IMG/VR virus record: IMGVR_UViG_3300012988_000001
Coordinates: 186,001 to 250,000 of that record
Strand: one strand, 5' to 3'
Length of the DNA stretch: 64,000 nt
Shown here: positions 1 to 64,000 of the stretch, one piece after another
Layout of the letters: each line of letters starts with the position of its first letter
How positions within the stretch are numbered: position 1 is the first letter of the stretch
The notes under the pieces: model-generated
The model's database searches: none
What the model was told of the DNA's origin: nothing
What the model saw: only the letters and a program-made list of their open reading frames with translations
Position numbers and translations under genes: made by a program

Positions 1-1
1 T

Positions 2-1279
2 GAACAATATGACCAACAGCTTCAAACCAACAAAGTGTTAGTGCTAAACAAGATTAATGAGCTAAAAGCTATTGATATTAGTGCGGAATTAGCATTACAT
101 GAAGAATTAGATGTGTGGTATCAATTAGAAGGTATTCTAAAACAAAATACCAGTACTAAAGTGTTCAAAACACAGACTATCAAACAAACTGAGTCTGAAT
201 TAGTACGCTTGAATGATTCCCTCACTAAAGAATACAACAAATTGAAAACAATTGAAGATAGCAAATGTCCAATGTGTGATGGTGAATTGAAAAATGACCA
301 TAATCATTCAGAAATGATTGTTAAAATAAAAGATACAATTGAGGATTTATCTTCTCAGATATTACAAGCGGAATATAACATTTCTGTTATCACTGAAGAG
401 ATTGATGACCTTGAAATTTTTGAAATGCCACCCAAACCAGTGACTAAGTACAGTACTCTAGCAGAAGCTAAACTTCATGAGCACATGTTAGCTGAGAATA
501 CAGCGAAATATGAAGCAGAAGAAGTGAATATCTATGACGAGGAACTAATCAGTACTTATACTGAGTTGGAAGGAACTGAATTGAAGGAATATGACGTAGT
601 ATTCAGTACTCATGAAGTACAGCAGCTTGAAATGAAGTATAAGTCCCTAAAGGAACAATTACAGCGTGAAGAAAGTAATGCTAACCCATATTTCGACCAA
701 ATTGAGACATTGAAGACTGATTCATTGCAGGTTGTAGACTATAGTCTATATAATGAGATGGAAAAGCTAGCTACACACCAAGATTTCTTGGTTAAGCTAT
801 TACTCAATAAAGATTCTTATGTTCGTAAGCGTATTATCGAGCAAAACATCACATTCTTGAATAGTAGATTACAATTCTACATCGAGCAATGTGACTCTGA
901 ACACTTTGTGAAGTTCATGAACGACCTAAGTGTTGAGATTACCCTAAATGATCAGTCCTATGACTACAAGCAATTGTCTCGTGGGGAGCGTACACGTGTA
1001 AACGTGGCCTTGTCATTGGCATTTAGAGACACTTATGAGTCATTATACCAAGGAATCAACCTTATCATGATTGATGAGATGATTGATGTGGGTCTAGATC
1101 CGTCTGGTATCACTCGTATGTGGACAATCTTTGCTGATTTAGCAGTAATTCAGCGTAAAAACGTCTTTGTTATCTCTCATAAAGAGGAATTACTAAGTAA
1201 GACGGACAATATCTTGAAGATTGTCAAAGAAGATGGTTTTAGTACTATCGAATATTCATCACTTGATGACATGTTTTAA
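2..1279 (+). CDS. SbcC/Rad50-like recombination ATPase (T4 gp46-like), 5' part outside window
   Basis: Frame open to window edge; CxxC zinc hook (CPMC), coiled coil, ABC signature LSRGE, Walker B IMIDE, ISH H-loop. Confidence 0.93.
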   Translation, partial: EQYDQQLQTNKVLVLNKINELKAIDISAELALHEELDVWYQLEGILKQNTSTKVFKTQTIKQTESELVRLNDSLTKEYNKLKTIEDSKCPMCDGELKNDHNHSEMIVKIKDTIEDLSSQILQAEYNISVITEEIDDLEIFEMPPKPVTKYSTLAEAKLHEHMLAENTAKYEAEEVNIYDEELISTYTELEGTELKEYDVVFSTHEVQQLEMKYKSLKEQLQREESNANPYFDQIETLKTDSLQVVDYSLYNEMEKLATHQDFLVKLLLNKDSYVRKRIIEQNITFLNSRLQFYIEQCDSEHFVKFMNDLSVEITLNDQSYDYKQLSRGERTRVNVALSLAFRDTYESLYQGINLIMIDEMIDVGLDPSGITRMWTIFADLAVIQRKNVFVISHKEELLSKTDNILKIVKEDGFSTIEYSSLDDMF

Positions 1280-1284
1280 AAACT

Positions 1285-1310
1285 AAAGGGAGCATTAGCT
1301 CCCTTTTTTT
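1285..1310. terminator. bidirectional intrinsic terminator
   Basis: AAAGGGAGC-atta-GCTCCCTTTTTTT between convergent genes. Confidence 0.85.
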
Positions 1311-1789
1311 ATATTAAGCATATCCAGCTTACCTTCTTTTATTAATTTACGAGCTTGATTGGCTCTTTTCTTAACATTACTCTCTGGAACAACGCCAAAT
1401 GACTCTAAAATGTCGCATTGTTGTTTAGCAGGTAGTGCTTTATACTTTTTAACATCAACTGATAGTGCTGTATGATGAATTACCATCTCTTCTTCAGGGA
1501 TAGATCCGTTTCTCTCTAAGTAATCTGCTAAATTTCTTAGTACTTCATAAAGTGGCTTATCAGTTAAGTGTTTCATGTACCTATTAAAGCTGTTAGTTAC
1601 TTTCCCTTCCCATGCGTTGCATTCATTTTGTAATACTTCACGACAATGCTGGTGGCCTTGGTGATAGTGATCAAGTACTGGTTTGGTAATTACTTCTTTT
1701 GTGATTGGATCTATGCCATTCTGCTTTTTCAGCAAATCGTTACGGTACTTTGCCGCATCCTTTGCATCCTTTAATCGTTTTTTACTCAT
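1295..1789 (-). CDS. recombination endonuclease VII-like (T4 gp49-like)
   Basis: LDHxH...CNAWEGK matches the Endo VII His-Me core (DH, N, E). Confidence 0.8.
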   Translation of the reverse strand: MSKKRLKDAKDAAKYRNDLLKKQNGIDPITKEVITKPVLDHYHQGHQHCREVLQNECNAWEGKVTNSFNRYMKHLTDKPLYEVLRNLADYLERNGSIPEEEMVIHHTALSVDVKKYKALPAKQQCDILESFGVVPESNVKKRANQARKLIKEGKLDMLNIKKGS

Positions 1790-1832
1790 AATAGTACTTC
1801 CTTAAAATAATTATTATGTAGTATTTACATTT

Positions 1833-1863
1833 TTGGGACAAAACCAGTTTTATGTCCTATAAT
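1833..1863 (+). promoter_or_regulatory. phage TTGGGACA-class promoter
   Basis: TTGGGACA-17nt-TATAAT; no ORF downstream. Confidence 0.8.
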
Positions 1864-1867
1864 ATAG

Positions 1868-2317
1868 TTAACCCAGTGTGGAGGCGTCAGCCTACGAATG
1901 AATCCTGATCCTATCGAAAATGTAGATGGCAGATGAGCAGACCACACGTGCGAAGTGCAGAAGAAACCCGTTAGGAGTTGGCATAGTTAATACCACCCAC
2001 GGCAATACGGCACTATAAACGAGCGTGTTAGACAGATTGACGCTTGCTAGATAGATATATGAGGGACACCTGACCACACTTGTTAAGGGAGTTCAATTTA
2101 AGGCTAGCTATAGTTGCGTCTTGAATTTGGACAACATTAAGATTCGATTGTATGGATTTTAATGTGAGCGTACTAAGACTACGACCGTTGCACATGACAG
2201 TGATAGAGAGAAACAGAGCAACCCGCTTTCGTTCTAGATTATCTAGAAATTCACTATACAATAATTCCGATGCTATCAGCGTCAAGCAATATTCAGATCC
2301 TTAATTGGGTCTTTTTT
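1868..2317 (+). ncRNA. candidate large structured non-coding RNA (or origin primer RNA)
   Basis: Own promoter and terminator, no + strand ORF of 60 aa or more, multiple nested helices and a long-range pairing. Confidence 0.6.
2295..2317 (+). terminator. intrinsic terminator
   Basis: AGATCC-ttaatt-GGGTCT then T-run. Confidence 0.65.
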
Positions 2318-2518
2318 ATTGTCTTCATTCCCCTGCGGGGGGATGAAATTGCCTCAACAAATCTCGTCAAGATATAAAGTACAATAACAATAAGTAACGA
2401 ATTGAGATAATGAATAACGAACGAAGTGAGTTATGAAGTATCGATAATTCTTAGACAATCGTAGATTGGCTAATCAAACAAGTTAGATAAGAATAAATTC
2501 CTATCAAAATTAGAATAC

Positions 2519-2541
2519 AAAAAAACCAGCTAAAAAGCTGG
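2519..2541 (-). terminator. intrinsic terminator after the frameshift extension
   Basis: Minus strand CCAGCT-tttt-AGCTGG-TTTTTTT immediately after the TAA at 2545-2543. Confidence 0.8.
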
Positions 2542-2542
2542 C

Positions 2543-2761
2543 TTATTGTTTGTTTTCTTTAGTTACCTTTTTGTTGTATGCACGAACCAGAAGATCACGT
2601 TCATTTGTAGGCATGTTAAGTAGCATCTCATAATTGGTATTAGTGATATACGCTGCTATTTCTGCAAGTGATGACTTTATCTCCTTGACATTCAGTTCCA
2701 TATCACTAATGACCTTGCTTATTTCTTCTGGCTTTGAGATGAGAAGCTGTATCCGAAAAAA
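2543..2761 (-). CDS. -1 frame extension of the gp26-like gene (gp51-like segment), 70 aa
   Basis: Open frame RIQLLISKPEEI...YEMLLNMPTNERDLLVRAYNKKVTKENKQ starts at slippery T TTT TTC and ends just before a terminator; missed by the ORF track. Confidence 0.75.
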   Translation of the reverse strand, partial: FFRIQLLISKPEEISKVISDMELNVKEIKSSLAEIAAYITNTNYEMLLNMPTNERDLLVRAYNKKVTKENKQ

Positions 2762-3594
2762 TGTGTAGGATCATATTTCAATCCAGTAATTGTCCATTCA
2801 TGCGAACACTCTGAACATTGCACATCCATTTCATGACTAATCCCAACTTCTTGGATTTTGTCAGTCTCGTCACGAACTTCTTTAAGTGTTGCTTTAGGTA
2901 GCGAACTTACCCATTCTGAAATAAATTCTTTTTCTACTACTTCTGTTCCATCAGGTGTATCAATTTTTTCAATACTATCAACAATCATATCAAAGTTTAG
3001 TTGAGTCATTGCTTCAAACACTTCTGTGAACAATTTCTTCTTCTGTTCAACAACTTCGTCCGAATCACCTTCCAACATATCAATGTATTCTGATTTCTTT
3101 TGTTCTTGGAACATACGTTGACTAAAGTCGCTATATTCATTCCATGTATAAGGTTTAAAATACACTTTTAGACCATTAGAAAGTTCTAGAGATGGTTGTT
3201 CACTAAAATAACTCATGCTATCTAGTAGTACTTGAAGATCTCGACTAAAAGCACCTTCATGACTGCAATGAGGGCAGGTTGTTTGAATTTCGTAGTCTTC
3301 TTCCTTGGATGCCACTTTAATCGCAATTAAAAGTTGCTCAACATCGTTAACATAAAGACCACCAGCATCATTAACACCCGGCACACAGTTCTCGATAACA
3401 CGAATTACGGCCTCTCCACTAATTAATGCATCAGGTGTGTTTAGCATGATCTCATCACGTGCTGCACGAGCACATACTCCAAGTTTAATTTTTTCAACAA
3501 CATCTTTATTGTACTTAATGATATTGTTAGAAGCTAGTTTTACAAAGATTTCTTCAATCTTAGTGTACTGGGCTAAAGGGTTCATCTTACTCAT
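2719..3594 (-). CDS. baseplate hub / tail assembly protein (T4 gp26-like)
   Basis: N-terminal NPLxxY, two CxxC (CPHC, CSEC), next to tape-measure-like gene. Confidence 0.7.
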   Translation of the reverse strand: MSKMNPLAQYTKIEEIFVKLASNNIIKYNKDVVEKIKLGVCARAARDEIMLNTPDALISGEAVIRVIENCVPGVNDAGGLYVNDVEQLLIAIKVASKEEDYEIQTTCPHCSHEGAFSRDLQVLLDSMSYFSEQPSLELSNGLKVYFKPYTWNEYSDFSQRMFQEQKKSEYIDMLEGDSDEVVEQKKKLFTEVFEAMTQLNFDMIVDSIEKIDTPDGTEVVEKEFISEWVSSLPKATLKEVRDETDKIQEVGISHEMDVQCSECSHEWTITGLKYDPTHFFGYSFSSQSQKK

Positions 3595-3608
3595 AGGGAC
3601 TCCATATA

Positions 3609-3615
3609 ATAAATA
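3609..3615 (+). promoter_or_regulatory. T4-like late promoter
   Basis: ATAAATA upstream of tape-measure-like gene. Confidence 0.55.
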
Positions 3616-3629
3616 ATTCTATATAATTT

Positions 3630-3637
3630 TATTTATA
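3630..3637 (-). promoter_or_regulatory. T4-like late promoter
   Basis: TATAAATA on minus strand upstream of gp26-like gene. Confidence 0.65.
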
Positions 3638-3641
3638 AGGA

Positions 3642-5861
3642 ATGTATATGGCAATTGATAACAGTTTCCTTCTTCAACAAATATTGACGGAGCAAACGAA
3701 AAGTAATGATAATATGTCTGCCATGCGTGAAATTTTAGCTGATAGCTTAAAAGTTCAAATCCAGATTGCCAAGAAACAAAGTGGCGGCAGCGGAAACGGA
3801 AATGGTGGTAATCCACCACGGACGGATGGCAATGGCAACCCAGATAGACGAAGAAGACCCCCAGCAAATGCTGGGAAAGATATCTTTAAAAATCTCTTCA
3901 AGGAAATGAATAATTTCACCAGAACAACCATTGGGAATAATGCCACAGCAGCGAACGTAGTAGGCTCTCTAGGGACTTCTGTATCATCAGTGGCTGGTTC
4001 TCTAAAAATGATTCCCGGCCCCGTAGGGCTTGCGGCAAACGCATTCTCGATGATCGTTGATGCGGGTATGGCTGTCTATAACTATATGAATGAACAACTC
4101 CAGATGTATAACCAGCTAAACAGTGCAGGTTTGACATTGCGTGATGGTATGCTAACTGCACGTGCTGCAAGTTCCAAATCATTTATGAGTCTAAACGAAT
4201 TTAGTTCAGCCTTAGAGAAGAACAGCGGTGCATTAGCAGCGATGGATGGTCAGTATGGTGATGGTGTACAATACTTCTCACAACTAATGGGTTCTGTCAC
4301 CGAGTTACAACGTGTAAATGGCCTTTATGGTGTATCTCAACAACAATTAGCAGATCTTGCAGCTAAAAACTTCAAATACAATAAACTATATTCTTCACAA
4401 GATGCATTGCGTAGTATAAACCAACAGCAAAGTACTACAGAATTTGTAACACAAATGACATATCTAAGTAAAACTGTCGGTAAGTCAGTCGATGAGCTAT
4501 TGGGTAAATTTGATTCTATGGGCGACACACTTGATAGTACTGTATCACAATTTGCAATGACTGATAACTGGGGTGTAGATCCAGATAAAGCAGCGGAAGT
4601 GACTAAATCTATGAATAGTGTTTATTCTAGTATGGGTGAAACCGGAGCAATACTTCAAAAGATTAACGCATCTAGATTATCATTATTCTCATTACCAGAT
4701 GAGTATAATAACAACTTTATGCAAAGTTATGCTGATATGATGGAACAATTACAACGGGAAGGTGTAACTGATGCCAAAGAAATTCGTGAACGTATGCATA
4801 ATTTCACAGTTCAGCACCAAGATCAATTGGAACAAGAATTAATAGCACAACAACGTAGTGGAAATATTCAAGCAGCAGCGTTATTGACACAAATTAGAAA
4901 CCAAGAAAAACTCTTCAATGAAAGCAACACTAAAACTAATGCACAACTTGAAGCATATACAAATAATTTCAATATATGGATTAGTAAAACATTTACTCAA
5001 CCATTTAATGAAATGTATACCAAAATGCAATTGGGTGCTATGAAGTACTTAAGTGATCTAGCAGATCGTAGTGATGGTGCATTTGACTTTTTAGCTAATA
5101 TGGCAACTGATGCATACAAATATTTCAACGATAATGTGATTGGAATGTTTGGAGTACTAACTGATTTACCGGGTCAATTGGGTTCATTAATATTTGGTGA
5201 ACAATTTGACAATGTTAAAGCTGCATATAATGACTTTATGGGTGATTTGGTGCAAATTCCTGCTCGTTTAGGTTCATTAGTATGGGATTGGCTAACTGGT
5301 AGTGATATGTCTAAATCCAAAGAACAATTAAAAGGTACAGTTGATAATATTTTTGCAGATTATGATAAATTCTGGAAAAGTATTGGAGATATGAAGTTTA
5401 ATTATGATGATATGAAGACTAGAATTTCAGATGCATTCAATAGTATGAAGAAATCAATAGCTGGCTGGTGGGATACTGCGAAGGGATGGTTTAGTAGTGA
5501 TGATCCAGTACCTGCTGAAGCGAAACAAACTTCAAAAAACGGCGTCCCGGCGACAATAAATACAAATACTAATCAGGTACAACAACAGGCACAGGTTATT
5601 GCACAAAATAAACCTCAAGCTCCCCCAGTGGTAGCCGAACCGCCTAGTAAAATGCCCGAACGTATTTCAGAAGAAGCTAAAAAGAAAGATGACCAACCGA
5701 CAAATCCTATACAACCACCATTGGTAAATTACGATGAGTCAATCCTAGCAACATTAAAAGCTATATCTGGATCTTTAGATTCTAATAATAGTAATACTCA
5801 ACAGCTAGCTCAACTTCTTCGTCAAATTTCGGAGAACACCGAAGCACAACGCCAAACTTAA
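3642..5861 (+). CDS. tape-measure / baseplate hub protein (gp29-like)
   Basis: 739 aa helical, Ala/Gln/Ser-rich, periodic W/F in C-terminal half; beside gp26-like and portal genes. Confidence 0.6.
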   Translation: MYMAIDNSFLLQQILTEQTKSNDNMSAMREILADSLKVQIQIAKKQSGGSGNGNGGNPPRTDGNGNPDRRRRPPANAGKDIFKNLFKEMNNFTRTTIGNNATAANVVGSLGTSVSSVAGSLKMIPGPVGLAANAFSMIVDAGMAVYNYMNEQLQMYNQLNSAGLTLRDGMLTARAASSKSFMSLNEFSSALEKNSGALAAMDGQYGDGVQYFSQLMGSVTELQRVNGLYGVSQQQLADLAAKNFKYNKLYSSQDALRSINQQQSTTEFVTQMTYLSKTVGKSVDELLGKFDSMGDTLDSTVSQFAMTDNWGVDPDKAAEVTKSMNSVYSSMGETGAILQKINASRLSLFSLPDEYNNNFMQSYADMMEQLQREGVTDAKEIRERMHNFTVQHQDQLEQELIAQQRSGNIQAAALLTQIRNQEKLFNESNTKTNAQLEAYTNNFNIWISKTFTQPFNEMYTKMQLGAMKYLSDLADRSDGAFDFLANMATDAYKYFNDNVIGMFGVLTDLPGQLGSLIFGEQFDNVKAAYNDFMGDLVQIPARLGSLVWDWLTGSDMSKSKEQLKGTVDNIFADYDKFWKSIGDMKFNYDDMKTRISDAFNSMKKSIAGWWDTAKGWFSSDDPVPAEAKQTSKNGVPATINTNTNQVQQQAQVIAQNKPQAPPVVAEPPSKMPERISEEAKKKDDQPTNPIQPPLVNYDESILATLKAISGSLDSNNSNTQQLAQLLRQISENTEAQRQT

Positions 5862-5876
5862 TTGGAGAATTAATTA

Positions 5877-7622
5877 ATGAGTTGGACTAAATTTATGACA
5901 ACAGCGAGGTCGAAAGTATCGACCTCCAAAATAGAGCAAAGCAAAAGTCCTTCAAAGACAACTGGCTCTAAGTCGAATTACGCGTCATATTTGCCAGTAG
6001 TATATACTGGCTTATCTAACCGTACTGATCGATACAGACAATATGAACAAATGGACCAAGATCCTGAAATTAGAACTGCTCTTGATATTATCGCAGATTT
6101 TTGTACTCAAAGCGTTGAGGATTATGGTCTACCATTTAAAATTCGCTACAAAGATAATAGCATTGGTGATTCGGAAGTAACAACTTTAGAAGACCGTCTA
6201 GAATCATGGGCTGAACAAAATGATTTCAAAACTCGAATTTATGAAATTGTACGTGGACTTCTTAAGTACGGCGATCAATTCTTTATTCGTGACCCAGAAA
6301 CAATGGAATGGATTTGGGTATCACCTGCAAACGTAGAAGGTGTATTCGTCAACGAAGAAACTGGTAAAAATCCAGTTGCTTACTTTATTCGTGACGTTTC
6401 TTATAATATGCAGGATAAAATTTTCACAAACCTTCAAATAGGATATGACAAAATGGCATATCCGGGTACTATGCCAAACGCATTAGCAGGTTCTGCTAGT
6501 CAATTTGGTGGTATCGGTGGTGGTTATGCTAATGCTAGTAATGCTAACAGTGCAGACCCATTTAGTATGGCTGCTGGACGTAAAGATGTTATTCCAGTTG
6601 CAGCAGAACACGTTGTTCACTTAACTTTAAATACCGGACAAGACCCAGTATGGCCTTTCGGTACTAGTATTCTTGAATATATCTTTAAAGTATATAAACA
6701 AAAAGAATTACTAGAAGACAGTATCATCATTTATCGTGTACAACGTGCTCCAGAGCGTCGTGTATTCAAAATTGATGTTGGTGAAATGCAAACTCACCAA
6801 GCAATGGCATATGTTGAACGTTTCAAAAACGAAATCCACCAGCGTCGTATACCTTCTAATAAAGGTGGCAGTACTTCACTAATGGATGCAGCATATAACC
6901 CACTTAGTATTTTAGAAGACTATTTCTTCCCTCAAAGTTCTGAAGGTCGTGGTAGTTCTGTAGAAACATTACCGGGTGGTGATAACTTAGGTCAGATTGA
7001 CGACTTGCGTTATTTTAACAACAAATTAATTCGTGGTCTACAAATTCCAGCATCTTATCTTCCACAAGGTCCAGATGATGGTGGTGTAGCGTTATTTGGT
7101 GATGGTGCGACACAAGCTATGGCTAGTGAATTGCGTTTCAATAACCAATGTCAACGTTATCAACGTTTAATTGCGAAAGTATTTGATATGGAATTTAAAC
7201 GCTTCATGGTTAAAAGCGGTTATAGTATTAGTGCTTCATCCTTTGAAGTAATCTTCAATCCACCAATTAACTTTGCTTCTTATCGTAAAGCAGAATTGGA
7301 TGCGAAACTTATTAATACTTACATGCCACTTGATAGCTTAAGTTATATGTCTAAACAAACCATCCTTAAGAAAATGGGATTCGAACAAAGCGATATCGTA
7401 GAGAACGAACAAAATTGGCTCAAGGAAAATCCAGATGCAATGGAAAAACAAGCTGCTTCTGATGAAGCTGGATTACAATCTGTCGGTATTGATGCACCTA
7501 ACGATCCGGGTATGGATTTAGGCATGGATGAAGACGGTAATATGGAAAGTGCTGATAAAGAGTTCCAAGATATGGTTGGAAACAATGATTTTAACCCGAA
7601 TAATTTAGGTTCTTCTTTCTAA
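5877..7622 (+). CDS. portal protein (T4 gp20-like)
   Basis: LEDSIIIYRVQRAPERRVFKIDVG, EDYFFP, GSSVETLPGG, IDDLRYF motifs. Confidence 0.96.
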   Translation: MSWTKFMTTARSKVSTSKIEQSKSPSKTTGSKSNYASYLPVVYTGLSNRTDRYRQYEQMDQDPEIRTALDIIADFCTQSVEDYGLPFKIRYKDNSIGDSEVTTLEDRLESWAEQNDFKTRIYEIVRGLLKYGDQFFIRDPETMEWIWVSPANVEGVFVNEETGKNPVAYFIRDVSYNMQDKIFTNLQIGYDKMAYPGTMPNALAGSASQFGGIGGGYANASNANSADPFSMAAGRKDVIPVAAEHVVHLTLNTGQDPVWPFGTSILEYIFKVYKQKELLEDSIIIYRVQRAPERRVFKIDVGEMQTHQAMAYVERFKNEIHQRRIPSNKGGSTSLMDAAYNPLSILEDYFFPQSSEGRGSSVETLPGGDNLGQIDDLRYFNNKLIRGLQIPASYLPQGPDDGGVALFGDGATQAMASELRFNNQCQRYQRLIAKVFDMEFKRFMVKSGYSISASSFEVIFNPPINFASYRKAELDAKLINTYMPLDSLSYMSKQTILKKMGFEQSDIVENEQNWLKENPDAMEKQAASDEAGLQSVGIDAPNDPGMDLGMDEDGNMESADKEFQDMVGNNDFNPNNLGSSF

Positions 7623-7685
7623 GACTAAATAACAATGATTAATTCACTTCTCGTACCGGGAAGTGAATACATCAGGAGAATGTAT

Positions 7686-7925
7686 ATGTTAAACGAACTA
7701 TTTGAATCAAGAAATGATTCAATGTACGACCCAGAAGACGATCAAACAGTGTATAAACTAACTGATACTCGTAAACCAAAATTAACTTTGAAAGTACTAA
7801 ACAATTTACGTAAGTACCGTGAATTTAAAGCTAATGAAGTTGAAAAACGAGCACAGGTAGTGGCTGTAGTTTATGCCAAACCCGCTGATGATGCTGGCGG
7901 TGGTGATATGGGCGGCTTAATGTAG
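7686..7925 (+). CDS. small prohead-associated protein
   Basis: AGGAG SD favours start at MLNELFES; between portal and core genes. Confidence 0.6.
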   Translation: MLNELFESRNDSMYDPEDDQTVYKLTDTRKPKLTLKVLNNLRKYREFKANEVEKRAQVVAVVYAKPADDAGGGDMGGLM

Positions 7926-7971
7926 AAAATTCCGCTTTTAAAGCTCTTTTTGAAAGAGGAATTTTAGTACT

Positions 7972-7979
7972 TATAAATA
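7972..7979 (+). promoter_or_regulatory. T4-like late promoter
   Basis: TATAAATA. Confidence 0.7.
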
Positions 7980-8025
7980 ATAGCATACTTAATTTAAAAA
8001 ATTTGTATATCTTTTGGAGGATATA

Positions 8026-8889
8026 ATGGCTAACAAAAAACTATTGCAAGAAGCTATTCAGGCTTTTGCTAACAACGAACAAGATCTTGCTGCTAAGAAA
8101 ATGCGTAAGTATTTCCTAGAAGCTGCACAAGAGATCAATAAAGAACTCGAAGAAGCTATGGAAGAAGAAGATTGTGATCTATCTGAAGCTGACGAAGTTG
8201 AAGATGAAGAAGTAATTGAAGAAGATTTCAATACTGACCCATCACAAGGTTTAACTGGTGAAATCCAATATGATCTATCTGAAGAAGATGAATCAGAAGA
8301 AGAAGTTGCTGAATTTGGTGCGGAAGATGGTGCTGATGGTGATGACTCTGAATTCGGTGCTGAAGAAGAAGTATCTGGTGATGTACCAAGTGGTGACGAA
8401 TGGGAATCTATCAAGGATGCATTTGCTGACCTAGAAGACCTATTTGACCGTATCGGCGGTGAAGAAGATTTTGATGTTGATGCAGAATCTGACGGCCTAG
8501 GTGATGGCGAAGAAGAAGTTGATTTCGACATGGATAAAGATGGCGAAGATGAATTTGCTGATGTAAGTTTCGGTGACGAAAAAGTTGGCGAAGGTTATAA
8601 AATGAAATCTGTTGCTAAACCATCTAACACTGCTGAAAAATCTAAATCTCCAGTTGCATCTAACGCTAAATCTCCAGTAGACGGCGTAGCACCTGTTAAG
8701 ATCAAAGACGGTACTGTTACCCTAAATGATGGTGACAAACTCAAAAATAAAGATGCGGAAACTGCTAAAGTTGACGACATGAACAACGTAATGGACAGTG
8801 CTAAAGGCATGATGAAAGACGCGAAAAAGCCTACTAATAAAGCTGAAAAATCCCGTTCTCCACTACCGAAAAACGCACCTAAATTTTAA
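8026..8889 (+). CDS. highly acidic prohead core/scaffold protein
   Basis: GGAGG SD before ATG 8026; D/E-rich middle, basic C-terminus; head gene cluster. Confidence 0.65.
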   Translation: MANKKLLQEAIQAFANNEQDLAAKKMRKYFLEAAQEINKELEEAMEEEDCDLSEADEVEDEEVIEEDFNTDPSQGLTGEIQYDLSEEDESEEEVAEFGAEDGADGDDSEFGAEEEVSGDVPSGDEWESIKDAFADLEDLFDRIGGEEDFDVDAESDGLGDGEEEVDFDMDKDGEDEFADVSFGDEKVGEGYKMKSVAKPSNTAEKSKSPVASNAKSPVDGVAPVKIKDGTVTLNDGDKLKNKDAETAKVDDMNNVMDSAKGMMKDAKKPTNKAEKSRSPLPKNAPKF

Positions 8890-8923
8890 TCATAAATAAA
8901 CAAAAGAAAGGAGATCATTAACT

Positions 8924-9547
8924 ATGAGTATGATACGTGAGTGGTCTTCATTCAATGATTCTAAAATTGTACTAGAACACCGTGATAACCCGTTTGGTGG
9001 TAAAGATTGTTACCTTCGTGGTATTTCAATCCAAGCTGACCAACGTAATAAAAACGAACGCATCTACCCATTTGCAGAAATTGCACATGCGGTAGAGAAT
9101 ATGAATCAACGCTTAATGAGTGGTGAGAGCATTCTTTGTGAATGTGATCACCCTGAAACCTTAACCATTAACTTAGACCGTGTAGCAGCAATGATTACTA
9201 AAGTCTGGATGGAAGGTAAAAACGGTATGGCTGAAATCAAGCTACTACCAACATCTCATGGCGAGAATATTCGCAAGATGATCGAAAGCGGTGTGAAATT
9301 AGGTGTTAGTTCTCGTGGTTCAGGTAACGTTGATCATAATGGCATTGTTTCTGATTTTGAAATCGTAACTATTGACATTGTAGCACAACCAAGTGCTCCA
9401 GATGCGTATCCTACTGCGGTATTTGAATCTCTTATGAGTAAGTACGGTTCACCTCTTAGTGGAAGTAAAAAAGCAATAGTGGAATCTAAATCATCAAATG
9501 GTGTAGAAAACGAAATTCACGCTTTTTTTAAGAAATTAAAAGGCTAA
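8924..9547 (+). CDS. prohead protease (T4 gp21-like)
   Basis: N+NERIYP, CECDHP, LGVSSRGSG, DIVAQPSAPDA. Confidence 0.95.
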   Translation: MSMIREWSSFNDSKIVLEHRDNPFGGKDCYLRGISIQADQRNKNERIYPFAEIAHAVENMNQRLMSGESILCECDHPETLTINLDRVAAMITKVWMEGKNGMAEIKLLPTSHGENIRKMIESGVKLGVSSRGSGNVDHNGIVSDFEIVTIDIVAQPSAPDAYPTAVFESLMSKYGSPLSGSKKAIVESKSSNGVENEIHAFFKKLKG

Positions 9548-9558
9548 CAAAAAAAATT

Positions 9559-9566
9559 TATAAATA
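9559..9566 (+). promoter_or_regulatory. T4-like late promoter
   Basis: TATAAATA. Confidence 0.7.
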
Positions 9567-9614
9567 TTTGTACATCAAAAGTGCAAATATTAATGTACTT
9601 TACAGGAGAATATA

Positions 9615-10733
9615 ATGTCTAAATTAGATAAGTTTCTAAATGAATCATCTCTTTCTGATGAAGCGAAACAGCTAATTCAGGAAGCATGGAATGAAGAAAA
9701 ACAAGCAGTCGCTGCTGAAATGCGTGAGGAAATGAAAGGTCGTTATCAAGAAGACCTAGCAAAACTCACAGAAGGGCTAGATAAAATGGTTACTCAAGTA
9801 ATTTCGGAAGAAATGAACGCAGTATATGACGAAAAAGCAAAACTCGTTGAAGACCGTGTTACTCTACGTAAAACCCTTGGCAACTTCGGTGCATTCGCTA
9901 ACGGCGTTCTAGCAGAAGAAGTTAAACAAATGCGTAATGAGCGTAAGCTCGTTAAAGAAAGTCTAGATAAATTCGCAGGGTTCTCTAACCGTATCCTAGC
10001 AGAAGAACTAAAAGACTTCCACCAAGAAAAACGTCAACTAGTTGAAACCCGCGTTAAACTAATTGCACAAGGTGCTCAACAAATTAATGAAGCTAAACAG
10101 CGTGTCATTAATCGTATCACTGAAACTTCCGCTCAATATATTGCTGAGACAACTCACAATAACCTAAAAGAGCTAAAGACAGAACTACGTGAAGCCCGTC
10201 AGAATATGTTTGGTCGTAAAATTTTCGAAGCCTTTGCTAACGAATTCTATAACAACCAATACAAAGAGAACTCAATCCTACGTTCTCTAAATGAATCTAT
10301 TAAACAGAAAGAATCTGAAGTAATTAGCATGAAAATGAAACTTCAAGAATCCGAAACTAAAGTAGAAGAAGCAAATACCAAAATGCGTATCATGGAAGAT
10401 ACACAAGCTCGTACTGCTATTATCTCCGAACTAGTTAAACCTCTTACTGTTCAACAGAAGCAAATCATGGAATCTCTACTTCAAGCTACCCCAACGGATA
10501 AACTTGACGCTGATTTCAGAAAGTACCATAAGTCAGTACTTAAAGGTACTATCAATGAGTCTGCTGCTAAAACCAGCCGCCCGGCAGTTAATACACAGGC
10601 AAAAAATACACTCACTGAAGGTAAAGTCGTAACTGGCAACCGTGATGGTATTCTTAAAGAAAGTGAACTCGATTCCGACGACCTAGATTTCCTAAAATCA
10701 CTAGAACGGAACGCAGGAATCCACAAAAAATAA
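9615..10733 (+). CDS. prohead core scaffold (T4 gp22-like)
   Basis: Long coiled coil between protease and capsid genes; FGRKIFEAF motif. Confidence 0.8.
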   Translation: MSKLDKFLNESSLSDEAKQLIQEAWNEEKQAVAAEMREEMKGRYQEDLAKLTEGLDKMVTQVISEEMNAVYDEKAKLVEDRVTLRKTLGNFGAFANGVLAEEVKQMRNERKLVKESLDKFAGFSNRILAEELKDFHQEKRQLVETRVKLIAQGAQQINEAKQRVINRITETSAQYIAETTHNNLKELKTELREARQNMFGRKIFEAFANEFYNNQYKENSILRSLNESIKQKESEVISMKMKLQESETKVEEANTKMRIMEDTQARTAIISELVKPLTVQQKQIMESLLQATPTDKLDADFRKYHKSVLKGTINESAAKTSRPAVNTQAKNTLTEGKVVTGNRDGILKESELDSDDLDFLKSLERNAGIHKK

Positions 10734-10761
10734 ACATTTTTAATAAGCAATTTTTTTCAGT

Positions 10762-10769
10762 GATAAATA
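10762..10769 (+). promoter_or_regulatory. T4-like late promoter
   Basis: GATAAATA upstream of capsid gene. Confidence 0.65.
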
Positions 10770-10813
10770 ATAACATACTGAAAAACGAAAAAACATCTTG
10801 AAGGAGATATATA

Positions 10814-11989
10814 ATGTCACAACTATTAACTGAATCTAAATGGGCTGCGGTTAAAGAGAAACTTGTTGAAGGTCTAAAAGACAATCGCAAAACCGTTATG
10901 GAAGCTGTTCTAGAAAACCACCGCAAAGTAATGCTACGTGAAAGTGCTTCACAAGGTGCTACCTCTGCTGGTAACATCGCAACGCTAAACAAGGTAATCC
11001 TACCTATTATGCGTCGTGTAATGCCTACCGTTATCGCTAACGAAATCATCGGTGTTCAACCTATGACTGGCCCTGTTGGTCAAATCCACACTCTACGTGT
11101 TCAATATGCTGACAACGCACCGGGCGTAATCGCTGGTGAAGAAGCACTATCACCGTACAAAATCGCAAAATCTTATACTGGTGAAGTAAACTCTGATAAC
11201 GATAATCCACGTGCTGCACCTACTAGCCAACTAGAAGGTACTATGGGTCGTCGCGTCAACATCCGTATCCTACGTGAAACCGTTGAAGCGAAATCTCGTC
11301 GTCTATCTGCTCGCTGGACCGTTGAATCTGCACAAGACGCTCAATCCCAACACGGTATCGACGTTGAAGCAGAACTAATGGCTGCTATCGCACAAGAAGT
11401 TACTACTGAAATCGACCAAGAACTACTTCACAAACTACGTGCTCTACCGGGTGCTGCTGCTGTAACTTATGACCAATCTAAAGTTACTGGTGTTGCTACC
11501 TTCGTTGGTGACGAACACGCCGCTCTAGCTACCCTAATTAACCGTCAAGCAAACGAAGTTGCTCGTCGTACCAAACGTGGTGCTGCTAACTGGGCTGTTG
11601 TTTCCCCAACTGCACTAACCATTCTTCAATCTGCTACTACTTCTAGCTTCGCTCGTACTACTGAAGGTACTTTCGATGCACCAACTAACGTTAAATTTGT
11701 TGGCGTACTAAACAGTACTATGAAGATCTACGTAGACACCTATGCTGATGATAGCACAGATGTATTGATCGGTTACAAAGGTAACGCAGAAACTGATGCT
11801 GGTGTATTCTATTGCCCATACATCCCACTAATGGCGTCTGGTACTGTAATGGACCCTAACACTGGGGAACTCGTTACAACGTTTCTTACAAGATATGGCT
11901 ACGTTCAACTTACCGATAGTACTTCATCTCTTGGTAACGCTGCTGACTACTTCAGCAAAATTGCAATCCGCAACGTAACCTTCATGTAA
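10814..11989 (+). CDS. major capsid protein (T4 gp23-like)
   Basis: RRVMPTVIANEIIGVQPMTGPVGQI, VEAKSRRLSARWT, YCPYIPL, TRYG; strong codon bias. Confidence 0.97.
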   Translation: MSQLLTESKWAAVKEKLVEGLKDNRKTVMEAVLENHRKVMLRESASQGATSAGNIATLNKVILPIMRRVMPTVIANEIIGVQPMTGPVGQIHTLRVQYADNAPGVIAGEEALSPYKIAKSYTGEVNSDNDNPRAAPTSQLEGTMGRRVNIRILRETVEAKSRRLSARWTVESAQDAQSQHGIDVEAELMAAIAQEVTTEIDQELLHKLRALPGAAAVTYDQSKVTGVATFVGDEHAALATLINRQANEVARRTKRGAANWAVVSPTALTILQSATTSSFARTTEGTFDAPTNVKFVGVLNSTMKIYVDTYADDSTDVLIGYKGNAETDAGVFYCPYIPLMASGTVMDPNTGELVTTFLTRYGYVQLTDSTSSLGNAADYFSKIAIRNVTFM

Positions 11990-12034
11990 TTGAAGTTGAA
12001 CTAAGTTAGATTCAAAAATTTAATAAAAACATTT

Positions 12035-12064
12035 AAGGGACTCTTGACGAGTCCCTTTTCTTTT
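12035..12064 (+). terminator. intrinsic terminator after capsid gene
   Basis: AAGGGACTC-ttgac-GAGTCCCTTTT. Confidence 0.85.
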
Positions 12065-12072
12065 GCTATAAT
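12044..12072 (+). promoter_or_regulatory. sigma70-type promoter
   Basis: TTGACG-17nt-TATAAT with extended -10 TG. Confidence 0.75.
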
Positions 12073-12099
12073 TTTATTATTATTGACGAGGAAACCAAA

Positions 12100-13011
12100 A
12101 TGAATGCCAATGAACACAATTTTATTAATCGCGTCAACGCAAAGTATGGTGAAGGTAAGTACTCATTTGACAAAATGACATACATCAACGCACACACCAA
12201 AGTAGAACTGTTTTGTGCGAATGGAAACCATTACTTCACAATCGCTCCGATGCATATGGTATCAAAAAGTTCCAAAGGCTGCAATATTTGTCAGAAAAAC
12301 ACACCATACAGTACTGAAGAATTTGTAGCAAAAATATCAAAAATGCATCCGACGCTAACCTTTGAAAAAACCGTTTACAAAAAACAGAGGGAAGGAAATG
12401 TGATTGTAACGTGCCATGCAGATCCTGATAATGTTCACGATTGGGAAGTTGCCGCCCAAACACTACTTAAGGGTAACATATCATGTGGAATATGCACAGG
12501 CCGCAAACGCCGCACAAAAAATCAATTCATTTCTGAAGCCAAAAAGATTCATGGTAATAAGTATGATTACTCTAAAGTTGACTATGCAAATAGTGAAACC
12601 TATGTGACTATTACTTGCCCCGATGATGGTGATTTTCGCCAGCAACCAAAGGCACATATTTCAGGTCGTGGTTGTCCAAAATGTGGTAAGTATGGCTATC
12701 AGCCAAGTAAACCGGGATATTTCTACGTACAGAAATTGGTATCTGCTGATAAAGTACTGTACAAGTACGGAATTACTGGTGATATGGATCGTAGGATTAC
12801 AGAACAATCACGAAATTCGGTTTTCAAACACACTATTTTAGTAGAAAGGTACTTTGAAGATGGTAAAAAGCCTTTAGTACTTGAAAAGTTCCTAAAAACA
12901 TACATTGAAAGTGGCATTGCTACACCAGATGAGTTACAATCTGGATTTACAGAGACATTTGACGAGAAATACTTGTCATTAGTTTTAGAAATCGTAAATA
13001 ATTTCAAATAG
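12100..13011 (+). mobile_element. free-standing homing endonuclease (Zn-ribbon repeats plus GIY-YIG-like domain)
   Basis: Three repeats of type YDYSKVDY...ITCP...H..G.GCPKC; C-terminal FYV...YKYGIT..MDRR. Confidence 0.8.
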
Positions 13012-13036
13012 CCCCTATAAAGAGGATAAAAAGAAT

Positions 13037-13441
13037 ATGAGAGTCAAGGATGACATGATAGTAACGGTATACAAGTTTCCTAATCAGGGATTTTACCCTA
13101 ATATAGAGGGTGGATTTGACATGTATATTGATATGTACACAGAAGTTGCGTTTTGTGAGGCATTACAGCAGTTATATGTTAGTATAGAAGCTGTGAAGTA
13201 CTTAAAAGCTCAATATGTAGCTGACATTCTCAAAGTTGAGAGTGAAGAAATGCTTTACAAGGACTACGTTCAGATGTATAAAGATAAGTTGAACGCAAAA
13301 TACCCGGATGCACCAGTACTGGCGACCATTGAGTTGGATGCATCTGGAAGACCCAAGCCCCCAACACCAGATTATTTGAAACCACAGGATGGTTTTCAAA
13401 AATTGCGTGATGCAGGGTTAAATTTCAGTATTTCGAGATGA
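13037..13441 (+). CDS. hypothetical protein
   Basis: 134 aa ORF with GAGG SD. Confidence 0.6.
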   Translation: MRVKDDMIVTVYKFPNQGFYPNIEGGFDMYIDMYTEVAFCEALQQLYVSIEAVKYLKAQYVADILKVESEEMLYKDYVQMYKDKLNAKYPDAPVLATIELDASGRPKPPTPDYLKPQDGFQKLRDAGLNFSISR

Positions 13442-13447
13442 TAAATA
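13440..13447 (+). promoter_or_regulatory. T4-like late promoter with RBS-occluding hairpin
   Basis: GATAAATA followed by CCTCC-N7-GGAGG. Confidence 0.65.
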
Positions 13448-13469
13448 CCTCCAATGATAGGAGGAATAT

Positions 13470-13778
13470 ATGTCTCAAATTTGTTATGTAATTACGAATC
13501 CAGCATGGCCTGAATGGGTAAAGATTGGATTCACATCTAAGTCGGAAATGAAAACACGCTTAAGTACTTACCAGACCGGAACACCATTCCGTGATTTTGA
13601 AGTATACCATGAAGTACACTTTGATGATGCGAAAGAAGCTGAAAAAGAAGTACATAAGAGATTGAAGCAAATGAATGCTTCAAGGAGTCCCGGTACTGAA
13701 TGGTTTAAGATGCCTAAGAAATTAGCTGCTAACATGATTGATGGAGTAGCAGACGACTTGGATAATGGACTTCTATAA
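13470..13778 (+). CDS. T5orf172 / GIY-YIG family protein
   Basis: CYVITNPAWPEWVKIGFT..RLSTYQTGTP..AEKEVH. Confidence 0.85.
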   Translation: MSQICYVITNPAWPEWVKIGFTSKSEMKTRLSTYQTGTPFRDFEVYHEVHFDDAKEAEKEVHKRLKQMNASRSPGTEWFKMPKKLAANMIDGVADDLDNGLL

Positions 13779-13784
13779 TAAATA
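13778..13784 (+). promoter_or_regulatory. T4-like late promoter
   Basis: ATAAATA upstream of tail fibre gene. Confidence 0.55.
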
Positions 13785-13816
13785 TCATTATAGTATACAC
13801 ATAAAAGGATTTATAA

Positions 13817-15400
13817 ATGAGTATTAGTTTTAATCATCCTAAAAATACGATGACTAGTACTGGAACATTGAATTTAACAGTTAGTGGTGGTAACACTACT
13901 TCACCACAGCCTATTAGATTTAATTCCACATCAGTAATTATGCCAGTACGTGCATTACCAGCGGGTGAAGCAGGTGCAATGGTATTTGATACTGGTACTA
14001 GAACCATGAAATATCATGATGGAACAAGTTGGATTGCTATTGAATCATCAGACGTTATTCTTGCACCGATTTATTCACAAATCAACACAATTAATCAAAA
14101 GCTAAATGGTAAAGTAGATACAGTTAGTTATATGTCAGGTGCAGTTCCACAAGCATCGATTAGTGGTACACAACTTAACATTACGTTTCCATTATCAAGT
14201 GGTGGCGGTGGTGGTTCCAACGGACTTTTCACCTCATCAAAACAAGGTGCGATTCAGTACTACTCACTGACTAGTGGTATGAACGCAACTACAATTCGTG
14301 CACAAATGGCTGGTGCAGGTAATAGTCAAACTGGTCGAGCAGGGACACAAGCATCACCGTGGCTCACAAATGATGGCTGGGTTTATGCAGACGGAATGTG
14401 GTGGACATGGCAGGGAGATTCTGGTACAGTAACGATGCAAGTACCAAACTTGAACCGTCAAGCGTATCTAAAACCGATGGATGTATCTGGTATTACCCAA
14501 ACTGCAACTATCATTGCCTCTTCTGGTACAGTATCTGCAACGGCACTAACCATTGATCAATTACCACCACATAGCTTTACTGTTAGTGGACAAACATCAG
14601 TAGGTGGGGAACACTCCCACATTCTACGTTACAACCCAATGGGTTGGAGTGGTACGTCTAACGTTAAAGATGGTACTGGTCGTTATAGTGGTTCTGGTAC
14701 ACATACAACTGATGTTGCTGGTAACCACATTCACACATTCACAGGTACATCCAATACTATTGGTTCTGGAAATAGTCATACACACTCACTTAATAATGTG
14801 GATGTGGCTCACTTCAATGTGGCAGTACTTTATAATATCGCAACACCTTCTTTTGCATTAAACGAAGCAGCGGCTAATGATAAGTATGTATTAAAATCTG
14901 GTGATACTATGACGGGTTCTTTGCAAATTGCAAGTTCGGCTGTTATTGCTGGTAATGATAACAACATTACATTAACTTTCCGTAACTCCGCAAATGCTGA
15001 ACGTGCTATGATATACCATAGTAGTACTAACAATACGTTGAGAATGCGTAGTGCAGGTGGTTCAGAGGTAACAATAACAAATGCTGGACTTCTAACTGCT
15101 CCTAGTTTGGTTGTTACAAATAACTCTGCAACAGTGGGTGGACGAAATGTAGTACGTTCTGTTAATGGTTCAACTGCTGATGCTAGTGGTAACGTAACAA
15201 TAACTGCTGGAATTCAAGATATACGTTTGGGTGTTCAAGTACAAGTTACTACCCGAAATACAGCTATGCTACCAGATGGATATGTTTGTGTTGGTTCTCA
15301 TTCTAACTATAATGATAGCAACTGGGAATTCGATACAATGTATGGCTGTCCTATAGAAAAACAAATTAGTGGTCAATGGTATGTGGTGAATAAAGTATGA
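13817..15400 (+). CDS. tail fibre protein
   Basis: Collar-like WVYADG/VPNL, HxH repeats (GEHSH, GNHIH, SHTH), KSGDTMTG, fibre-tip IQDIRLG...QISGQW. Confidence 0.85.
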   Translation: MSISFNHPKNTMTSTGTLNLTVSGGNTTSPQPIRFNSTSVIMPVRALPAGEAGAMVFDTGTRTMKYHDGTSWIAIESSDVILAPIYSQINTINQKLNGKVDTVSYMSGAVPQASISGTQLNITFPLSSGGGGGSNGLFTSSKQGAIQYYSLTSGMNATTIRAQMAGAGNSQTGRAGTQASPWLTNDGWVYADGMWWTWQGDSGTVTMQVPNLNRQAYLKPMDVSGITQTATIIASSGTVSATALTIDQLPPHSFTVSGQTSVGGEHSHILRYNPMGWSGTSNVKDGTGRYSGSGTHTTDVAGNHIHTFTGTSNTIGSGNSHTHSLNNVDVAHFNVAVLYNIATPSFALNEAAANDKYVLKSGDTMTGSLQIASSAVIAGNDNNITLTFRNSANAERAMIYHSSTNNTLRMRSAGGSEVTITNAGLLTAPSLVVTNNSATVGGRNVVRSVNGSTADASGNVTITAGIQDIRLGVQVQVTTRNTAMLPDGYVCVGSHSNYNDSNWEFDTMYGCPIEKQISGQWYVVNKV

Positions 15401-15924
15401 TAATTTTAAGAGATTTTAAAATATATATACCAACTAGTGAAGATAAATTGGAATTATACAATCGAGGTGTAAAATTTATTGAAAATGAAGTTGGTGATTG
15501 GTATGATGTACGTTATACGTTAACGGAGGGTAAAACTAAGGTTCTTCTTGATGTTGAAACCAAATGTGTAGTAGCACAAACCAATTCTATAAATGGTTTG
15601 TGGCCTATGGGTTTTATTTTAGTAGAAATTGACGATGAATCTGCTGGTGATTTGATTGGATTGGCATTTGATGAAAAAACCAAAACATTCAAAGAATACG
15701 TTCCGTCAGATGATGAAGTACTAGAAACTGCTGAAAGAAAACTAGTTAGTCTACGCAAGTCTGCACAATCGGAACTTGAGTCATTAAAATTGGCTGAAGA
15801 AATCGATAAACTTGATAAAGATGAAAAAGCTAGAATGAAGGTCATCAAAGCGTATCTTGTTGATCTCATGCGTGTGCCTAAACAAGATGGCTATCCACGC
15901 AACATCAACTGGCCTACCTTGTAA
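15397..15924 (+). CDS. tail fibre assembly chaperone (Tfa-like)
   Basis: Overlaps fibre stop; C-terminal YLVDLMRVP...INWP. Confidence 0.8.
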   Translation: MIILRDFKIYIPTSEDKLELYNRGVKFIENEVGDWYDVRYTLTEGKTKVLLDVETKCVVAQTNSINGLWPMGFILVEIDDESAGDLIGLAFDEKTKTFKEYVPSDDEVLETAERKLVSLRKSAQSELESLKLAEEIDKLDKDEKARMKVIKAYLVDLMRVPKQDGYPRNINWPTL

Positions 15925-15928
15925 AAAC

Positions 15929-15959
15929 TTGGGACAGAAAACACTTCATGTGATATAAT
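15929..15959 (+). promoter_or_regulatory. phage TTGGGACA-class promoter
   Basis: TTGGGACA...TGTGATATAAT. Confidence 0.85.
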
Positions 15960-15961
15960 AG

Positions 15962-15998
15962 AAGCACGATGAGCAATGACGCTCTCGTGCTTTTTTTA
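15962..15998 (+). terminator. intrinsic terminator overlapping promoter start site
   Basis: AAGCACGA(T)GAGC-N6-GCTCTCGTGCTT then T-run. Confidence 0.75.
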
Positions 15999-16014
15999 TA
16001 TATGGAGAAACACA

Positions 16015-16314
16015 ATGGCTAAGAAAACTGAAAACAAAGTACAAATTCAAGACCTAAACGACGAACAACGTAAACGTCTTGGCTCTGCACTAAACAACGC
16101 AGTCGTCCAGCTAACCTATATGGAAGATACCAAAGCTGCATACGGTGATTTCATCAATTCCGTGGCTGATGAACTAGGTATTGACGCTAGTACCATCAAA
16201 CAAGCTGCAACTCGTATGCACAAAGGTGATTTCTTCGATAAAGTCCGTAAACAAGACGAAATCGAAACCATCCTTTCAATTACTGGTAACCTACCAGAAG
16301 ATAACGACGAATAA
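16015..16314 (+). CDS. dsDNA-binding protein (T4 DsbA-like)
   Basis: GGAG SD; ELGIDASTIKQAATRMHK resembles DsbA ELGVDGKMFNRLLALYHK. Confidence 0.6.
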   Translation: MAKKTENKVQIQDLNDEQRKRLGSALNNAVVQLTYMEDTKAAYGDFINSVADELGIDASTIKQAATRMHKGDFFDKVRKQDEIETILSITGNLPEDNDE

Positions 16315-16322
16315 TCGTCTAC

Positions 16323-16346
16323 AGCCTCCTAGATTGGGGGCTTTTT
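16323..16346 (+). terminator. intrinsic terminator
   Basis: AGCCTCC-N6-GGGGGCT-TTTT. Confidence 0.7.
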
Positions 16347-16377
16347 AATTGAAGTATGTTTATTATAAGGAAATAAG

Positions 16378-19300
16378 ATGTATATAGATGGATTTATGGA
16401 ACGTAAACGAACTGGTGATATTCTCCACGTAGCAGAACGTATCAACGGTCGTCGTGTCCTACGACAGCTTGACCCTGTATATGAATACTATGTCGAATCA
16501 CCAACCGGAACTTTCAAAACTATTCACGGTACTATGGCAGAACAGAAAACGTTCTCTAATAGTAGAGATTTGAAAAATTCCGTCGAGTTAGATGCAGGTA
16601 GAAGAATTTACGAATCAGATTGTAACGTAACATTCAAAACACTAGCTCGTGAATATATGGGTAAAGGATCACCAGATCTAAATATGGCATTTTTCGATAT
16701 TGAAACCGACTTTCACAAGAAGCTCGGATATGCCCCACCAAGTAACCCATTCAACCGTGTAACTGCAATTTCCATTTATCAAAGTTGGACAGATAAAGAT
16801 TACGTTCTTACTCTTGCTCCAGAAGATATGGATACAGTTGAAGCACAAGATATTATCAACCGTCTTAATGCGGAAACTAACAACCCAAACAGTACTGTAA
16901 TACTTTATACCGAAGAAACAGAAATGTTTAATGACTTCTTCGATCTAATCGATGATGCCGATGTACTTTCTGGTTGGAATAGTGAGTTTTATGATATTCC
17001 ATATATGATAAACCGTACTGCTAAAATCTTCAACGCTGCTACAACCGCTCGTTGGTGTTTGTGGAATAAGAAACCTGTAGCTCGTGAAGCTGATATGTTT
17101 GGTAAGACGATTACTACTTATGACCTAATTGGTCGTGTTCACCTAGATTATCTAGCATTGTATAAGAAACACGCAGGACAAGTAGAACAATCATATAAAC
17201 TAGACTTTATCGGTGAGAAAGTAACTGGTGAAAACAAAGTTGCTTATGAAGGTTCTCTTGACAAATTGTATCGTGAAGATTATGCTACGTTTCTACGTTA
17301 TTCTAAGCAGGATAGCATTCTACTTAAAAAGATTAACGATAAACTAGACTACATCAATCTACACAATCGACTAGCACACAAAGAATGTGTACTAATCAGT
17401 ACTACAATGGGTTCGGTAGCACTAATCGACACCGCAATAATCAACTTGGCACACAGCCGTGGTGAAGTAGTGTTCGATAAGAAACCACAAGAAGATGGGT
17501 TTGAGAGTGATGATCGTTATGATTATCTAATGGAAGACGAAGACGATGGCTCGGACAATGAACCAGTATCAGCTAAAGCAGCAGGTGCATGGGTACAAGA
17601 TCCAGTACTAGGACTAGTAGATTTCCTAGGATGTACTGACTTTAACTCACTATATCCAACGGTACTACGTGCACTTGGTATGAGTACTGAATGTATTCTA
17701 GGTCAAATCCGTCAAGATTATACTGATGCTCACCTTGCAGCACGTGTAGAAGAACAGCGTATTAAATCTAAATCGAAGAAATTCGAGCCAGATTGGACGG
17801 CTGCTTGGCACGGTCTATTTGCGAGTGTAGAATTCACTATGGTTCGTGAAAAATCCCAGAAGATTCTAAACGTAGATTTGGAAGACGGTTCAAGTTTCCA
17901 AGTAACTGGTGAAGAACTTTACAATATCATTTATGCACCTGATAGTACAATTGTACTTTCTGCAAATGGTACAATGTTCGATAAAACCAAATACGGTGTT
18001 ATCCCTGAGATTCTAACGCAGTGGTACTCTGAACGTAAATCACAGCAGAAGATGGTTATTGACTTTAAACACATCTATACTGATGGTTGGGAAATGCCAG
18101 AAGATGCAATTGCACGTATAGAGGCTGCTATGGCCCTCCACAGCCGTTCTGAGCGTATGTATCGCACAAACCTACACGAAGACGATCCAGTTTATTTGAT
18201 TCGTCAGGCGTTGGTACAGGCTGATTATGAGGGTGTTGGGAAGCTAATCACCGAGAATGGTCTATTGTTAGAAGATGGTCGTATCAAATGTACTAAAGAA
18301 GAGAAGTCTTATTGTAAGACACAATCTGCATTCTGGAAACAGAACCAACAGATTCGTAAAATTCTTCTAAACTCATTGTATGGTGCACTACTAAACAAAG
18401 GTTCTCGTTTCTTCGATAAACGTCTAGGTCAATCTGTTACACTAACTGGTCGTTCAATGACTAAACACATGGCATCCCGTATCAACGAGATCTGCACTGG
18501 TGTTTACGATCATGGCGGTGGTGTAGTAATCTATGGTGATACTGACTCCGTGTATTTCAGCGTAGCTCACTACATGAAAGAACAAGGTCTACCATTTGAT
18601 CTTACAAAAGAAGAAGTTGTCGATTTGTATGTTAAAATCGGTGACGAAATGGGTGCAACCTTCCCTGAATTTATGGATGAGACATTCAACACTGGTATTG
18701 AGAATGGTAAAATTGTAGGTGCTGACTTAGAAATGGTAGGCTCTCGTGGTCTATTCTTGAAGAAGAAGCGTTACGCTATTCTAAAGTACTGGGAAGATGG
18801 ATTCCGTAAAGATGAAGGTGATTCACCGGGTGAAATCAAAGCGATGGGCTTGGAAATTAAACGTTCCGATACGCCAAAATACATCCAAGATTTCTTACAA
18901 GAAACTCTTATCGCATTACTAGTTGGCGAACAAGAGGAACAACTACGCAATCGCGTTCGTGCGTTCAAAACTATTTTCAAAGACAAACCAGTACAACAGA
19001 AAGGTCAACCACGTACAGTGAAGAACTATTCGAACCTAGAAGAAGAGTACAAGAAAGTCGGTAAGATTTCTGTATCTCACGTTCTAGCAGCAATTCAATG
19101 GAACAAACTACGTGATATCTATGAAGATCAATCTGTACCAGAAGCAACTGACGGTACTAAAGTTATCGTTTGTAAGTTGAAGCCAAATCCAATGGGAATA
19201 AAAGCTGTCGGCTACCCAATTGATTGTGCTGAGTACTTACCAGAGTGGTTCTTGGATTTACCATTTGATGAAGATGAAATGGAAAAATCGGTCTTGACCA

Positions 19301-19395
19301 AAAAACTAGGTAACATTTTCGGTATCCTAAACATGGATATCGCAATAAACGAGAAGAGTACTATGGAAATGAACACAGGCTTCTTCTCATGGTAA
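16378..19395 (+). CDS. family B DNA polymerase (T4 gp43-like)
   Basis: Exo FDIET and GWNSEFYDIPY; Pol DFNSLYP, KILLNSLYG, YGDTDS. Confidence 0.98.
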   Translation: MYIDGFMERKRTGDILHVAERINGRRVLRQLDPVYEYYVESPTGTFKTIHGTMAEQKTFSNSRDLKNSVELDAGRRIYESDCNVTFKTLAREYMGKGSPDLNMAFFDIETDFHKKLGYAPPSNPFNRVTAISIYQSWTDKDYVLTLAPEDMDTVEAQDIINRLNAETNNPNSTVILYTEETEMFNDFFDLIDDADVLSGWNSEFYDIPYMINRTAKIFNAATTARWCLWNKKPVAREADMFGKTITTYDLIGRVHLDYLALYKKHAGQVEQSYKLDFIGEKVTGENKVAYEGSLDKLYREDYATFLRYSKQDSILLKKINDKLDYINLHNRLAHKECVLISTTMGSVALIDTAIINLAHSRGEVVFDKKPQEDGFESDDRYDYLMEDEDDGSDNEPVSAKAAGAWVQDPVLGLVDFLGCTDFNSLYPTVLRALGMSTECILGQIRQDYTDAHLAARVEEQRIKSKSKKFEPDWTAAWHGLFASVEFTMVREKSQKILNVDLEDGSSFQVTGEELYNIIYAPDSTIVLSANGTMFDKTKYGVIPEILTQWYSERKSQQKMVIDFKHIYTDGWEMPEDAIARIEAAMALHSRSERMYRTNLHEDDPVYLIRQALVQADYEGVGKLITENGLLLEDGRIKCTKEEKSYCKTQSAFWKQNQQIRKILLNSLYGALLNKGSRFFDKRLGQSVTLTGRSMTKHMASRINEICTGVYDHGGGVVIYGDTDSVYFSVAHYMKEQGLPFDLTKEEVVDLYVKIGDEMGATFPEFMDETFNTGIENGKIVGADLEMVGSRGLFLKKKRYAILKYWEDGFRKDEGDSPGEIKAMGLEIKRSDTPKYIQDFLQETLIALLVGEQEEQLRNRVRAFKTIFKDKPVQQKGQPRTVKNYSNLEEEYKKVGKISVSHVLAAIQWNKLRDIYEDQSVPEATDGTKVIVCKLKPNPMGIKAVGYPIDCAEYLPEWFLDLPFDEDEMEKSVLTKKLGNIFGILNMDIAINEKSTMEMNTGFFSW

Positions 19396-19406
19396 TAGGA
19401 ATATAA

Positions 19407-19985
19407 ATGACAATTTATCAACGCATTGGGGAGGCTATTGCCTCCCAAGGAAAAGTAACATTAGTAGCAGCATTAACTCCAGCAGAGGAACATATTCTAA
19501 CTACTAGTGGCTTCAAGAAAGTCGGTACTATGGATCTTAATGGTACTAACATCGATCTATTTGAAGTTAAAGTAACGCAAGTAGTCAACGCACCAGTACC
19601 ACCATATAACGGAATCCGTACTCCATCTCCGGGTGTACAACCGTATAAGACTAATGATACATATCCACGCAAGTATGAAGCACAATGGCCTGAGAACTAT
19701 CGTCTATATACTTACGGTACTGGTACTCCACCAGATGTTCAATATCGTGGTAGTACTACATCTCTTGTAGATGCAGCTTACAATCCACTTAGTATTCTAA
19801 GTGATTATACCTTACCGGAAAATAAAACATTACTAAAAATTGATATTGGTTCTTTGTCAACTGATGAAGTCCAAAAGGTATGTGATGATATCAAACGTGA
19901 TTACACGCCACGTGTGTACACAAACGATAGCTGGACCTCTTATAATCAAGGCTATACTGGAAACCGTGATTTCCGTAGCTGGTAA
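19407..19985 (+). CDS. hypothetical protein with portal-derived segments
   Basis: AGGA SD; contains TSLVDAAYNPLSILSDY and KIDIG segments matching the portal. Confidence 0.75.
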   Translation: MTIYQRIGEAIASQGKVTLVAALTPAEEHILTTSGFKKVGTMDLNGTNIDLFEVKVTQVVNAPVPPYNGIRTPSPGVQPYKTNDTYPRKYEAQWPENYRLYTYGTGTPPDVQYRGSTTSLVDAAYNPLSILSDYTLPENKTLLKIDIGSLSTDEVQKVCDDIKRDYTPRVYTNDSWTSYNQGYTGNRDFRSW

Positions 19986-20001
19986 GAAAATTTAGAAAAA
20001 G

Positions 20002-20032
20002 TTGGGACGTATGACTGATTATGTGATATAAT
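20002..20032 (+). promoter_or_regulatory. phage TTGGGACA-class promoter
   Basis: TTGGGACG...TGTGATATAAT. Confidence 0.85.
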
Positions 20033-20088
20033 ACATACGTCACAACGATTAAACGTTAATAACAAAATGGAAATTTGGAGATTTAAAA

Positions 20089-20820
20089 ATGGATTTACGC
20101 AACGTACTACGCGACCTAGTTAACACCACCAACGGTATGGATTTCTCTTGCATTGCAGTTTCACGAGAAGACCGTGGCAATGGTAATCGTGTTTTTCTAG
20201 AAGCATACACTGATGATAAAACCCTAATCATGCGAGCAACTACCAAAGAAGACGTACCTGAAGTTGAAGGTCGTTTCGGTCTTGGTAACCTCGGAATGCT
20301 ACAAGGTCTTATGAATCTAAAAACCTACAACTCTGAATCTGCTAAGATCGCAGTCAACGCAGCAAACGGTGTTGTTAAAAGCCTAGCATTCTCTTCTGAT
20401 GACGCTAGCACGAACTTTATTGTTCAATCTGAGAAGTTTATTCCTGCTCAACCACGCTTTACTCCACAACCATATGATGTACAGGTTACACCTAGTGCTG
20501 CAAAGGTTGGCGAACTAAAGTCATTCTCTGGTGTATTCAAATCATTCTCTGCCTTAGTTACTCCTTATACTGAAGGTGATACACTATACTTCCACGTGGG
20601 AGAGAAGAATAAATCTAATCACAGCGGTGCACTAGCATTCACCAAAACTGATGGTGAACTAAAACTAGGATATGGTTACGCAATCGACCGTCTTCTACAA
20701 GCTCTAAACCGCGTATCTAATGCTGAGTCTATCACATTAGGTCTAACCAAAACAGGTATGTTGAACGTAACAGTCGATACTGGTATCACTGTGTTCGAAT
20801 TCTACATCCAAGGTTGCTAA
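20089..20820 (+). CDS. sliding clamp (T4 gp45-like)
   Basis: 243 aa alpha/beta protein near PolB; FGLGNLGMLQGLM resembles clamp FgIydL..fl. Confidence 0.7.
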   Translation: MDLRNVLRDLVNTTNGMDFSCIAVSREDRGNGNRVFLEAYTDDKTLIMRATTKEDVPEVEGRFGLGNLGMLQGLMNLKTYNSESAKIAVNAANGVVKSLAFSSDDASTNFIVQSEKFIPAQPRFTPQPYDVQVTPSAAKVGELKSFSGVFKSFSALVTPYTEGDTLYFHVGEKNKSNHSGALAFTKTDGELKLGYGYAIDRLLQALNRVSNAESITLGLTKTGMLNVTVDTGITVFEFYIQGC

Positions 20821-20827
20821 GTAATAC

Positions 20828-20854
20828 AGGGGAACATGATGTTCCCCTTATTTT
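20828..20854 (+). terminator. intrinsic terminator
   Basis: AGGGGAACA-tga-TGTTCCCCT-TATTTT. Confidence 0.75.
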
Positions 20855-20869
20855 GTTTACGGAGTAATT

Positions 20870-21493
20870 ATGAGTACACCACGCTTTATCGCAGACCTAC
20901 ACTTAGGTCACCGCAACATTTATAAGTACCGTCAGGTGTTTGATAGTACTAAACACAATGACCTGTACTTTATCCGCATTCTCCAAGAGTATTGTAAGAA
21001 ACGAGACACCATGTATTTTCTTGGTGATATTTGTTTTGATGAATTCTACTTGGATATGATCAAAGAATTACCCGGACAGAAAATCCTAATTGCAGGAAAT
21101 CACTGTACTGAGTACATTCCAATGAAGAAGTTGGTTGAAGTCTATGATGATATTCACGCACTTCTAAAATACAAAGACTTCTGGCTTTCTCACGCTCCAC
21201 TATCTGATGTAGAACTACGTGGTAAAAGAAATATCCACGGACACGTTCACGCACAATCAGTTCCAGATATCAAATACCTAAACACTTCAGTTGATAGTGA
21301 ATTCATGCGTTTCTTACCAAGAACACTACACGAAGTACGTCAAGCATTTGAAACAATGGAAAGTACTGGATTGCACTTCGGTGGTATTGATGACCGTGAA
21401 GATGCATTAGAAGTAATTATGTCTGATCCTGTTTCTAAATCTGCTTATGAGTGGGCTAAGAAAGAGGCAGAAAGGATTTCGGTATTTCAATAA
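20870..21493 (+). CDS. calcineurin-like metallophosphoesterase
   Basis: ADLHLGH, LGD, GNH, LSHAP, HGHVH. Confidence 0.92.
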   Translation: MSTPRFIADLHLGHRNIYKYRQVFDSTKHNDLYFIRILQEYCKKRDTMYFLGDICFDEFYLDMIKELPGQKILIAGNHCTEYIPMKKLVEVYDDIHALLKYKDFWLSHAPLSDVELRGKRNIHGHVHAQSVPDIKYLNTSVDSEFMRFLPRTLHEVRQAFETMESTGLHFGGIDDREDALEVIMSDPVSKSAYEWAKKEAERISVFQ

Positions 21494-21503
21494 GGATTTT
21501 TAA

Positions 21504-21707
21504 ATGCCACTATATACATACAAATGTCAGAATGAAGACTGTCAACATTCTGAAGATAAAATCGTCAAGATTTCGAATCGTGATGATGACCGCACCTGTT
21601 CCAAATGTGAAACAGGATCACTAAAACGTGAAGAAGTTTCACCGGGTGATAAAGGGGCAACATTCCGCTATAAAGGCAATTGGTTTAATACAACAGGGAG
21701 ATACTAA
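21504..21707 (+). CDS. FmdB-family zinc-ribbon protein
   Basis: MPLYTYKC..C...CSKC...FRYKGNWF. Confidence 0.88.
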   Translation: MPLYTYKCQNEDCQHSEDKIVKISNRDDDRTCSKCETGSLKREEVSPGDKGATFRYKGNWFNTTGRY

Positions 21708-21708
21708 T

Positions 21709-21996
21709 ATGGGCTTAAAAATGATTAACGACTTCGTTCTAGTCGAACAACTAGTAAATGCATCCGTCAGTGGTGGTGGTATTATTCTATCAAACGTAGA
21801 ACCGCCATGTATGGGACGTGTCATTTCTGTGGGACCGGGCCGCATCCTAAATAATGGTGAAAGGGCTGAACACAATATTGAAGTTGGTGACGTTATCGTA
21901 TTTGGTAAACCATCACTAAACCAGCCACTAGAATATGAAAAAGTAACATACTATGTTATGAAAATTGATGAGGTATATGGCAAAGCGAATGTCTAA
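21709..21996 (+). CDS. groES: co-chaperonin GroES
   Basis: GGAG SD; DFVLVE, SGGGIIL mobile loop, GRVISVGPG, VGDVIVF. Confidence 0.92.
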   Translation: MGLKMINDFVLVEQLVNASVSGGGIILSNVEPPCMGRVISVGPGRILNNGERAEHNIEVGDVIVFGKPSLNQPLEYEKVTYYVMKIDEVYGKANV

Positions 21997-22690
21997 GAAA
22001 TTACCATTTTGGATTATCCCTGCACATTGGGGATTATCCGGTAAAGCTAAAGAGATTGCTAAAGTAAATTATCATTTTGAAGGATATGAGGCTGACATTA
22101 GGTTGGCCCCATTAACATATCTAACGGAATATGAAATTGACAAAGCACTCGCAGAAATTGATATAAAATACAACAAGATCAAAGAACTTGAGTTCGATCT
22201 TAAAGTACTAGATATTGATTTAAAGTATAAAAGAATTACAAATGATGAACACGCACTAAAAGTTATTGAAACGCGTTATAAGCATCATGATATGAAAGAA
22301 TATGATTATGATGCAGCACTAATTGAAATAATGCCCGATGGGGATGAAAAACGTATTGCTGCTATTGAATTTGCATTCAAATATCATGAAATTACTGAAC
22401 GTGAGTACAGTAAAGAGATGTATACTATGCGTAAAGAACCGTGGATGGATTTTGGTGTAGAATTCAATGAGGACTCAAATGAAGTCGAATTTTCTTTCGA
22501 TTATAACGAGTACTTTTGGAAGAAGTTAAAAGCTGAAGGTCATCCGGGTAATGATGAATACGAAATCATTGATAATTTTATCAAAGATTGGGGTAGGAAG
22601 TTAGAAGGTGAGGAATATATCGGTGATGAAGATGTTGACCTAACTCGAATGACTGATGAGTTGCCCGATAATTTAAAATTTTACAAATAA
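21965..22690 (+). CDS. hypothetical protein
   Basis: 241 aa ORF; start may be 21977 or 21989. Confidence 0.65.
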   Translation: MMRYMAKRMSKKLPFWIIPAHWGLSGKAKEIAKVNYHFEGYEADIRLAPLTYLTEYEIDKALAEIDIKYNKIKELEFDLKVLDIDLKYKRITNDEHALKVIETRYKHHDMKEYDYDAALIEIMPDGDEKRIAAIEFAFKYHEITEREYSKEMYTMRKEPWMDFGVEFNEDSNEVEFSFDYNEYFWKKLKAEGHPGNDEYEIIDNFIKDWGRKLEGEEYIGDEDVDLTRMTDELPDNLKFYK

Positions 22691-22720
22691 AAAAAGGAGA
22701 ACGTAAGTTCTCCTTTCTTG
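22689..22720. terminator. bidirectional terminator
   Basis: A-run AGGAGAAC-gtaa-GTTCTCCT T-run between convergent genes. Confidence 0.85.
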
Positions 22721-22728
22721 TTTTTATA

Positions 22729-23382
22729 TTAGTCTAGTAACGCTGGGATTGATTTGTAAATCTTAATAGCGAAGTTACCAGCCGCAGCGGTAGCAGAACC
22801 ATTTAGAATTACTTCAGCACCAGTTTTATCCATTAGTGGAACACCAGCTAGATCATCTAGAAGTAGACGACCAGCATCGATAGTCGTGGATGGAACACCT
22901 TGGAAGTTAGTTGCATCACGATCAAATACGTCAGCACGTTCAACTAGGAAAGTAATTACATCAGCAGAAGCAATGTTTGCAGCAGCATCAACACCGTTTA
23001 CAACGTTTTTGAAGCCAGTAACCGCAGCAGCTTTGGCGATATCAGAAGTTGCGATGATAACCGCACGTTGTTGAACTACGTCAACCACACGTTTTAGGTT
23101 AGTCTGAGCAGCATATGCTTCAGTGTAGTCAGCTTGAACAGTTGCTTCAATAAATTGAGAACCGTCAACACGTACAACACCTTTAGCATTTAGGAATGCT
23201 ACGATCTCGTCGTTATTCTGTGTGTTTAGGAAGTGTTGTAGACCTACGAAGGAACATACAGCACCTGTAACTACTAGAGCAATGTCACCAGTAGTGTCGA
23301 TAGCGATTGAAGCTAAGGCGTTCTTACCTTGGAAATAACCAAGTACGCTATCTTCGGAGAAACCATTAATACGTTCTAACAT
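22729..23382 (-). CDS. probable virion structural protein (paralog 1)
   Basis: Highly biased codons, late operon, similar to 23396-23959. Confidence 0.6.
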   Translation of the reverse strand: MLERINGFSEDSVLGYFQGKNALASIAIDTTGDIALVVTGAVCSFVGLQHFLNTQNNDEIVAFLNAKGVVRVDGSQFIEATVQADYTEAYAAQTNLKRVVDVVQQRAVIIATSDIAKAAAVTGFKNVVNGVDAAANIASADVITFLVERADVFDRDATNFQGVPSTTIDAGRLLLDDLAGVPLMDKTGAEVILNGSATAAAGNFAIKIYKSIPALLD

Positions 23383-23395
23383 ATTATTCTCCTTA

Positions 23396-23959
23396 TTATA
23401 CTAGTACTGGTAGAGATGCGAACACTTTAATTGCAACTGGGATTGCACCAGCAGCAGTACCATCTTTCTTACGGAATACACCAGCTTGACCTAGGTTTGC
23501 AGATAGTTCAGCACATGGATCAACTGGAACTGGGTAGTTAGAACCCGGACGTACAGCTTGAGCAGTTAGAACATCTTGACGTTCGATGATGTAAGTGATA
23601 CCGAAAGAGGTAGCAGTTAGAGTACCAGCTTTACCGAAAGCAATTACGTTACCACCGATAGTTTCAAAACCAGAAGCAGTTGCATCAACAGTACCTTTAG
23701 CTAGCATAGAAGTGGTAACTTCAACAGAACGTTGTGCTAGAATTTGAGCAATCATGAATTGGTTATATTCAGCAGCAGATAGTGCTGTTTGAGCAGCGTT
23801 ATCACCAATATCAGTACCATCAGGAACTACAGTAGTTTCACCGATTTCTACATCAGATGGTAGGGAAACAACAACAGTAACGAAACCATTATCACCACCC
23901 CAGTATTCGCGACTATTGGCAGACATACCATAGTTACGATCAAAAGTATTAAGACCCAT
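23396..23959 (-). CDS. probable virion structural protein (paralog 2)
   Basis: GGAG SD, late promoter upstream, shares QR..I/V..S and AIK..+S+P termini with neighbour. Confidence 0.6.
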   Translation of the reverse strand: MGLNTFDRNYGMSANSREYWGGDNGFVTVVVSLPSDVEIGETTVVPDGTDIGDNAAQTALSAAEYNQFMIAQILAQRSVEVTTSMLAKGTVDATASGFETIGGNVIAFGKAGTLTATSFGITYIIERQDVLTAQAVRPGSNYPVPVDPCAELSANLGQAGVFRKKDGTAAGAIPVAIKVFASLPVLV

Positions 23960-24006
23960 TATAAATCTCCTTGTCTAATTTGTTGCAGGATTGTCCTGCT
24001 TAATGT

Positions 24007-24014
24007 TATTTATC
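24007..24014 (-). promoter_or_regulatory. T4-like late promoter
   Basis: GATAAATA on minus strand. Confidence 0.6.
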
Positions 24015-24084
24015 AAATCCTTTACGCCGCTTTAGATAAACGAGTAAAATATCTGATTGTTCATGTGATATTATTTATCAATTC

Positions 24085-24114
24085 TTGGGACAAACGGAAA
24101 AAATGTGCTATAAT
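24085..24114 (+). promoter_or_regulatory. phage TTGGGACA-class promoter
   Basis: TTGGGACA...TGTGCTATAAT (16-nt spacer). Confidence 0.8.
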
Positions 24115-24127
24115 AGTGAAGAAATAA

Positions 24128-25137
<1,010 letters not shown>

Positions 25138-25138
<1 letters not shown>

Positions 25139-25638
25139 TGGCAGTACTAAAGAAACTAACAGACTATTCCTTTATTTTAGAAACCCATGCTGGCGAACAA
25201 CTTGGGATTATTGTGGATTACAGTGCAGGTACATCTGACCGTACTGGTATAGAATTATTCAATCAAGATGGTGCTTTCCCCTTTGCGTCTATTAAAGAAT
25301 TAGAGGAAATGATTGGTGATAATTTTGAAATCCAAGAGAAATCAGAAACCGACCAAACTGTAAGTACTAAAGAAATTGAAGGTTATCCGGTGAATGATAC
25401 AGATTTAATTATCGGTATCAGTAGTGACCCAATTTCTGGATATCCTACTTTCAGAAAGAGCACACGTTCTAAGAAAGAATTTATTCCCGGCTGGTGGGTT
25501 GTTCAAACGGGTGCGGGTGGTTATCTCGCACGGTTAACTCTAAGCCTAGATATCTACAATGAACGTAAAGATACTGGTGAGATTTTTGGACCTTTCAAAA
25601 CTTATATGGAAGCCAACTATCAACTCAAATCACTATAA
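25138..25638 (+). CDS. hypothetical protein
   Basis: 166 aa ORF coupled by TAATG. Confidence 0.65.
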
Positions 25639-25660
25639 GGAGGCTTCGGCCTCCTTTTTT
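25637..25660 (+). terminator. intrinsic terminator
   Basis: AAGGAGGC-ttcg-GCCTCCTTTTTT. Confidence 0.9.
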
Positions 25661-25716
25661 AATTACATATGAAATAATTGCAAATGCAACTATTTAATGC
25701 TATATTTGAAAACTTT

Positions 25717-27401
<1,685 letters not shown>

Positions 27402-27410
27402 AATCTATAA

Positions 27411-28715
<1,305 letters not shown>

Positions 28716-28739
28716 GGGAGAGAAATTCTCCCTTAATAC

Positions 28740-28770
28740 TTGGGACAAAACGCTGTTTTTGTCCTATAAT
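28740..28770 (+). promoter_or_regulatory. phage TTGGGACA-class promoter (ssb P1)
   Basis: TTGGGACA...TGTCCTATAAT. Confidence 0.8.
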
Positions 28771-28848
28771 AAAAGAGTCAGAGAGATGAGCTTAATAAGT
28801 AAATCTCAAAGAATGACAACAGCAAGTCATTAAAAAATGTTGAAAAAC

Positions 28849-28879
28849 ATGGGACATTTTGAATAAAATGTGCTATAAT
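28849..28879 (+). promoter_or_regulatory. phage TTGGGACA-class promoter (ssb P2)
   Basis: ATGGGACA...TGTGCTATAAT. Confidence 0.8.
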
Positions 28880-28995
28880 ATAAACACCGGAGGACATGAA
28901 GTTCGAAGGTGATGCGAAGTCCATATGGAATGGATGGAGCTAACAAAGAAGCAAAAACAAACGTAACAAAGAAACAAAATGTAAAGGAATACAAT

Positions 28996-30039
28996 ATGAA
29001 ATCTTTAGCTGAAATTCGTGCACAACTAAAAGCAGACGCAGAGCGTTCAGAACAAATCAAGAATGGTACATTCACTGGTAATCGTCAACCTGACGCATTC
29101 CTAGCTTTCTGGAACATTCCTGAAAACGAACCTCTAAACCTACGCTTCCTACCAGATGCTGATGAGAATAACCCATTCTTCTGGCGTGAGCGTGACATGA
29201 TTACCCTTGAGTTCAACGGTGTACTAGGTCAACATACTGACAAAGTTCGCGTTCAAGTGCCATGTAACGAAATGTGGGTTCCAAAGTCTTGCCCTGTTCT
29301 AAACGAACTACGTAAGTGGTACGAAAGTGCAAAAGAAACTGGCAATGATGAACTAAAAAATCTTGCTAGCAAATACTGGAAGAAAAAATCTTACCTACTA
29401 CAGTGCTTCATCGCACCTGATTCAGTAGCTGTTAAAGATGATTTGGCTCCAGAAAACCCAATTCGTCGCGTACTTGTAAACAAAGAGATTTTCGATAAAG
29501 TAAAATCTATTCTAATGAACCCAGGCATTAAAGAGCTACCAACCCACTTCCAAGAAGGTCGTGATTTCGGTGTAGTAAAAACTCGTAATGGTGGTGGTTT
29601 CAACAAGTATGACATGTCACAATTCTCTATGTCTGAGCGTCCACTAAACGCAGAAGAACTAGCAGCAATTGAACAGTATGGTCTATTCGACCTAGGCGAA
29701 TTCATGCCTAAGCAACCTACTCCAGAAGAGTTGCAAGCAATCGCAGAAATGTTCGAAGCATCTGTAGATGGCAAACCATACGACCCTGCACGTTGGGCTT
29801 TCGCTTACCGTCCAGCAGGTGTTCAAAAACCAAATGGTACTAACACTGCTCCAGCAGCACAAGCACCAGCTACCCAGACTGTACAACAAACTGTCGTTCA
29901 AACTCCAGTAGTCGAAACAGTAGTTCAACAGCCTGTAGTGAGTGCACCAGTAGTGGAAACTCCTGCGTCTGCTCCTGTTACTAAGACCGCTGTTAACGCA
30001 GCAGATCTAGTAGCTCGTCTAAAGAGCGGTAACAAGTAA
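28996..30039 (+). CDS. single-stranded DNA-binding protein (T4 gp32-like)
   Basis: AAGGA SD; LRFLPD, CPV, KYWKKKSY, GRDF, YD.SQF. Confidence 0.9.
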   Translation: MKSLAEIRAQLKADAERSEQIKNGTFTGNRQPDAFLAFWNIPENEPLNLRFLPDADENNPFFWRERDMITLEFNGVLGQHTDKVRVQVPCNEMWVPKSCPVLNELRKWYESAKETGNDELKNLASKYWKKKSYLLQCFIAPDSVAVKDDLAPENPIRRVLVNKEIFDKVKSILMNPGIKELPTHFQEGRDFGVVKTRNGGGFNKYDMSQFSMSERPLNAEELAAIEQYGLFDLGEFMPKQPTPEELQAIAEMFEASVDGKPYDPARWAFAYRPAGVQKPNGTNTAPAAQAPATQTVQQTVVQTPVVETVVQQPVVSAPVVETPASAPVTKTAVNAADLVARLKSGNK

Positions 30040-30050
30040 TAAGTTTTCAT

Positions 30051-30080
30051 ACGGGGCTACGGATTAGCCCCGTTTTATTT
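30051..30080 (+). terminator. intrinsic terminator
   Basis: ACGGGGCTA-N5-TAGCCCCGT-TTT. Confidence 0.85.
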
Positions 30081-30095
30081 CAAGGAGAAGAAAGT

Positions 30096-31214
30096 ATGAA
30101 AATGACCAGTGGTTTTGCAAATATTCTAAAGAACAGTACCGCATCAGTTAAGAAAAATACTGGTGTGTCAGTCGGGTTTCATGACCCAGACACTTGGGTA
30201 AGTACTGGTAACTTCGCCCTTAACTATCGCATCAGTGGTTACTTTGATCGTGGTATTCCACTAGGTAAAGTAGCAATGTTTGCTGGTGAATCTGGTAGTG
30301 GTAAATCATTTATCGTTAGTGGTAACCTAGCACGTGAAGCACAGAAACAAGGTATCTTCGTAGTCATGATTGACTCTGAGAACGCATTGGATTCTGATTG
30401 GCTTGAAGCACTAGGGGTAGACACTTCCGAAGATAAACTACTAAAAGTGAACATGGGTATGATTGGTGATGTTGCCAAATTTACGTATGAATTCATCGAT
30501 GGTTATCGTAAAGAATATGAAAACACTCCAAAAGATGAAAGACAAAAAGTACTATTCATCATTGACTCTATCGGTATGTTGAATACTGAAGTCGCAAATG
30601 ACCAGATGAAAGCTGGTAACCTAAAAGGTGATATGGGTCACAAGCCAAAACAACTTAAGGCTTATATTACTAACTGTGTAAACTCCATTGGTTCTTTGAA
30701 CATTGGTATGGTTTGTGTAAACCACAGTTATGAATCTCAAGATATGTTCAACCCTGACCCAAAAGTATCTGGTGGTAGTGGTTTGATTTATGCGTCCTCT
30801 ATGGTAATCGCAATGGGTAAACTAAAACTAAAAGAAGATGAAGATGGAAACAAAACTTCTGATGTTAGTGGTATTCGCTCTAAGTGTAAAGTAATGAAAA
30901 CTCGTTACAACAAACCATTCGAAGATGTTGAGATTAAAATTCCTTGGGATACTGGTATGGACCCTCGCAGTGGTCTTCTAGATATGTTCGAGAAGTACGG
31001 GTTAGTAACTAAATCTGGTAACCGTCTATTATACGTTGACATTGATACTGGTGAGCAAATTCTAAAATACCGCAAAGCGTGGATGCAGAATGAAGATTCT
31101 TGCTTAGATCTCATCATGAACCAATTCAAACGTCACCCATTAGTTTCCCCAATTACTGAGGAAGAAAAAGGTTCTGAAACATTCGGTACTGATATCGAAG
31201 GTGAGGAAGAATAA
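30096..31214 (+). CDS. uvsX: RecA/UvsX recombinase
   Basis: AGESGSGKS, IDSENA, IIDSIG, VSGG.GL.YASS, KTRY. Confidence 0.95.
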   Translation: MKMTSGFANILKNSTASVKKNTGVSVGFHDPDTWVSTGNFALNYRISGYFDRGIPLGKVAMFAGESGSGKSFIVSGNLAREAQKQGIFVVMIDSENALDSDWLEALGVDTSEDKLLKVNMGMIGDVAKFTYEFIDGYRKEYENTPKDERQKVLFIIDSIGMLNTEVANDQMKAGNLKGDMGHKPKQLKAYITNCVNSIGSLNIGMVCVNHSYESQDMFNPDPKVSGGSGLIYASSMVIAMGKLKLKEDEDGNKTSDVSGIRSKCKVMKTRYNKPFEDVEIKIPWDTGMDPRSGLLDMFEKYGLVTKSGNRLLYVDIDTGEQILKYRKAWMQNEDSCLDLIMNQFKRHPLVSPITEEEKGSETFGTDIEGEEE

Positions 31215-31675
31215 TGCGACCTTGGCACTGGGTGATTAAAGACGATAAATCCAAGATTGTTGATATGATTACTTATTATGATGGTGAGCTTGAAGAGGCT
31301 CGCCGTGAAGTAAAAGCAATCGGCGTTATTGAAAAAGTTGCACAGCAATTACCTGCTTGGCATGAAACCCGATATAGCCAATTACAACAACTTGAAGCAG
31401 TACTAGAAGTATTGGAGATTGAACTTAAACAGATAGAGACAGAGAAGTTTAAACACTTCTTGGAACATTATAAGCGTCAACTATCTAGTTCAGATTGTAA
31501 ACGTTATGTTGATGGTGACAAAGATGTTGCTGAACTTAACGAGCTAATAAACGAAGTAGCTTATATTCGTAACCAATACACAAGTATTGTAAAGTCATTG
31601 GAAATGAAAGCGTTCCAGTTAAACAACATTGTTAAACTAAGAACGGCTGGCATTGAAGATGCAAGATTAGACTAA
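31214..31675 (+). CDS. UvsY-like recombination mediator
   Basis: Follows uvsX; helical, YVDGD.DV, KAFQLNNIVKLRTAG. Confidence 0.75.
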   Translation: MRPWHWVIKDDKSKIVDMITYYDGELEEARREVKAIGVIEKVAQQLPAWHETRYSQLQQLEAVLEVLEIELKQIETEKFKHFLEHYKRQLSSSDCKRYVDGDKDVAELNELINEVAYIRNQYTSIVKSLEMKAFQLNNIVKLRTAGIEDARLD

Positions 31676-31681
31676 TTTATT

Positions 31682-31710
31682 AAGGACGCAATTCTGCGTC
31701 CTTTTCTTTT
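31682..31710 (+). terminator. intrinsic terminator
   Basis: AAGGACGCA-attc-TGCGTCCTTTT. Confidence 0.85.
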
Positions 31711-31721
31711 GAGAACAATTT

Positions 31722-32540
31722 ATGACTAAGATGGATGAATTTCTACAGAAAGTAATAGTAAACGATACTGAAACAACTGGTGTTGATGAGAATGCCGAAA
31801 TCATTGAATTCAGTGCTTCATTCCCAATGAGTGCGAATGATGGTATTGATGATATCGCAAACTATACTCAACGTTATAAACCAAGTATTCCAGTACCTGC
31901 TATTGCTTCTTCAGTACACTTTATTACTGACGAAGACTTGGCTGACTGTGGAACTTATAAAGATGATATTGAAAATATCGACCAACTATTTTTGGCTCGT
32001 GAATTCTATGTAGGCCACAACGTAGATTTCGACCGTGATATGTATATTCAAAATCACCGTCAACATGTGGGACAAGTCCCAGAATACATGCTAGGTAAAA
32101 CCAAGTGGATTTGCACCTTACGTTTAGCAAAAAAACTATTTGCCGAAGACATGTCTTATGAGAACTTCAAGCTAAGTTACTTGTGGTTCAAATATGATTT
32201 GCATAAAACTGTCAACCGCCCAATCAATGCACATGCCGCTAAAGATGACGTATTCATGTGCTACAAAGTACTAATCAAATTGGTTGAGATTTGTATTGAA
32301 CGTGGTGAGATTGACCCTAACCAAGATATTGGTGAACAAGTTATTGCATTCTGTAACAAACCTTATCGTTATCAAGTGATGCCAATTGGTAAGCACAAAG
32401 GAGAACTCATGAAGAATGTTCCTTTGAACTACTTGAACTGGATGATAACTAATAGTGATATTCTAAATTCAGACCTACCAAACTACGATGTGGATTTGGC
32501 TCACAGTATTGAATGCGAATACGCTGAAAGATCTAATTGA
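31722..32540 (+). CDS. DEDDh 3'-5' exonuclease (DnaQ/ExoX-like)
   Basis: DTETTG, GHNVDFD, HAAKDD; C-terminal MPIGKHKG. Confidence 0.9.
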   Translation: MTKMDEFLQKVIVNDTETTGVDENAEIIEFSASFPMSANDGIDDIANYTQRYKPSIPVPAIASSVHFITDEDLADCGTYKDDIENIDQLFLAREFYVGHNVDFDRDMYIQNHRQHVGQVPEYMLGKTKWICTLRLAKKLFAEDMSYENFKLSYLWFKYDLHKTVNRPINAHAAKDDVFMCYKVLIKLVEICIERGEIDPNQDIGEQVIAFCNKPYRYQVMPIGKHKGELMKNVPLNYLNWMITNSDILNSDLPNYDVDLAHSIECEYAERSN

Positions 32541-32557
32541 TGTAAAAGGACTCAAGG

Positions 32558-34042
32558 ATGAGTGGAGTTTGTAGACTAATACTTCAGGATGAAGTAAACT
32601 GTAAGTTTGAGGGGTTAGAACCCTCACTTAGAAACAAGATGATCAACGAAGTTTCATATGTCCTTCCTTATGCCCGATTCACCCCTGCTGGTCGAATGGG
32701 GCGTTGGGATGGTAAAGTAAACTTTATGAACATGGGTGGTAGTACTTACTATCACATGCTAGATAAGCTATTGCCTCTTCTAGAAAAACATAACGTCATG
32801 ATTGATGTTATCGATGAGCGAATCAAGTTTGATTTGCAATTTGACCCAATTGATGAGAATATCTTCAATGACGTTGAATTTCCTGTGGGTCACCACATGG
32901 AAGGTAAAAAAATCGTTCTACGTGAACACCAAGTAAACGCAGTAAATGCATGTTTACAAAACCACCACGGATTACTTCTAGCGAGTACAAGTAGTGGTAA
33001 AACCCTAATCACAGCAGCACTATCTAAGAGCGTAGAGAAGTACGGACGCAGTATTGTTATTGTTCCAAGTACTGACCTCGTTCAACAGACTTTCGATGAC
33101 TATGAAATGTGTGGTCTTGATGCTGGTGTGTTTTATGGTGGCAAGAAAGAATTAGGCCATCAGCACACAATAACCACGTGGCAATCTTTAAACTCCCTTT
33201 GGAAGAAAACCAAAGCCGGGGAAGTTGCATTGACCGAGGAAGACGTACACGACTTCATAGACGGCGTTGTATGTGTGATGGTGGATGAGGCACACACAAG
33301 TGCTGCCGACGCGTTACAGGCCGTTCTAGGGCAGGTAATGGGTAAGATTCCTTTGCGTTGGGGCTTGACCGGGACAATCCCGAAAGACCCTGTACTTGCA
33401 GCAAAAATCAAATGTAATGTTGGTGATATCATTTACACAATTACTGCTAAAGAACTACAAGATAAAAATATCTTGAGTACTTGTAATGTGAACTGTATAA
33501 AACTAAAGAGTAATTTGAAATTTGCTACGTATCCTGAAGAAATGAAGTTCTTAGTGACTGACAGAGACAGGATGAAGTACGTTGCAACCCTCATAGCAGC
33601 AATTGCGGAAGGGGGTAACACATTAGTTTTGGTTGACAGACTTGAAGCTGGTGAACTATTATGTGAGTTCCTTGGTATTCCTAAGTCTGAATTTGTTCGT
33701 GGTAATACGAAGAAGAAAGATCGTGAAGCATCATACGGTGAAATTCGTTGGGCTGACAATAAGATTCTAATAGCTACTTATGGAGTTGCGAGTACTGGTA
33801 TCAGTATTAGTCGATTATATAATGTAGTACTAATAGAGCCGGGTAAATCTTTTGTTCGTACAATACAAAGTATTGGTCGTGGATTACGCCGTGCTGAAGA
33901 TAAAGACCATGTTGAAATTTATGATATAAGTGGTTCGAACAAATATTCAGCAAAACATTCTAGAGAACGTATTGCTTACTACAAAGAAGTACAATATCCG
34001 TATAACGTGATTGACGTTCCAGATTGGCAAAACTTGGGATGA
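32558..34042 (+). CDS. uvsW: UvsW-like SF2 helicase
   Basis: STSSGKT, DEAH, GLTGT, QSIGRGLR. Confidence 0.93.
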   Translation: MSGVCRLILQDEVNCKFEGLEPSLRNKMINEVSYVLPYARFTPAGRMGRWDGKVNFMNMGGSTYYHMLDKLLPLLEKHNVMIDVIDERIKFDLQFDPIDENIFNDVEFPVGHHMEGKKIVLREHQVNAVNACLQNHHGLLLASTSSGKTLITAALSKSVEKYGRSIVIVPSTDLVQQTFDDYEMCGLDAGVFYGGKKELGHQHTITTWQSLNSLWKKTKAGEVALTEEDVHDFIDGVVCVMVDEAHTSAADALQAVLGQVMGKIPLRWGLTGTIPKDPVLAAKIKCNVGDIIYTITAKELQDKNILSTCNVNCIKLKSNLKFATYPEEMKFLVTDRDRMKYVATLIAAIAEGGNTLVLVDRLEAGELLCEFLGIPKSEFVRGNTKKKDREASYGEIRWADNKILIATYGVASTGISISRLYNVVLIEPGKSFVRTIQSIGRGLRRAEDKDHVEIYDISGSNKYSAKHSRERIAYYKEVQYPYNVIDVPDWQNLG

Positions 34043-34064
34043 ATCCCAAAAAATGTGATATAAT
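34034..34064 (+). promoter_or_regulatory. phage TTGGGACA-class promoter
   Basis: TTGGGATG...TGTGATATAAT. Confidence 0.8.
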
Positions 34065-34098
34065 AGAATTGTAACAAAACTAAAAAGGAATTTAGAAA

Positions 34099-34539
34099 AT
34101 GGAACTTCGATCTTGTATCGCCTTTATTGGCGACTCCGCAACTTTAGAGAAGATCGATTCCTTGATTAACGAGGAATCATTGATTGATGACATGGTTTTT
34201 TCTGTAGACTTTATTGCAGAGCTTGAAACAGAAGACACCTATGTTTATCGTTGCTACAGCGATGCTGATGCATGGATTAATATCTATGAAATACAGAATC
34301 GTTTTGCCGAACACCTTGGCAAAGTAAAATATGACGTAATTTACGCAAGTACTGACTCAAAGACATTTGTCGATGTAGTTAGTATTACGGGTAATTTTGA
34401 TGCTTACATTGATACTGACACTGATAAAATTCAGGAAGTATGTGAGACTTACGGATTGGAGTTCTTTGGTTCTACTGATGATGATGAAGATGATTATCAG
34501 GATGAATATGACTACAACGCTGATAATGATTACTACTAG
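34099..34539 (+). CDS. hypothetical acidic protein
   Basis: 146 aa, D/E-rich tail, AAGGA SD. Confidence 0.65.
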   Translation: MELRSCIAFIGDSATLEKIDSLINEESLIDDMVFSVDFIAELETEDTYVYRCYSDADAWINIYEIQNRFAEHLGKVKYDVIYASTDSKTFVDVVSITGNFDAYIDTDTDKIQEVCETYGLEFFGSTDDDEDDYQDEYDYNADNDYY

Positions 34540-34547
34540 GAGGTATC

Positions 34548-35045
34548 ATGCAAATATTAACTCCCGAAAATTATGCGTATGAAATGGATTTGGTATCCGA
34601 TGAGATCCCAGAAGAAATGTATTGCGTATTAGATTTGAGCGACCACGGAGATTCGGATTTTTACTTCCGACCCATTAACCATACGGTTTCGTTCAATAGT
34701 CTAAGTGCAGACTTACAAATTGGTGATAAAATTATTCAAGTACCATTAGGATGGCAAATCCTATTAGGTGATGAAGATACCGGAATGGTAGAGATGTGTA
34801 CTATTGAAAACATCTTGAATATGAAAGATCCAAAAGCATATGTATATAATCCTATTCGCTCGATGTATGCACGGTTTGAAACTGTGAAAGTACTCCGAGT
34901 GTTTACACTAACAACTAAATGGCAGATGCCAATGGTACAACGCAAGAATTTATTAGCAGTACCATTAACTACTGGGTTTAATCCTCAGTGTGTATTCTTT
35001 GCCGATGAAAACGAAAAGATACCAGACCTTTACTTGGGGATATAA
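34548..35045 (+). CDS. hypothetical protein (possible inactive Hint-like fold)
   Basis: GGAGG SD; beta-rich pattern. Confidence 0.6.
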   Translation: MQILTPENYAYEMDLVSDEIPEEMYCVLDLSDHGDSDFYFRPINHTVSFNSLSADLQIGDKIIQVPLGWQILLGDEDTGMVEMCTIENILNMKDPKAYVYNPIRSMYARFETVKVLRVFTLTTKWQMPMVQRKNLLAVPLTTGFNPQCVFFADENEKIPDLYLGI

Positions 35046-35047
35046 TA

Positions 35048-35890
35048 ATGTTTGATTTCAGCAGCACAAAACAATCTAGTACTGAAGTTTATGAAGTAGA
35101 AAAGAAAATAGAGCTAGACATGAATCTATTACTAGAAAAAATTGATACAGCACAATATGGTTATTTTGAAACACTAAGCGATAATGAAAAGAAAAGTTTT
35201 CAACCTTATGTAATTCAACGTTGGATTAGTTCACTTGATGATTCTATGCAAGTAACTTATTCAGCAAAGGTGGTTGAAGCAATCTTTGGTAAATGGGCTA
35301 AGGGTGGTAAAGAAGCACTTAATGAATTACGTGCAGAATTCAAAACCCAAGGAATTGAATGTATCGGTGTTGCTAAGTATCAACATTCCCAATATGATTG
35401 GCGTATCAAATTTTCAGTTAAAGATAAAGCTAGTGCAGATAAACTAATTCAAGAAATGAAGGAATTTAACTGCACAGGCTATGAGATTGTTTCTCTAGTT
35501 GACAGCACAACCTACAAGTACTTACTAATTATGCTTAATAACATGGTTAATGATGGAATGTGGGATTTGCAGAATTCACCAGAATTGGTGTATAATTTGC
35601 TTTGTTCTGTATCATCTCTTATTGGTGGTCAGAAGCAAGCACACACATGGTTGCCATTCCCGAAAGGATTGAAGAACGTCAACAAAGACTTGTTTGACCT
35701 TATAAAGAAAACGCAATCCGAATTGGTAGCAAACCAACTTAATGAAGTAGAATATAAAATACTTCTCCTAAGTTATACAAAAGAATCTTTCACTGAACTA
35801 TTGACAGATTATGGTTTCCAAGATAGTGATAAGAAGAACTTTTTAAAACAATTCAAAACAGAGTGTGAGAAATATGGCAAAACAATTTAG
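35048..35890 (+). CDS. hypothetical, possibly clamp-loader small subunit (gp62-like) with insertion
   Basis: FQPYVIQRWISS resembles gp62 Y..F+INR.LS; replication cluster. Confidence 0.4.
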   Translation: MFDFSSTKQSSTEVYEVEKKIELDMNLLLEKIDTAQYGYFETLSDNEKKSFQPYVIQRWISSLDDSMQVTYSAKVVEAIFGKWAKGGKEALNELRAEFKTQGIECIGVAKYQHSQYDWRIKFSVKDKASADKLIQEMKEFNCTGYEIVSLVDSTTYKYLLIMLNNMVNDGMWDLQNSPELVYNLLCSVSSLIGGQKQAHTWLPFPKGLKNVNKDLFDLIKKTQSELVANQLNEVEYKILLLSYTKESFTELLTDYGFQDSDKKNFLKQFKTECEKYGKTI

Positions 35891-36593
35891 TTTATCTAAG
35901 AAAGCACCCACATACAAATGTGGGTTCTGTAATAAAGAATATAAAAGAGAAGAAACGGTCATGACACATAAATGTGAAAAACGTGACCGATACAATCAAA
36001 GAGACTCTCGCGAAATGCGGGAGGCTTTTCGTTTATACATGGAATTCATGAATAAACATAAATTGAGCATTGGTAAAAAGGAAGAACCACTAATGCATTT
36101 CATTAAGTCAAAGTACTTTAATGAATTCTACAAATTCGCTGAATACATTTTACAGAATGATATACTAGAGAAGGAAAAGTTCGTTGATGAAATTCTTACT
36201 TCTGGTAAACCAGTTTATGAATGGATGACGCACAAAACTTTAGAAGAGTGGATTATCAAATGTCTTCGTGATGAACATCCCCGCAGAGCAATTGAACGTT
36301 CTATTCCAGCACTCGTAGAGTGGGCTGAAATAACAGAAAGCGATTGGACCAACTTCTTTCACGAAGTCAGCCCGGTACGTGCAATTCAATGGCTAGAGTG
36401 TGGAAAAATATCTCCTTGGTTGATTTTCATCAGCCGTCCAGAATCAGGTAATGCTTTACTATCAAGGCTTTCACCATCAGAACTAGATTACATAGTTCGT
36501 TTCATTGATCCTACCTTCTACCAACGTAAGCAATTAAAGTACACACAGGATTGTAATGATATTCGTGCAATTCTAACAGAGGCAGGACTATGA
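35865..36593 (+). CDS. hypothetical protein with N-terminal C2H2/C2HC zinc finger
   Basis: CGFC...H.C. Confidence 0.65.
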   Translation: MRNMAKQFSLSKKAPTYKCGFCNKEYKREETVMTHKCEKRDRYNQRDSREMREAFRLYMEFMNKHKLSIGKKEEPLMHFIKSKYFNEFYKFAEYILQNDILEKEKFVDEILTSGKPVYEWMTHKTLEEWIIKCLRDEHPRRAIERSIPALVEWAEITESDWTNFFHEVSPVRAIQWLECGKISPWLIFISRPESGNALLSRLSPSELDYIVRFIDPTFYQRKQLKYTQDCNDIRAILTEAGL

Positions 36594-36949
36594 GTAATAT
36601 GTACAGTCAGAACCCACCAAAAGGTTCTTCAACAGTTTATAACACACCAAAAACAGCAGTAAATGAAAGCAAGACTGAAGAAAAAGATTCAGTGCAACAG
36701 GAGATTAAACTTCTTCGAGAAGCACATGTCACCGAGATTACACTCGGAAACCAAACCCTTAGAGTCATGGACGCAGGACATATACAAGGAGTAATTAACA
36801 TGCAGGAGAAGCAGTTTAAAGATATTAAACATCTTCAGAAAACAGTTAATACTCAAACTCGTGTCATCAGTTCCATGTCACAAGCAATTAGCAGCCTAGA
36901 ACGTGAGGTTGACGAATTAAAGAGAAAGTTAAATGGAAACTACTTATAG
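36590..36949 (+). CDS. hypothetical coiled-coil protein
   Basis: Heptad C-terminus; ATGA coupling. Confidence 0.6.
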   Translation: MSNMYSQNPPKGSSTVYNTPKTAVNESKTEEKDSVQQEIKLLREAHVTEITLGNQTLRVMDAGHIQGVINMQEKQFKDIKHLQKTVNTQTRVISSMSQAISSLEREVDELKRKLNGNYL

Positions 36950-37559
36950 AAAAGCCAGAACGGATATTGATATAGACGTTCGAAGTTCAAAAGAAGTTAT
37001 TGACCAACTTCCATGTGTTCGAAGTGTTGAACGGATTACTGAGAACGGAATGCAAGTACATAAAAGTGGGATACACTTTGATAACATTCCAGTAGACCCG
37101 GTTAGTGGATATGCAAGCATTGCATATAAAGAAGCCGAAAGGTTAGGATATCAAAAAGTTGATATACTATCGCAATCGGCATATGTGCATGTTCGAGATC
37201 GTGAACACTTAAAAGAATTAATGGCAAGAGAACCTGATTGGTCTTTATTATTAGTACCGGAAATCGTTGAGCAACTATCTCAGATTAAAAAACACATTGC
37301 ATTATTGCAGGTGTGGAAACCAAGTAGTATTGATGAACTCGCAATCTTTATTGCTATGATTCGTCCGGGTAAAAGGCATTGCCAGAGTATGAATAGTTGG
37401 AATGAGGTATTGGCTACGGTATGGGATTATAGTACAATTGGGCTTGACGGAGAAGGTAATAAGCTACGTTACTTCAAAAAACCTCACGCATATGCGTATA
37501 GTCACATGATAGTAGTACAGCTTAATGCATTAGTTGAGCATCTTACTTCTTCTTCTTGA
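36933..37559 (+). CDS. minimal family C (DnaE-like) polymerase catalytic domain
   Basis: DIDID, HKSG, KVDIL, IAMIRPG, FKKPHAYAY in DnaE order. Confidence 0.85.
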   Translation: METTYRKARTDIDIDVRSSKEVIDQLPCVRSVERITENGMQVHKSGIHFDNIPVDPVSGYASIAYKEAERLGYQKVDILSQSAYVHVRDREHLKELMAREPDWSLLLVPEIVEQLSQIKKHIALLQVWKPSSIDELAIFIAMIRPGKRHCQSMNSWNEVLATVWDYSTIGLDGEGNKLRYFKKPHAYAYSHMIVVQLNALVEHLTSSS

Positions 37560-37893
37560 GGGTAATATTTCGGCGTTTGATTCGTTTTGTTGGAAGGTCG
37601 CTCAATGATATTGAGGGACCGGACAGAAATGTAACACTATCAGTATTAAATCGTAATGTGTGTTCTTCGAAGACTTCCATTTCCTCTTGCATTGCTAGAC
37701 AAATTGGAATTGCACGATTGAACCCCCACCACCAAGAATCCGATAATGTTAATAACTCTTTCTGTTGGGATTCTTCCATTAAGTGGAAACAGTATAAAGT
37801 TGTATATTGTTTACTTCTAATCTTTATAATCCCATAATACATTTTACCGTCATGTTCCAGTACTGTTACATACGGCGGGTAAGTTTTAGTCAT
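37543..37893 (-). CDS. hypothetical protein
   Basis: GGAG SD favours start MTKTYPP; late promoter upstream. Confidence 0.6.
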   Translation of the reverse strand: MTKTYPPYVTVLEHDGKMYYGIIKIRSKQYTTLYCFHLMEESQQKELLTLSDSWWWGFNRAIPICLAMQEEMEVFEEHTLRFNTDSVTFLSGPSISLSDLPTKRIKRRNITLKKKK

Positions 37894-37936
37894 CAATGAG
37901 ACTCCCATAAATATTATATAGTTTAAAAGTACATAG

Positions 37937-37944
37937 TATTTATA
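37937..37944 (-). promoter_or_regulatory. T4-like late promoter
   Basis: TATAAATA on minus strand; divergent CATAAATA at 37906-37913. Confidence 0.6.
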
Positions 37945-37955
37945 GAGGTAAACTT

Positions 37956-38927
37956 ATGGCACATTATGGCGTTTATACGTACCCTACAAACAATCAGGTT
38001 GCTCTTGGCAACTTTAACATGCCTTTCAATCAAGAAAAGGTAACGATTTACAGAGGTGCAAATAACTCAGTCTCTTTTTCAGTACACAATGCTGACGGTA
38101 AGTATACCTTACTAAAAGAAGATGAGTTTTTAATTTTCACAATATTTGATGCCCGGAATAACACGAAGATCTTTGAAGTAGTATTAGAAAAGATTCTTCC
38201 ATCATGGGTATCAGAATCAGGTCAAGCTAGACCTACATTAAGTAACAAGCAAAAAGTGTATTACGGTTGTGTAGTACCTGCTGGTGTAATTCAAGATTTG
38301 AGTCCCGGATCAAAGTACAGATGGAGTATCCACAAAGTACAACTCAATGGTGATTTGGTAGAATCAAATGAATTTTTATATACAGGATTGAACTTTGAAG
38401 CAAGTTCTGATTTAATTATCAGTGATCAAGCTGCTCCGATATTTGTAGCATCGCAAGAGATTAGTGATACTAAAAATTCATCTTGGCTTCCAGTAGCACA
38501 CAAAGAGCGTCAACCTATCGCCAATGGTGTTAAGGGTGATTTCGACGTAATGCGTTCTTCATCTATTCCTGCTGGTGCTCAGTACGGTTTAGTTGATGGG
38601 TTGAGTACTATTGCATTTTATTTCAAGAATTTCGTTGGTAGAATCCAACTCCAAGGATGTTTGGCAAATAATTCCCCTATTGATAGCGAGGAATATAAAT
38701 GGTTTATCATCAAACTTGATGGTCAAGAATACATTGAAAGTGGATGGGATGAACATGGTATACCACGGAGTATCGATGGTATTCAAGCATTCAATTTTAA
38801 AGGGAATTACATGTGGCTTCGTGTTGTATGTTGCATTCCACCAAAAATTGTGCATTATCCACCAGCGGAGATTGTTAAAGAGTACAAGCCATTGTTGACT
38901 GTACCAAAGATTTTAATCAGACGATAA
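37956..38927 (+). CDS. probable virion structural protein (beta-sandwich domains)
   Basis: Beta-rich, late-type promoter upstream. Confidence 0.45.
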   Translation: MAHYGVYTYPTNNQVALGNFNMPFNQEKVTIYRGANNSVSFSVHNADGKYTLLKEDEFLIFTIFDARNNTKIFEVVLEKILPSWVSESGQARPTLSNKQKVYYGCVVPAGVIQDLSPGSKYRWSIHKVQLNGDLVESNEFLYTGLNFEASSDLIISDQAAPIFVASQEISDTKNSSWLPVAHKERQPIANGVKGDFDVMRSSSIPAGAQYGLVDGLSTIAFYFKNFVGRIQLQGCLANNSPIDSEEYKWFIIKLDGQEYIESGWDEHGIPRSIDGIQAFNFKGNYMWLRVVCCIPPKIVHYPPAEIVKEYKPLLTVPKILIRR

Positions 38928-38929
38928 AC

Positions 38930-38960
38930 TTGGGATGAACCTGACAAAATGTGATATAAT
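38930..38960 (+). promoter_or_regulatory. phage TTGGGACA-class promoter
   Basis: TTGGGATG...TGTGATATAAT. Confidence 0.8.
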
Positions 38961-38984
38961 CAACGTACAAGCGAGGATAAAATT

Positions 38985-40034
38985 ATGAATCAGGTTCAAA
39001 TTATTACGGCGAACTTGATGCAAGATCCTGTCCCAGCAATGGGTGCATGGAAGCATCATAACTGCCCTGCCTGTGTTTTCCGTGGACAACCAAGACCGGA
39101 CACACGACAACGTGGAAATCACGTATTTAATAACGATGGTGGGATCGGATATAACTGTTTCAACTGTGGTATTAAAGTAAACTGGTCACCCGGTAGATAT
39201 ATGAGCAACGACTTTGAAACGTTGCTCGTTTCATATGGGGCATCAGATAAAGACATTGCATATCTTAAACTGTTCATTGATGAAATGGTTAAGAGTGGTG
39301 ATTATGAAGTTGAGGAATCAGCAACTAATAAATTGTTCCAACGAATCACCAAAAGAGAATTACCCCAAGGAGCAAAGAGTTTTGCACAATGGGTACAAGA
39401 AGATAACATACCTGAACAATTCCTAAGTGTGTTAAACGCAGTACATGAACGTAATCCATATTTAATTGATTTGGATTTATATTGGAGTCCTGCAAAAGAA
39501 CATCGTATGTATGATAGGTTCATTATACCGTATTATATGCATGGTGAAATTATAGGTTATACGGCTAGGCACAAAGAGGTAGATAGCAATTATCGCTATG
39601 TTAATCAAGTAAGCACTAGCCTTCTTTATAACTTTGATTTACTCAATGATGATAGAATTAAAGTTATATTGGTAGCAGAAGGACCAATCGACGCAGCGTT
39701 GATGTGTGGTGTATCTGCAAACAACTATCAATTACAGCAAGCCCAAATTGAATTATTAAAGGCTGCACAAGAAAAAGGTAAGAAGATAGTAATTGTACCA
39801 GATCGTGATAAGGATGGTATTAAAGCAATCGAGCAAGCATTGGAGCATGGCTTTAGTATTGCGTGTCCAGATTACGGTACTGTACGTACAACAGACGGGC
39901 GAGGGATTCGCCACGTAAAAGATTTAGACGAAGCATGTGCAAAATACGGACGGTTATTCTGTGTGAAGTTAATTCACGAAAGTATTATAGATGACCCGTT
40001 CCTTATTGAAGTACAAAAAGGCAAATGGATTTGA
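38985..40034 (+). CDS. DNA primase (T4 gp61/DnaG-like)
   Basis: CPAC...CFNC zinc domain; TOPRIM AEGPID and PDRD. Confidence 0.9.
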   Translation: MNQVQIITANLMQDPVPAMGAWKHHNCPACVFRGQPRPDTRQRGNHVFNNDGGIGYNCFNCGIKVNWSPGRYMSNDFETLLVSYGASDKDIAYLKLFIDEMVKSGDYEVEESATNKLFQRITKRELPQGAKSFAQWVQEDNIPEQFLSVLNAVHERNPYLIDLDLYWSPAKEHRMYDRFIIPYYMHGEIIGYTARHKEVDSNYRYVNQVSTSLLYNFDLLNDDRIKVILVAEGPIDAALMCGVSANNYQLQQAQIELLKAAQEKGKKIVIVPDRDKDGIKAIEQALEHGFSIACPDYGTVRTTDGRGIRHVKDLDEACAKYGRLFCVKLIHESIIDDPFLIEVQKGKWI

Positions 40035-40043
40035 GGAATTAGA

Positions 40044-41588
40044 ATGAGCTTAGTAAACACGGACGTTAAACAATATGGAATTAACTATCAACTATATCTA
40101 CTATCAAAGGTCTTCAGTAATCCAGATGTATTTGTACGATGCAAGAACATCTTAAAACCTGAATATTTTGATAAAGAATTCCATAATAGCATTACCTTTG
40201 TGCACGAACATGCACAAAAATATAGTACAAGTCCATCCCTTAGTGATATTGAGATGAAAGGTGGCTTTCTTTACAGAAACGAAAAGATTCAAGCAATTGA
40301 TGAACAATCAGTACTTGATGATATTGGTGAATTCTGTCGTCATAAAGCACTAGCACTCGCAGTACAAAAAGGAATGGAATTAGTAAACCAAAAGAAATAT
40401 GGTGGTATCGAAGAACTGATTCGAGAAGCTATGTTAGTAACCGTACAGAATGAATTGGGTCTAGATGTATATGAAAACCCAGAAGAAACTATTCGCTCTT
40501 TGAATAGCAATCAAGGTTCATTCAAAACTGGTTGGGAAACATTAGACTTTAAACTACAAGGTGGTTTCGGTCGTCAAGAACTTGAAATCTTTGCGGCAGC
40601 ATCTGGTGGTGGTAAGTCTGTAGTACTACAGAACTTGGCAGTAAACTTCTCTAAGCAAGGGAAGGTTGGGGCATATATTTCCCTAGAACTAGCAGAGGAA
40701 CTAGTAGCAGTACGTATCTATTCAATGATGGTAAACAAGAAAGGCCAAGAGTTAAAATCTTCCCCTGAAAACTCAAGTATTCAGATTAAATTGGAAGAGA
40801 AGACTAGTGGTTCTTTACGTATTAAACGTATGCCTGAATCAGTTACGACCGTGAATGATATTGAAAGTTATCTTCGTGAACTACAAATTAAAACTGGCCT
40901 AAAGCTAGATTATGTTTGTGTGGATTATCTTGATCTATTAACTTCTGATCGTTGTGGGCCGAACGATGCATCAAACGCATTTGTTAAAGATAAATTCGTT
41001 TCGGAAGAATTACGTGCACTCGCAATGAAAATGGATATTACTGTTGTAACTGCTTGTCAGTTTAACCGTAGTGGTATTAGTGAAGAGAAAAAATCACAGA
41101 GTCAAATCGCTGGTGGTATTTCTAAGATCTATACTGCGGATAACGTAATTTACATTGAGGCAAAACGCGAAACTGGTGAAATGTGGTTTGACTTCCAGAA
41201 AACTCGTAACAGTGGTGCAGTTGGTTCTCGTCTACGTATGTCTTATAATATCGATAGCCTACGAGTACTCGACCATGCAATCACGGTACAGCAAATGGAA
41301 CTAGACGGCTTCGGCTTCAAGCATATGGGTTCATTCCCAATTGGTGGTGGAAACGCAGTCAGCGGCCCAGCAGTGGCCCAGCAGCAAACACCAATGCAGA
41401 TGCTACACTCTCACTTCCAAGCTACTCAGGCACAGTCACAGAGCGTTCCTGACCCTGTTTCTATACCTGCGGCCCAATCTCCCGGTATTCAAGATACTTC
41501 TATTTCTACTGGAATAAATACAACAAATGATCCAAGCAAGAACAATGTGAATCAGCTTGCCATCAGGAGTTTATTGAATAGGAAATAA
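40044..41588 (+). CDS. replicative DnaB-like helicase (T4 gp41-like)
   Basis: AASGGGKS, SLEL, VDYLD, ACQFNR, KTRNSG. Confidence 0.95.
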   Translation: MSLVNTDVKQYGINYQLYLLSKVFSNPDVFVRCKNILKPEYFDKEFHNSITFVHEHAQKYSTSPSLSDIEMKGGFLYRNEKIQAIDEQSVLDDIGEFCRHKALALAVQKGMELVNQKKYGGIEELIREAMLVTVQNELGLDVYENPEETIRSLNSNQGSFKTGWETLDFKLQGGFGRQELEIFAAASGGGKSVVLQNLAVNFSKQGKVGAYISLELAEELVAVRIYSMMVNKKGQELKSSPENSSIQIKLEEKTSGSLRIKRMPESVTTVNDIESYLRELQIKTGLKLDYVCVDYLDLLTSDRCGPNDASNAFVKDKFVSEELRALAMKMDITVVTACQFNRSGISEEKKSQSQIAGGISKIYTADNVIYIEAKRETGEMWFDFQKTRNSGAVGSRLRMSYNIDSLRVLDHAITVQQMELDGFGFKHMGSFPIGGGNAVSGPAVAQQQTPMQMLHSHFQATQAQSQSVPDPVSIPAAQSPGIQDTSISTGINTTNDPSKNNVNQLAIRSLLNRK

Positions 41589-41591
41589 TAC

Positions 41592-41873
41592 ATGTCTAGT
41601 GAAAAGAAAACACTTCTTGATAGTATCTTTAACTATACGCCGGAAAAAGGTAAATTACAGGAATTTAGTTCTAAAGCGGATAACGCTATTAATTCCGTGA
41701 TTTACCTGCTTGAGTATATTGATACGGAATTCAATCAAGACGATGCAGAAGATTTAAAGAAGCGTTTGTTTCTAAGTATCAAAAATCGGGACTATAAAAA
41801 GTTCCAACGTGGTTTAGATAACATTGCTCTTGATGAAAAACGACAATCTAAGGGAGGTCGATTAGATGAGTAA
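41592..41873 (+). CDS. hypothetical protein
   Basis: 93 aa ORF. Confidence 0.65.
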   Translation: MSSEKKTLLDSIFNYTPEKGKLQEFSSKADNAINSVIYLLEYIDTEFNQDDAEDLKKRLFLSIKNRDYKKFQRGLDNIALDEKRQSKGGRLDE

Positions 41874-42033
41874 GAAACTCAAAGAGAATGCTTCTTCTGG
41901 AGCAACAAGTGCAGGTAATATTGCATCTGTTAGTTCTGGATTACACTTTCCACTTCTAAAACGATTACCAGCGACAAACATCTTTGGTGGTTACACAGAA
42001 GTTAAAATGAAGGACAAGAAGGATAAAGAATGA
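41866..42033 (+). CDS. 55-aa protein mimicking mature capsid N-terminus
   Basis: GGAGG SD, overlaps both neighbours; MSKKLKENASSGATSAGNIASV...; below ORF-track cutoff. Confidence 0.8.
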   Translation: MSKKLKENASSGATSAGNIASVSSGLHFPLLKRLPATNIFGGYTEVKMKDKKDKE

Positions 42034-42431
42034 AACCATACACTTTTTACACGATTAATACGATTGTGGATATTGGTGATGGTAGTACTCCCGCAATAAT
42101 CGACGGAAAATTCACTGGTGCAATGAACCTATCAAGGATTGTTGATTCAGTAATGGAATACGATTATCCAATGATGGTAAGCGTAGTTAAAGATGAAGTT
42201 GATTTGTCCAAAGGGAATAATTCTGAATTTTATGGTTTACCTGCTTCGTGGGGTAAATGCATTGTAAGTACTTTCAAGTTCGCATTACCAGTTGATGTTC
42301 ATATCAACGTAAATGGAATACCATTAGTACTTCCAACTACTGTTAACAAAACCAGAATCACACGATTCAATATGGTTTCGTCAACTCGAAATCTTAGTAT
42401 TAGTAAACAGACATTTACTGTTTCTAAATAA
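42030..42431 (+). CDS. hypothetical, probably structural
   Basis: 133 aa; ATGA coupling. Confidence 0.6.
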   Translation: MKPYTFYTINTIVDIGDGSTPAIIDGKFTGAMNLSRIVDSVMEYDYPMMVSVVKDEVDLSKGNNSEFYGLPASWGKCIVSTFKFALPVDVHINVNGIPLVLPTTVNKTRITRFNMVSSTRNLSISKQTFTVSK

Positions 42432-42455
42432 ACAATGTTCTAATAGGAAATACAA

Positions 42456-43391
42456 ATGGATATTCAACAAACCGCAACGGAATTGCAAAAGTTCGCTGAT
42501 GCGAATGGTTTGCAGATGGATGTAACTCCAGTTTTAGATAGTATGGATGCAGGTGATTACGTATCACTTAATCAAGCTATGGATAATTCTGACAATAGAA
42601 GCATTCTATCAATTTTACAAAAATATAAATCCAGAACTCATGAGAGTTATGGTCACTTTGGTGCAAACTTAATCACTGAAGATGAAAGTATCAATATTGT
42701 AAACGATATGGGAACAGATGAACTCATTGAACATTACAATACAATCGAAGGTATGATTCACGGTACTGAACACTTGACATTACAAGAGCTAAAAACTATT
42801 GTATATGAAGATTTAATGTCCAACTTACGTGCCAATCAAATTGTTGGTCGTAATACCACCACACAACAGCAACAAGTAAACCCACAAACACAGGCTAAAG
42901 TTAAGCAAGCTGATATTCAGCGTAATGCCAACAACTCTGCGTTTAAAGTTTCAGTACCGGGTAATCAACAGGGTACTCAGCAAATTGAGCCAGTTGTGGG
43001 TATTGATCCGGGACCAACATCTCAACAAACTTTAGTCGTTACTAAAGACCAAGATCAACCAAATCAATTGGGTGTTTATAGTTTAGATGATGTTGAAACT
43101 GTTCAACAACAGGGTCAGACTAATATTAAAGAAGAACTTTCACCACAAGAAGCTAATGACGAAGTAATGGGTCCACCATCAGGTCATGATAATATTGGTG
43201 GCGGTCCAAGTACTTTTTCAAATACTGCTGCTGGAATGGGTGAAATTCGTCAAGCAATTGATAATGCAGTTAGTTCTAATGTCGAAGATGTAAGTGGTGA
43301 ACAAAGCCCTCTCGGTAATGACGCAACACAAGCAGGTGATGATATGATTGACCAAATTATTGATTTCTGCACACGCATGAGAGGAAGATAA
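42456..43391 (+). CDS. hypothetical Q/N-rich protein, probably head-associated
   Basis: 311 aa; ITE/IKE sites. Confidence 0.6.
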   Translation: MDIQQTATELQKFADANGLQMDVTPVLDSMDAGDYVSLNQAMDNSDNRSILSILQKYKSRTHESYGHFGANLITEDESINIVNDMGTDELIEHYNTIEGMIHGTEHLTLQELKTIVYEDLMSNLRANQIVGRNTTTQQQQVNPQTQAKVKQADIQRNANNSAFKVSVPGNQQGTQQIEPVVGIDPGPTSQQTLVVTKDQDQPNQLGVYSLDDVETVQQQGQTNIKEELSPQEANDEVMGPPSGHDNIGGGPSTFSNTAAGMGEIRQAIDNAVSSNVEDVSGEQSPLGNDATQAGDDMIDQIIDFCTRMRGR

Positions 43392-43606
43392 TGAGACTAG
43401 CCAAAAACGAACATGGCTTTTCTGTAATTATATCCAACGAAGAGTATAGAGTACTTCGTAAAATCAAATCTATGGGGCGGGTTAAAGTTGAACTCGTCCC
43501 CGATTACTATCAAGAATTGGCTGAAAAATTAGTCTCTCGTGGTGTTCTAAATAAAGTAGAATTCGATGAAGAAGAATATTATACACCAGTTAAGGAGAAG
43601 AAATGA
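43391..43606 (+). CDS. hypothetical protein
   Basis: 71 aa, GAGG SD. Confidence 0.6.
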   Translation: MRLAKNEHGFSVIISNEEYRVLRKIKSMGRVKVELVPDYYQELAEKLVSRGVLNKVEFDEEEYYTPVKEKK

Positions 43607-44364
43607 TTGAACGTAATGAAGTAAACGCTTTTGCTGATATATTAGGTTCTTTAAACGATATTGAAGAAGGGACTAATGTAGCTGGACCATCACAACAACA
43701 GTTTGATGCTACCAAGAATTTATTACATAGTCTTAATGATATTGGATTATCCTATGGGAATCTAACAACTCCAGAAAATGCTGTGCCTGATAACATCAAA
43801 TCCATTCCAGTAAATGAAGGATATCAATATGATGATTGGGAAGCACAAGAACAATTAGATAGTATCTATGGTCAAATTCCCGGTGAAAATGGAATTGATT
43901 ATGGTTACTCTGCACCTAAAGTAACACATGTGCATAATATGAATACACAATCTTCTTATGTTCCAACTGGAACTCCAAGTTCTAATTGGTCATTGGTTGA
44001 AAGTATTGTAGAAGGTACTAAGAGTACTAAAATATATTCTATTAAATCAAACCATAGTGGTCAAAAAATTATGGATGGTATCATGATGTATGAAGCAGCT
44101 TTTGCTCTCACTAAATTACTTAATGAGGGTAAGATGATAACTGATACTAAAATTCTTGGTATTATAAGTTCTGGTTTGCAATATACTTCAGTAGTTAATG
44201 AAGGTATTAAAGCAGCGAAAGACCGCAATAAGGTTCTAAAAGAATCACGCTATGATGATGCAAAAGATTTAGATATAATCATTGCTGAAAAGAAAGCGGA
44301 AGCGTACAAGTTGAAAGAACGAGTACTAACCTTTTTGAAGAAAGAAGGTTACATTAGTAAATAA
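43603..44364 (+). CDS. hypothetical, probably head-associated
   Basis: 253 aa; multiple (L/I/V)xE sites. Confidence 0.6.
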   Translation: MIERNEVNAFADILGSLNDIEEGTNVAGPSQQQFDATKNLLHSLNDIGLSYGNLTTPENAVPDNIKSIPVNEGYQYDDWEAQEQLDSIYGQIPGENGIDYGYSAPKVTHVHNMNTQSSYVPTGTPSSNWSLVESIVEGTKSTKIYSIKSNHSGQKIMDGIMMYEAAFALTKLLNEGKMITDTKILGIISSGLQYTSVVNEGIKAAKDRNKVLKESRYDDAKDLDIIIAEKKAEAYKLKERVLTFLKKEGYISK

Positions 44365-44393
44365 ATGGAATTACTCTTATAAGGAAATGAGAA

Positions 44394-45038
44394 ATGTCTA
44401 AACAATTCAAAAAAATGATGGAATCTGAGACTAAAGCTGATGCAATGACTTTCATTCAGTTGACAGAATCCAATATCGAAAAAGCAGAAATCGTACTTGC
44501 TGTTAAGGGCGAAATCGTAGATAAACTACAGCGTCAAGCTGAAGTAATTAATAACATGGGTGTTGACGTATTAGGTCCACTACTTGATCGTATTAAAGCA
44601 GAACATGGTGTTGAACATGCTGATGCATTCCGTAATAACATTAGTGGTCTACTTGATCATACTGTTAAAACTCTAATGGATGTTAAGGACAAAATCAGTA
44701 CTGAAACTCTAAAACTAACTGGTGATATTACCAGTGCTCCCGAAATCTCTGATATCGGTGGTACTGATGCTGGTCTAGGTGGTACTGAAGATGTATCAAT
44801 GGATATTGATTCTCCAGATTTTGATTTTGAAGCAGATGCTGATTTTAACGATGATATGGTAGAGCCAGTTCCCGCTGAACGTGAAATGCGTGAAAGCGTT
44901 AAACCACGTATCGGTGTTAAAATGGAAAGCCACAAAGGTACTGTAGGTACTAAATTCTTTGAGTCCAAGACTGAAATGAAGCAATGGCTAACTGAAAACG
45001 AATCCAAAGTAAAACGTGTAATTAAAATCATCAAATAA
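44394..45038 (+). CDS. hypothetical, probably prohead core-associated
   Basis: 214 aa; MMES/LTES/MRES sites; high codon bias. Confidence 0.6.
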   Translation: MSKQFKKMMESETKADAMTFIQLTESNIEKAEIVLAVKGEIVDKLQRQAEVINNMGVDVLGPLLDRIKAEHGVEHADAFRNNISGLLDHTVKTLMDVKDKISTETLKLTGDITSAPEISDIGGTDAGLGGTEDVSMDIDSPDFDFEADADFNDDMVEPVPAEREMRESVKPRIGVKMESHKGTVGTKFFESKTEMKQWLTENESKVKRVIKIIK

Positions 45039-45047
45039 GGTTAGAGT

Positions 45048-45374
45048 ATGAGATTCAGTGAATTAACTGAAGATGCTCCATCGAAAGACATTCGCAACAT
45101 GATTATGAGTATTGCTCTATCTCTTGTTGCGACTGGTCGTGAAAATGTTAGTGTTCAATCCTTAATTAGTGAAATTAAGAAACGTACTAATATTGATGTA
45201 CCGTACAATGTGATGATGGACATTTTGAATGAACTACCATTCGTGTCAGATGCTAATTCTGATATGGTAACATTCAATGGTGCTGATGATAGCACCAGCG
45301 AAGAGGGTGAGAGTTCAGAAGAAGTCGTATCAGATATGGCTACAAAAGCTGCAAGCAGCAACATGAAACAATAA
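45048..45374 (+). CDS. hypothetical protein
   Basis: 108 aa; MRFSELTE start. Confidence 0.6.
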   Translation: MRFSELTEDAPSKDIRNMIMSIALSLVATGRENVSVQSLISEIKKRTNIDVPYNVMMDILNELPFVSDANSDMVTFNGADDSTSEEGESSEEVVSDMATKAASSNMKQ

Positions 45375-45377
45375 AAC

Positions 45378-45408
45378 TTGAGACAAAACAGAAATAATGT
45401 GCTATAAT
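45378..45408 (+). promoter_or_regulatory. phage TTGGGACA-class promoter
   Basis: TTGAGACA...TGTGCTATAAT. Confidence 0.8.
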
Positions 45409-45421
45409 AGGAGTACAACGG

Positions 45422-46129
45422 ATGTACATACCACCTATGACGAATCGGTACACTTATCTCGGTTATGATCGTATTGAGGGCGGCCCAGAAGGTCGCCTTT
45501 ATTCTACTCCAACCGGGAACCTACCGTCAGTTACAACCATCTTGAGTGCAACCTCAGATGATGAAGGATTAAAACAGTGGCGAGCATTCGTCGGAGATGC
45601 GAAAGCAGATGAAATCGTACAAGAAGCCTGTACCATTGGTACATTCATGCACGAGAATCTAGAACGAAGATTGATTGGGGATGAAGATCATATGGGTGGA
45701 ATGCCTATACGAGTACTAGCCCGTAAAATGGCAGATTGTGTTCAAGCGAACGCATGGCCTAAAATCAATGAAGTATGGGGTCAAGAAGTTCCTTTATTCT
45801 ACGAAGGACTTTGGGCTGGTACTACCGACTTAGTTGGAGTACATGATGGCATTCCAACAATAATGGACTATAAGAACTCTCGTAAACCAAAGAAATGGGA
45901 TAAGATTGAGAATTACCGATTGCAATGTGCAGCATATGCATTAGCACATAATCAAATGTTCGGTACTAATATCAATCGAGGTGTTATTTTTATTTGTGTC
46001 AGAGATGATCCAAATAATTTAAAATACCAAGAATTCGTTATTGAAGGTCAGGATTTTGAAGATGCAAAAGCTGGCTGGATTGCACGTGTTGAACAATACT
46101 ATATTATGAGAGGCGACATACAAGAATGA
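45422..46129 (+). CDS. PD-(D/E)xK exonuclease (lambda-exo/Cas4-like fold)
   Basis: LPSVTTIL, GTFMH, GTTDL..IMDYK, LQCAAY. Confidence 0.88.
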   Translation: MYIPPMTNRYTYLGYDRIEGGPEGRLYSTPTGNLPSVTTILSATSDDEGLKQWRAFVGDAKADEIVQEACTIGTFMHENLERRLIGDEDHMGGMPIRVLARKMADCVQANAWPKINEVWGQEVPLFYEGLWAGTTDLVGVHDGIPTIMDYKNSRKPKKWDKIENYRLQCAAYALAHNQMFGTNINRGVIFICVRDDPNNLKYQEFVIEGQDFEDAKAGWIARVEQYYIMRGDIQE

Positions 46130-46683
46130 ATAGAGCAATGAAAGAAGATATTTTTACAATTAAAGCACTAGAAAGTAAAGGCTATGTGATGGATGAACTA
46201 ATCCTACTAAGCGAAGAAGAACTAGATGCACTACCAATTTCACAACGTCTAATTGATGGCGTTAAAACAGTAAAAGCACGTGGTGGTAAATCCGCTGCTG
46301 AGATCGCTGAAGTACTAGCAGATCTAATGACAGAAGATGTTACAAGTTCAGTTGAAGTAAATGTGGAAGCAGTTGCTGAAGTTTATGAAACGAATACTGA
46401 AGAACATATTATTGTACAAGAAGAAATTCAACAGGAAGTCATCGTTGAAGAAGTACAAGAAGATGAAGTTGTAATCGTTCGAGTAGAATCAGATAAAGCT
46501 GATGTTGAAACAATTGTACAAGTTCTAGATACTAAATCTTACAAGTCATTCCAACCATACATCAAACTCCTACAAGCTGAAGTTCCTAAACCAATTCTTG
46601 ATGCAGTTGATAGTACTCTAATCTCTGAGCTAATCGAGAAACGTATTTCAGTGGTTAAAGCTGAAGCAAAAAACGCTAAATAA
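46126..46683 (+). CDS. hypothetical acidic protein
   Basis: 185 aa ORF. Confidence 0.6.
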   Translation: MNRAMKEDIFTIKALESKGYVMDELILLSEEELDALPISQRLIDGVKTVKARGGKSAAEIAEVLADLMTEDVTSSVEVNVEAVAEVYETNTEEHIIVQEEIQQEVIVEEVQEDEVVIVRVESDKADVETIVQVLDTKSYKSFQPYIKLLQAEVPKPILDAVDSTLISELIEKRISVVKAEAKNAK

Positions 46684-46710
46684 TCCTATAATAATCTAGG
46701 AGATTTAGTT

Positions 46711-47283
46711 ATGGCACAAAAACAAATTGCCTTACAACAAGTTCGCTCTGGTAAACAACGTGATTTACCAGATGCACTTGCGAAAGGCCAAATAGGTTTC
46801 AGTACTGACGTAGGTCGTGTATTCATTGGTTTACCTAGTTCATCAGAACCCGCTTCTATTGTTGCGGGTCGTAATTGGACTAACGCACCGAATAGCGGCA
46901 AAGAAAACGTAGAAATCATTACTGAGTTCACACCGTGGGAAATTATTAACGGTATCGTTAACAAACCCAATATTCTACCACTACCAGCAAACACAGTAAC
47001 TACCACTACTGTTCGTACAACGTCACGAGCGTTTATCGAATATATTGCATATGATAGTAACCAACTATTAGAAACTGGAAGTGTACAGATTGTGGCATTT
47101 AACACAACACGTGTTTTAATTTCACAACAGAATAATACTAATAAAGCTGATGGAATTGTTGCATTAGATTTTCAACAACCATCATACGACACTGCTACAA
47201 AACGTCTTACTATTTCAATTAGTAATAGAAGTTCTAGCAATATCACACTTGAATTTGTTATGAGAGGGTGGGACGAGCAATAA
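46711..47283 (+). CDS. probable tail/baseplate structural protein
   Basis: QVRSG...LAKGQIGFSTDVGRVFIG is typical of fibre-anchor N-termini. Confidence 0.55.
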   Translation: MAQKQIALQQVRSGKQRDLPDALAKGQIGFSTDVGRVFIGLPSSSEPASIVAGRNWTNAPNSGKENVEIITEFTPWEIINGIVNKPNILPLPANTVTTTTVRTTSRAFIEYIAYDSNQLLETGSVQIVAFNTTRVLISQQNNTNKADGIVALDFQQPSYDTATKRLTISISNRSSSNITLEFVMRGWDEQ

Positions 47284-47303
47284 AAGGCGAATCCCGCCTT
47301 TTT
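47282..47303 (+). terminator. intrinsic terminator
   Basis: AAAAGGCG-N5-CGCCTTTTT. Confidence 0.75.
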
Positions 47304-47349
47304 ATTCCCCCTAAATACGAAACTAAAATAATTAACACAAGGAAGTCAA

Positions 47350-49677
47350 ATGTTCAACGTTACTAAACGTAGTGGTGCAAAGGAAGCACTTAATCTAGAA
47401 AAAATTCACCAAATTCTATTTTTCGCATGTGAAGGTTTAAGCGGTGTTTCCGTTTCTGAAATCGAAGTTCGAGCAAAACTACAATTCTTTGAAGGAATTG
47501 AAACTAATGCGATTCATGATATTCTAATCAAAGCAGCTTCTGAACTAATTTCAGTTGATGCCCCTAACTACCAATACGTTGCTGGTCGTCTTATAAATTA
47601 CTCACTACGTAAAACCGTATATGGTAATTATGAACCTACTAAATTCTCCACACATGTCCAAGACATGGTTGACCGTGAACTATATGATCCAGAAATTCTT
47701 GAAAAGTATTCATTACTTGAAATTGAAGAAATGGGAAAATATATCAAACACAAACGTGATGACAAGTTTACCTTTGTTGCAATGAAACAATGGGAAGGAA
47801 AATACCTTGTCAAGAACCGCGTAAGTAAAAAAATCTTCGAAACTCCACAAATGGCTTACATGATGATTGCAGCAATTGTATTCATGGAGTATAATAAAGA
47901 AGAACGTATGAGCTATGTTAAACGCTTCTACGATTCAATCAGTAATTTTGATATTAGTCTTCCAACCCCAATCATGGCTGGATTACGTACTAATACACGC
48001 CAGTTTAGCTCCTGTGTGGTACTAAACGTTGGTGACAGTCTTGACAGTATCGGTGCAGCAAACCACGCTATCCTACGTTATATTTCCCGGAAAGCAGGTC
48101 TTGGTATTAACTACGGGCGTGTTCGTGCATTAGATTCTGAAATCCGTGGTGGTGACGCAGTACATACAGGTTTGATTCCATTCCTTTCAGCAAGTACTAA
48201 AACCGTTAAATCATGTTCACAAGGTGGCGTTCGTGGTGGTGCAGCAACTATTCACTTCCCACTATGGCATCTAGAATTTGAAAACCTTGTAGTACTAAAG
48301 AATAACAAAGGAACTGAATTTAACCGTGTTCGTCAAAGTGACTATTGCTTCCAAGTAAACAAACTTCTTTATGAACGTCTAACTAAACGTGGAAACATTA
48401 CTTTCTTCTCGCCGTCAGATGTACCGGGTCTATATGATGCATTCTGTGCTGATCAAAAAGAATTCAAACGTCTTTATGAAAAATATGAAGCTGATAGTAG
48501 TATTCGTAAGAAATCAGTACCAGCTATTGATGTGTTTACTAGCCTAATGCAACAACGTGCAGAAACGGGTCGTATCTATATTCAGAATATCGATTTAACT
48601 AATGAACATTCAACATTCAAACCAGATTTAGCACCAATTGAGCAAAGTAATCTATGCCAAGAAATCGCACTACCATCTGTTCCTTTTGATGATGTAAACA
48701 GTGGCGAAGATGGACTAATCAGCCTTTGTACTCTAAGTGCAATCAACTGGGGTAACTTTGACAAACCAGAAGATATGGAAAATGCTTGTGATCTAGCTAT
48801 TCGTGCATTAGACTCCTTACTAGATTATCAAGACTACCCCGTAATCCACGCAGAACGAGCCACACGAGCTTATCGACCATTAGGCGTGGGAATCATCAAC
48901 CTTGCGTATTTCCTCGCTAAACGCGGCCTACGTTACGATGATGGAGCTTTAGCAACCATCAATACATGGGCTGAAGCATGGTCTTACTACCTAATCAAGT
49001 CTTCTGTGCAGTTGGCTAAAGAGAAAGGCAAATGTGAATGGTTTGACAAACTAAAATACGCCGATGGTGTACTTCCAATCGATACATACAAAAAGTCAGT
49101 TGACGAACTAGTAGGTACTGAACTAAAAATGGATTGGGAAACTCTACGTGCAGATATTGCGAAATACGGCATTCGTAACGCAACAACAATGGCACTAATG
49201 CCAGCAGAAACCAGTGCACAGATTAGTAATAGTACTAACGGCATTGAACCACCTCGTAGTCTTGTTTCTGTGAAAGCATCTAAAGATGGTATCCTAAAAC
49301 AAGTTGTTCCTGAGATTGGGAAATTGAAGAACAAATACACACTACTATGGGAACAAACCGACAACTCTGGTTATATTAAAATCTGTGGTGTACTACAGAA
49401 ATATATTGATCAAAGTATTAGTGCTAATACCAGTTACAACCCTGAACATCACCCAGATAATAAACTACCAATGAGTCTTCTACTTAAAGAACTTTTAACC
49501 TGCTATAAGTATGGTCTAAAGAATCTTTATTATATGAACACAAATGATGGTAGTGGTGAAATTGATATTGAAGCACTCGAAAAAGAATTAGCCAAACAAG
49601 AACACGAAAGTACAGAAGGTGGATTTATTCTACCAGATCTACCTGAAGAAGAAGATTGTGAAAGCTGCAAGATCTAA
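47350..49677 (+). CDS. nrdA: class Ia ribonucleotide reductase alpha
   Basis: ATP cone, PTP..AG, SSC, QSNLCQE, C-terminal CESC. Confidence 0.98.
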   Translation: MFNVTKRSGAKEALNLEKIHQILFFACEGLSGVSVSEIEVRAKLQFFEGIETNAIHDILIKAASELISVDAPNYQYVAGRLINYSLRKTVYGNYEPTKFSTHVQDMVDRELYDPEILEKYSLLEIEEMGKYIKHKRDDKFTFVAMKQWEGKYLVKNRVSKKIFETPQMAYMMIAAIVFMEYNKEERMSYVKRFYDSISNFDISLPTPIMAGLRTNTRQFSSCVVLNVGDSLDSIGAANHAILRYISRKAGLGINYGRVRALDSEIRGGDAVHTGLIPFLSASTKTVKSCSQGGVRGGAATIHFPLWHLEFENLVVLKNNKGTEFNRVRQSDYCFQVNKLLYERLTKRGNITFFSPSDVPGLYDAFCADQKEFKRLYEKYEADSSIRKKSVPAIDVFTSLMQQRAETGRIYIQNIDLTNEHSTFKPDLAPIEQSNLCQEIALPSVPFDDVNSGEDGLISLCTLSAINWGNFDKPEDMENACDLAIRALDSLLDYQDYPVIHAERATRAYRPLGVGIINLAYFLAKRGLRYDDGALATINTWAEAWSYYLIKSSVQLAKEKGKCEWFDKLKYADGVLPIDTYKKSVDELVGTELKMDWETLRADIAKYGIRNATTMALMPAETSAQISNSTNGIEPPRSLVSVKASKDGILKQVVPEIGKLKNKYTLLWEQTDNSGYIKICGVLQKYIDQSISANTSYNPEHHPDNKLPMSLLLKELLTCYKYGLKNLYYMNTNDGSGEIDIEALEKELAKQEHESTEGGFILPDLPEEEDCESCKI

Positions 49678-49684
49678 TTTAAAG

Positions 49685-49708
49685 AGTCCCACATGATGTG
49701 GGACTTTT
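49685..49708 (+). terminator. intrinsic terminator
   Basis: AGTCCCACA-tga-TGTGGGACT-TTT. Confidence 0.8.
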
Positions 49709-49743
49709 GTTTAACGGAATAAAATAATCAAAAGGAAATTGAA

Positions 49744-50868
49744 ATGTCAGTATTTAAAATTAACAATAAATCTCACTTAGAAAAGAATATGTTCTTTGAT
49801 GAGTCTGTTGATATCCAGCGTTTCGAGTCGGTGAAATACCCAGCACTAGAAAAACTAACTGAACAACAAAAAAGTTTCTTCTGGACACCAGATGAAATTG
49901 ATGTGTCTAAAGATAAAATTGACTTCGCTTCTCTTAATGTAATTGAGCAGCATATTTTCACATCAAACCTAAAACGTCAGATTCTATTGGATTCAGTACA
50001 AGGACGTGGCCCAAACCTAATGCTACTTCCTTATGCATCCCTACCAGAATTAGAGAACTTCATCGAGACTTGGGCTTTCTTTGAAGGTGCAATTCACAGT
50101 CGTTCTTATACCCACATTATTCGTAACATCTATGCTAACCCGTCAGAAGTATTTGACACTATGCTAGATATCCCTGAGATCACATCATGTGCTGAAGATA
50201 TTTCTAAGTACTACGATGATCTAGATCAATTAGGTACTCTACATAAATTACTAGGTGAAGGTACTCACACAATTAATGGTGAAACTGTTGTTGTTAGTAA
50301 CTACGAATTGAAAAAGAAGCTATGGTTATGCTTGAACAGTATTAACATTCTTGAAGGTATTCGCTTCTATGTTTCATTTGCATGTTCTTGGGCTTTCGCA
50401 GAGAACAAACTAATGGAAGGTAACGCTAAGATCATTCGTCTAATTTGCCGTGATGAGAACTTACACTTAGCAGCTACCCAAATGATGCTACGTTTACTCA
50501 AGAAAGAAGATGCAGACTTTGTTAAAATTGCAGAAGAATGCCACGACGAAGTACAACAAATGTTTATGGATGCTATTCGCCAAGAAGAAGAGTGGGCTGA
50601 CTATCTATTCAAAGATGGTTCCATTATTGGTTTGAACGCACAAATCCTTAAAGATTACATTCGTTGGATTGGTTCTAAGCGTATGGGTGCAGTGAATGTA
50701 AAATGTCCATTCAGTGTGTCTAAGAACAACCCACTACCGTGGACCCAAGATTGGATTAGCGGTTCTGATGTTCAAGTAGCACCACAAGAAACTGAAATCA
50801 GTTCTTATATTATTGGTGGTATTACCAACGACATTAAAGAAGACGAATTTAACGACTTCGAACTATAA
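49744..50868 (+). CDS. nrdB: class Ia ribonucleotide reductase beta
   Basis: FFWTPDE, LDSVQGR, IHSRSY, EGIRF, RDENLH. Confidence 0.98.
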   Translation: MSVFKINNKSHLEKNMFFDESVDIQRFESVKYPALEKLTEQQKSFFWTPDEIDVSKDKIDFASLNVIEQHIFTSNLKRQILLDSVQGRGPNLMLLPYASLPELENFIETWAFFEGAIHSRSYTHIIRNIYANPSEVFDTMLDIPEITSCAEDISKYYDDLDQLGTLHKLLGEGTHTINGETVVVSNYELKKKLWLCLNSINILEGIRFYVSFACSWAFAENKLMEGNAKIIRLICRDENLHLAATQMMLRLLKKEDADFVKIAEECHDEVQQMFMDAIRQEEEWADYLFKDGSIIGLNAQILKDYIRWIGSKRMGAVNVKCPFSVSKNNPLPWTQDWISGSDVQVAPQETEISSYIIGGITNDIKEDEFNDFEL

Positions 50869-50875
50869 GTTATAC

Positions 50876-50899
50876 GGGACGCACAAAGCGTCCCTTTTT
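50876..50899 (+). terminator. intrinsic terminator
   Basis: GGGACGC-N5-GCGTCCC-TTTTT. Confidence 0.85.
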
Positions 50900-50913
50900 C
50901 ATGGAGATTAATT

Positions 50914-51076
50914 ATGGATGATGTATTTGAGTTTTATGGTGACATAGTGTACACAATAGTACTAGAGGGTAACATTCAGCTTGTTGGGAAAGTTATCGGT
51001 ACTTTCACGAACGGCATTATGTTGGAAGACGGGACTAGAATCCCACAGGATAAAATTCTATTTTTCCGAGCGGATC

Positions 51077-51096
<20 letters not shown>
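50914..51096 (+). CDS. hypothetical protein
   Basis: 60 aa, GGAG SD. Confidence 0.55.
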
Positions 51097-51371
<275 letters not shown>

Positions 51372-51392
51372 TAAAAGTAAAGGGATTTATAA

Positions 51393-52112
51393 ATGTCTAC
51401 AGTAAAAAAACAAATGGCACAAGTTGCAAACTTCATGAAAGTTGCAGGTCAGGATACACATACTAAACAAGTTGGTGTTGGTCTTGGTGTTGCCAATCTA
51501 CGTTACAGCCTAATCACTGAAGAAATAACTGGTAAGAATGAGTTTGCATATTGTGCAGAGCGAGATGATCTTGTTGGGATGCTAGACGGTATGTGTGATA
51601 TCCTATATGTTGTATACGGTGCGGCATTAACCTTTGGTGTTTCCATTATGGAGCCAATTAATGAGAATGCTGATGAAATCACAGCACATTCTAAGGCAAA
51701 CGGAAAATTAGCACCTGCTCATATAACGGTCCGAACAATTGAAGATTTAAAATATGACGCACTAGAGTTTAAAGCTGGATATAAAGCTGGTGATTATACT
51801 AAGATTCGCACAACACTATCAAACATAGTAAAAGAAGTTTACATGTACTCGAATGAAATTCAAGTTGACCTAATTGGTGCATTTGATGAAGTACACAAAT
51901 CTAATATGAGCAAGTTTGCAAGTACTAAAGAAGAAGCGGAAGCAGCTATTGCAACTCGCCAAGCACAAGGTGATGAGAAGTACCAAAACGTATATGTCGC
52001 TGGTGTGACTGTTGAAGGTGTAGAACATTGGATGGTTAAACGTTCAGATGACCACAAAATCTTGAAGTGCTTAGGTTTCTTCGAACCAGACCTAAAGAAA
52101 TTTGTGAAATAA
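51393..52112 (+). CDS. MazG-like nucleotide pyrophosphohydrolase
   Basis: LITEE, LDGMCDILYV.YG, FDEVHKSNMSK, KILK. Confidence 0.88.
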   Translation: MSTVKKQMAQVANFMKVAGQDTHTKQVGVGLGVANLRYSLITEEITGKNEFAYCAERDDLVGMLDGMCDILYVVYGAALTFGVSIMEPINENADEITAHSKANGKLAPAHITVRTIEDLKYDALEFKAGYKAGDYTKIRTTLSNIVKEVYMYSNEIQVDLIGAFDEVHKSNMSKFASTKEEAEAAIATRQAQGDEKYQNVYVAGVTVEGVEHWMVKRSDDHKILKCLGFFEPDLKKFVK

Positions 52113-52138
52113 AAAAAAGGAGGCATGTGCCTCCTTTG

Positions 52139-52140
<2 letters not shown>
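52111..52140. terminator. bidirectional terminator
   Basis: A-run GGAGGC-atgt-GCCTCC T-run. Confidence 0.85.
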
Positions 52141-53551
<1,411 letters not shown>

Positions 53552-53584
53552 TTATGTAAGTATTTACCGTAAAACAGCAAAAAA

Positions 53585-53615
53585 CTGGGACAACAAGGAT
53601 GATATGTGATATAAT
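53585..53615 (+). promoter_or_regulatory. phage TTGGGACA-class promoter
   Basis: CTGGGACA...TGTGATATAAT. Confidence 0.8.
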
Positions 53616-54027
53616 AATAAAACCATATACTAAAGAGGAAATACCATAATGGCAATCATCGGTCACCTAATAGGCATCTGTTTCTTCGGTGCAATCGCCG
53701 CATCTGGCTTCACACTAACAGTACAAATTATGTATTGGTTGGGGGTCGCATGTATGTTCTTTGTTGCAAGCGGAAACTATTTAAACGCACAGCACGGAAT
53801 GAACAGATTATCACAAAACAAACCACTCCCCAAAGAGCTAGAAACCATTTTACCAGTACTACGCACTATGAATTTTGATGTTAAATGTGTTCATGTTCTA
53901 TTCGCAAATGTAGTACACGCTGTAATCGCTTTACAATTAGCACATGCACCAATACTAGCTGCGTTTATTATGATTGCTGCTTGTACTGGAATTGTGACTT
54001 ACCAGAAACTCAAGGAAATGATGAAAC

Positions 54028-54961
<934 letters not shown>

Positions 54962-54965
<4 letters not shown>

Positions 54966-56365
54966 GTAATATCACGCTTACGGACAAGCAACAAGAAATT
55001 TTCGATGATTTTATTGACCGTGTTCATAACGCCGCAGGTCGGTCTGAATGTGTTTTAGTCGGTTATGCTGGTACTGGTAAAACAACACTAGTAGCAGAAA
55101 TTGTTGAGAATCTATGTAAAGGATGGAATATTGCAGTAACATCCCCAACACACAAAGCTAACTCAGTTATTCGTAACATGTTAGTTAAGAACGTTGGTCT
55201 AAGTAATGACGATGCACAGGTAAGTACTATTCACTCCTTCTTAGGATTGAAACTAGTATATGAAAAAAGCCGTCAAGTACTTAAACATGACCCACAATCT
55301 AAGAACAGCACCTCAATGGTTGATGTACTAATCGTTGATGAATGTTCTATGATTTCCGAAGAACTGTATCAGCACATTAAAGACCAGATGTTCCGGGTTA
55401 GACGTGCTATCATCTTCGTTGGTGATTCATGTCAGCTTCCACCAGTTGAAGCAGAAGGGACTATTGGTGAAGCCAAACTAAGTCCGACATTCAATGCTGA
55501 AATAAAGTACGAACTAACTGAAGTTCTACGTCAAGCATTGGATAATCCAATTATCAGTATTGCTACGGCTATCCGTGAGTGCATTGGTACAAAAGGTGAT
55601 CCACTATCAATACTTGATACAACATACGGCCTAGATACAATCATCCCAATTGATGATGAAGATGTATTCTTGGAAGTATACAAACAAATGATTTGTGAAA
55701 GTACTGGTCTAGAGCGGGACGAAGATGGTATTCTACGTGACTCTAAAGGCCAAGTACGTAGCTATCGTCAAGAGAGTGGTAAGATTTTTGATTTCGTTCA
55801 GGAGAATAAAATCCTAGCCTATACTAACTTCCGAGTTAACCTAGCTAATATCTACATGCGTAGTACTTTGTTTGATGATCCCAATGAATTAGTTAAAGGT
55901 GAACCAATTGTATTCGATACAGTAACTGAAAACTGTCCTTATATGAATCAGGAAATCATCAAATGTCCAGAAGTTCGCAAAGACCAATTTATGGGAATTG
56001 ATTGTTGGCAACTACGTTTACCTAACGGTAACTTCCTATATGCAGTCGGGCCTGAGTCTCGTATTGCAATGGAAACTAAGTTGGATGAACTAGTTAAAAA
56101 GATTGAACGCAAAGATTACAGTGAAGAATTCAAGCGTGTGTATACATGGCAAGATTATTATATCATCAAGAATAAAATCAATGTCATCAATTATCCATAC
56201 GCGACAACTGTACACAAATCGCAAGGTAGTACTTTTGATAAGATTTGGTTTGATACTGATTTCATTGAACGTATTCGCCTAAATGACACTAAATGTCGTA
56301 TCATCTATACTGCTATCACACGTCCACGTGAGTATGTTATGTTCCGTAAAAACGGAATGTTCTAA
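54962..56365 (+). CDS. dda: Dda-like SF1B helicase
   Basis: GYAGTGKTT, VDECSM, GDSCQLPPV, YATTVHKSQGST. Confidence 0.93.
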
Positions 56366-56372
56366 AATAGTA

Positions 56373-56380
56373 GATAAATA
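56373..56380 (+). promoter_or_regulatory. T4-like late promoter
   Basis: GATAAATA. Confidence 0.6.
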
Positions 56381-56410
56381 AGAAAAAGTGTTCTTTATGG
56401 AGAAAATAAC

Positions 56411-56953
56411 ATGAACAATTTATTCAAATCATTTAAAATCACAGTTCCCGGACAAAATCTCGATGACAAACGTTTTTTTGAGTATTCAGATTTTGATTCA
56501 GAGGACATGTCAAGTCCAACCGATGCACAAGTATTGCAAAAAGCAATTGCATATACTCGTATGCAACAAATCAAACGTAAGCTATCAGAACTAACTGTAC
56601 CTATCTATTGCACTGTTGCGTTCACAACTGAAGGTGATGCTGCAACTATTCCAACAGAAGCAATCATTACTGTTGGTTATATTAGCTATGAACCATTTGT
56701 TAGTATTGCTGATCCAATTCCAACTTCAGAAGAAGATCAAATTACTGCTGCGGAAGGTGAGATTAAAAAAATCATCGATGCTGCATTGGCTTCAGAGCTA
56801 ACACAAGAGATGGCAGTAGTACAACGCATTGTAAATCGTACAATCACACCACTTCTAGCAACAACTGAAGATTTACGTGATGTGTACATGGATTACATTG
56901 ATGTACCAGCACTTTCTGGTGTTACAAGTACTGTAGCATTTATTACACTATAA
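56411..56953 (+). CDS. probable virion structural protein
   Basis: Late promoter, GGAG SD, 180 aa. Confidence 0.5.
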   Translation: MNNLFKSFKITVPGQNLDDKRFFEYSDFDSEDMSSPTDAQVLQKAIAYTRMQQIKRKLSELTVPIYCTVAFTTEGDAATIPTEAIITVGYISYEPFVSIADPIPTSEEDQITAAEGEIKKIIDAALASELTQEMAVVQRIVNRTITPLLATTEDLRDVYMDYIDVPALSGVTSTVAFITL

Positions 56954-56963
56954 TTTTTTATAC

Positions 56964-57173
56964 ATGGAGTCACTTGACATGGAACACAAACCGTTTTATG
57001 ATCGTATGCATGAAAGCGAAGATGCTTTCAACAAAGTAATTTTTGAACTTGAGCAGATGATTGCTCAAGCCCCAAATGCTCGTACCCGCTCACAGGCAGA
57101 GCTAGCTAAAAATCAGCTAATTCAGGTACAAGAAATCGCCAAGGCATTTCGCAAGCATTTTGAACAACAATAA
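56964..57173 (+). CDS. hypothetical helical-hairpin protein
   Basis: 69 aa; start could be 56979. Confidence 0.55.
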   Translation: MESLDMEHKPFYDRMHESEDAFNKVIFELEQMIAQAPNARTRSQAELAKNQLIQVQEIAKAFRKHFEQQ

Positions 57174-57179
57174 GAAAAT

Positions 57180-57213
57180 GGGGGTTGACACAACCCCTTT
57201 TTCATTCTACAAT
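57180..57213 (+). promoter_or_regulatory. terminator hairpin containing a sigma70 promoter
   Basis: GGGGTTG-aca-CAACCCC-TTTTT; TTGACA 57185-17nt-TACAAT 57208. Confidence 0.8.
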
Positions 57214-57248
57214 GACCACAACTTAACAATGACTGGAGTCAAACATAC

Positions 57249-57755
57249 ATGAAAGAAATTATTGCCAATACCGAAATCAAAGCTAAATCCGTCCGTCTAG
57301 TAACTGACGCAGGTAGCAATGTCGTGGCAATCAGCGAAGCTCAAAACCGTGCTAACGCTAAAGGACTTGACCTCGTTCAAGTCAACGCTGGTGATGTACC
57401 AGTGGTAAAAATCATGGACTTGAACAAATACAAGTTCGAAATGAAACAAGCAGAGAAAGAAGCACAGCGTAAGCAACGCCAAAATGTAGTTAAAGTGAAA
57501 GAGGTTCAATTCTCATTCAAGACTCAAGAAAATGATCTAAGTGTAAAAGCTAAGAATGCATCTAAATTCCTTTCTGAAGGTAATCAAGTGCGTGTGGTCA
57601 TGGCGATTGAAGGTCGTGTAGTTGGTAATCCAGTACTTCTAGATAAGAATACTGCTTGCCTAAAATCTTTCGTTGACCGTTTCGGTGAAATCGACTTTGT
57701 ACAGAAAATTGAAGTACAAGGTAAAAAGGCCACCTGCGTTATCAAAGCAAAATAA
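57249..57755 (+). CDS. infC: translation initiation factor IF3
   Basis: N.EI....VRL, GLDLVQV...PVVKIMD..KYKFE, VKEVQF, D..VK. Confidence 0.95.
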   Translation: MKEIIANTEIKAKSVRLVTDAGSNVVAISEAQNRANAKGLDLVQVNAGDVPVVKIMDLNKYKFEMKQAEKEAQRKQRQNVVKVKEVQFSFKTQENDLSVKAKNASKFLSEGNQVRVVMAIEGRVVGNPVLLDKNTACLKSFVDRFGEIDFVQKIEVQGKKATCVIKAK

Positions 57756-57764
57756 GGAATAGAT

Positions 57765-58316
57765 ATGAAACAACTTGAAGTACAAGAAGTATTCTCACTA
57801 GATTCTTACAGCGTTATTGCAGCTTCCTACGGTGATAGTAATTACTACATCGCTGGTAAGCATGATATTACTGACTATGTGAAAGATGCTGCTGAATCCC
57901 TAGACACCAAGACTGTAAACAAACAAGTGCTACAGCTTGCTTTTGATTTGTTCAAACGTTTACATCCAAACAAAGTAGTACTAACTGTTCCACAGTTTGA
58001 TTTAGTACTACTTGATGACCCAACAACATCAGCGGAATATGTTCTAGAAATGTGTATGGATCTATTCCATTTCAATGAACGTCAGGCTATTGCGGTTGTT
58101 GAAGGTCTAAATGGTCCAGATCATTCATTCTGTGTAGGAACTTTTTCTGAAGAAATGTGTATTACATACGGGGCAATGTTTGATAATGGAAACGTTCAAC
58201 TAAAACAAAACTTGGGTTACGATTGGGTTCCAAGTTCAAATAAACCAAATAGCTATGAAGCAGCAATGCAAACGCTAGAAAACCTAATCCGTCGCGATTA
58301 CCCTAGCGATATCTAA
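57765..58316 (+). CDS. ClpS-like adaptor domain protein
   Basis: LVLLDDPTTSAEYVLEMCMDLF...CVGTFSEE aligns to ClpS core. Confidence 0.7.
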   Translation: MKQLEVQEVFSLDSYSVIAASYGDSNYYIAGKHDITDYVKDAAESLDTKTVNKQVLQLAFDLFKRLHPNKVVLTVPQFDLVLLDDPTTSAEYVLEMCMDLFHFNERQAIAVVEGLNGPDHSFCVGTFSEEMCITYGAMFDNGNVQLKQNLGYDWVPSSNKPNSYEAAMQTLENLIRRDYPSDI

Positions 58317-58322
58317 TACAAC

Positions 58323-60482
<2,160 letters not shown>

Positions 60483-60483
<1 letters not shown>

Positions 60484-63197
60484 TGCCTAGTAAAAGTAAA
60501 GCACAAGCTAGGTTCTTTGCAGCGGCAGCACACAACCCAGACTTTGCTAAGAAAGCTGGTGTTAGTACTAAAGCTGCTAAAGAATGGAACCAAGCAGACA
60601 AGAAAGCAGGAACTCTTAAAAAGGGTTCTAAGAAACCTGAACATGTGAAAGAAGAAGTTCTTGATGAAGAACTATTAGATGAAGCTAGTGGGGTTGGTAA
60701 TTTCCCAGTACCGCCAAGTTCTCTTAAGCTAATGCAAAAATATGCATCTTCAATTGTGTTGACATATGCTTATAAATCATTTCAACAGATGCAACAGAAT
60801 ACAGATGATGAAGTAGATCAATTGGCTGCGAAAAAGGTTCTTCCGTTTCTAAAACGTTTCCAACAGAAATACGGTGCTCAAGTACTAAACGATAATAGTA
60901 TGCGTAAGTATGTGAACCAAAGTATTAGTATGCCAATCGACCATGCAGCTATTTTCCGGGAACTACCAAAATCACTACAGAATGACATGGTTAAAGTTCT
61001 AATTGAAAAGATGCGTGTATTCGTAACATTCGACGCAAAATATTATAACAGCCGTGCTGGTGGTCATGCTAAGAAGATTAACAACACTACTAGTGAAATT
61101 GTTCTTGCTCTACGTCCTCAGTACTTCACATTTTCTTCAACATCCGGTACTGATGGCCTCGATGCAACAATGGAACGTATGGATTATTTCATGGGTTCTC
61201 TCGAACACGAAATGCAACACGCATTCCAAGAAATTGTCACTTCTCAAGTTAGTTCTCGTAAAGATAAGAATATTGAGATGAAGAAAGACTACGGGGATAT
61301 GGGTGATGCTTATCACGCAAGTGGGGTTGAATTTGGTCCTCAGACAAAAGACATGATTAACGCTGGTATTTTGTGGTTAGATAACCAGAAAGACCGTGGA
61401 GAATTAAGTGGTAATGCCAACAGTGATATTAAAGCTGCTATCCAACATGCATTCAAACGTTTAGAACATGGTCAAGGTAAAGTATATCAGGCTCTTAAGA
61501 ATTACAAAGAAGATGCTAATGCTAAAAAGCACATGACTCTAATCTTTAAAGGTCTTATGAAGCACTACCAAGAAATGGAAAATGAAGTTGATTCTGAGTT
61601 GGATTTAGATCCAAAAGAAGTTGACGGTGGTGAATCCCGTCTGTATCATTCCACTTCTAATGGTCCTGATGCAGATTACGAAAGTGATGATCCGATGGTT
61701 CAGATTTATCGTGCTATGGAATCCAAGAACGGTCTTAAACCATATCACGTAGAAGAAGAACGCGAACATGGTGCACCCCGTGATGATTTTGCTAACCCAT
61801 ATAACAAAATGGCATCAATGGTGTATGCATTGCGTGATGGTGGATCAGTTCGTTTCATGAAGTACAGAGGTAATATTCGAGTTGACGCGTATCGTGATGG
61901 TAAAAGTCCTTCACGTGAAGAAGGTGATTGGTTCGAAGAAGAAATAACACAAGAACTACTACCCCAAGCATTGGAAAATATGACTTCGTTCCGTTCATAT
62001 AATACAATTGAGTACTTCTTCGAAGATATTAAGCATAAAGCTAGCCAAATGGACCTAGAAGATATGGCAACTGCTTTCCCCAAATGGTTTGAAGCTGCTA
62101 AAGAGTTCTCTGGTGTTGACGACCCAAATAAGAAACTATCTTATGATTTTGATGAAGGTACTTTATTCTTTAGATTTGCTGGTGCTCGTGGTTCATGGTA
62201 TATCCAAGATGCACATGATGGTAAATGTGTACTAGAAGATAACGAAACTTATGAACGTAAGGGTTATATCAAATATGACGAAGTAGAAGATGTAATGACA
62301 TTGTTATTCGCCATCTATCAAATGGCTACCGACCGTCAAATCAATCGTGTAATGAAAAATATCAACGAATTGAATATTACTGTTGACTCGTTATCAAATA
62401 CATGGGAATATGTACAAGAATCATCTAAAGCACCAGTTGAAGAATCTTCAATGCGTGGTATGATGGATTTAGTACAAGATGCTGAAATTGCAGATGGTAT
62501 AGATCAAGCAAATAAAAGTACTGATGTTGCTAGAATGGCACAGAAGAAAAAAGATGATAGAATGAATTCATTAAATCAGCTAGGTGAAGAAGAAGAGTTT
62601 GATTTACAGGGTAAGCCTGTTAAACCCGGACAAAAATCAGCAGATGTACATGCTGGTACAAGTACTGAACGTGAGGTTAAACTAGACGAAATGCCAATGC
62701 GATTTGATTCATTCCAAGGCCAAAATGCTGATGAGTTCGTTGACAAAACAGCAGAAATGACAGGTAAAGCAAATCTAGTTCCATTCTCTGAACACGATAC
62801 TTTCACTGTAATGCGTAACAAGAGTTACACTGGTTTTATCGCATTTGATAAACAAGGTAAACAAATTGCAGTTGTAAGTGGTCACCTTTCGGATGATGCA
62901 GTACTTGGTGTTAAGAACGTATTTGAAATTGCGGCGACGGCATCTAAATCAACAGTGAAAGGTGTTATGTATCAAATCTTCATGGATATGACTAAAGCTG
63001 GGATTTCAATACTAAGTGATAAATTACATACAGATAGTGCTATAAAATTCTGGACTCGTCTAATCGGTTCGAATGAAGTATATATCGTAGGTGGTGGTGA
63101 AGTTCTTGCAAAAGCTACACCAGAGAAAATCCACAAATACTGGAGCGATGATGAAAACAGCCCAAGTGCTGAACTTCAACTGCTTCTCGTGGGCTAA
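60483..63197 (+). CDS. multidomain (polyvalent) protein: HExxH domain plus C-terminal GNAT-like domain
   Basis: HEMQH plus YH.SGVE; KGVMYQIF...ILSDKLHTDSAIKFW. Confidence 0.7.
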
Positions 63198-63216
63198 AAT
63201 TGAAAAGATAAATATT

Positions 63217-63253
63217 ATCGGAAGCATCCCTGTGATGTTTCCGATATTTTTTT
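63217..63253 (+). terminator. intrinsic terminator
   Basis: ATCGGAAGCATC / GATGTTTCCGAT then T7. Confidence 0.8.
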
Positions 63254-63282
63254 GAGACAAAGAAGCAAAAATGTGATATAAT
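63252..63282 (+). promoter_or_regulatory. phage TTGGGACA-class promoter
   Basis: TTGAGACA...TGTGATATAAT. Confidence 0.8.
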
Positions 63283-63320
63283 AATATGGCAAAGAAACAA
63301 AGAGACAAAGGACTGTAACA

Positions 63321-64000
63321 ATGACCAAACAAAAGAAATCCTCATCCGTGCTTTCTGAACATGACGTTCAGCGACTAAACGACTATCAACATGCTCGCAT
63401 CCGTACTGAAATGTACTTAGGTTCACGTTCTGTTCATGAACACCAAGTAGTTCTTTTCGGAGAAGAAGGTTACAATGTTCAGAATCTAGAATGGGTTCCA
63501 GCATTGATTACTGCATTCCGTGAGATCATTGATAACTCCCTTGATGAGTTTAAAAAAGCTGGAACGAAAGATCCAGTACTAAAGATTGATTACAACGAAG
63601 AAGATTTATCATTTAGTATTAGTGATAACGGTCGTGGTATTCCAATCGATTACGTACCAGAGTTTGATGTACACTTGTGTACTATGGTACTAACAGAGAC
63701 TAAGACAGGTCGTAACTTTGACGATTCAAAACGCGAAGGTACTATCGGTCAGAACGGTCTAGGTGGTTCCATTACAATGTGCGTTAGTTCTAAAGCAGAA
63801 CTAGAGATTCACCGTGCGGGTCGCCCGTACAAAACAGTAGCATCTAACGATGGCTATGATGGTATCTATAAGTTCACACAGAAGTTTAAAGAAGGCACAA
63901 TCCTTTTCCCTGAACTAGATATTCAAGAACCTAACATTCGTAAGGTTCAAGCGGATAAAACTGGAACTTCTATTAGCTTCACGCTAAGTCCTGAAGTATT
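63321..64000 (+). CDS. type II topoisomerase ATPase subunit (T4 gp39/GyrB-like), truncated by window end
   Basis: R.EMYLGS, EIIDNSLDE, DNGRGIP, GRNFDD, GQNGLG. Confidence 0.95.
   Translation, partial: MTKQKKSSSVLSEHDVQRLNDYQHARIRTEMYLGSRSVHEHQVVLFGEEGYNVQNLEWVPALITAFREIIDNSLDEFKKAGTKDPVLKIDYNEEDLSFSISDNGRGIPIDYVPEFDVHLCTMVLTETKTGRNFDDSKREGTIGQNGLGGSITMCVSSKAELEIHRAGRPYKTVASNDGYDGIYKFTQKFKEGTILFPELDIQEPNIRKVQADKTGTSISFTLSPEV

Follow-up and report, generated by a model that had tools for sequence, protein, structure and literature searches.

Avoidance of palindromes is a textbook trait of phage genomes. The question raised by the window analyzed here (a 64,000-nt stretch, positions 186,001 to 250,000 of IMG/VR record IMGVR_UViG_3300012988_000001) is why one palindromic hexamer, AGTACT, should be so abundant in a phage, and what, if anything, reads it. 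An exact sequence search returned 119 copies, close to the approximately 115 counted by eye in the original prediction, which had set the GC content slightly too low (about 35%, versus a computed 37.7%). In 100 dinucleotide-preserving shuffles of the window, AGTACT occurred 18.8 times on average (sd 4.0, maximum 29), with 0 of 100 reaching 119, and relative to composition it was the most over-represented of all 4096 hexamers (5.6-fold). The whole genome (366 kb) carries 910 copies versus about 120 expected, which amounts to 2.49 per kb or about one per 400 bases; the next commonest 6-bp palindrome numbers 227.

Distribution of AGTACT in the window

Numbered on the window (1..64000) and given without strand, the sites start at 152, 452, 551, 605, 1241, 1539, 1674, 1793, 3227, 4431, 4536, 5044, 5153, 6870, 7793, 7966, 10535, 11714, 11918, 12158, 12310, 12753, 12876, 13197, 13315, 13563, 13856, 14256, 14824, 15023, 15717, 16891, 17398, 17604, 17683, 18785, 19232, 19357, 19752 and 20945; at 21362, 22204, 22509, 23403, 24569, 24803, 25143, 25363, 26358, 27309, 28050, 28363, 28664, 30201, 30548, 31399, 32267, 32741, 33068, 33476, 33791, 33826, 34348, 34889, 35078, 35517, 36112, 37859, 38604, 40310, 40622, 41264, 42084, 42267, 42326, 43209, 43450, 44023, 44322 and 44697; and at 45712, 46311, 46612, 46801, 48193, 48291, 49231, 50207, 50958, 51921, 52563, 52580, 53377, 53855, 54385, 54506, 54734, 55223, 55276, 55700, 55862, 56228, 56927, 57632, 57977, 58004, 58497, 58812, 58980, 59304, 59832, 60564, 60881, 61120, 62011, 62517, 62661, 62900 and 63575. 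They are spread across the entire window (3–12 per 4 kb, mean gap 537 bp). As originally predicted, all three reading frames are used (AGT-ACT 57, xxA-GTA-CTx 44 and xAG-TAC-Txx 15 according to our own gene calls, with 3 sites non-coding), as are both coding strands (109 sites in plus-strand and 7 in minus-strand genes). The excess is 7- to 11-fold in each frame as well as in non-coding DNA; over the genome, density is 3.4 per kb in non-coding versus 2.4 per kb in coding DNA, and it peaks, at up to 12 per kb, in the early region, both in its small genes and between them. Every gene of at least 1.5 kb carries at least one site. Gaps between sites are near-Poisson and slightly more even than expected by chance (CV 0.83 in mid-genome, per-gene dispersion 0.83), which argues against regular spacing or helical phasing, with the exception of promoter pairs 20–23 bp apart (see below). 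No extended motif was found around AGTACT, apart from slightly favored neighbors (C/A preceding and G/T following it).

The two intergenic examples cited originally (1794 and 7967) correspond to the sites starting at 1793 and 7966. The former (1793..1798) lies 3 bp upstream of the start of a minus-strand gene (1295-1789) that is annotated as a recombination endonuclease in phage Munch. The latter (7966..7971) abuts a T4-type late-promoter-like TATAAATA (7972-7979) upstream of gene 8014-8889; this contact is probably incidental, because it is the sole case among the 11 copies of TATAAATA in the genome, and none was seen in four relatives, so that late promoters were discarded as a context of AGTACT. 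A third site (37859..37864) falls outside our own gene calls but may be coding, since a small minus-strand CDS is annotated in the corresponding region of Munch. Two sites 17 bp apart (52563..52585) lie within minus-strand gene 52139-52792 (virion structural protein family), one in frame xxA-GTA-CTx and the other in frame AGT-ACT.

Codon-aware controls, conservation and clade distribution

In the coding DNA of the genome, 765 AGTACT copies were observed versus 214±13 after synonymous-codon shuffling (z=43) and 137±11.5 after codon permutation, and AGTACT ranked first among all hexamers in the codon-aware test (z=47.5, genome). For the 71 complete genes of the window, 300 synonymous shuffles yielded 27.7±4.7 copies (maximum 42) versus 110 observed. 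A dicodon-Markov expectation for the genome was exceeded 1.7-fold in each of the two frames spanning three codons (271 vs 160 and 163 vs 100; in sum, 434 observed vs 259 expected), while the AGT-ACT frame cannot be tested by dicodon-preserving shuffles because it is kept by construction. Codon and dicodon preference, named in the original prediction itself as the explanation that would overturn it, thus leaves the excess standing. A maximal-order Markov estimate (AGTAC x GTACT / GTAC) came close to the actual numbers, predicting 226 for the window, where the two-strand count is 238, and 825 for the genome with its 910 sites, because one in three GTAC and every second AGTAC are part of AGTACT itself, whereby the signal is absorbed; with this count being close, synergy between the half-sites rests on the codon-aware table (about 2-fold). 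The preference also shows at the level of codon pairs: 331 of the 630 Ser-Thr pairs in the genome are encoded AGT-ACT versus 93 expected, whereas the reverse codon pair ACT-AGT is depleted (35 vs 66 expected), and the Ser-Thr dipeptide itself is raised 1.4-fold (630 vs 448 expected).

In the codon-aware table of xGTACy words, enrichment was restricted to AGTACT (3.6-fold) and its one-off variants AGTACA (1.7-fold) and TGTACT (1.6-fold), the remaining GTAC contexts being at about 1-fold or zero; the one-off variants AGCACT and AGTGCT were moderately enriched as well. The excess belongs to the full AGTACT palindrome and not to GTAC generally. Partial words on the coding strand and their reverse complements are equally enriched (CAGTAC 2.8 vs GTACTG 2.3; AAGTAC 2.1 vs GTACTT 2.3), and therefore recognition of duplex DNA is indicated. 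Individual sites are furthermore kept beyond the synonymous background: relative to Munch, the codon GTA is conserved in 80% of cases inside AGTACT versus 54.5% elsewhere (p=2e-9), with corresponding values of 81 vs 46 for TAC (1e-8), 79 vs 60 for ACT (2e-6) and 91 vs 77 for AGT (2.5e-5), and whole-hexamer conservation amounts to 50–57% for AGTACT versus 28–29%. The bias had the same direction in comparisons, some of them restricted to the window, with Hallingskeid, 121Q, GAP32 and RaK2.

The trait tracks the phage clade and not the host. Each of the eight further Rak2-like enterobacterial jumbo phages that were tested (Munch, 121Q, GAP32, CBB, Hallingskeid, RaK2, XaC1 and XbC2) is rich in AGTACT, with 850–1356 sites, whereas relatives of the clade from Vibrio, Pseudomonas, Xanthomonas and Agrobacterium lack the trait (81 copies in the Vibrio relative, which has the same GC content, 18 in phi30-2, 0 in XacN1 and 25 in Atu_ph07). 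The unrelated coliphages and Salmonella phages T4, T5, rV5, FelixO1, SPN3US and N4 contain 0–29 copies each, and E. coli K-12 has 400 in 4.6 Mb (0.086 per kb, one per 11.6 kb), resulting in a 29-fold density contrast between phage and bacterium. Hosts of the enriched clade are mostly Enterobacterales, with two enriched members reported on Xanthomonas. Genomes of the clade are at the same time purged of most other short palindromes and of every GCGC; 23 palindromes are eliminated from the genome studied here, in which TGATCA has its usual frequency but GGATCC and CGATCG do not occur. For one hexamer, then, an entire clade of phages of about 350 kb reverses palindrome avoidance, which it takes to an extreme for the others. 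In the searchable literature we found no description of the trait and nothing on AGTACT or ScaI for this phage group, a match to 'SCAI' in the RaK2 paper being a culture medium.

One functional context, not foreseen in the original prediction, was seen outside the window: early sigma-70-type promoters of several genera contain paired AGTACT boxes, the first directly next to the -35 element and the second next to the -10 element, in the layouts AGTAC-TTGACA/TTGCAT ... AGTACT-N1-TATAAT or AGTACT-GG-CATAAT. The boxes are separated by 20–23 bp, and their positions follow those of the two elements, in our genome as well as in Munch, 121Q, RaK2 and Hallingskeid. They represent only about 20–40 of about 900 sites and could be passengers of a general pressure; that the promoter role is tied to the genome-wide excess is an assumption.

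A proposed selected recognition site and its rivals

Since AGTACT is dense, conserved inside genes and built into early promoters while other palindromes are purged, it looks like a selected DNA tag. We assign a probability of roughly 45% to the reading that selection maintains it as the recognition site of a factor peculiar to the clade, which marks phage DNA and has a role at early promoters. The original notion of a positively selected site is in line with the codon controls, duplex symmetry, conservation and palindrome contrast; for its second half, a phage protein that binds, marks or modifies the site, no such protein was identified, and the roles named there (packaging, recombination hotspot, self-mark) stay conjectural. 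AGTACT would then be a positively selected cis-element in duplex DNA, peculiar to enterobacterial Rak2-like jumbo phages, and its most likely reader would be a phage-encoded symmetric DNA-binding protein (dimeric, restriction-enzyme-like or small regulator-like), made early or brought in from the virion. Such a factor may bind both promoter boxes and thereby modulate host RNA polymerase at early promoters, with shut-off as the likelier effect because the boxes lie beneath the polymerase footprint. Given 910 sites per phage versus 400 in the E. coli chromosome, it would be concentrated almost wholly on phage DNA and could provide a sequence-based self tag for protecting, organizing or selectively using that DNA. 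A phage nucleus is absent in these phages, according to literature on a relative, and many restriction enzymes digest the DNA of relatives normally. Selection would act on site density and be opposed by coding constraint, which would lead to near-random, slightly even spacing with no long gene left free of sites. That own and host DNA are told apart by sequence alone in these phages, which have neither a nucleus nor wholesale base modification, with a dedicated factor reading a palindromic hexamer of about 1000 copies and also timing early promoters, is conceivable, yet we regard it as doubtful.

A reader protein or mark, should there be one, would represent a novel means by which a virus labels its own DNA as self and would offer a handle on the early transcription program of Rak2-like phages, which are under development for therapeutic use against Klebsiella, E. 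coli, Salmonella and Erwinia. About 1000 ScaI/Eco255I sites per genome also imply that these phages must be either extremely vulnerable to this one restriction specificity or shielded against it.

As to the identity of a reader, 55 core proteins are confined to the AGTACT-rich clade, most of them without a recognizable domain, and about 55 family scans of clade-specific core proteins (Pfam and PHROGs, several done in both) revealed no DNA-binding domain. Candidate readers among the clade-specific core proteins are encoded in the window at 51138-51371, 42030-42431, 45048-45374, 44394-45038 and 60483-63197, and elsewhere in the genome at 41469-42550 (a protein without assigned function plus the Dam-family enzyme described below), 105439-106790 (an operon whose last gene encodes an HNH protein), 125280-125522 and 45887-46618. 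At E<=1, the 366-kb genome has nothing that matches the endonuclease family RE_ScaI (PF09569). Window gene 45422-46129, called a 'type II restriction endonuclease' in Munch, was set aside as a generic PDDEXK_1, MGME1/Cas4-like exonuclease. Also set aside was the RE_LlaJI match of the 904-aa window protein 60483-63197, which was weak (E=0.01, below cut-off); in PHROGs this protein belongs to a virion structural protein family. Conserved nucleases of the clade comprise two HNH proteins (G000:106146-106790 and 334179-335156) and a PD-(D/E)XK nuclease (G000:320987-321559) with invariant E60, D94, E103 and K105; a structural model of the latter (pLDDT 89.6) matched Hjc resolvases (Z 8.1) and I-Ssp6803I (Z 7.9) best. 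This nuclease was rejected as the reader, since it does not track the trait: a 35%-identical homologue is present in the non-enriched Vibrio phage.

As a mere 6-bp palindrome that is nearly indifferent to its flanks, AGTACT resembles the targets of restriction-modification enzymes more than those of regulators. The strongest rival to our reading, though an unlikely one, is a phage methyltransferase acting on AGTACT, a Dam-family N6-adenine enzyme that would methylate its A, so that what is selected would be an epigenetic mark. Such a mark would guard the 900 sites against ScaI/Eco255I-type restriction and act as a self tag or as an early-promoter switch, parental DNA being fully methylated and newly replicated DNA not. 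A genome that lacks 23 palindromes yet tolerates 910 ScaI-type sites would plausibly need them protected. A 178-aa PF05869 Dam-family enzyme (G000:42014-42550; E=4e-28, NPPY motif) is the sole DNA methyltransferase that the clade has conserved, and five ingroup genomes have it while three outgroups do not; it is one of the core proteins found in all AGTACT-rich genomes tested and missing from the Vibrio, Pseudomonas and XacN1 relatives. Protection, however, accounts for tolerance and not for a 7-fold excess. Moreover, characterized PF05869 members are generally known as GATC enzymes, and the palindrome spectrum fits GATC methylation, with TGATCA, whose cutter is blocked by Dam methylation, at its normal level. 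RaK2 DNA behaves as Dam-methylated (PMC3622015). All public sequencing runs found to contain the window exist as assembled contigs, in which nicks, ends and modification are invisible; raw reads are listed only for polyA RNA runs assigned by species label. Among other enzyme classes, the N6_N4_Mtase class (PF01555) is absent from our genome, Munch, 121Q, Hallingskeid and RaK2 and was found, among the genomes checked, in GAP32 and CBB only; neither C5-cytosine nor D12-class enzymes were detected in our genome or Munch, so that the C5 methyltransferase carried by 121Q, GAP32, CBB, Hallingskeid and RaK2 cannot be the cause of the trait.

Less likely again is molecular drive, according to which sequence-specific repair or gene conversion of the clade, by a very-short-patch-like nuclease or biased mismatch correction, turns near-cognates into AGTACT and restores mutated sites. 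Conservation above background would be expected under such biased repair too, density peaks where constraint is lowest, the moderate enrichment of one-off variants and the near-Poisson spacing are in line with it, and the two HNH proteins and the PD-(D/E)XK nuclease lack an assigned role. Unlike CTWGG under Vsr repair, however, no single-mismatch neighbor is clearly depleted in the genome (AGTATT 223 vs 216, AATACT 156 vs 194 expected), which, together with the missing C5 methyltransferase, led us to discard a Vsr-like footprint; drive would also have to be strong enough to lift the Ser-Thr dipeptide, and the fixed placement in early promoters across genera suggests use rather than drift.

We consider it improbable that AGTACT acts as a palindromic Chi that attenuates a processive helicase-nuclease, either a phage enzyme directed against host DNA or a host enzyme, sparing phage DNA (a site every 400 bp, in either direction) while the host chromosome with its sparse sites is degraded. 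An exact short oligomer, used in all frames, without flank requirement and about as dense as short Chi sequences are, would suit such a role, as would the density contrast with E. coli; the same genomes have accumulated the E. coli Chi octamer (57 copies vs about 3.4 expected) and hence do exploit such signals, and the window encodes UvrD/Pif1-like helicases and a RecB/Cas4-like PD-(D/E)XK nuclease, albeit without a link to the motif. The idea is nonetheless purely analogical, it leaves the paired promoter boxes unexplained, and no helicase-nuclease with a recognizable recognition module was found. Very improbable is a reader supplied by Enterobacterales hosts, be it RNA polymerase (or the alpha subunit alone), a nucleoid protein or the nucleoid-occlusion factor SlmA: box-bearing early promoters must fire with unmodified host polymerase, the hosts are mostly Enterobacterales and the SlmA consensus includes AGTACT, but six unrelated phages of the same hosts lack the enrichment, two enriched members were reported on Xanthomonas, and the flanks are unlike those of SlmA sites, G before and C after being the least favored neighbors. 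An artefact of codon, dipeptide or dinucleotide preference has a negligible chance, for although ACT, GTA and AGT are common codons and the maximal-order Markov expectation is near the count, it is refuted by the synonymous shuffles, the codon-aware table and the codon-pair and dicodon tests, and runs counter to the enrichment in non-coding DNA and the lack of excess in the Vibrio relative of equal GC content.

Comparison with known systems

The target of ScaI and Eco255I is the identical 6-bp sequence, and the flank independence of AGTACT is typical of Type II enzymes; however, the phage has neither an RE_ScaI-family protein nor an N4-cytosine methyltransferase, and restriction targets are normally depleted in phages, whereas AGTACT is enriched. 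In the 12-bp consensus of E. coli SlmA, GTGAGTACTCAC, the central hexamer is AGTACT. Copies of the full GTGAGTACTCAC number 0 and those of GTNAGTACTNAC 2–4 per genome, and C follows AGTACT at 0.74-fold of background; SlmA binding was dismissed because the outer bases are absent or disfavored. Dam GATC is an epigenetic signal (P1 pac, Mu mom, IS10), a short palindrome read via its methylation state; the present phage likewise encodes a Dam-family enzyme, yet GATC is not enriched in its genome (961 vs 1275 expected). The T4 MotA box and the SPO1 TF1 sites in early promoters, operator or activator boxes of virulent phages, are short motifs at fixed positions in one temporal class of promoters, a feature shared by the AGTACT boxes; they are confined to promoters, in contrast to AGTACT with >95% of its copies inside genes. 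Chi (GCTGGTGG, E. coli), KOPS and uptake sequences are asymmetric, orientation-biased and cellular and have known readers, in contrast to a palindrome in a virus whose reader was not found. Yet, like AGTACT, they are short exact words in many-fold excess, conserved and present in all frames and, as we propose for AGTACT, they separate one DNA from another for a DNA-processing machine.

AGTACT abundance, codon usage and site conservation

The excess of AGTACT is real: it is large, extends across the clade and is under constraint. In the window, 119 sites were counted versus 18.8 ± 4.0 in dinucleotide shuffles (shuffle maximum 29), bearing out the over-representation claimed in the original prediction, and AGTACT is the hexamer there with the highest over-representation by composition. 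Genome-wide, 910 copies stand against about 120 expected, the runner-up 6-bp palindrome reaching 227. As had also been claimed, the window sites fall in all three frames and in non-coding DNA (AGT-ACT 57, xxA-GTA-CTx 44, xAG-TAC-Txx 15, non-coding 3) and on both coding strands, 7 of them within minus-strand genes.

Codon bias is not the cause of this excess. In coding DNA of the whole genome (528 called genes, 88% of the sequence), 765 sites were observed versus 214 ± 13 under within-gene shuffling of synonymous codons and 137 ± 11.5 under codon permutation; the window has 110 coding sites versus 27.7 ± 4.7 by synonymous shuffle, and AGTACT ranks first among all hexamers in the codon-aware test (z = 47.5). 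Ser-Thr dipeptides are written AGT-ACT in 331 of 630 cases (93 expected), the reversed pair ACT-AGT lies below expectation (35 versus 66), and the Ser-Thr dipeptide is itself 1.4-fold over-represented, whereas Thr-Ser is not. The original prediction had named a return to expectation under dicodon-preserving shuffles as the sign of mere codon preference; this shuffle fixes the AGT-ACT frame by construction and is informative in the other two frames only, and in both of these the dicodon expectation was exceeded 1.7-fold. Non-coding DNA is likewise enriched (3.4 AGTACT per kb). A maximal-order Markov model yields an expectation close to the actual count only because AGTACT itself accounts for one in three GTAC and one in two AGTAC.

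Site conservation was assessed by comparing synonymous codons inside AGTACT with the same codons elsewhere, using Salmonella phage Munch as reference. GTA was kept in 80% of cases inside sites and 54.5% elsewhere (p = 2e-9), TAC in 81% and 46% (p = 1e-8), ACT in 79% and 60%, and AGT in 91% and 77%; intact AGTACT was kept in 50–57%, against 28–29% for all same-frame hexamers. Comparison with four other genera gave the same direction, more weakly. The sites are spaced nearly at random, with a slight tendency to evenness (CV 0.83), and every gene of at least 1.5 kb contains AGTACT.

Phage clade, palindrome avoidance and Chi

Judged by DNA and protein similarity, the source virus is a Rak2-like jumbo myovirus; its record comprises 366,160 bp with terminal repeats, of which the window covers bases 186001–250000. 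Among cultured phages, those closest to it are Salmonella phages Munch, 7t3, SE_PL and PHA46 and Klebsiella phage fENko-Kae01 (~83% DNA identity in the polymerase region), the lineages of 121Q/PBECO4, GAP32/CBB, Hallingskeid and RaK2 being further off. Structural and packaging genes (capsid, scaffold, tail-fibre, terminase) share the window with genes for replication and nucleotide metabolism (DNA polymerase, UvsX-like, primase/helicase, ribonucleotide reductase, topoisomerase). With window 11700–17600 as query, near-identical sequence was met in assembled metagenome contigs from 13 studies (soil, plant, beetle, wastewater), so the phage or close kin is widespread in plant- and soil-associated settings.

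AGTACT is enriched in all eight other enterobacterial Rak2-like genomes tested, ranging from 850 to 1356 sites (Munch 850, 121Q 903, RaK2 937, GAP32 1011, XbC2 1105, CBB 1235, Hallingskeid 1313, XaC1 1356), whereas a more distant Vibrio relative (349 kb), devoid of palindrome avoidance, has 81, relatives from Pseudomonas, Xanthomonas (XacN1) and Agrobacterium have 18, 0 and 25, T4, T5, rV5, FelixO1, SPN3US and N4 have 0–29 each, and E. coli K-12 has 400 per 4.64 Mb. The trait thus tracks the phage clade, not the host.

The excess arose together with two losses in the clade: at least 20 GC-containing 6-bp palindromes have gone, and so has all GCGC. Of the 64 six-base palindromes, 23 lack any copy in 366 kb, an extreme degree of avoidance; AAGCTT, CCCGGG, CAGCTG, CTGCAG, CCATGG, AGGCCT, GGTACC, CGTACG and GCGC have zero copies in the window, and the Type IIS sites CGTCTC, GAGACC and CTCCTC are likewise missing. 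GCGC occurs 0 times genome-wide (290–490 expected) and 0 times in six genomes of the clade, versus 545 in the Vibrio relative. A C5 cytosine methyltransferase (~290 aa) is encoded by 121Q, GAP32, CBB, Hallingskeid and RaK2; searches of this genome and Munch for the N6_N4, C5 and D12 methyltransferase classes returned none. Only in these two are CCWGG (CCAGG/CCTGG; 3 copies versus 228–438) and AAGCTT (0 versus 47–93) purged, and it looks as if a lost methylase was replaced there by sequence avoidance.

Genome-wide there are 57 copies of the E. coli Chi octamer GCTGGTGG versus ~3.4 expected (~17-fold); those in the window lie at 1648, 5464, 25490, 41109 and 61056 (+ strand) and 3359, 6836 and 38859 (- strand). 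Twelve lie in the same orientation in the first 18 kb of the genome, some within early-promoter spacers. Every enriched relative has 18–54 copies, the Pseudomonas relative 2.

Enriched unit and early promoters

Among xGTACy words on the coding strand, AGTACT reaches 3.6 times expectation, and the only others above expectation are the one-off variants AGTACA (1.7-fold), TGTACT (1.6-fold) and AGTACG (1.5-fold); remaining GTAC contexts are at about 1-fold, with GGTACC and CGTACG essentially absent. Flank preference is weak (C/A 5' and G/T 3' of the site). Partial words on the coding strand and their reverse complements are equally enriched, as predicted for recognition of duplex DNA and not for an mRNA signal.

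In the early region, outside the window, intergenic AGTACT is paired within sigma-70-type promoters. The first box overlaps the -35 hexamer or lies directly against it (AGTAC-TTGACA or -TTGCAT), and the second lies 1 base upstream of TATAAT or 2 bases upstream of CATAAT. The box-to-box spacing of 20–23 bp varies with the promoter spacer, which ties each box to its own promoter element. Cassettes of A-tract, AGTACT, TTGACA/TTGCAT, spacer, AGTACT and TATAAT are repeated among small genes at genome positions 1,100–18,000 and 365,300–366,160, non-coding AGTACT reaching up to 12 per kb in the early region. The same layout in Munch, 121Q, RaK2 and Hallingskeid suggests that AGTACT is put to use in early promoters, where the boxes amount to a few dozen sites per genome only. 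As a separate observation, genes across the genome contain far fewer TAAATA and TATTTA than their synonymous shuffles (49 versus 207 and 21 versus 155), which fits avoidance of T4-type late-promoter sequences in coding regions.

Candidate readers

No ScaI-family protein was found in the 366-kb genome. Of 186 proteins common to five enriched genomes, 55 are missing from three non-enriched relatives; among them are a Dam-family methyltransferase of 178 aa, two HNH proteins, an anaerobic ribonucleotide reductase, a number of small conserved proteins devoid of recognisable domains, and several virion structural proteins encoded amid the window's replication genes. The palindrome spectrum and published RaK2 digests suggest GATC as the methylation target of the Dam-family enzyme. 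A conserved 190-aa PD-(D/E)XK nuclease (genome positions 320987–321559), with an intact site (E60, D94, E103, K105) and a modelled fold closest to those of Hjc resolvases and of the homing endonuclease I-Ssp6803I, occurs in 72 phage records, from jumbo phages of this group and a Vibrio jumbo phage; we rejected it as reader, since the Vibrio homologue (35% identity) belongs to a non-enriched phage. The product of window 45422–46129 (+), annotated in Munch as a type II restriction endonuclease, is really a PDDEXK_1, MGME1/Cas4-like exonuclease.

Seven PHROG matches to 'virion structural protein' (window 42030–42431, 42456–43391, 44394–45038, 45048–45374, 52139–52792, 58891–60483 and 60483–63197) sit among replication and nucleotide-metabolism genes; all except 58891–60483 are clade-specific, and three combine small size with unusual conservation. 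Their role may be that of internal proteins carried along with the DNA.

The favoured reading of AGTACT, ahead of methylation, drive, Chi-like and host-factor alternatives, is a DNA recognition element under selection, with a putative reader. Since a single phage genome contains over twice as many copies as the whole host chromosome, nearly all the activity of any such reader would fall on phage DNA.

What the first reader, a model, noticed from the sequence alone, without database searches (positions are those of the whole stretch)
1868..2317. About 450-nt ORF-less, highly structured transcript with dedicated promoter and terminator
Seen: promoter at 1833-1863, terminator at 2295-2317, no + strand ORF, GC above the surroundings. 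Outer helix: TTAAC 1868-72/GTTAA 2082-86 plus AGTGTGG 1875-81/CCACACT 2074-80. It encloses nested ACACG 1944-48/CGTGT 2024-28, AGTGC 1954-58/GCACT 2010-14 and CCGT 1968-71/ACGG 1999-2002. Hairpins: 1882-93, 2090-2127, 2134-65 (11 bp), 2232-48. A long-range TTGACGCT 2037-44 + GATAG 2050-54 / CTATC-AGCGTCAA 2273-85 pairing crosses the outer helix (pseudoknot or switch). It does not look like tRNA, tmRNA, RNase P or a group I core. Inference: an undescribed large phage ncRNA, or a folded primer RNA of a replication origin (T4 origins use a middle promoter plus R-loop; ColE1 RNA II is a folded primer needing a G-tract, and a G6 tract lies at 2337-42).
Basis: partly seen in the sequence, partly recalled or inferred. 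Interest (0 to 1): 0.85.

Follow-up and report, generated by a model that had tools for sequence, protein, structure and literature searches.

The report
New ornate RNA family in phages
The ORF-less stretch is a real gene for a large, intricately folded RNA from a family I could not find described anywhere; jumbo phages keep about four copies of it, and it also sits in a prophage and an E. coli island, but its function is unknown.

Summary
Window 1834-~2480 (+) is a cassette: a phage promoter, a ~500-nt pseudoknotted RNA, and a variable 3' tail.

- **Known families:** no Rfam 15 family, tRNA or tmRNA matches.
- **Conservation:** homologues at 66-85% identity lie in the same ORF-less gap of 62 jumbo-phage records.
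- **Covariation:** it is overwhelming. In the core, 99.4% of cells are paired, 19 of 28 pairs carry compensatory changes, and 0 of 500 shuffles reach this.
- **Strand:** invariant G.U pairs fix the + strand.
the outer helix and both long-range pairings fail. The 5' strand instead pairs with a hairpin loop (1942-48). Three more pseudoknots or tertiary pairs covary.
- **Terminator:** the hairpin at 2295-2317 is real. It is missing from other paralogues, and conservation continues past it.
- **Copy number:** each genome examined carries 3-4 recovered paralogues, four in the window's own contig. Only one lies in this window.
- **Other hosts:** copies with the same promoter sit beside an integrase in a Citrobacter prophage and in an E. 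coli island at ffs.

Best reading: an autonomous, trans-acting folded RNA of a new class. The replication-primer idea is not supported. Function is unknown.

The parts
1834..1863 (+). Promoter: TGGGAC, an 18-nt spacer (TGTCC just before the -10), and TATAAT. The start site is predicted near 1870.
   Evidence: 12 such sites in the window, all on the + strand. It is conserved upstream of every copy, including the bacterial ones. It matches the 'divergent RpoD-like' class of phage CBB (PMC5259590).
1872..2089 (+). 5' domain, closed by a short P1 helix (CCC 1872-74 with GGG 2087-89).
   Evidence: these pairs are C-G or U-G only, with one-sided changes and 2-3 G.G mismatches per pair among 25 sequences. 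Overall, 18 of 30 predicted pairs in the domain carry compensatory changes.
1875..1948 (+). Pseudoknot PK1: the 5' strand 1875-81 pairs with the loop 1942-48 of hairpin P4 (stem 1937-39/1949-51).
   Evidence: 10 sequence variants, cognate mean 7.3 bp against 4.1 bp for non-cognate pairings. P4's middle pair is C-G, U-A or A-U.
1882..1893 (+). P2, a variable hairpin, often with a GNRA-type loop in relatives.
   Evidence: 4 of 4 pairs compensatory. Alignments.
1910..1934 (+). P3 hairpin with a near-invariant 9-nt loop, GAAAAUGUA.
   Evidence: 5 of 5 predicted pairs have double changes. One search agrees.
1954..2014 (+). P5 (1954-58/2010-14) encloses P6 (1968-71/1999-2002) and a variable arm, P6a (1972-1998).
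   Evidence: In paralogue B of the same genome P6 is capped directly by a UUCG loop.
2005..2058 (+). Tertiary Watson-Crick contact PKc: 2005-07 with 2056-58.
   Evidence: the pair 2007-2056 is A-U in 11 sequences and G-C in 31, 42/42 canonical. It switches between close relatives.
2020..2046 (+). P7 hairpin.
   Evidence: 187/192 cells paired, 6 of 6 pairs compensatory.
2061..2072 (+). P8, a small hairpin.
   Evidence: 2 of 4 pairs compensatory.
2091..2132 (+). P9, a long stem. It carries the module UAUAG(A/U)U(C/G)CGUC...AAUU.
   Evidence: Among paralogues the module moves to stem P14.
2134..2165 (+). P10, a 12-bp hairpin. Its loop (2147-53) forms pseudoknot PKa with 2256-62.
   Evidence: 9 of 11 pairs compensatory. 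PKa: 216/217 cells paired, 4 of 7 positions compensatory, at least 10 variants.
2168..2184 (+). P11 hairpin.
   Evidence: 4 pairs, 100% paired, 3 compensatory.
2187..2222 (+). Pseudoknot PKb: GUUGC 2187-91 with GCAAC 2218-22, which lies in the invariant loop of P13.
   Evidence: Variants are GUUAC/GUAAC and GUUGU/ACAAC. The pair 2191-2218 is C-G in 31 sequences and U-A in 12.
2199..2255 (+). P12 (2199-2203/2251-55) encloses P13 (2206-10/2226-30, with a 15-nt invariant loop) and P14 (2232-48).
   Evidence: all 100% paired (P14's modelled pairs 99%). P12 has 3 of 5 pairs compensatory. One P13 position takes 5 pair types.
2269..2283 (+). P15 hairpin with loop UAUCA (probable).
   Evidence: Alignment shows GAUGC/GCGUC against GACGA/UCGUC. 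The statistical test is inconclusive.
2295..2317 (+). Intrinsic-terminator-like hairpin plus a U-run. It is an insertion specific to paralogue types A and B and the bacterial copies.
   Evidence: It is absent from paralogues C and D, 121Q_x and XaC1.
2322..2345 (+). It is present in all paralogues.
   Evidence: A U.G pair in 24 of 26 sequences fixes the + strand.
2358..2371 (+). Conserved unpaired block, CAAAUCUCGUCAAG. This is the last element shared by all paralogues.
2451..2473 (+). P20 hairpin of the 3' tail (types A and B).
   Evidence: 6 of its 8 pairs have compensatory changes.
2523..2544 (.). Bidirectional terminator. It separates the cassette from the convergent small ORF and baseplate-hub gene, and is the likely end of the long isoform.
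   Evidence: Conserved in relatives.

Best explanation
Window 1834-~2480 (+) is one gene copy ('paralogue A') of a previously undescribed family of ornate structured RNAs.

**What is shown**
- Host RNA polymerase would start at about 1870, from a promoter with an extended -10 element.
- The transcript folds into two domains (1872-2089 and 2091-2283). At least four pseudoknots or tertiary Watson-Crick contacts hold them together, and there are long invariant unpaired stretches.
- Structure continues through a conserved GC hairpin and an unpaired block to about 2371.

**What is inferred**
- In this paralogue a weak intrinsic terminator (2295-2317) probably produces a ~445-nt short form. Read-through would give a 610-680-nt long form.
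- The RNA itself is the product. It acts in trans as a folded RNA: a scaffold or decoy for a conserved host machine, a self-assembling particle, or a ribozyme.
- The four diverged paralogues probably provide different specificities.
- The cassette is self-contained, which would explain how it moved into a prophage and a chromosomal island.
For: **Real structured RNA on the + strand**
-. In one search, 99.4% of cells are paired, 19 of 28 pairs are compensatory, the covariation score is 0.566 against 0.179 for shuffles (0 of 500 reach it), and slid controls give 0.08 or less.
- Helix cells show many G.U and almost no A.C.
- Pseudoknots.

**Not coding:**

**Not a known family:**

**Stand-alone gene**
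- In every genus examined, copy A is a lone + strand unit between minus-strand genes, EndoVII and the baseplate hub.
- It has its own promoter and terminators.

**Family size and age**
- Four loci from the window's own contig.
- GAP32 copies lie at about 35, 178, 262 and 341 kb.
- Paralogue lineages are shared across genera.

**Portability**
- The E. coli island copy scores 132 bits.
- The Citrobacter prophage copy sits beside a serine integrase and a CI-like repressor.
- Both keep the promoter.
- Both group with or beside the Eneladusvirus A copies in the tree.
- No protein neighbour is shared between these contexts.
Against: - There is no expression data for any member. The ends, isoforms and stability are all inferred.
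- The terminator lies upstream of sequence that is conserved in all paralogues. This is awkward for a simple 'gene ends at the terminator' model.
- Paralogues B, C and D and the bacterial copies are each followed by co-oriented genes, so a cis (leader) role is not excluded for them.
- The trans-acting mechanism has no direct support: no target, partner or catalytic motif was identified.
- MFE folding is not better than shuffles.
Confidence: 0.6

Rival explanations
1. It is a cis-acting leader. The folded RNA would stay with, or signal to, the transcribing RNA polymerase. That would control read-through of the internal terminator and of downstream terminators, by processive antitermination or attenuation. 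HK022 put RNA and riboswitch-type leaders work this way.
For: - The promoter is part of the conserved cassette, and the RNA lies at the 5' end of a transcription unit.
- Paralogues B, C and D, the prophage copy and the island copy are all followed by co-oriented genes.
- An intrinsic terminator lies inside types A and B, yet conserved RNA follows it.
- The phage also uses a promoter-proximal terminator elsewhere, at 15930-15999.
Against: - In every genus, copy A has no co-oriented downstream gene. It runs into convergent late genes and is closed by a second, bidirectional terminator.
- Paralogues C and D have no internal terminator to regulate.
- The downstream genes differ between contexts.
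- About 500 nt with four pseudoknots is far larger than any known antitermination RNA (my own knowledge).
Confidence: 0.2
2. It is a replication-origin primer transcript. The structured RNA would form a persistent R-loop near the C4/G6 hairpin and the AT-rich tail, and prime leading-strand synthesis. Several origins would be spread around the 366-kb genome, as with T4 oriF/oriG or ColE1 RNA II.
For: - The promoter class is the one linked to DNA-synthesis genes in CBB (PMC5259590).
- There are four co-oriented copies spaced around the genome.
- Conservation continues beyond the terminator into a G-rich hairpin and an AT-rich tail.
Against: - Copies with the same promoter sit next to integrases in a temperate prophage and in a roughly 10-kb island. 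I saw no T4-type replisome genes in the stretches examined there.
- The 'G tract' and the tail form RNA hairpins with compensatory and U.G pairs.
- The family was not found at the RaK2, Vibrio-phage or PA5oct syntenic sites.
- T4 origins need no elaborate RNA fold (established knowledge).
- No antisense regulator was detected.
Confidence: 0.08
3. It is a DNA-level element (protein-binding sites, a packaging or recombination signal) or a degraded or unusual protein-coding gene.
For: Records of relatives annotate tiny ORFs here. The block CGTCAR occurs twice.
Against: - The compensatory changes preserve base pairing rather than sequence.
- G.U pairs would be A.C on the other strand.
- No frame is conserved, and indels are not multiples of three.
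Confidence: 0.02

Closest known systems
GOLLD and ROOL RNAs (large ornate RNAs carried by prophages and phages)
   Same: They are at least 500 nt, densely structured with pseudoknots, and encoded by phages or prophages as stand-alone genes. They have no dedicated protein partner and their function is unknown. Cryo-EM shows both form RNA-only multimers (bioRxiv 10.1101/2024.12.08.627333).
   Different: Neither Rfam model matches here. This family is in phages and elements of Gammaproteobacteria. It has about four diverged paralogues per genome and is not adjacent to tRNA genes. Oligomerisation is untested.
OLE and raiA RNAs (large bacterial ncRNAs of unresolved function)
   Same: They have comparable size and complexity, with long invariant unpaired stretches between covarying helices.
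   Different: They are chromosomal, single-copy and found in Gram-positive bacteria, and OLE works with dedicated proteins. No model matches.
PA5oct ncRNA001-004 (jumbo phage of the same broad clade; found by RNA-seq, PMC7318152)
   Same: There are four ORF-less + strand transcripts of 236-619 nt in a related jumbo phage. Two are very abundant, and their function is unknown.
   Different: They are not homologous. The core model finds nothing in ncRNA001, 002 or 004, and the invariant motifs are absent from ncRNA002, the one I read. ncRNA003 was not fetched. No structure or covariation was reported for them.
ColE1 RNA II and T4 oriF/oriG origin transcripts
   Same: A promoter-driven, ORF-less transcript of several hundred nucleotides. 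The promoter is of a class linked to replication genes. A G-rich stretch lies downstream.
   Different: The fold is far more elaborate and conserved. The G stretch is paired in an RNA hairpin. The cassette also lives in elements that do not appear to carry a T4-type replisome. No antisense RNA I-like partner was found.
Bacterial RNase P RNA
   Same: There is a local resemblance. The invariant ACAGAGCAACCCGCUU recalls the ACAGA...CCCGGCUUA of the P4 region, and it also takes part in a long-range pseudoknot (my recollection of M1 RNA, used only as a lead).
   Different: No RNase P model scores, even at E = 10. The 5' partner strand and the conserved GGAAAGUCC block are absent.
HK022 put RNA (cis-acting antitermination RNA)
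   Same: It is a promoter-proximal phage RNA that needs only host RNA polymerase and is followed by terminators.
   Different: put is about 70 nt with two stem-loops. Copy A of this family has nothing downstream to antiterminate.

Membership tests
Any Rfam 15 family (including RNase P, tmRNA, group I/II introns, GOLLD, ROOL, OLE, HEARO, 6S, riboswitches) | Covariance-model score at or above the family's gathering threshold | tested here: not met
   whole window, 0 hits; 1790-2560 at E up to 10, only terminator-like noise outside or at the edge; 8 homologous loci, nothing on the element.
tRNA / tmRNA | Cloverleaf or tRNA-like domain with a tag reading frame | tested here: not met
   ARAGORN finds 0 genes in the window.
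Conserved structured ncRNA (generic) | Base pairs maintained by compensatory substitutions beyond shuffled and shifted controls | tested here: met
   99.4% paired, 19 of 28 pairs compensatory, 0 of 500 shuffles reach it, slid controls 0.08 or less. Searches agree.
Conserved structured ncRNA (generic) | Defined strand and its own transcription signals | tested here: met
   Invariant G.U pairs. The promoter class occurs only on the + strand. Terminators. Transcription itself was not observed.
Intrinsic terminator | GC-containing hairpin directly followed by a U-run | tested here: met
   2295-2312, 6 bp with 3 GC pairs, followed by T6. The stem covaries. Its efficiency cannot be tested here.
Origin primer RNA (ColE1 RNA II / T4 ori type) | Tied to the replicon's own replication system | tested here: not met
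   Copies lie beside integrases in a prophage and in an E. coli island. None was found at the RaK2 syntenic site.
Origin primer RNA (ColE1 RNA II / T4 ori type) | Persistent RNA-DNA hybrid, RNase H processing, and a DNA start site downstream | not testable with these tools
   This needs R-loop or nascent-strand mapping.
Origin primer RNA (ColE1 type) | Antisense regulator RNA overlapping the 5' region | tested here: not met
   Minus-strand promoter-like sites are weak (9 of 12) and lie in conserved RNA elements. The Rfam RNAI 'hit' is only the far terminator at 2517-2560.
Cis-regulatory leader / antitermination RNA | Always upstream of co-oriented regulated genes | tested here: not met
   Copy A faces convergent genes in every genus. 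The feature is met for paralogues B, C and D and the bacterial copies.
Protein-coding gene | Reading frame conserved among homologues, with variation concentrated at third positions | tested here: not met
   frames intact in only 2-7 of 31-32 homologues. Variability by position is 0.22/0.17/0.17.

The most novel reading that the evidence does not exclude
The family is a protein-independent RNA machine. It would be either a ribozyme or a self-assembling, possibly hetero-oligomeric particle built from the four paralogues. It would capture or modify a universal host component such as RNA polymerase, the ribosome or RNA-decay enzymes. Mobile elements would trade it as a stand-alone weapon, which would explain its jump from jumbo phages into a prophage and a defence-type island.
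Probability: 0.25. Interest if true: 0.95.

Novelty: categorically new. Interest (0 to 1): 0.82.

Why it matters
Very few RNA classes of this size and complexity are known in bacteria and phages. The examples are rRNAs, RNase P, group I/II introns, tmRNA, OLE, GOLLD, ROOL and raiA. Each has either revealed new biochemistry or remains a prominent open problem.

This family has several practical advantages:
- It occurs in cultivable E. coli, Salmonella, Cronobacter, Erwinia and Serratia phages, so genetics, RNA-seq, probing and cryo-EM are immediately feasible.
- The paralogues and their many pseudoknot variants form a ready-made mutational series.
- Transfer into a prophage and an island suggests a function that matters in conflicts between mobile elements and hosts.

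It also corrects annotation. Several GenBank records call spurious small proteins across it.

Tried and rejected
- **Known RNA families.** Rfam gathering and E-value scans of the window and of 8 homologous loci gave nothing. ARAGORN gave nothing.
- **RNase P.** An RNase P-like motif (ACAGA..CCCGCUU) was followed up. No model support and no matching 5' strand, so it was rejected.
- **tmRNA-like tag frame.** A frame starting at GCA 2191 was considered. It was rejected because indels of 1-2 nt break the frame in relatives.
- **Hammerhead-like motifs.** The GAUGAG/CGAAA motifs are in the wrong order, and Rfam gives no hit.
- **Single-sequence folding.** Not significant.
Rejected by covariation.
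- **Proposed helix CUCAA 2353-57 / UUGAG 2402-06.** Not supported.
- **The UAAGG/CCGUUG pairing proposed by RNAalifold.** It is invariant and overlaps the better-supported PKb, so it is left open.
- **PA5oct ncRNAs as distant homologues.** No.
- **Syntenic sites in RaK2, Vibrio phage 2.275.O and PA5oct.** No member. The RaK2 gap is only 365 nt.
- **Plasmids.** No match.
- **Bacterial genome scan with a 19-nt motif.** Of the 34 bacterial-genome stretches, only the Citrobacter one matched the family by blastn.
- **Neighbouring proteins as a functional clue.** Nothing is shared between contexts.
- **Literature searches.** No description of this RNA. One search was badly framed and useless.

Full report
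**Setting.** The window comes from a jumbo phage related to RaK2.
- An 800-nt stretch (1748-2547) spanning the cassette is 100% identical to part of a 366,160-bp metagenome contig, Ga0164306_10000001, also listed as IMGVR_UViG_3300012988_000001.
- The closest cultured relative is Salmonella phage 7t3, at 85% identity.
- The finding lies in a 750-nt ORF-less gap. On one side are a gp46-like Rad50 gene (35-1279, +) and endonuclease VII (1295-1789, -). On the other are a 52-aa ORF (2543-2701, -) and a T4-type baseplate hub gene (2719-3594, -).

**The observation.**
- The promoter is real as a motif. The sequence at 1834-1863 is one of 12 sites in the window with TGGGAC, a spacer and an extended -10 (TGTGnTATAAT), all on the + strand.
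- The CBB paper describes the same class as a 'divergent RpoD-like' promoter (TGAAACG at -35) found mostly before DNA-synthesis genes (PMC5259590).
- The hairpin plus U-run at 2295-2317 is found by the terminator scan.
- No reading frame is conserved in homologues, and substitutions show no clear codon periodicity.
- GC is modestly raised.
- Folding energy is not better than shuffles (z = -1.26).

**Conservation.**
- blastn finds the region in 62 jumbo-phage records at 66-85% identity. These include Asteriusvirus (121Q, PBECO4), Mimasvirus (GAP32, CBB, XbC2), Eneladusvirus (BF and pEa_SNUABM phages), the 7t3/Munch group, and EJP2 and Hallingskeid.
- It lies in the same gap in nearly all of them. 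For BF and its closest relatives the best match is another paralogue. The region is either unannotated or covered by tiny minus-strand 'hypothetical proteins'.
- Conservation starts at the promoter and runs to about 2480, well past the terminator.
- Long blocks are invariant, with no wobble pattern.

**Structure.**
- RNAalifold predicts 30 pairs on alignment A6 (5' domain), 43 on A2 (3' domain) and 17 on A5 (tail). Of these, 18, 26 and 6 carry compensatory double changes.
- I built a covariance model of the core, 2133-2266, and used it to realign 34 copies. On that alignment:
  - 99.4% of 893 cells form standard pairs.
  - 19 of 28 pairs have double changes.
  - The covariation score is 0.566, against 0.179 +/- 0.012 in shuffles. 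None of 500 shuffles reaches it.
  - Shifting partners by 1-3 columns drops pairing to 30-52% and the score to 0.08 or less.
- Several pairs are invariant G.U. Helix cells contain many G.U and almost no A.C. The + strand is therefore the folded strand.

- Confirmed: AGTGC/GCACT, CCGT/ACGG and the four local hairpins.
- Failed: the outer helix (56-70% canonical), ACACG/CGTGT (44%) and TTGACGCT/AGCGTCAA (57%, no compensation).
- The 5' strand 1875-81 in fact pairs with 1942-48, the loop of a small hairpin. Ten sequence variants keep 5-9 bp. Non-cognate combinations average 4.1 bp against 7.3 bp for cognate ones.
- The 5' domain is closed only by CCC 1872-74 with GGG 2087-89.

**Further long-range contacts that covary.**
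- PKa: the P10 loop 2147-53 with 2256-62. 216 of 217 cells are paired, with at least 10 variants.
- PKb: GUUGC 2187-91 with GCAAC 2218-22, inside the invariant loop of P13.
- PKc: 2005-07 with 2056-58. Its central pair is A-U in 11 sequences and G-C in 31, with no exception.
- GATAG/CTATC cannot be tested.

**A peripheral module moves.** The module UAUAG(A/U)UCCGUC..AAAAUU sits on stem P9 in some copies, on P14 in others, and on both in a few. Tertiary-contact or protein-binding modules behave this way in other large RNAs. That comparison rests on my own knowledge.

**The 3' end.**
- All paralogues share a 10-bp C/G hairpin (2322-45; U.G in 24 of 26 sequences) and the block CAAAUCUCGUCAAG (2358-71).
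- Types A and B also share a tail ending in hairpin 2451-73, which covaries.
- The terminator hairpin between P15 and this region is present in types A and B and the bacterial copies. It is absent in types C and D, 121Q_x and XaC1.
- It is therefore a lineage-specific insertion inside the conserved RNA.
- I infer partial termination, giving a short and a long isoform. The long one probably ends at the bidirectional terminator 2523-44. This is unverified (notebook, 'unexplained').

**A multi-copy family.**
- A relaxed motif scan plus the model found 23 more copies.
- The window's own contig has four loci (L023, which is the window, plus L019, L142 and L148). BF also has four, and CBB, 121Q and Yen9-04 at least three.
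- GAP32 has five matching stretches, two of them identical, so four distinct copies.
- The model finds only one copy in the 64-kb window.
- In GAP32 the copies lie at about 35, 178, 262 and 341 kb. All are on the + strand, and each sits in a 650-800-nt gap.
- A tree shows paralogue lineages shared across genera, so the duplications are old and have been retained.
- Copy A is always a lone + strand unit between minus-strand genes. The others are followed by co-oriented genes of unknown function. Copy B is followed by a small ORF and an ADP-ribosylglycohydrolase.
- XaC1 has a divergent member at the A site (63 bits). RaK2, a Vibrio jumbo phage and PA5oct have none at that site, and the RaK2 gap is only 365 nt.

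**Outside jumbo phages.** Two of 5,426 complete E. coli genomes carry a copy.
- In strain LR-29-1 it scores 132 bits with the core model. It lies in a roughly 10-kb island inserted next to ffs.
- The island has an IS-disrupted tyrosine integrase, unknown ORFs, a resolvase and the candidate defence system PDC-M45 (DuOB, DUF488, mSLOG/DUF4326).
- In Citrobacter amalonaticus P55 and in a related metagenome contig, the RNA lies directly after a large serine recombinase at the edge of the inserted element. In Citrobacter it is followed by a 165-aa ORF and a CI-type repressor, and host pilus/T2SS genes lie on the other side.
- Both bacterial copies keep the same promoter motif, the terminator and the GC hairpin. 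In the tree they group with or beside the Eneladusvirus A copies.
- So a self-contained cassette has moved between very different mobile elements.
- No match was found in plasmids.

**What it is not.**
- No Rfam 15 family, tRNA or tmRNA matches.
- The four ncRNAs that RNA-seq found in PA5oct (PMC7318152) are a useful precedent for abundant ORF-less transcripts in this clade. They are not homologous.
- Literature searches found no description. This covers only the library I could search.

**Mechanism.** The following are shown:
- a conserved, pseudoknotted + strand fold;
- its own promoter motif;
- no coding capacity;
- multiple old paralogues;
- portability;
- no constant protein neighbour.

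From these I infer that the RNA is itself the product and works in trans. It may bind a conserved host machine, self-assemble as ROOL and GOLLD do, or act catalytically.
- My confidence that it is a genuine new structured-RNA family is about 0.95. My confidence in the trans-acting reading is about 0.6.
- A cis-acting leader or antitermination role (about 0.2) fits paralogues B, C and D and the internal terminator. It does not fit copy A.
The prophage and island copies, the RNA-level constraints on the 'G tract', and its absence at the RaK2 site all count against it.

**Verdict.** This is a real and unusually rich finding.

Noticed in passing
window 15930-16017: A promoter of the same class (15930-59) is followed at once by a hairpin (AGCACGA/TCGTGCT) plus T7. 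An RBS and ATG follow near 16006-16017. This is either a promoter-proximal terminator or attenuator, or a roughly 40-nt RNA.
   Followed up: no
window 1834, 15930, 20003, 24086, 28741, 28850, 34035, 38931, 45379, 51078, 53586, 63253 (all +): There are twelve copies of the promoter motif TGGGAC-N-TGTGnTATAAT and none on the minus strand. It matches the 'divergent RpoD-like' promoter reported for CBB and GAP32.
   Followed up: partly
L001:3968-4906; L006:2459-3278; L010:2464-3107: GenBank records of 7t3, Hallingskeid and Kaldavass annotate strings of tiny minus-strand 'hypothetical proteins' across the RNA. None is conserved, so they are probably spurious calls.
   Followed up: yes
L128:7755-18305 (E. 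coli LR-29-1, NZ_AP027515.1): An island of about 10 kb is inserted beside ffs. It holds an IS3-disrupted integrase, the RNA cassette, about 700 nt of further non-coding DNA with ATCGATCG-type repeats, the candidate defence system PDC-M45 (DuOB, DUF488, mSLOG/DUF4326) and a resolvase.
   Followed up: partly
L052:1845-6991 (Citrobacter amalonaticus P55): This is the end of a prophage: a large serine recombinase, the RNA cassette, a 165-aa ORF, a CI-like repressor (HTH plus S24 peptidase), with host pilin/T2SS genes on the other side. One or more metagenome contigs show the same layout (checked in L103).
   Followed up: partly
L019:6171-7535: Paralogue B is followed by a conserved small ORF (starting MITAICEM in several genera) and an ADP-ribosylglycohydrolase (Pfam E = 1.9e-68). 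The link recurs in BF and XbC2.
   Followed up: partly
window 2091-2132 and 2232-2248; L019:5799-5963: The sequence module UAUAG(A/U)UCCGUC..AAAAUU is carried on different stems in different paralogues, and on both in the prophage group.
   Followed up: partly
L158:464-699, 14152-14602; L159:617-1235 (PA5oct): The RNA-seq-defined ncRNAs of PA5oct (two very abundant) are unrelated to this family. They remain unexplained large phage RNAs.
   Followed up: partly
L019:10149-10227: A tRNA gene lies about 4 kb downstream of paralogue B in the window's genome. None lies inside the 64-kb window.
   Followed up: no
window 2523-2544: A bidirectional terminator (CCAGC..GCTGG with A and T runs on both sides) is shared by the RNA cassette and the convergent late genes. 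It is conserved in relatives.
   Followed up: partly

Follow-up and report, generated by a model that had tools for sequence, protein, structure and literature searches.

The region analysed is a 64,000-nucleotide stretch (the window) of IMG/VR record IMGVR_UViG_3300012988_000001, which belongs to a complete 366,160-bp phage genome with terminal repeats. Its nearest public relatives are Rak2/GAP32/121Q-type jumbo myoviruses, namely Salmonella phages 7t3, Munch and SE_PL and Klebsiella phage fENko-Kae01 at about 78% nucleotide identity, followed by Asteriusvirus, Eneladusvirus and Mimasvirus at about 65%. The first-pass annotation of a T4-type phage is better stated as a Rak2/GAP32-like jumbo myovirus with T4-like morphogenesis genes. 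The features of the locus are as follows.

2719..3594, minus strand: frame-0 ORF from ATG 3594 to TAA 2721-2719, a gp26/gp51-family baseplate-hub assembly protein (predicted short form, 291 aa).
2755..2761, minus strand: slippery heptamer T TTT TTC in X XXY YYZ phase (codons CAT TTT TTC).
2543..2755, minus strand: -1 frame extension of 70 codons (RIQLLISKPEEI...KENKQ) plus stop TAA 2545-2543; base 2755 would be read twice.
2771..2773, minus strand: TGA, the last stop in the -1 frame upstream of the heptamer.
2699..2701, minus strand: first ATG in the -1 frame, codon 20 after the shift, and start of the 52-aa ORF annotated in relatives.
2513..2544, minus strand: intrinsic-terminator-like hairpin (2544-2523) plus T run, directly after the -1 frame stop.
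3630..3637, minus strand: TATAAATA, a T4 late-promoter-like motif 36 nt upstream of the hub gene ATG.
3642..5861, plus strand: divergent neighbour, a 739-aa virion structural protein, possibly tape-measure-like.

The frame-0 protein matches Pfam PF12322 (T4_baseplate, the family of T4 gp26 and gp51) with E 4e-26 and 92.4 bits against a gathering cut-off of 24.5, covering model positions 4-215 of 219, and it matches phrog_150 'baseplate hub' with E 1e-29. It is the only PF12322 gene in the genome. Four cysteines, C107, C110, C260 and C263, are invariant in alignment A1 and form zinc-ribbon-like pairs, with a weak Zn_ribbon_4 hit at residues 256-268. In Yersinia phages fHe-Yen9-03 (842-1717 of the locus retrieved) and fHe-Yen9-04, the orthologous hub gene is annotated as 'Lead, cadmium, zinc and mercury transporting ATPase; Copper-translocating P-type ATPase', evidently a misannotation that was perhaps triggered by the Cys pairs. 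On the divergent side, the 739-aa gene (phrog_14121, E 3e-227) is followed by the portal (PF07230), two small structural genes and the prohead protease, while small ORFs and an endonuclease VII gene lie downstream of the hub gene. The late-promoter-like motif is not enriched in the window (5 found, 6.9 expected) and is only a lead. The terminator-like element consists of a 9-pair stem with 4 GC pairs followed by TTTTGTATTC; three such sites were found in the region against 0.7 expected. Further downstream, a 32-nt intergenic sequence (2445-2476, minus strand) has a second copy with one mismatch elsewhere in the same genome (108261-108292), and contigs of four sequencing runs join it to other flanks.

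The first-pass annotation proposed a hidden programmed -1 frameshift at this gene, and its observation is correct. Frame 0 reads CAT TTT TTC GGA TAC ... AAG AAA TAA, placing T TTT TTC in phase, 11 sense codons before the stop. The -1 frame is closed by TGA 2773-2771, three codons before the site, and is then open for 70 codons to TAA 2545-2543. A shift would therefore join 280 and 70 residues into a 350-aa product with the junction ...YDPTHFF|RIQLLISKPEEI..., and the terminator after the -1 stop puts both frames on one transcript end. The 52-aa ORF from ATG 2701 is also real.

A heptamer followed by an open frame in a single sequence could be due to chance; the conservation could not. Retention of the heptamer in orthologues had been set in advance as a criterion on which the proposal would stand or fall, and it is retained. 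We examined 14 GenBank relatives from three named genera (Asteriusvirus, Eneladusvirus and Mimasvirus) plus unclassified phages, 24 IMG/VR loci with hub proteins 24-79% identical, and one further lineage. In every frameshift-type homologue examined, the heptamer is T TTT TTC in the same phase. In a codon alignment of 35 distinct genes, 19 columns have an invariant residue with degenerate codons; 17 of them show synonymous variation, and the only two that never vary are the TTT and TTC of the heptamer. The preceding codon encodes His, Asn or Ser but always ends in T. The slippery sequence is thus conserved beyond what the encoded residues require.

The frame-0 stop lies 1 codon (distant lineages, PBECO4), 4 codons (CBB, GAP32, XbC2), 5 codons (the uncultivated relative L046) or 11 codons (the window, 7t3, BF, A4) after the heptamer, and the frame-0 tails differ. 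In contrast, the -1 frame reads FFR-x-[RKQ]-LL-x-x-x-P-E-E-[IV], continues for 69-76 codons in all lineages, and aligns without gaps from the heptamer onward across 22 sequences. Synonymous changes are found at -1-frame third positions, such as Arg CGG/CGT/CGA, Ser TCA/AGT and Pro CCA/CCG/CCT. Per-position entropy is highest at frame-0 position 3 upstream of the site (1.29 against 0.9 bits) and at -1-frame position 3 just downstream (1.22 against 0.92 and 0.66). Nei-Gojobori pN/pS was saturated and barely discriminating at this divergence, since it does not separate the frames over the first 11 overlapping codons (0.57 against 0.59) and does so only modestly over 18 codons (0.58 against 0.73); we therefore rely on the other evidence for protein-level conservation of the -1 frame.

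An alternative is that the locus holds two ordinary genes, in which the hub protein ends at its frame-0 stop, the downstream segment is made only as an independent small protein by reinitiation or translational coupling, and the heptamer is a by-product of a conserved Phe-Phe motif. In favour of this, all 13 annotated GenBank records inspected list separate CDSs, with a 39-69-aa 'hypothetical protein' downstream, and none annotates a joined CDS; several lineages have a TAATG stop-start overlap typical of coupling or a nearby ATG; and in the window an ATG is preceded by a weak AAGG 11 nt upstream. Nevertheless, the position of the first -1-frame start is not conserved, being at codon 3, 4, 7, 14 or 20 depending on the lineage, and of two further homologous loci, L019 has no ATG before codon 32 and L032 has none within 45 codons, both having only in-frame TTG/GTG codons. 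In the window, no ATG, GTG or TTG lies in the -1 frame between TGA 2773-2771 and ATG 2701. The 14-20 residues upstream of the starts are conserved in the -1 frame right from the heptamer, and they can be translated only by ribosomes arriving from the hub gene. Together with the frozen Phe codons and the colinear in-frame fusions described below, this makes the two-gene explanation very unlikely, although some additional independent synthesis of a small protein is possible.

The extension gave no Pfam hit even at E 10, but it matches phrog_18291. A profile of the extension built from the window and IMG/VR loci only was searched against 1.84 billion representatives and found 309 proteins at E up to 0.001. 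Most are 50-100-aa ORFs, but about 20 of the best 150 are 319-351-aa proteins with PF12322 in front and the extension in frame at the C-terminus. Their junction, LD-x-x-x-x-FR-x-K-[LI], is colinear with the predicted frameshift junction, and their DNA has no T run and no in-phase heptamer there, so they are not homopolymer sequencing errors.

In all three contigs recovered for such in-frame long forms, from uncultivated relatives (L042, L043 and L045), a short PF12322 paralogue of 276-300 aa lies immediately upstream in tandem and ends 3-5 residues after the NF[LM] motif, where frame 0 ends in the frameshift clade. The synteny, with a divergent large structural protein followed by portal and protease, is the same as in the window. 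The predicted long product of the window is much closer to the long paralogues (E 7e-35, 3e-28 and 3e-17, with alignments running into the extension; the first is the closest full-length match) than to two of the three short ones (5e-11 and 9e-10); the third short paralogue (9e-21, L045) scores slightly better than its own long partner. Conversely, the window's own complete genome, five other genomes at least 92% complete and five partial contigs of the frameshift type each contain exactly one PF12322 gene. So the heptamer occurs where there is one gene and is absent where there are two. No phylogeny was built to order frameshift and duplication, because divergence is too high for a reliable root.

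This distribution, together with the conservation described above, also argues against the possibility that the heptamer and the open -1 frame are an unused chance or relic feature, with only the short protein mattering. Direct expression data are lacking, and the short paralogue of L045 (2750-2789) ends ...GCT AAT TTT TTA AGT AGT ACA TGA, which contains an in-phase T TTT TTA whose -1 frame closes after one further codon (TAG); this may be a relic of a former slip site or a coincidence of the N-F-[FL] motif. We consider chance the least likely of the explanations.

T4 gp26 (208 aa) and gp51 (249 aa) both match PF12322 and phrog_150, although sequence identity between the window protein and the T4 proteins is very low. 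gp51 extends about 45 residues further, and precomputed annotations give it a second family, PF28602, which was not part of the Pfam copy searched here. T4 uses two separate, divergently transcribed genes and has no slippery site; gp26 ends shortly after an FF motif, near which the short form described here also ends, and encodes it TTC TTT, which is not slippery. A profile of the predicted long products aligns with the gp51 family through to its last residues, with LL-x-x-PEEI pairing with LL-x-PDE[IV] and Y-x-x-x-L-N-M-P-x-x-[DE]-R pairing with Y-x-L-x-S-I-x-x-M-I-P-x-E-R. The first-pass annotation had likened the extension to gp51 through a motif that is not the literal T4 sequence. The extension family alone (176 sequences) against the last 70 residues of 92 gp51 homologues gave an hhalign E of 5.5e-4 over 62 colinear columns, with a score of 27.1 against 12.0 +/- 3.0 for 100 column shuffles, one of which reached it, whereas alignment against the single T4 gp51 sequence was not significant. 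We take this as probable, not proven, homology, a moderate result that does not settle whether the long form belongs to the gp51 subtype. T4 gene 26 also yields a second product, gp26', by non-standard decoding; however, this is in-frame internal initiation giving an N-terminally shortened protein, not a frameshift giving a C-terminal extension.

No solved structure was found by sequence. An AlphaFold2 model of a natural long form (P0145, from an alignment of 17 long forms) is confident (pLDDT 89.8, pTM 0.84), and in it the extension is predicted to form four helices (251-260, 264-293, 298-302 and 306-326). Foldseek searches against PDB and Swiss-Prot found nothing, BFVD returned only the T4-like 'baseplate hub (assembly) protein' family, and a VIA wide search returned only generic helical hairpins with Z up to 8.3.

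No convincing stimulatory element for frameshifting was found. The single-sequence fold downstream of the site gave z = +1.0, the only consensus helix in the alignment fold pairs the heptamer itself with the downstream GAAGAAA at -2.3 kcal/mol, and no upstream SD-like element was seen. Such an element is not obligatory in phage G/GT-type sites, and the frame-0 stop 1-4 codons downstream in many lineages may help, although this is an inference. The site is a homopolymeric T6 run, and its conservation and the fusion logic fit equally well with transcriptional slippage, in which RNA polymerase adds one U so that a subset of mRNAs carries the long form in frame without ribosomal slippage; the lack of a stimulatory RNA structure for ribosomal shifting also speaks for this model. 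Contigs from four sequencing runs show only T6 with no indel, but assembled contigs are uninformative for rare variants and do not exclude this model. Nevertheless, the run never lengthens to T7 or more in any lineage. As background that was not tested here, efficient slippage of bacterial RNA polymerase generally needs runs of about 8-9 A or T, whereas six is enough for tandem tRNA slippage, and the analogous tail-gene shifts of lambda G/GT and P2 E/E+E' are ribosomal. We consider transcriptional slippage unlikely.

With high confidence, we propose that the single PF12322 gene of this phage is decoded in two ways. Most ribosomes would read frame 0 and terminate at TAA 2721-2719, giving the 291-aa short form, while a fraction, probably low since no stimulatory structure was found, would slip back one base on U UUU UUC, where the two tRNA-Phe can re-pair on UUU UUU, and then read CGG and 69 further codons to TAA 2545-2543, giving a 350-aa long form with a roughly 70-aa helical C-terminal domain. 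In this view, the short form corresponds to T4 gp26 and to the short tandem paralogues of other phages, the long form corresponds to T4 gp51 and the long paralogues, and both are presumably needed, in unequal amounts, for assembly of the baseplate hub. What our analysis demonstrates is the site, its phase, its nucleotide-level conservation, the conserved -1 reading, the colinear in-frame fusions and the pattern of one gene with the site against two genes without it; that the slippage is ribosomal, its efficiency, the functional equivalence to gp26 and gp51, and any chaperone role are our inferences. To date, no protein-level, ribosome-profiling or reporter evidence supports the shift; raw proteomic data were not examined for trans-frame peptides such as YDPTHFFR and IQLLISKPEEISK, and the published CBB virion list contains neither the hub homologue nor the small ORF (PMC5259590). 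The interpretation offered by the first-pass annotation is partly supported: comparative evidence strongly favours the frameshift and its two isoforms, and the tandem paralogues lend independent support to the two-isoform logic, but the chaperone and tape-measure claims are not established.

In lambda gpG/gpGT and in the tail assembly chaperone (TAC) genes of other long-tailed phages, a -1 shift on an X XXY YYZ heptamer near the 3′ end of a tail-morphogenesis gene likewise gives a short and a C-terminally extended isoform with a shared N-terminus and no strong RNA stimulator; phage P2 E/E+E' uses T TTT TTG, giving a T6N site a precedent in a myovirus, although this was not tested here. The proteins here likewise appear to be assembly factors rather than major virion parts: T4 gp26 and gp51 are listed as hub assembly chaperones, with gp51 required but absent from the particle (PMC3004832), and the hub homologue is missing from the CBB virion list. 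However, the protein family is unrelated, with no Pfam or fold match to known TACs in the searches described above, and the gene does not lie between tail tube and tape measure genes on the same strand, but is divergent from a possible tape-measure-like gene next to the portal.

The first-pass annotation called that neighbour tape-measure-like; that it is a tape measure rests only on weak leads. The 739-aa protein has no Pfam match, although its CBB homologue, CBB_251, is abundant in the virion proteome and one of the best-covered virion proteins (29 peptides, 50% coverage; PMC5259590). It shows a weak local BLASTP match to the T4 gp29 C-terminus (E 5e-4 for a single comparison, partly low complexity), and its language-model neighbours include tape-measure families at 0.93-0.94; it could be a tape measure, or a head or internal protein next to the portal. 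Binding of the hub protein to a tape measure is not shown: a complex prediction of the short form with residues 1-700 of the neighbour gave no verdict and is not evidence either way, and absence of the hub homologue from the CBB virion, although consistent with a chaperone, is indirect, so that these observations leave the point undecided.

A broader reading, which we regard only as a tentative possibility, is that the gp26/gp51 family is the T4-lineage functional counterpart of the G/GT system, in which a short and a rare long isoform cooperate in building the hub and tape-measure core, their ratio being set by a -1 frameshift in single-gene phages (Rak2/GAP32-like jumbo phages and many uncultivated relatives) and by two separate genes in T4. 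If so, T4-like phages would no longer be an apparent exception to the conserved tail-gene frameshift, and the low-abundance, 'catalytic' behaviour of gp51 would have an explanation.

Programmed -1 frameshifting in phage tail genes is known, but only in the G/GT-type chaperone families. Here, the same decoding most likely occurs in an unrelated family, with its site conserved across a very wide set of large myoviruses. Full-text literature searches found no description of a frameshift in gp26/gp51-family genes or in Rak2-like phages, although absence from the literature searched is not proof; its occurrence in this family, its breadth and the equivalence to two-gene arrangements, including that of T4, appear to be new. 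The finding probably links two poorly understood T4 hub assembly proteins as the short and long versions of one ancestral function, provides a natural experiment of one gene with a slip site against two genes without one, corrects the annotation of a 'hypothetical' 50-70-aa ORF in dozens of jumbo-phage genomes, and makes directly testable predictions about how the T4-type hub is assembled.

SegE-type GIY-YIG homing endonuclease genes sit next to the PF12322 gene or genes in several uncultivated relatives (L043, 8619-9143; L046, 3992-4438; and the contig of P0145, GCA_015689235.1) and may have promoted rearrangement of the locus. In the P0145 contig, the portal gene is 1015 aa, with an intein (PF14890) splitting the Portal_T4 domain, whereas the portal of the window (5877-7622, 581 aa) has none.

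What the first reader, a model, noticed from the sequence alone, without database searches (positions are those of the whole stretch)
19407..19985. Protein carrying a permuted copy of the phage's own portal clip region
Seen: RGSTTSLVDAAYNPLSILSDYTLPE (from 19746) matches portal KGGSTSLMDAAYNPLSILEDYFFPQ (about 6861-6935) at 17/25 residues despite synonymous DNA divergence. It is followed by LLKIDIGSLSTDEVQKVCDDIKRDY, resembling portal VFKIDVGEMQTHQAMAYVERFKNEI, but the two blocks are in reversed order. The gene sits between PolB and the clamp, and ends F.SW like PolB. Known: this gp20 region forms the clip that contacts terminase and neck; Avs4 defence proteins sense portals. Inference: a soluble portal mimic acting as a decoy for portal-sensing immunity, a superinfection/packaging inhibitor, or a replication-packaging coupler.
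Basis: partly seen in the sequence, partly recalled or inferred. Interest (0 to 1): 0.8.

Follow-up and report, generated by a model that had tools for sequence, protein, structure and literature searches.

The report
Free-standing, permuted copy of portal clip
A jumbo phage carries, next to its DNA polymerase gene, a small non-virion protein that holds a rearranged copy of the docking tip ("clip") of the phage's own portal protein; part of the copy is kept almost unchanged and part is swapped between near-identical strains, so it looks like a soluble portal mimic of a kind not described before, with its function still untested.

Summary

**What the ORF is.** ORF 19407-19985 (192 aa) belongs to phrog_25089, a family seen only in RaK2/GAP32/121Q-like jumbo myoviruses.

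**Match to the portal.**
- Residues 114-139 match portal residues 329-354 at 17/26 (E 7e-9).
- Nine of the 17 identical residues use different codons, so this is not recent gene conversion.

**Permutation.**
- In relatives the match covers the whole clip domain (T4 gp20 279-358) in reversed block order, joined end to start.
- A sister lineage (P0025) keeps the native order in the same gene slot. The circular permutation is therefore real, although the window's own second block has decayed.

**Architecture.** A conserved N-terminal domain (weakly like half a GNAT fold), a disordered linker, clip block A, clip block B, and a conserved tail.

**Selection.**
- Block A is the best-conserved part of the family (dN/dS 0.06-0.37).
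- Block B corresponds to helix alpha6, which terminase and neck proteins grip in T4. It is a hypervariable cassette holding 39% of all differences to the nearest strain in 1% of 17 kb. TerL is identical between those two strains.

**Context.** The gene lies in one terminator-bounded unit with PolB and a probable sliding clamp. Its orthologue was not found in the CBB virion proteome.

**Function.** Untested. I favour a counter-defence mimic (about 0.3) over an assembly regulator or a clamp-terminase coupler.

The parts
19407..19985 (+). Gene X: 192-aa modular protein of family phrog_25089. Shine-Dalgarno AGGA lies at 19397-19400, and the gene starts 11 nt after the PolB stop.
   Evidence: (phrog_25089 E 6.3e-28)
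19407..19577 (+). N-terminal domain (residues 1-57), order helix-strand-helix-strand-strand. It is the family-defining part and is present even in lineages that lost the clip pieces (121Q gp612, RaK2). It weakly resembles the CoA-binding half of a GNAT fold.
   Evidence: AF2 pLDDT 82-92. dN/dS 0.08-0.23. Foldseek GNAT hits at E 0.13-0.3. Atlas TM 0.65-0.70 to GNAT models. Invariant R6, G8, G35, F36, G40 in 38 sequences; Q5, I7, E9 and A10 are nearly invariant.
19578..19745 (+). Linker rich in Pro, Tyr, Gly and Thr (residues 58-113), predicted disordered.
   Evidence: pLDDT below 50. Variable length in alignment A1.
19746..19817 (+). Clip block A (residues 114-137). It copies portal residues 329-352 (T4 gp20 about 316-337) and is the most conserved segment of the family.
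   Evidence: Mean column identity 0.88. dN/dS 0.06-0.37.
19827..19904 (+). Clip block B (residues 141-166). It is the counterpart of portal residues 295-320, meaning the first clip strand plus helix alpha6. Residues 146-169 correspond to the T4 gp20 288-311 peptide that binds gp17. In this copy the sequence has decayed.
   Evidence: Family-level homology. AF2 helix at 152-165. T4 mapping and PMC4493910.
19760..19925 (+). Hypervariable cassette covering the end of block A and all of block B. It is replaced between otherwise near-identical strains.
   Evidence: 75 of 194 differences to strain L021 over 17 kb lie here. Identity is 45-50% here against 93-100% in the flanks for L016, L017 and L019. 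A contig of run X17 replaces 19800-19913 with 150 other bases.
19905..19982 (+). Conserved C-terminal tail (residues 167-192) ending F-R-S-W.
   Evidence: dN/dS 0.1-0.26. Alignment A1. Terminal likeness to PolB.
5877..7622 (+). Portal protein (T4 gp20 family), the source of the copied segment. The clip is at about nt 6747-6977, with block B at 6756-6851 and block A at 6861-6968.
16378..19395 (+). Family B DNA polymerase, first gene of the transcription unit. Its C-terminus G-F-F-x-W is conserved in the relatives compared (G-F-L-E-W-I in fHe-Yen9-04).
20089..20820 (+). Probable sliding clamp (gp45/PCNA-like), last gene of the unit.
   Evidence: lead only. No sequence-level hit.
16323..16342 (+). 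Terminator-like hairpin upstream of PolB.
   Evidence: A terminator is annotated at the same place in phage Munch.
20828..20848 (+). Terminator-like hairpin after the clamp gene. It closes the PolB-X-clamp unit.
25728..27398 (+). Large terminase, a candidate partner of a clip mimic. The T4-type late motif TATAAATA lies at 25717-25724.
   Evidence: The protein is 100% identical in the strain that carries a different cassette.

Best explanation
**What is shown.** Gene X encodes a non-virion, modular protein. Its C-terminal half is a captured copy of the phage's own portal clip domain, circularly permuted so that clip residues about 329-364 come first and about 293-325 follow. It hangs on a disordered linker from a small conserved N-terminal domain. 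X lies in one terminator-bounded unit with PolB and the probable clamp, so I infer it is transcribed with them. No T4-type late promoter motif precedes it, so I infer it is made before or independently of the late-expressed portal and terminase.

**Selection, also shown.** Block A is held almost identical to the portal. Block B exists as discrete, exchangeable types that differ strongly from each other but are conserved within a type. The terminase is identical between two strains with different types, and the portal clip is invariant across the whole clade.

**Mechanism, inferred.** X acts as a soluble molecular mimic of the clip of an unassembled portal subunit. The variable part does not track any invariant phage partner. 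The module is patchily kept or lost among relatives. I therefore think the most likely role is counter-defence: X binds host sensors that recognise portal or clip surfaces (Avs4/Avs11- or SpbK-like) without giving them the platform they need to oligomerise, or it covers the interface of new portal monomers. Block A would supply the conserved bait and block B the specificity.
For: - Homology and permutation. Pfam Portal_T4 hits 14 of 38 family members, and P0005 scores 26.3 bits against a cut-off of 22.9.
- Native-order relative P0025 in the same slot after PolB: colinear with portal 289-355, 49% identity, E 4e-18.
- Purifying selection on block A with synonymous divergence from the portal.
- Cassette hot spot: 75 of 194 differences in 166 nt out of 17 kb. 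The same peak appears against three other strains.
- Block B dN/dS is 0.75-2 between types but 0.11 within a type (L017 against L019).
- TerL is 100% identical between strains with different cassettes. The portal clip is invariant across the clade.
- The clip module is lost or reduced in 121Q, RaK2, Yen9-04 and CBB while the N-domain stays.
- Operon structure and absence of a late motif. Not in the CBB virion MS list.
- Sensors of the portal clip or portal monomer exist (PMC12847820, PMC13581612).
- Other free-standing clip proteins occur in T4-like phages: P0063 in a cluster of small ORFs, and P0070.
Against: - No binding, expression or phenotype data exist. Reads laid on the region come from assembled contigs and cannot show transcription.
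- A decoy should resemble the portal helix that sensors see, yet block B diverges from the invariant portal helix.
- Avs sensors use extended interfaces (stem, clip and wing for EcAvs4; PMC12847820, PMC13581612), which a roughly 60-residue piece covers poorly. SpbK is a Bacillus system.
- AF2 does not fold the clip part with confidence (pLDDT below 70).
- The conserved N-domain and the fixed place between PolB and the clamp across the clade suggest a replication-linked core function that this reading does not explain.
- The within-type dN/dS rests on one pair and 39 codons.
Confidence: 0.3

Rival explanations
1. **Regulator of the phage's own head-packaging line.** X binds a phage partner of the clip: either portal protomers, through the strands that form the inter-subunit sheet, or terminase or neck proteins. 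It would delay or order assembly, for example by keeping portal monomers or terminase unengaged until proheads are ready.
For: - In T4 the clip holds the only main-chain inter-subunit sheet of the portal ring. A 24-residue clip peptide (288-311) binds gp17 and blocks packaging (PMC4493910). X contains the counterparts of all three strands and the helix.
- Block A, the conserved part, is identical to an invariant portal segment.
- If X is made from the replication unit it would be present before the late proteins.
Against: - The portal clip and TerL are invariant, while block B, the helix that TerL and neck proteins grip, is hypervariable (PMC12929587).
- The clip module has been lost in several lineages whose portals are unchanged, so it cannot be a core assembly step.
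Confidence: 0.22
2. **Replication-packaging (or replication-late function) coupler.** The C-terminal tail docks on the sliding clamp as the polymerase tail does in T4-type replisomes. The tethered clip piece would recruit terminase to replicated DNA.
For: - X lies in the PolB-X-clamp unit.
- PolB and X are the only ORFs of the window that end in W, both as F-x-S-W with N at position -7.
- The tail is under purifying selection.
- From my own knowledge of T4: gp43, gp33 and gp55 bind gp45 through C-terminal tails, and gp17 has been linked to gp55 and the clamp.
Against: - The clamp (72-100% identical among relatives) and the PolB tail are conserved, but the X tail is not. It ends R-N-[VI] in the GAP32-like clade, is absent in CBB and Hallingskeid, and in Munch shares only the terminal W with PolB.
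- The clamp identity itself is only a lead.
- The terminase-contact helix is the least conserved part of X.
Confidence: 0.15
3. **The clip pieces are a decaying relic.** A captured gene fragment would have no function of its own, the N-terminal domain would carry the function, and the similarity would be historical.
For: - Repeated partial or complete loss of the pieces.
- The window's own block B and the end of block A have decayed.
- AF2 predicts no compact fold.
Against: - Block A is the most conserved segment of the family (0.88 column identity, above the N-domain) with dN/dS 0.06-0.37, while synonymous sites have diverged from the portal.
- Block B is conserved within a cassette type (dN/dS 0.11).
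Confidence: 0.1

Closest known systems
Clip domain of the T4-family portal protein (gp20; Pfam PF07230)
   Same: Clear sequence homology to the whole clip: three strands plus helix alpha6, T4 residues about 283-349. Identity to the phage's own portal reaches about 80% in block A of relatives.
   Different: X holds only about 60 of about 580 residues. It has no stem, wing or crown, so it cannot form a portal. The block order is circularly permuted. The piece is fused to an unrelated N-domain, is not in the virion, and its helix part is hypervariable.
Synthetic T4 gp20 peptide 288-311, which binds gp17 and inhibits DNA packaging (cited in PMC4493910)
   Same: X residues 146-169 are the positional counterpart of that peptide, so a free clip piece that binds terminase has experimental precedent.
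   Different: That is a laboratory peptide, not a gene product. In X this stretch is the least portal-like part, and the counterparts of T4 R295/K296 are D153/E154.
Phage counter-defence mimics and decoys (for example the DNA mimic Ocr; the SPbeta counter-defence against SpbK cited in PMC12847820)
   Same: A protein that may imitate a molecule seen by host immunity. It also shows the patchy distribution and rapid, mosaic evolution typical of such genes.
   Different: No known example imitates a piece of the phage's own virion protein, and no inhibition has been shown for X. The comparison rests on my own knowledge plus the cited paper.
C-terminal clamp-binding tails of T4 gp43, gp33 and gp55 (own knowledge)
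   Same: A short conserved aromatic tail at the extreme C-terminus, shared in form with the neighbouring polymerase.
   Different: The likeness holds only in this clade of the family. No binding has been tested.
GNAT acetyltransferase fold
   Same: The N-domain has the helix-strand-helix-strand-strand order of the CoA-binding half. It has a Q-x-x-G-x-A motif with G invariant and Q and A nearly invariant, and an invariant G-F.
   Different: It is only about 55 residues and the N-terminal arm of the fold is missing. There is no Pfam GNAT hit in 38 members, and the structural scores are below significance.

Membership tests
phrog_25089 (unknown function) | Significant match to the family profile | tested here: met
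   E 6.3e-28, residues 2-146
T4-type portal protein (Pfam PF07230 Portal_T4) | Score above Pfam's gathering threshold | tested here: inconclusive
   The window protein has no Pfam hit at E up to 1. Fourteen of 38 relatives hit, and P0005 scores 26.3 bits against a cut-off of 22.9.
T4-type portal protein (Pfam PF07230 Portal_T4) | Coverage of the 433-position profile (wing, stem, clip, crown) | tested here: not met
   Only profile positions about 202-270 are matched, in two short stretches. The protein is 192 aa.
T4-type portal protein (Pfam PF07230 Portal_T4) | Colinear order of clip elements | tested here: not met
   The order is reversed in the window clade. The native order is kept in relative P0025.
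T4-type portal protein (Pfam PF07230 Portal_T4) | Virion component | tested here: not met
   Orthologue CBB_264 is absent from the CBB virion ESI-MS/MS list, in which its neighbours CBB_260, 270 and 271 appear. This is indirect evidence from one relative.
Clamp-binding proteins with a C-terminal tail (T4 gp43/gp33/gp55 type) | Extreme C-terminal motif shared with the cognate polymerase | tested here: inconclusive
   The window pair shares N-x-x-F-x-S-W. This is not conserved in the Munch, GAP32, CBB or Hallingskeid orthologues.
Clamp-binding proteins with a C-terminal tail (T4 gp43/gp33/gp55 type) | Physical binding to the clamp | not testable with these tools
   No multimer prediction or assay was available.
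Phage counter-defence decoys | Binds and neutralises a host immune sensor | not testable with these tools
   Only circumstantial signs: patchy distribution, hypervariable cassette and probable early transcription unit.
GNAT acetyltransferases | Complete fold with N-terminal arm, and a Pfam/sequence match | tested here: not met
   No Pfam GNAT family in 38 members. Only the C-terminal half is matched, at Foldseek E 0.13-0.3.
Diversity-generating retroelement targets | Variation confined to substitutions at template adenines, with a nearby template repeat and reverse transcriptase | tested here: not met
   The cassette differs by indels and about 50% of bases. The family profile finds no second copy in the window other than the portal.

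The most novel reading that the evidence does not exclude
X would be the first phage-encoded mimic of the phage's own portal. It would be a bait made from the clip domain that disarms bacterial sensors of portal proteins, with exchangeable helix cassettes acting as specificity alleles in an arms race. Circular permutation of a captured structural-protein domain would be the evolutionary route.
Probability: 0.3. Interest if true: 0.85.

Novelty: categorically new. Interest (0 to 1): 0.66.

Why it matters
- **Portal clip as a hub.** The clip is the docking site for terminase and neck proteins and is now known to be seen by bacterial immune sensors. A separately encoded, selected, rearranged copy of it means the phage uses that surface for something other than building the virion.
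- **If it is a decoy or shield.** It would be a new class of counter-defence (self-mimicry of a structural protein). It would help explain how large T4-related phages tolerate pattern-recognition immunity aimed at parts they cannot change.
- **If it regulates assembly or links packaging to replication.** It would be a new control point in jumbo-phage morphogenesis.
- **Evolution.** The family is a clean natural case of domain capture followed by circular permutation, with both orders still extant in the same gene slot.
- **Annotation.** The gene is annotated as hypothetical in every deposited genome I looked at. The 243-aa neighbour is probably the clamp that earlier work reported as missing from these phages.

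Tried and rejected
- **Co-variation** between the clip copy and the cognate portal cannot be tested, because the portal clip is practically invariant across the clade.
- **Recent gene conversion** from the portal is rejected: 9 of 17 identical residues use different codons.
- **Colinear homology** to portal 273-325 instead of a permutation is rejected. The profile alignment there rests on a weak L-L-E-D likeness. Block A matches 329-364 far better and in relatives is joined directly to the start of block B.
- **Structure.** Two AF2 runs (window protein with 19 sequences, P0005 with 38) folded only the N-domain, so a fold comparison of the clip part with solved portals was pointless. Foldseek found only family members in the viral library and sub-threshold GNAT hits in the PDB.
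- **Expression.** The public runs that hold this phage are available only as assembled contigs, some from "RNA" libraries that are probably DNA, so they give no evidence of transcription.
- **Clamp identity by sequence.** Pfam, NCBIfam, and PDB searches with a single sequence and with a 9-sequence profile all found nothing.
- **Tail against the portal N-terminus.** A likeness between X residues 166-181 and portal 38-58 has E 0.2-5 and is kept only as a note.
- **Wider distribution of N-domain-less clip proteins.** The P0063 type has only two clusters. Most other short "clip" hits are fragments of portal genes.
- **Gao et al. 2022** (PMC10028730) could not be read. The EcAvs4 interface is quoted second-hand from PMC12847820.

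Full report
**1. What is in the sequence**

ORF 19407-19985 (+) encodes 192 aa. It starts 11 nt after the stop of a 1005-aa family B DNA polymerase (16378-19395) and has an AGGA ribosome-binding site. The portal is ORF 5877-7622 (Pfam Portal_T4, E 1.7e-117).

BLASTP aligns residues 114-139 of the small protein with portal residues 329-354. Identity is 17/26 with no gaps and E 7e-9. Against every ORF of 50 aa or more in the window, the portal is the only significant hit (E 3.6e-7). The DNA of the two stretches is 53/78 identical, and 9 of the 17 identical residues use different codons. The likeness is therefore kept at protein level and is not a recent copy.

**2. Which phage and which family**

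- The portal is 90% identical to those of Salmonella phages Munch, 7t3 and SE_PL and Klebsiella phage fENko-Kae01. It is 71-78% identical to those of 121Q, PBECO4, GAP32, CBB, BF and fHe-Yen9-04. This places the window in the RaK2-like jumbo myoviruses.
- The small protein belongs to phrog_25089, a family of unknown function (E 6.3e-28).
- tblastn finds it in 24 phage records, all of this clade and all annotated as hypothetical.
- The gene order PolB, X, 243-aa ORF, phosphoesterase, zinc ribbon, GroES is kept in every relative examined, except that 121Q lacks the phosphoesterase and Hallingskeid has no annotated zinc-ribbon gene.

**3. The permutation is real**

In the window's own protein the second block (residues 141-166) shares only 6/25 residues with portal 296-320 and gives no BLAST hit. 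The relatives settle the question:

- In P0005, P0007, P0011 and P0012 the match to the portal runs from block A through the G-R-G-x-S-V-E-T strand and then straight into R-T-F-K-I-D-V-G and the following helix. The end of the clip is joined to its beginning.
- Block B gives separate HSPs. P0012 141-170 matches portal 293-322 at 50% identity (E 4.7e-7). P0015 gives E 5.7e-4 and P0018 gives E 2e-3.
- A profile of 19 family members hits the window portal twice in reversed order, with E 1e-13 and 1.6e-7.
- Pfam's Portal_T4 model hits 14 of 38 members, and P0005 scores above the curated cut-off.
- P0025 sits in the same slot after PolB in a 121Q-like lineage. It has the N-domain followed by the clip in native order, colinear with portal 289-355 at 49% identity (E 4e-18).

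Both orders therefore exist in one gene family. That pattern is what duplication followed by differential loss, the usual route to circular permutation, would leave (inference).

**4. Mapping on the solved T4 portal**

The window portal aligns with T4 gp20 (3JA7, 6UZC). Window E303, M304, H307 and Q308 fall on T4 N291, M292, R295 and K296, and window T364 falls on T4 T349.

- The T4 clip is residues 279-358, made of three strands and helix alpha6. It contains the only main-chain inter-subunit sheet of the portal ring (PMC4493910).
- Its tip and helix alpha6 contact gp17. The peptide 288-311 binds gp17 and inhibits packaging (PMC4493910).
- The neck proteins gp13 and gp14 insert between alpha6 helices and contact R295, K296, H300, H303, K309, R311, N323 and R339 (PMC12929587).

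Block B of X is thus the counterpart of the partner-gripping helix. Block A is the counterpart of T4 residues about 316-337, which lead into the inner clip loop. My statement that block A is mostly an internal or inter-subunit element is an inference from those papers. I had no coordinates to check it.

**5. Architecture**

AF2 folds residues 1-57 with confidence (pLDDT 82-92) as helix-strand-helix-strand-strand. The rest scores below 70, apart from a helix at 152-165.

- **N-domain.** It defines the family and persists where the clip is gone, as in 121Q gp612 (98 aa) and the RaK2 90-aa protein. Its fold has no significant PDB match. The best hits are GNAT acetyltransferases at E 0.13-0.3, and the Atlas also returns GNAT models at TM 0.65-0.70 over 57 residues. 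The motif Q5-x-x-G8-x-A10 (G invariant, Q and A nearly invariant) and the invariant G35-F36 fit GNAT motifs A and B. No member hits a Pfam GNAT family. This remains a lead only.
- **Linker.** Residues 58-113 are rich in Pro, Tyr and Gly and vary in length.
- **Tail.** The last 26 residues are conserved in the window and Munch clades.

**6. Selection and the cassette**

| Region | Mean column identity | Pairwise dN/dS |
|---|---|---|
| N-domain | 0.80 | 0.08-0.23 |
| Linker | 0.60 | about 0.2-0.4 |
| Block A | 0.88 | 0.06-0.37 |
| Block B | 0.53 | 0.75-2 between cassette types; 0.11 for L017 against L019, which share a type |
| Tail | 0.65 | 0.1-0.26 |

- Against the nearest strain (L021, 98.9% identical over 17 kb), 75 of 194 differences fall in 19760-19925.
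- The same 150-nt peak of divergence, 45-50% identity with indels, appears against L016, L017 and L019, whose flanks are 93-100% identical.
- A contig of run X17 carries a replacement of 19800-19913.
- Synonymous distances also jump between modules. Window against L017 gives dS 0.94 in the N-domain and 0.08 in the linker. Window against L019 gives the reverse. The gene is therefore a recombination mosaic.
- TerL is 100% identical between the window and L021, and the portal clip is invariant across the clade. The cassette does not follow either obvious phage partner.

**7. Context and expression**

- Terminator-like hairpins at 16323-16342 and 20828-20848 bracket PolB, X and the 243-aa ORF. Munch is annotated in the same way.
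- The T4-type late motif TATAAATA lies directly before TerL (25717) and before head genes (7972, 9559), but not before PolB or X. The CBB paper describes the same two promoter classes.
- The 243-aa ORF is probably the sliding clamp. Its Atlas neighbours carry gp45-slide_C or PCNA families with 194-198 shared features, and the nearest model has TM 0.75 to PCNA. No sequence method confirms this. The CBB paper reported gp45 as missing.
- CBB_264 is not among the virion proteins found by MS.
- Transcription could not be shown.

**8. The tail**

PolB ends G-F-F-[SEDT]-W in five of the six relatives compared (G-F-L-E-W-I in fHe-Yen9-04). In the window, X ends N-R-D-F-R-S-W and PolB ends N-T-G-F-F-S-W. 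They are the only two of 83 listed ORFs that end in W.

Across the family the X tail does not hold this form. It ends [FYHN]-R-[NS]-W in two clades and R-N-[VI] in the GAP32-like clade, and is absent in CBB and Hallingskeid. The clamp is 72-100% conserved. The tail is selected, but its equation with the polymerase's clamp-binding tail is weak.

**9. Interpretation**

Shown: X is a selected, soluble, permuted clip copy with a conserved half and a cassette-like half.

Inferred: it acts by mimicry. I weigh the options as follows.

| Reading | Confidence | Main reason for | Main reason against |
|---|---|---|---|
| Counter-defence mimic | about 0.3 | Best fits the patchy retention, mosaicism, discrete cassette types, independence from TerL and portal, and the existence of sensors aimed at the clip helix (SpbK) or the unassembled portal (EcAvs4) (PMC12847820, PMC13581612) | The divergence of block B from the portal helix and the extended interfaces of Avs sensors |
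| Assembly regulator | about 0.22 | Fits the T4 peptide precedent and the strand content of X | Does not fit the losses or the variable helix |
| Clamp coupler | about 0.15 | Fits the operon position and the local tail likeness | Does not fit the family-wide tails |
| Relic | about 0.1 | Repeated loss of the pieces | Contradicted by selection on block A |

**10. Other free-standing clip proteins**

The profile search of 1.8 billion representatives found mostly portals and portal fragments. It also found two complete small genes without the N-domain:

- P0063 (90 aa) is colinear with portal 280-354 (E 6e-16) and lies in a run of small ORFs.
- P0070 (193 aa) has at least two copies of block B followed by the end of block A, and lies in a T4-like structural region.

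The P0063 type is rare, with two clusters. Capture of the clip as a separate protein has therefore happened more than once.

**11. Novelty**

Full-text searches for portal clip decoys or mimics returned nothing, and every deposited orthologue I saw is annotated as hypothetical. I rate the feature as not matching any described kind of system. Its function is still open.

Noticed in passing
window 20089-20820: The 243-aa ORF after X is probably the phage's sliding clamp (gp45/PCNA-like by Atlas features and the neighbour's structure). It is annotated as hypothetical in all relatives, and the CBB paper lists gp45 as absent from these phages.
   Followed up: partly
window 20002-20041: The X-clamp spacer has an 8-bp inverted repeat (20006-20013 and 20034-20041). 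It encloses an extended -10-like element, TGA-TATAAT at 20024-20032, with TTGGGA 19 nt upstream. This may be a regulated internal promoter or operator for the clamp gene.
   Followed up: no
P0045, P0054 (portal fragments): Some T4-like portals carry an intein-like insertion directly after the F-F-P-Q-[TS] end of clip block A. The most conserved clip motif is therefore also an intein home.
   Followed up: no
L022 16406-19063 (strain of P0004): The large terminase of a close relative is 885 aa with a weak LAGLIDADG hit, against 542-556 aa here. It probably holds an intein or homing endonuclease insertion.
   Followed up: no
window 25717-25770: The TerL ORF as listed starts at TTG 25728, overlapping the late-promoter-like TATAAATA (25717-25724). 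The gene called in strain L021 is 14 codons shorter (542 aa) and 100% identical, so the true start is probably the downstream one.
   Followed up: partly
window 19902-19949 against portal 5988-6050: The start of the X tail (Y-T-P-R-V-Y-T-N-D-S-W-T-S-Y-N-Q) weakly resembles portal residues 38-58 (E 0.2-5). This could be a third portal-derived piece or chance.
   Followed up: partly
window 12100-13778: An HNH endonuclease gene (12100-13011) and a T5orf172/GIY-YIG-like ORF (13470-13778) sit between the major head protein and tail fibre genes. This stretch is replaced or divergent in strains L021 and L022: the blastn alignments stop at about 12070-12100 and resume at 12942.
   Followed up: no
L013 8001-8582 (P0070); L014 492-764 (P0063): Two complete small genes in other T4-like phages encode clip-derived proteins without the N-domain. 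One of them has tandem copies of the strand-helix block.
   Followed up: partly
window 15976-16314: The 112-aa ORF just upstream of PolB matches phrog_639 (transcriptional regulator, E 8e-8) and weakly matches Jag/EloR RNA-binding models. It ends at the terminator that precedes PolB.
   Followed up: no

What the first reader, a model, noticed from the sequence alone, without database searches (positions are those of the whole stretch)
36933..37559. 208-aa minimal DnaE-type polymerase alongside a complete PolB replisome
Seen: RKARTDIDID, HKSG, KVDIL, P.SI.ELA..IAMIRPG and FKKPHAYAY in DnaE order. Known: these correspond to DnaE catalytic D401/D403/D555 and the nucleotide-binding finger motif; cellular DnaE exceeds 1000 aa. 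PHP, most of the thumb and fingers, the clamp-binding and OB domains are absent, yet the catalytic set is intact. Similar modules may already be annotated in related jumbo phages; I know of no functional test. Inference: primer-extension, protein-priming or nucleotidyl-transfer enzyme, possibly completed by the upstream co-transcribed hypotheticals (35048-36949).
Basis: partly seen in the sequence, partly recalled or inferred. Interest (0 to 1): 0.75.

Follow-up and report, generated by a model that had tools for sequence, protein, structure and literature searches.

The report
Half of a split mini-DnaE polymerase
This 208-residue jumbo-phage protein is the C-terminal, metal- and template-binding half of a stripped-down bacterial-type (Pol III alpha) DNA polymerase whose other half is encoded about 33 kb away; the arrangement was described by comparative genomics in 2021 and I found no experimental test of it.

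Summary
The ORF and its DnaE-type motifs are real, conserved and under strong purifying selection (dN/dS 0.03-0.09). Its AlphaFold model (pLDDT 96.6) aligns only with C-family polymerases (Z up to 9.7; next unrelated fold 3.5), spanning E. coli alpha residues ~399-781 in 200 residues.

It is not a self-contained polymerase. It starts at the catalytic DxD strand and lacks the N-terminal palm half that carries the G-R-G-S nucleotide-binding motif. That half is a separate 172-aa gene at genome position 255508-256026, about 33 kb downstream and outside the window. It passes Pfam PF07733's threshold. Rare homologs have both halves fused in one protein. The two halves are predicted to bind (ipSAE 0.89, best control 0.00).

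The upstream hypotheticals are not the missing DnaE parts. The one conserved upstream neighbour is a zinc-finger protein with weak resemblance to the T4 gp59 helicase loader.

Iyer et al. 2021 (PMC7824862) already described this "minimal, split Pol III alpha" beside PolB in group 2.2 jumbo phages. New details found here:
- Two tightly conserved neighbour genes of the C-half.
- Linkage of the C-half to primosome genes and of the N-half to the clamp loader.
- Unsplit variants, one next to a primase-type replicase.

The parts
36933..37559 (+). C-terminal half (Mg2+/template-binding palm strands plus reduced fingers) of a split minimal Pol III alpha-like polymerase. Its partner N-half (172 aa) lies outside the window at G000:C1:255508-256026 (+) = L002:1228-1746.
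   Evidence: phrog_11778 'DNA polymerase' E 9e-100. Only Pol III alpha hits in PDB by profile and by fold, Z up to 9.7. Invariant D11/D13/D77. dN/dS 0.03-0.09. N-half found by PF07733, E 1.2e-10. Fused homologs P0216/P0250. Predicted N+C complex ipSAE 0.89 vs best control 0.00.
35865..36593 (+). Conserved upstream neighbour (242 aa): N-terminal CCHC/C2H2-type zinc finger plus an all-helical domain. Possibly a divergent gp59-like helicase loader.
   Evidence: Present on the same strand in 74 of 80 loci, while 74 of 80 loci have >=800 nt upstream. Median 211 nt upstream, often with stop/start abutting. Same arrangement in PA5oct. C19/C22/H35/C37 invariant. zf-C2H2 in 38/47 members. AF2 pLDDT 93.5. 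Best PDB fold hit T4 gp59 C-domain, Z 4.3, then an HMG domain, Z 3.7. BFVD top non-self hits are 'DNA helicase loader', prob 0.35-0.38. hhalign to T4 gp59 is not significant.
37543..37908 (-). Conserved convergent neighbour (121 aa, W-W-W motif, basic C-terminal tail) whose 3' end overlaps the polymerase gene's 3' end by 17 nt. Function unknown.
   Evidence: Present on the opposite strand, abutting (median 11.5 nt), in 78 of 80 loci, while 78 of 80 loci have >=400 nt downstream. Also present next to the unsplit homolog in L085 (HMM E 3.6e-9) and in PA5oct. phrog_11637, unknown function. No Pfam, PDB or Atlas lead.
36590..36949 (+). 119-aa coiled-coil-like ORF between the 242-aa gene and the polymerase half. 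Lineage-specific filler, not part of the conserved unit.
   Evidence: Homolog near the C-half in only 2/80 loci. Weak coiled-coil-type Pfam hits. phrog_14909 'virion structural protein', E 2.6e-15.
35048..35890 (+). 280-aa hypothetical protein. Not a conserved partner.
   Evidence: Homolog near the C-half in 9/80 loci. phrog_11758, unknown function. No Pfam domain.
38985..40034 (+). DnaG/Toprim-type primase, part of the conserved block downstream of the C-half.
   Evidence: phrog_47 'DNA primase' E 3.7e-28. Toprim hits. Present downstream in 58/80 loci, median 1.5 kb away.
40044..41588 (+). DnaB-type replicative helicase.
   Evidence: PF03796 E 4e-19. Present downstream in 45/80 loci.
16378..19395 (+). 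Family B DNA polymerase (1005 aa), the presumed main replicase that accompanies the mini Pol III alpha.
   Evidence: PF00136 E 4e-22 and PF03104 E 4.5e-19. PolB present in 5/5 distant complete genomes that carry the mini-DnaE.

Best explanation
The 208-aa protein is the C-terminal subunit of a two-gene, minimal C-family (Pol III alpha-like) nucleotidyltransferase found in RaK2/121Q-like and other 'group 2.2' jumbo phages.

What each half carries:
- C-half: the three catalytic aspartates (D11, D13, D77), the beta-strands of the Pol-beta-like palm that hold them, and a much reduced finger module. The finger module includes the helix with the counterpart of the E. coli steric-gate histidine (H185 = H760).
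- N-half: a separate 172-aa protein encoded ~33 kb downstream. It supplies the N-terminal palm half with the G-R-G-S triphosphate-binding motif. The break falls in the loop just before the DxD strand.

Shown:
- Homology and fold of the C-half.
- Conservation of the catalytic residues and purifying selection.
- Existence of the partner gene and of fused forms.
- Co-occurrence of the two halves in the same phages, and presence of PolB.

Inferred:
- The two halves assemble non-covalently into one active site. There is no room for intein sequences.
- The enzyme uses dNTPs on a template.
- It works as an accessory polymerase beside the family B replicase. The most likely role is extending primers at the primosome, or repair synthesis. 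The C-half sits in a conserved block of helicase-loader-like protein, primase and DnaB. The N-half sits next to the clamp loader. One unsplit homolog directly follows a primase-type replicase.

My odds: about 0.9 that it is the C-half of a split mini Pol III alpha that needs the N-half; about 0.6 that the pair is an active template-dependent DNA polymerase; about 0.3 for the specific primer-extension role.
For: - Family and fold: phrog_11778 E 9e-100. The profile finds only Pol III alpha in PDB, collinear. AF2 pLDDT 96.6. Foldseek top 10 are all Pol III alpha/PolC. VIA Z 9.7/9.6/8.2 to Taq alpha 456-841, PolC 966-1299 and E. coli alpha 399-781, against 3.5 for the next fold.
- Catalytic residues are invariant in 111 sequences.
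- H185 aligns to E. coli H760, the modelled steric gate (PMC8485763).
- dN/dS is 0.03-0.09.
- Partner: PF07733 hit above cut-off at G000:C1:255781-256020. The ORF ends in the GRGSS...EFLKW motif. It is 37% identical, E 1e-22, to the N-part of the fused homolog P0216. Fused P0216/P0250 carry PF07733 N-terminally.
- Complex: ipSAE 0.89 vs best control 0.00. The mark was reached by 58 of 80 solved complexes and 2 of 110 mismatched pairs. The counts hold only roughly because own alignments were used.
- Co-occurrence: the same phage lineages hold both genes, 4.5-182 kb apart on the same strand. 5 of 6 distant records >=90% complete hold both. The partner is never within 10 kb (0/80 and 0/80).
- PolB is present in 5/5 distant complete genomes.
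- Context: primase 58/80 and DnaB 45/80 near the C-half. Clamp loader 62/80 near the N-half. Unsplit P0250 overlaps the stop of a PF03090 Replicase gene.
- Prior description: Iyer et al. 2021, PMC7824862.
Against: - I found no biochemical or genetic test in the searched literature.
- Thumb, HhH/clamp-binding and OB domains are absent, so stable primer-template binding is unexplained.
- The C-half alone fails Pfam's thresholds (DNA_pol3_finger 12.5 bits vs cut-off 22).
- The complex score may reflect the model's memory of single-chain DnaE structures (caveat).
- One apparently complete 543-kb genome (G006) has an N-half but no detectable C-half.
- The gene-order conservation may simply reflect a syntenic replication module rather than a direct functional link.
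- Transcription was not shown. The available 'RNA' runs are wastewater metagenomic libraries kept as contigs.
Confidence: 0.8

Rival explanations
1. One reading: the 208-aa protein is by itself a minimal DnaE-type polymerase, or is completed by the co-transcribed upstream hypotheticals 35048-36949.
For: - The catalytic Asp triad and finger motifs are all in this protein.
- ORFs 34099-37559 are packed with overlapping stops and starts and no intergenic terminator-like hairpin.
- The 242-aa upstream gene is almost always adjacent (74/80).
Against: - The protein begins 10 residues before the DxD strand and lacks the palm half with the GS motif. That half exists as a separate, co-occurring gene and is fused in rare homologs.
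- The 242-aa neighbour folds as a zinc finger plus helical domain with no DnaE-like match.
- The 280-aa and 119-aa ORFs are not conserved neighbours.
- No PF07733 signal lies in 35048-36949.
Confidence: 0.05
2. The N+C pair is an active Pol-beta-fold nucleotidyltransferase but not a templated DNA polymerase. It could be a terminal transferase, a primer-independent NTase, or a maker of a nucleotide signal or modification used in phage-host conflict.
For: - It lacks the thumb, HhH and OB DNA-binding domains.
- The Pol-beta-like superfamily includes many non-templated NTases (established knowledge).
- A full PolB is already present.
Against: - The retained part beyond the palm is exactly the DnaE finger helices that contact template and incoming dNTP, including the steric-gate His, >=90% conserved.
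- Both halves sit in replication gene blocks, not defence or counter-defence islands.
- One unsplit form is paired with a primase-type replicase.
Confidence: 0.12
3. The protein is a non-catalytic remnant that serves as a structural or regulatory subunit of the PolB replisome or primosome.
For: - Extreme domain loss.
- Tight linkage with helicase-loader-like, primase and DnaB genes.
Against: - The metal-binding aspartates, K75, H185 and the R-P-x-K block are invariant or nearly so over >100 diverse sequences, as is the GRGSS motif in the partner.
- Such conservation of active-site residues under dN/dS < 0.1 is not expected of a scaffold.
Confidence: 0.05

Closest known systems
Split minimal DNA polymerase III alpha of group 2.2 jumbo phages (Iyer, Anantharaman, Krishnan, Burroughs, Aravind 2021, Viruses 13:63; PMC7824862)
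   Same: It is the same entity. It is phage-specific and consists of just the catalytic NTase plus template-binding module. It is split into an N-terminal NTP-binding protein and a C-terminal Mg2+/template-binding protein encoded by distant genes. It accompanies a family B polymerase, and no other Pol III domains are present (reproduced independently).
   Different: Nothing essential differs. Details found here that I did not see in the passages of that paper I read:
- The near-universal 242-aa zinc-finger and convergent 121-aa neighbours.
- Linkage of the N-half to a GroES-like gene and the clamp loader.
- Unsplit variants.
- The complex prediction and the dN/dS values.
Bacterial replicative C-family polymerases DnaE / PolC (e.g. 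PDB 2hnh, 3e0d, 3f2b, 5lew)
   Same: It has the Pol-beta-like palm with DxD plus a third Asp, a GS loop (here in trans), and the finger helices with the F-x-K-x-H-A-x-x-Y motif. The structural match is Z 8-10 over ~200 residues.
   Different: - About 380 aa in two chains, against >900-1400 aa in one chain.
- No PHP domain.
- The thumb is reduced to a short hairpin.
- No beta-clamp-binding/HhH, OB or tau-binding domains.
- It co-exists with a PolB replicase instead of being the replicase.
- The C-half falls below Pfam thresholds.
Bacillus subtilis DnaE as primer-extending partner of PolC
   Same: This is a possible functional analogy: a second C-family polymerase that briefly extends primase-made primers before hand-off to the main replicase (abstract of PMC5627055 seen). 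The phage C-half lies two genes from the primase, and an unsplit homolog follows a primase-type replicase.
   Different: The analogy rests only on gene context. B. subtilis DnaE is a full-length, single-chain enzyme, and the main replicase here is family B, not PolC.
Naturally split cyanobacterial DnaE joined by a split intein (own knowledge, not tested here)
   Same: It is a DnaE catalytic subunit encoded by two distant genes.
   Different: The cyanobacterial halves carry intein halves and are trans-spliced into one chain, and the split lies elsewhere in a full-length DnaE. Here the N-half ends 1 residue after the conserved E-F-L-K motif. The C-half has only 10 residues before the DxD, so there is no room for intein sequences. 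Association must be non-covalent.
T4 gp59 helicase-loading protein (for the 242-aa neighbour)
   Same: - Two-part helical architecture. Residues 139-241 match the gp59 C-domain (Z 4.3) and residues 49-132 match an HMG domain (Z 3.7).
- The top non-self BFVD hits are annotated helicase loaders.
- It is located in the primase/DnaB block.
- The genome has no Pfam-detectable gp59 elsewhere.
   Different: - It has an extra N-terminal zinc finger.
- Scores are below the level that separates real from chance helical matches.
- The profile-sequence comparison with T4 gp59 is not significant.

Membership tests
C-family DNA polymerase catalytic subunit (Pol III alpha: DnaE/PolC) | Pol-beta-like palm strands with the DxD pair and a third catalytic Asp | tested here: met
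   D11/D13 (with D15) and D77 are invariant or nearly so. They are collinear with PDIDIDF and K-M-D-F of Mtb DnaE1. The fold match spans E. coli alpha 399-781. E. coli D401/D403/D555 are the active-site residues (PMC8485763).
C-family DNA polymerase catalytic subunit (Pol III alpha: DnaE/PolC) | N-terminal palm half with the G-[RG]-G-S nucleotide-binding loop in the same polypeptide | tested here: not met
   It is absent from the 208-aa protein, which starts 10 residues before the DxD. It is present in trans on the 172-aa protein at L002:1228-1746 (PF07733 39 bits, cut-off 23.9; GRGSS invariant).
C-family DNA polymerase catalytic subunit (Pol III alpha: DnaE/PolC) | Finger helices with the steric-gate His motif (F-N-K-S-H-x-A-A-Y in E. 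coli) | tested here: met
   F181-K-K-P-H185-A-Y-A-Y189 aligns without gaps to E. coli 756-764. H185 and Y189 are >=90% conserved. The H760 role is from PMC8485763.
C-family DNA polymerase catalytic subunit (Pol III alpha: DnaE/PolC) | PHP domain | tested here: not met
   PF02811 finds nothing in the whole 366-kb genome, while 14/14 control genomes ring.
C-family DNA polymerase catalytic subunit (Pol III alpha: DnaE/PolC) | Thumb, beta-clamp-binding/HhH and OB domains | tested here: not met
   Only about 60 residues lie between the DxD and K-x-D strands. The model ends at about E. coli residue 781-784 of 1160. No separate search with HhH/OB models was run.
C-family DNA polymerase catalytic subunit (Pol III alpha: DnaE/PolC) | Passes curated Pfam thresholds (PF07733 / PF17657) | tested here: not met
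   C-half: DNA_pol3_finger 12.5 bits vs cut-off 22, and no PF07733 hit. The N-half does pass PF07733.
C-family DNA polymerase catalytic subunit (Pol III alpha: DnaE/PolC) | Template-directed DNA polymerase activity | not testable with these tools
   No experimental report found.
Split minimal Pol III alpha of group 2.2 jumbo phages (Iyer et al. 2021) | Two standalone proteins (N-terminal NTP-binding, C-terminal Mg2+/template-binding) encoded by distant genes | tested here: met
   The genes lie at 222933-223559 and 255508-256026 of the genome. The partner is never within 10 kb in 80 + 80 related loci. 79/80 N-halves are in ORFs of <=230 aa.
Split minimal Pol III alpha of group 2.2 jumbo phages (Iyer et al. 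2021) | Accompanied by a family B polymerase and T4-type replication core, without other Pol III domains | tested here: met
   PolB, gp32-like SSB, UvsX/Y, DnaB and primase are in the window. An RFC-type clamp loader is next to the N-half. No PHP. PolB is present in 5/5 distant complete genomes.
Split minimal Pol III alpha of group 2.2 jumbo phages (Iyer et al. 2021) | The two halves reconstitute one enzyme | tested here: inconclusive
   Prediction only: ipSAE 0.89, best of 3 controls 0.00. The mark was reached by 58 of 80 solved complexes and 2 of 110 mismatched pairs. The pass may come from memory of single-chain DnaE. Fused homologs support it.
T4 gp59 helicase loader (for the neighbour at 35865-36593) | Sequence or fold match to the gp59 N (HMG-like) and C domains | tested here: inconclusive
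   VIA Z 4.3 to 1c1k C-domain and 3.7 to an HMG domain. BFVD helicase loaders at prob 0.35-0.38. Pfam gp59 models are silent. hhalign to T4 gp59 gives prob 0.1%.

The most novel reading that the evidence does not exclude
The mini Pol III alpha is the catalytic core of an 'exploded', multi-subunit polymerase. In this reading, the DNA-binding and processivity functions that cellular DnaE carries in its thumb, HhH and OB domains are supplied by separate conserved proteins. Candidates are the convergent 121-aa protein with its basic tail and/or the zinc-finger, gp59-like 242-aa protein. The assembly would dock on the primosome to extend primers before hand-off to PolB. If so, it would be a modular C-family polymerase with no cellular counterpart and a working model of an ancestral state.
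Probability: 0.2. Interest if true: 0.7.

Novelty: already known. Interest (0 to 1): 0.4.

Why it matters
If the two small proteins really form an active polymerase, they would define the smallest known functional core of the bacterial replicative polymerase family: about 380 residues, with no PHP, thumb, clamp-binding or OB domains. It would work beside an archaeo-eukaryotic-type PolB. That bears on how C-family polymerases arose and on why very large phages keep two unrelated polymerases. The family is abundant (at least 595 matching stretches in IMG/VR and 253 clusters at 50% identity), strongly conserved, and present in easily cultured E. coli, Klebsiella, Salmonella and Pseudomonas phages. 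The five-year-old prediction can therefore be tested directly. The conserved neighbour genes found here give concrete candidates for additional subunits.

Tried and rejected
1. Pfam on the C-half alone gave only a sub-threshold DNA_pol3_finger hit. It is not usable as proof by itself.
2. A second PF07733 hit at genome 67228-67338 (E 0.014) lies in a frame with deaminase-like H-A-E...P-C-x-x-C motifs by eye. I rejected it as spurious.
3. The upstream ORFs as missing DnaE domains: no Pfam or PDB support, and the fold of the 242-aa protein is unrelated to DnaE.
4. gp59 identity of the 242-aa protein: the Pfam gp59 models and hhalign against T4 gp59 were negative. Only weak fold similarity remains.
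5. The 121-aa convergent protein: Pfam (single sequence and 47 members), a PDB profile search and the protein atlas gave nothing.
6. Sliding clamp: the Pfam gp45 models found nothing in the genome.
7. The DnaQ-like exonuclease as an obligate partner of the mini-DnaE: it was found in only 1 of 5 distant complete genomes and 2 of 80 loci. Rejected.
8. Expression evidence: the runs holding the sequence are wastewater 'metagenomic RNA-Seq' contigs that may hold it as DNA. I did not lay reads. The PA5oct omics paper and a 2026 jumbo-phage review do not mention the gene.
9. Intein-mediated joining: rejected from the lengths of the termini.
10. Promoter and terminator scans were uninformative: 12 promoter-like sites against 19 expected.
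Full report
**What is there.** The window is positions 186001-250000 of a 366,160-bp phage genome with direct terminal repeats. Its nearest cultured relatives are the RaK2/121Q-like jumbo phages Munch, 7t3, SE_PL, PHA46 and fENko-Kae01, at ~79% nucleotide identity over the locus. ORF 36933-37559 (+) encodes 208 residues.

**Is it more than chance?** Yes.
- The protein matches PHROG 11778 ('DNA polymerase') end to end, E 9e-100.
- tblastn finds it in 96 phage records.
- An exhaustive search finds 253 clusters at 50% identity. Among the 150 listed, most are 190-210 aa and none exceeds 375 aa.
- At least 595 matching stretches exist in IMG/VR.
- In 111 aligned homologs down to ~28% identity, D11, D13, K75, D77 and P145 are invariant. 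D15, H43, G46, R144, K147, K182, H185 and Y189 are at least 90% conserved.
- Pairwise dN/dS against three relatives is 0.03-0.09, although dS is near saturation for some pairs.

**Homology to DnaE.** Pfam gives only a sub-threshold finger-domain hit. A family profile searched against all PDB sequences returns only Pol III alpha chains. The four weak stretches are collinear: DIDID with Mtb DnaE1 411-424, the K-x-D/FQL/RPG block with 568-674, and F-K-K-x-H-A-x-x-Y with 764-787.

The AlphaFold model is very confident, with pLDDT 96.6 and pTM 0.87. Foldseek's ten best PDB hits are all Pol III alpha or PolC. VIA-align gives Z 9.7 (Taq alpha 456-841), 9.6 (PolC 966-1299), 9.3 (Mtb DnaE1 414-811) and 8.2 (E. 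coli alpha 399-781) over 188-204 residues. The best unrelated fold scores 3.5.

So the protein corresponds to the stretch of DnaE from the catalytic DxD strand to the finger helix carrying H760, squeezed from ~383 residues into 200. By the ungapped alignment, H185 corresponds to E. coli H760. That residue is the modelled steric gate against ribonucleotides, and D401/D403/D555 are the active-site aspartates (PMC8485763).

**It is only half an enzyme.** The protein begins ten residues before the DxD. It therefore lacks the preceding half of the Pol-beta-like palm. Two longer homologs gave this away. P0216 (375 aa) and P0250 (336 aa) carry, upstream of the mini-domain, a significant match to PF07733 model positions ~12-121 (E 5e-16 and 1e-8).

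Searching the phage's own genome with PF07733 found an above-threshold match (39 bits, E 1.2e-10) in a separate frame at 255781-256020. The ORF (L002:1228-1746, 172 aa) ends in a G-R-G-S-S ... E-F-L-K-W motif. It aligns over its full length with the N-part of P0216, 37% identity, E 1e-22. G137, G139, R140, G141, S142 and S143 are invariant in 46 homologs.

The break is in the loop just before the DxD strand. The termini leave no room for intein halves. No PHP domain exists anywhere in the genome.

**Do the halves belong together?**
- The N-half is found in the same phage lineages as the C-half: RaK2-like phages, PA5oct, Atu_ph07, XacN1, RsoM2USA, Slicko01 and Vibrio 2.275.O. It is always a separate gene on the same strand, 4.5 to 182 kb away.
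- In 80 diverse IMG/VR loci for each half, the partner is never within 10 kb (0/80 and 0/80). 79 of 80 N-halves lie in ORFs of 230 aa or less.
- Of six distant records rated at least 90% complete, five hold both halves.
- The exception is G006 (543 kb). It has a normal N-half but no detectable C-half even at E 10.
- A two-chain prediction supports binding: ipSAE 0.89 in three runs, best of three controls 0.00. That mark was reached by 58 of 80 solved complexes and 2 of 110 mismatched pairs. Those counts hold only roughly because I supplied my own alignments. The pass may reflect the model's memory of single-chain DnaE.

**Prior art.** Iyer, Anantharaman, Krishnan, Burroughs and Aravind (Viruses 2021; PMC7824862) describe exactly this in 'group 2.2' jumbo phages. 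[quoted passage not shown] The version accompanies a family B polymerase and is proposed to help in synthesis of one strand or in repair.

Genome papers and many GenBank records already label the N-half 'DNA polymerase III alpha subunit', and RefSeq/PHROG-based annotation labels the C-half 'DNA polymerase'. I found no experimental test. A 2026 review of jumbo phages does not mention it.

Across the 80 C-half loci (35-80% identity), two uncharacterised neighbours are essentially universal.
- The 242-aa ORF 35865-36593 is on the same strand in 74 loci, while 74 loci have at least 800 nt of upstream flank. It lies a median of 211 nt upstream, and its stop often abuts or overlaps the polymerase start.
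- The 121-aa ORF 37543-37908 is on the opposite strand, convergent and abutting, in 78 loci, while 78 loci have at least 400 nt of downstream flank.

PA5oct shows the same layout. The 121-aa gene also abuts the unsplit homolog in L085. The other two upstream ORFs, 280 aa and 119 aa, are not conserved (9/80 and 2/80).

The 242-aa protein has an invariant CCHC zinc finger and a confident all-helical fold, pLDDT 93.5. Its best matches are weak but coherent:
- T4 gp59 C-domain, Z 4.3, and an HMG domain, Z 3.7.
- Two annotated helicase loaders as the top non-self BFVD hits.

Pfam gp59 models and hhalign against T4 gp59 are negative. I therefore read it as a possible divergent helicase loader, not as a DnaE fragment. 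The 121-aa protein remains without any lead.

More broadly, the C-half lies in a syntenic block: UvsX-UvsY-...-UvsW-like helicase-...-242-aa gene-C-half-121-aa gene-...-primase-DnaB. The N-half lies in a different block: N-half, a 129-aa unknown (72/80), a GroES-like protein (74/80) and a gp44-type clamp loader (62/80). The unsplit P0250 overlaps the stop codon of a PF03090 primase-type 'Replicase' gene.

**Mechanism.**
- Shown: homology, fold, residue conservation, selection, the partner gene, fused forms, co-occurrence, and PolB in 5/5 distant complete genomes.
- Inferred: non-covalent assembly of N and C into one two-metal active site; dNTP use, from the conserved steric-gate His; and an accessory, replisome-linked role such as primer extension or repair synthesis beside PolB, from gene context.
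- Unexplained: how a core without thumb, HhH or OB domains holds primer-template. The conserved neighbours are candidates for that role, but this is speculation.

**The 'complete PolB replisome' claim.** PolB, primase, DnaB, SSB, UvsX/Y, a UvsW-like helicase, a FEN-type nuclease and a DnaQ-like exonuclease are in the window. The clamp loader is ~7 kb beyond its end. No sliding clamp could be recognised.

**Verdict.** The feature is already known from comparative genomics and is functionally untested. Interest is moderate.

Noticed in passing
window 37543-37908 (-): A 121-aa gene converges on the polymerase half and overlaps its 3' end by 17 nt. It has a W-W-W motif and a basic C-terminal tail. 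It is present in 78 of 80 related loci (78 have >=400 nt of downstream flank) and next to an unsplit homolog. It has no match in Pfam, PDB or the protein atlas. It is the most tightly linked gene and a candidate extra subunit or antisense regulator.
   Followed up: partly
window 35865-36593 (+): A 242-aa protein with an invariant CCHC zinc finger and a helical domain that weakly resembles the T4 gp59 helicase loader. It is almost always directly upstream of the polymerase half. The genome has no Pfam-detectable gp59 elsewhere.
   Followed up: partly
L086:1516-4181: An unsplit 336-aa mini Pol III alpha (P0250) overlaps the stop of a 552-aa PF03090 'Replicase' (primase-type initiator) gene on an 8-kb metagenomic contig. 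This is a compact primase-plus-polymerase pair outside the jumbo-phage context.
   Followed up: partly
L085:1066-2415: A second unsplit form (P0216, 375 aa), on a 2.4-kb contig, keeps the convergent 121-aa-type gene at its 3' end.
   Followed up: partly
G006 (543-kb viral record; N-half at L109:9947-10504): This apparently complete genome has a normal standalone N-half with its usual neighbours, but no C-half is detectable even at E 10. It is either a very divergent C-half, a search miss, or an orphan N-half.
   Followed up: partly
L168:10043-12055 (genome 256043-258055, outside the window): The N-half has its own conserved downstream block: a 129-aa unknown (72/80 loci), a GroES/Cpn10-like protein (74/80) and the gp44-type clamp-loader ATPase (62/80).
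   Followed up: partly
window 31722-32540 (+): A standalone DnaQ/epsilon-like 3'-5' exonuclease (RNase_T, E 5e-15) is present although PolB has its own exonuclease domain. Relatives annotate it as 'polymerase exonuclease subunit'. It is found in only 1 of 5 distant complete genomes that carry the mini-DnaE, so it is not an obligate partner.
   Followed up: partly
G008:C1:236315-239392: In one distant complete genome, the family B polymerase matches fall in two separate open frames (806 aa and 374 aa). This suggests a split PolB gene.
   Followed up: no
whole genome G000: Neither a gp45-type sliding clamp nor a gp59 loader is detectable with Pfam models, although a clamp loader is present. The 243-aa and 192-aa unknowns just downstream of PolB (window 19407-20820) are unexamined candidates.
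   Followed up: no
window 35000-39000: Near-identical sequence (0.95-1.00 of sampled words) is held by several public runs. These include 2025 wastewater libraries and 2018 runs labelled with a single organism, so this phage or a very close relative has been sampled repeatedly.
   Followed up: no
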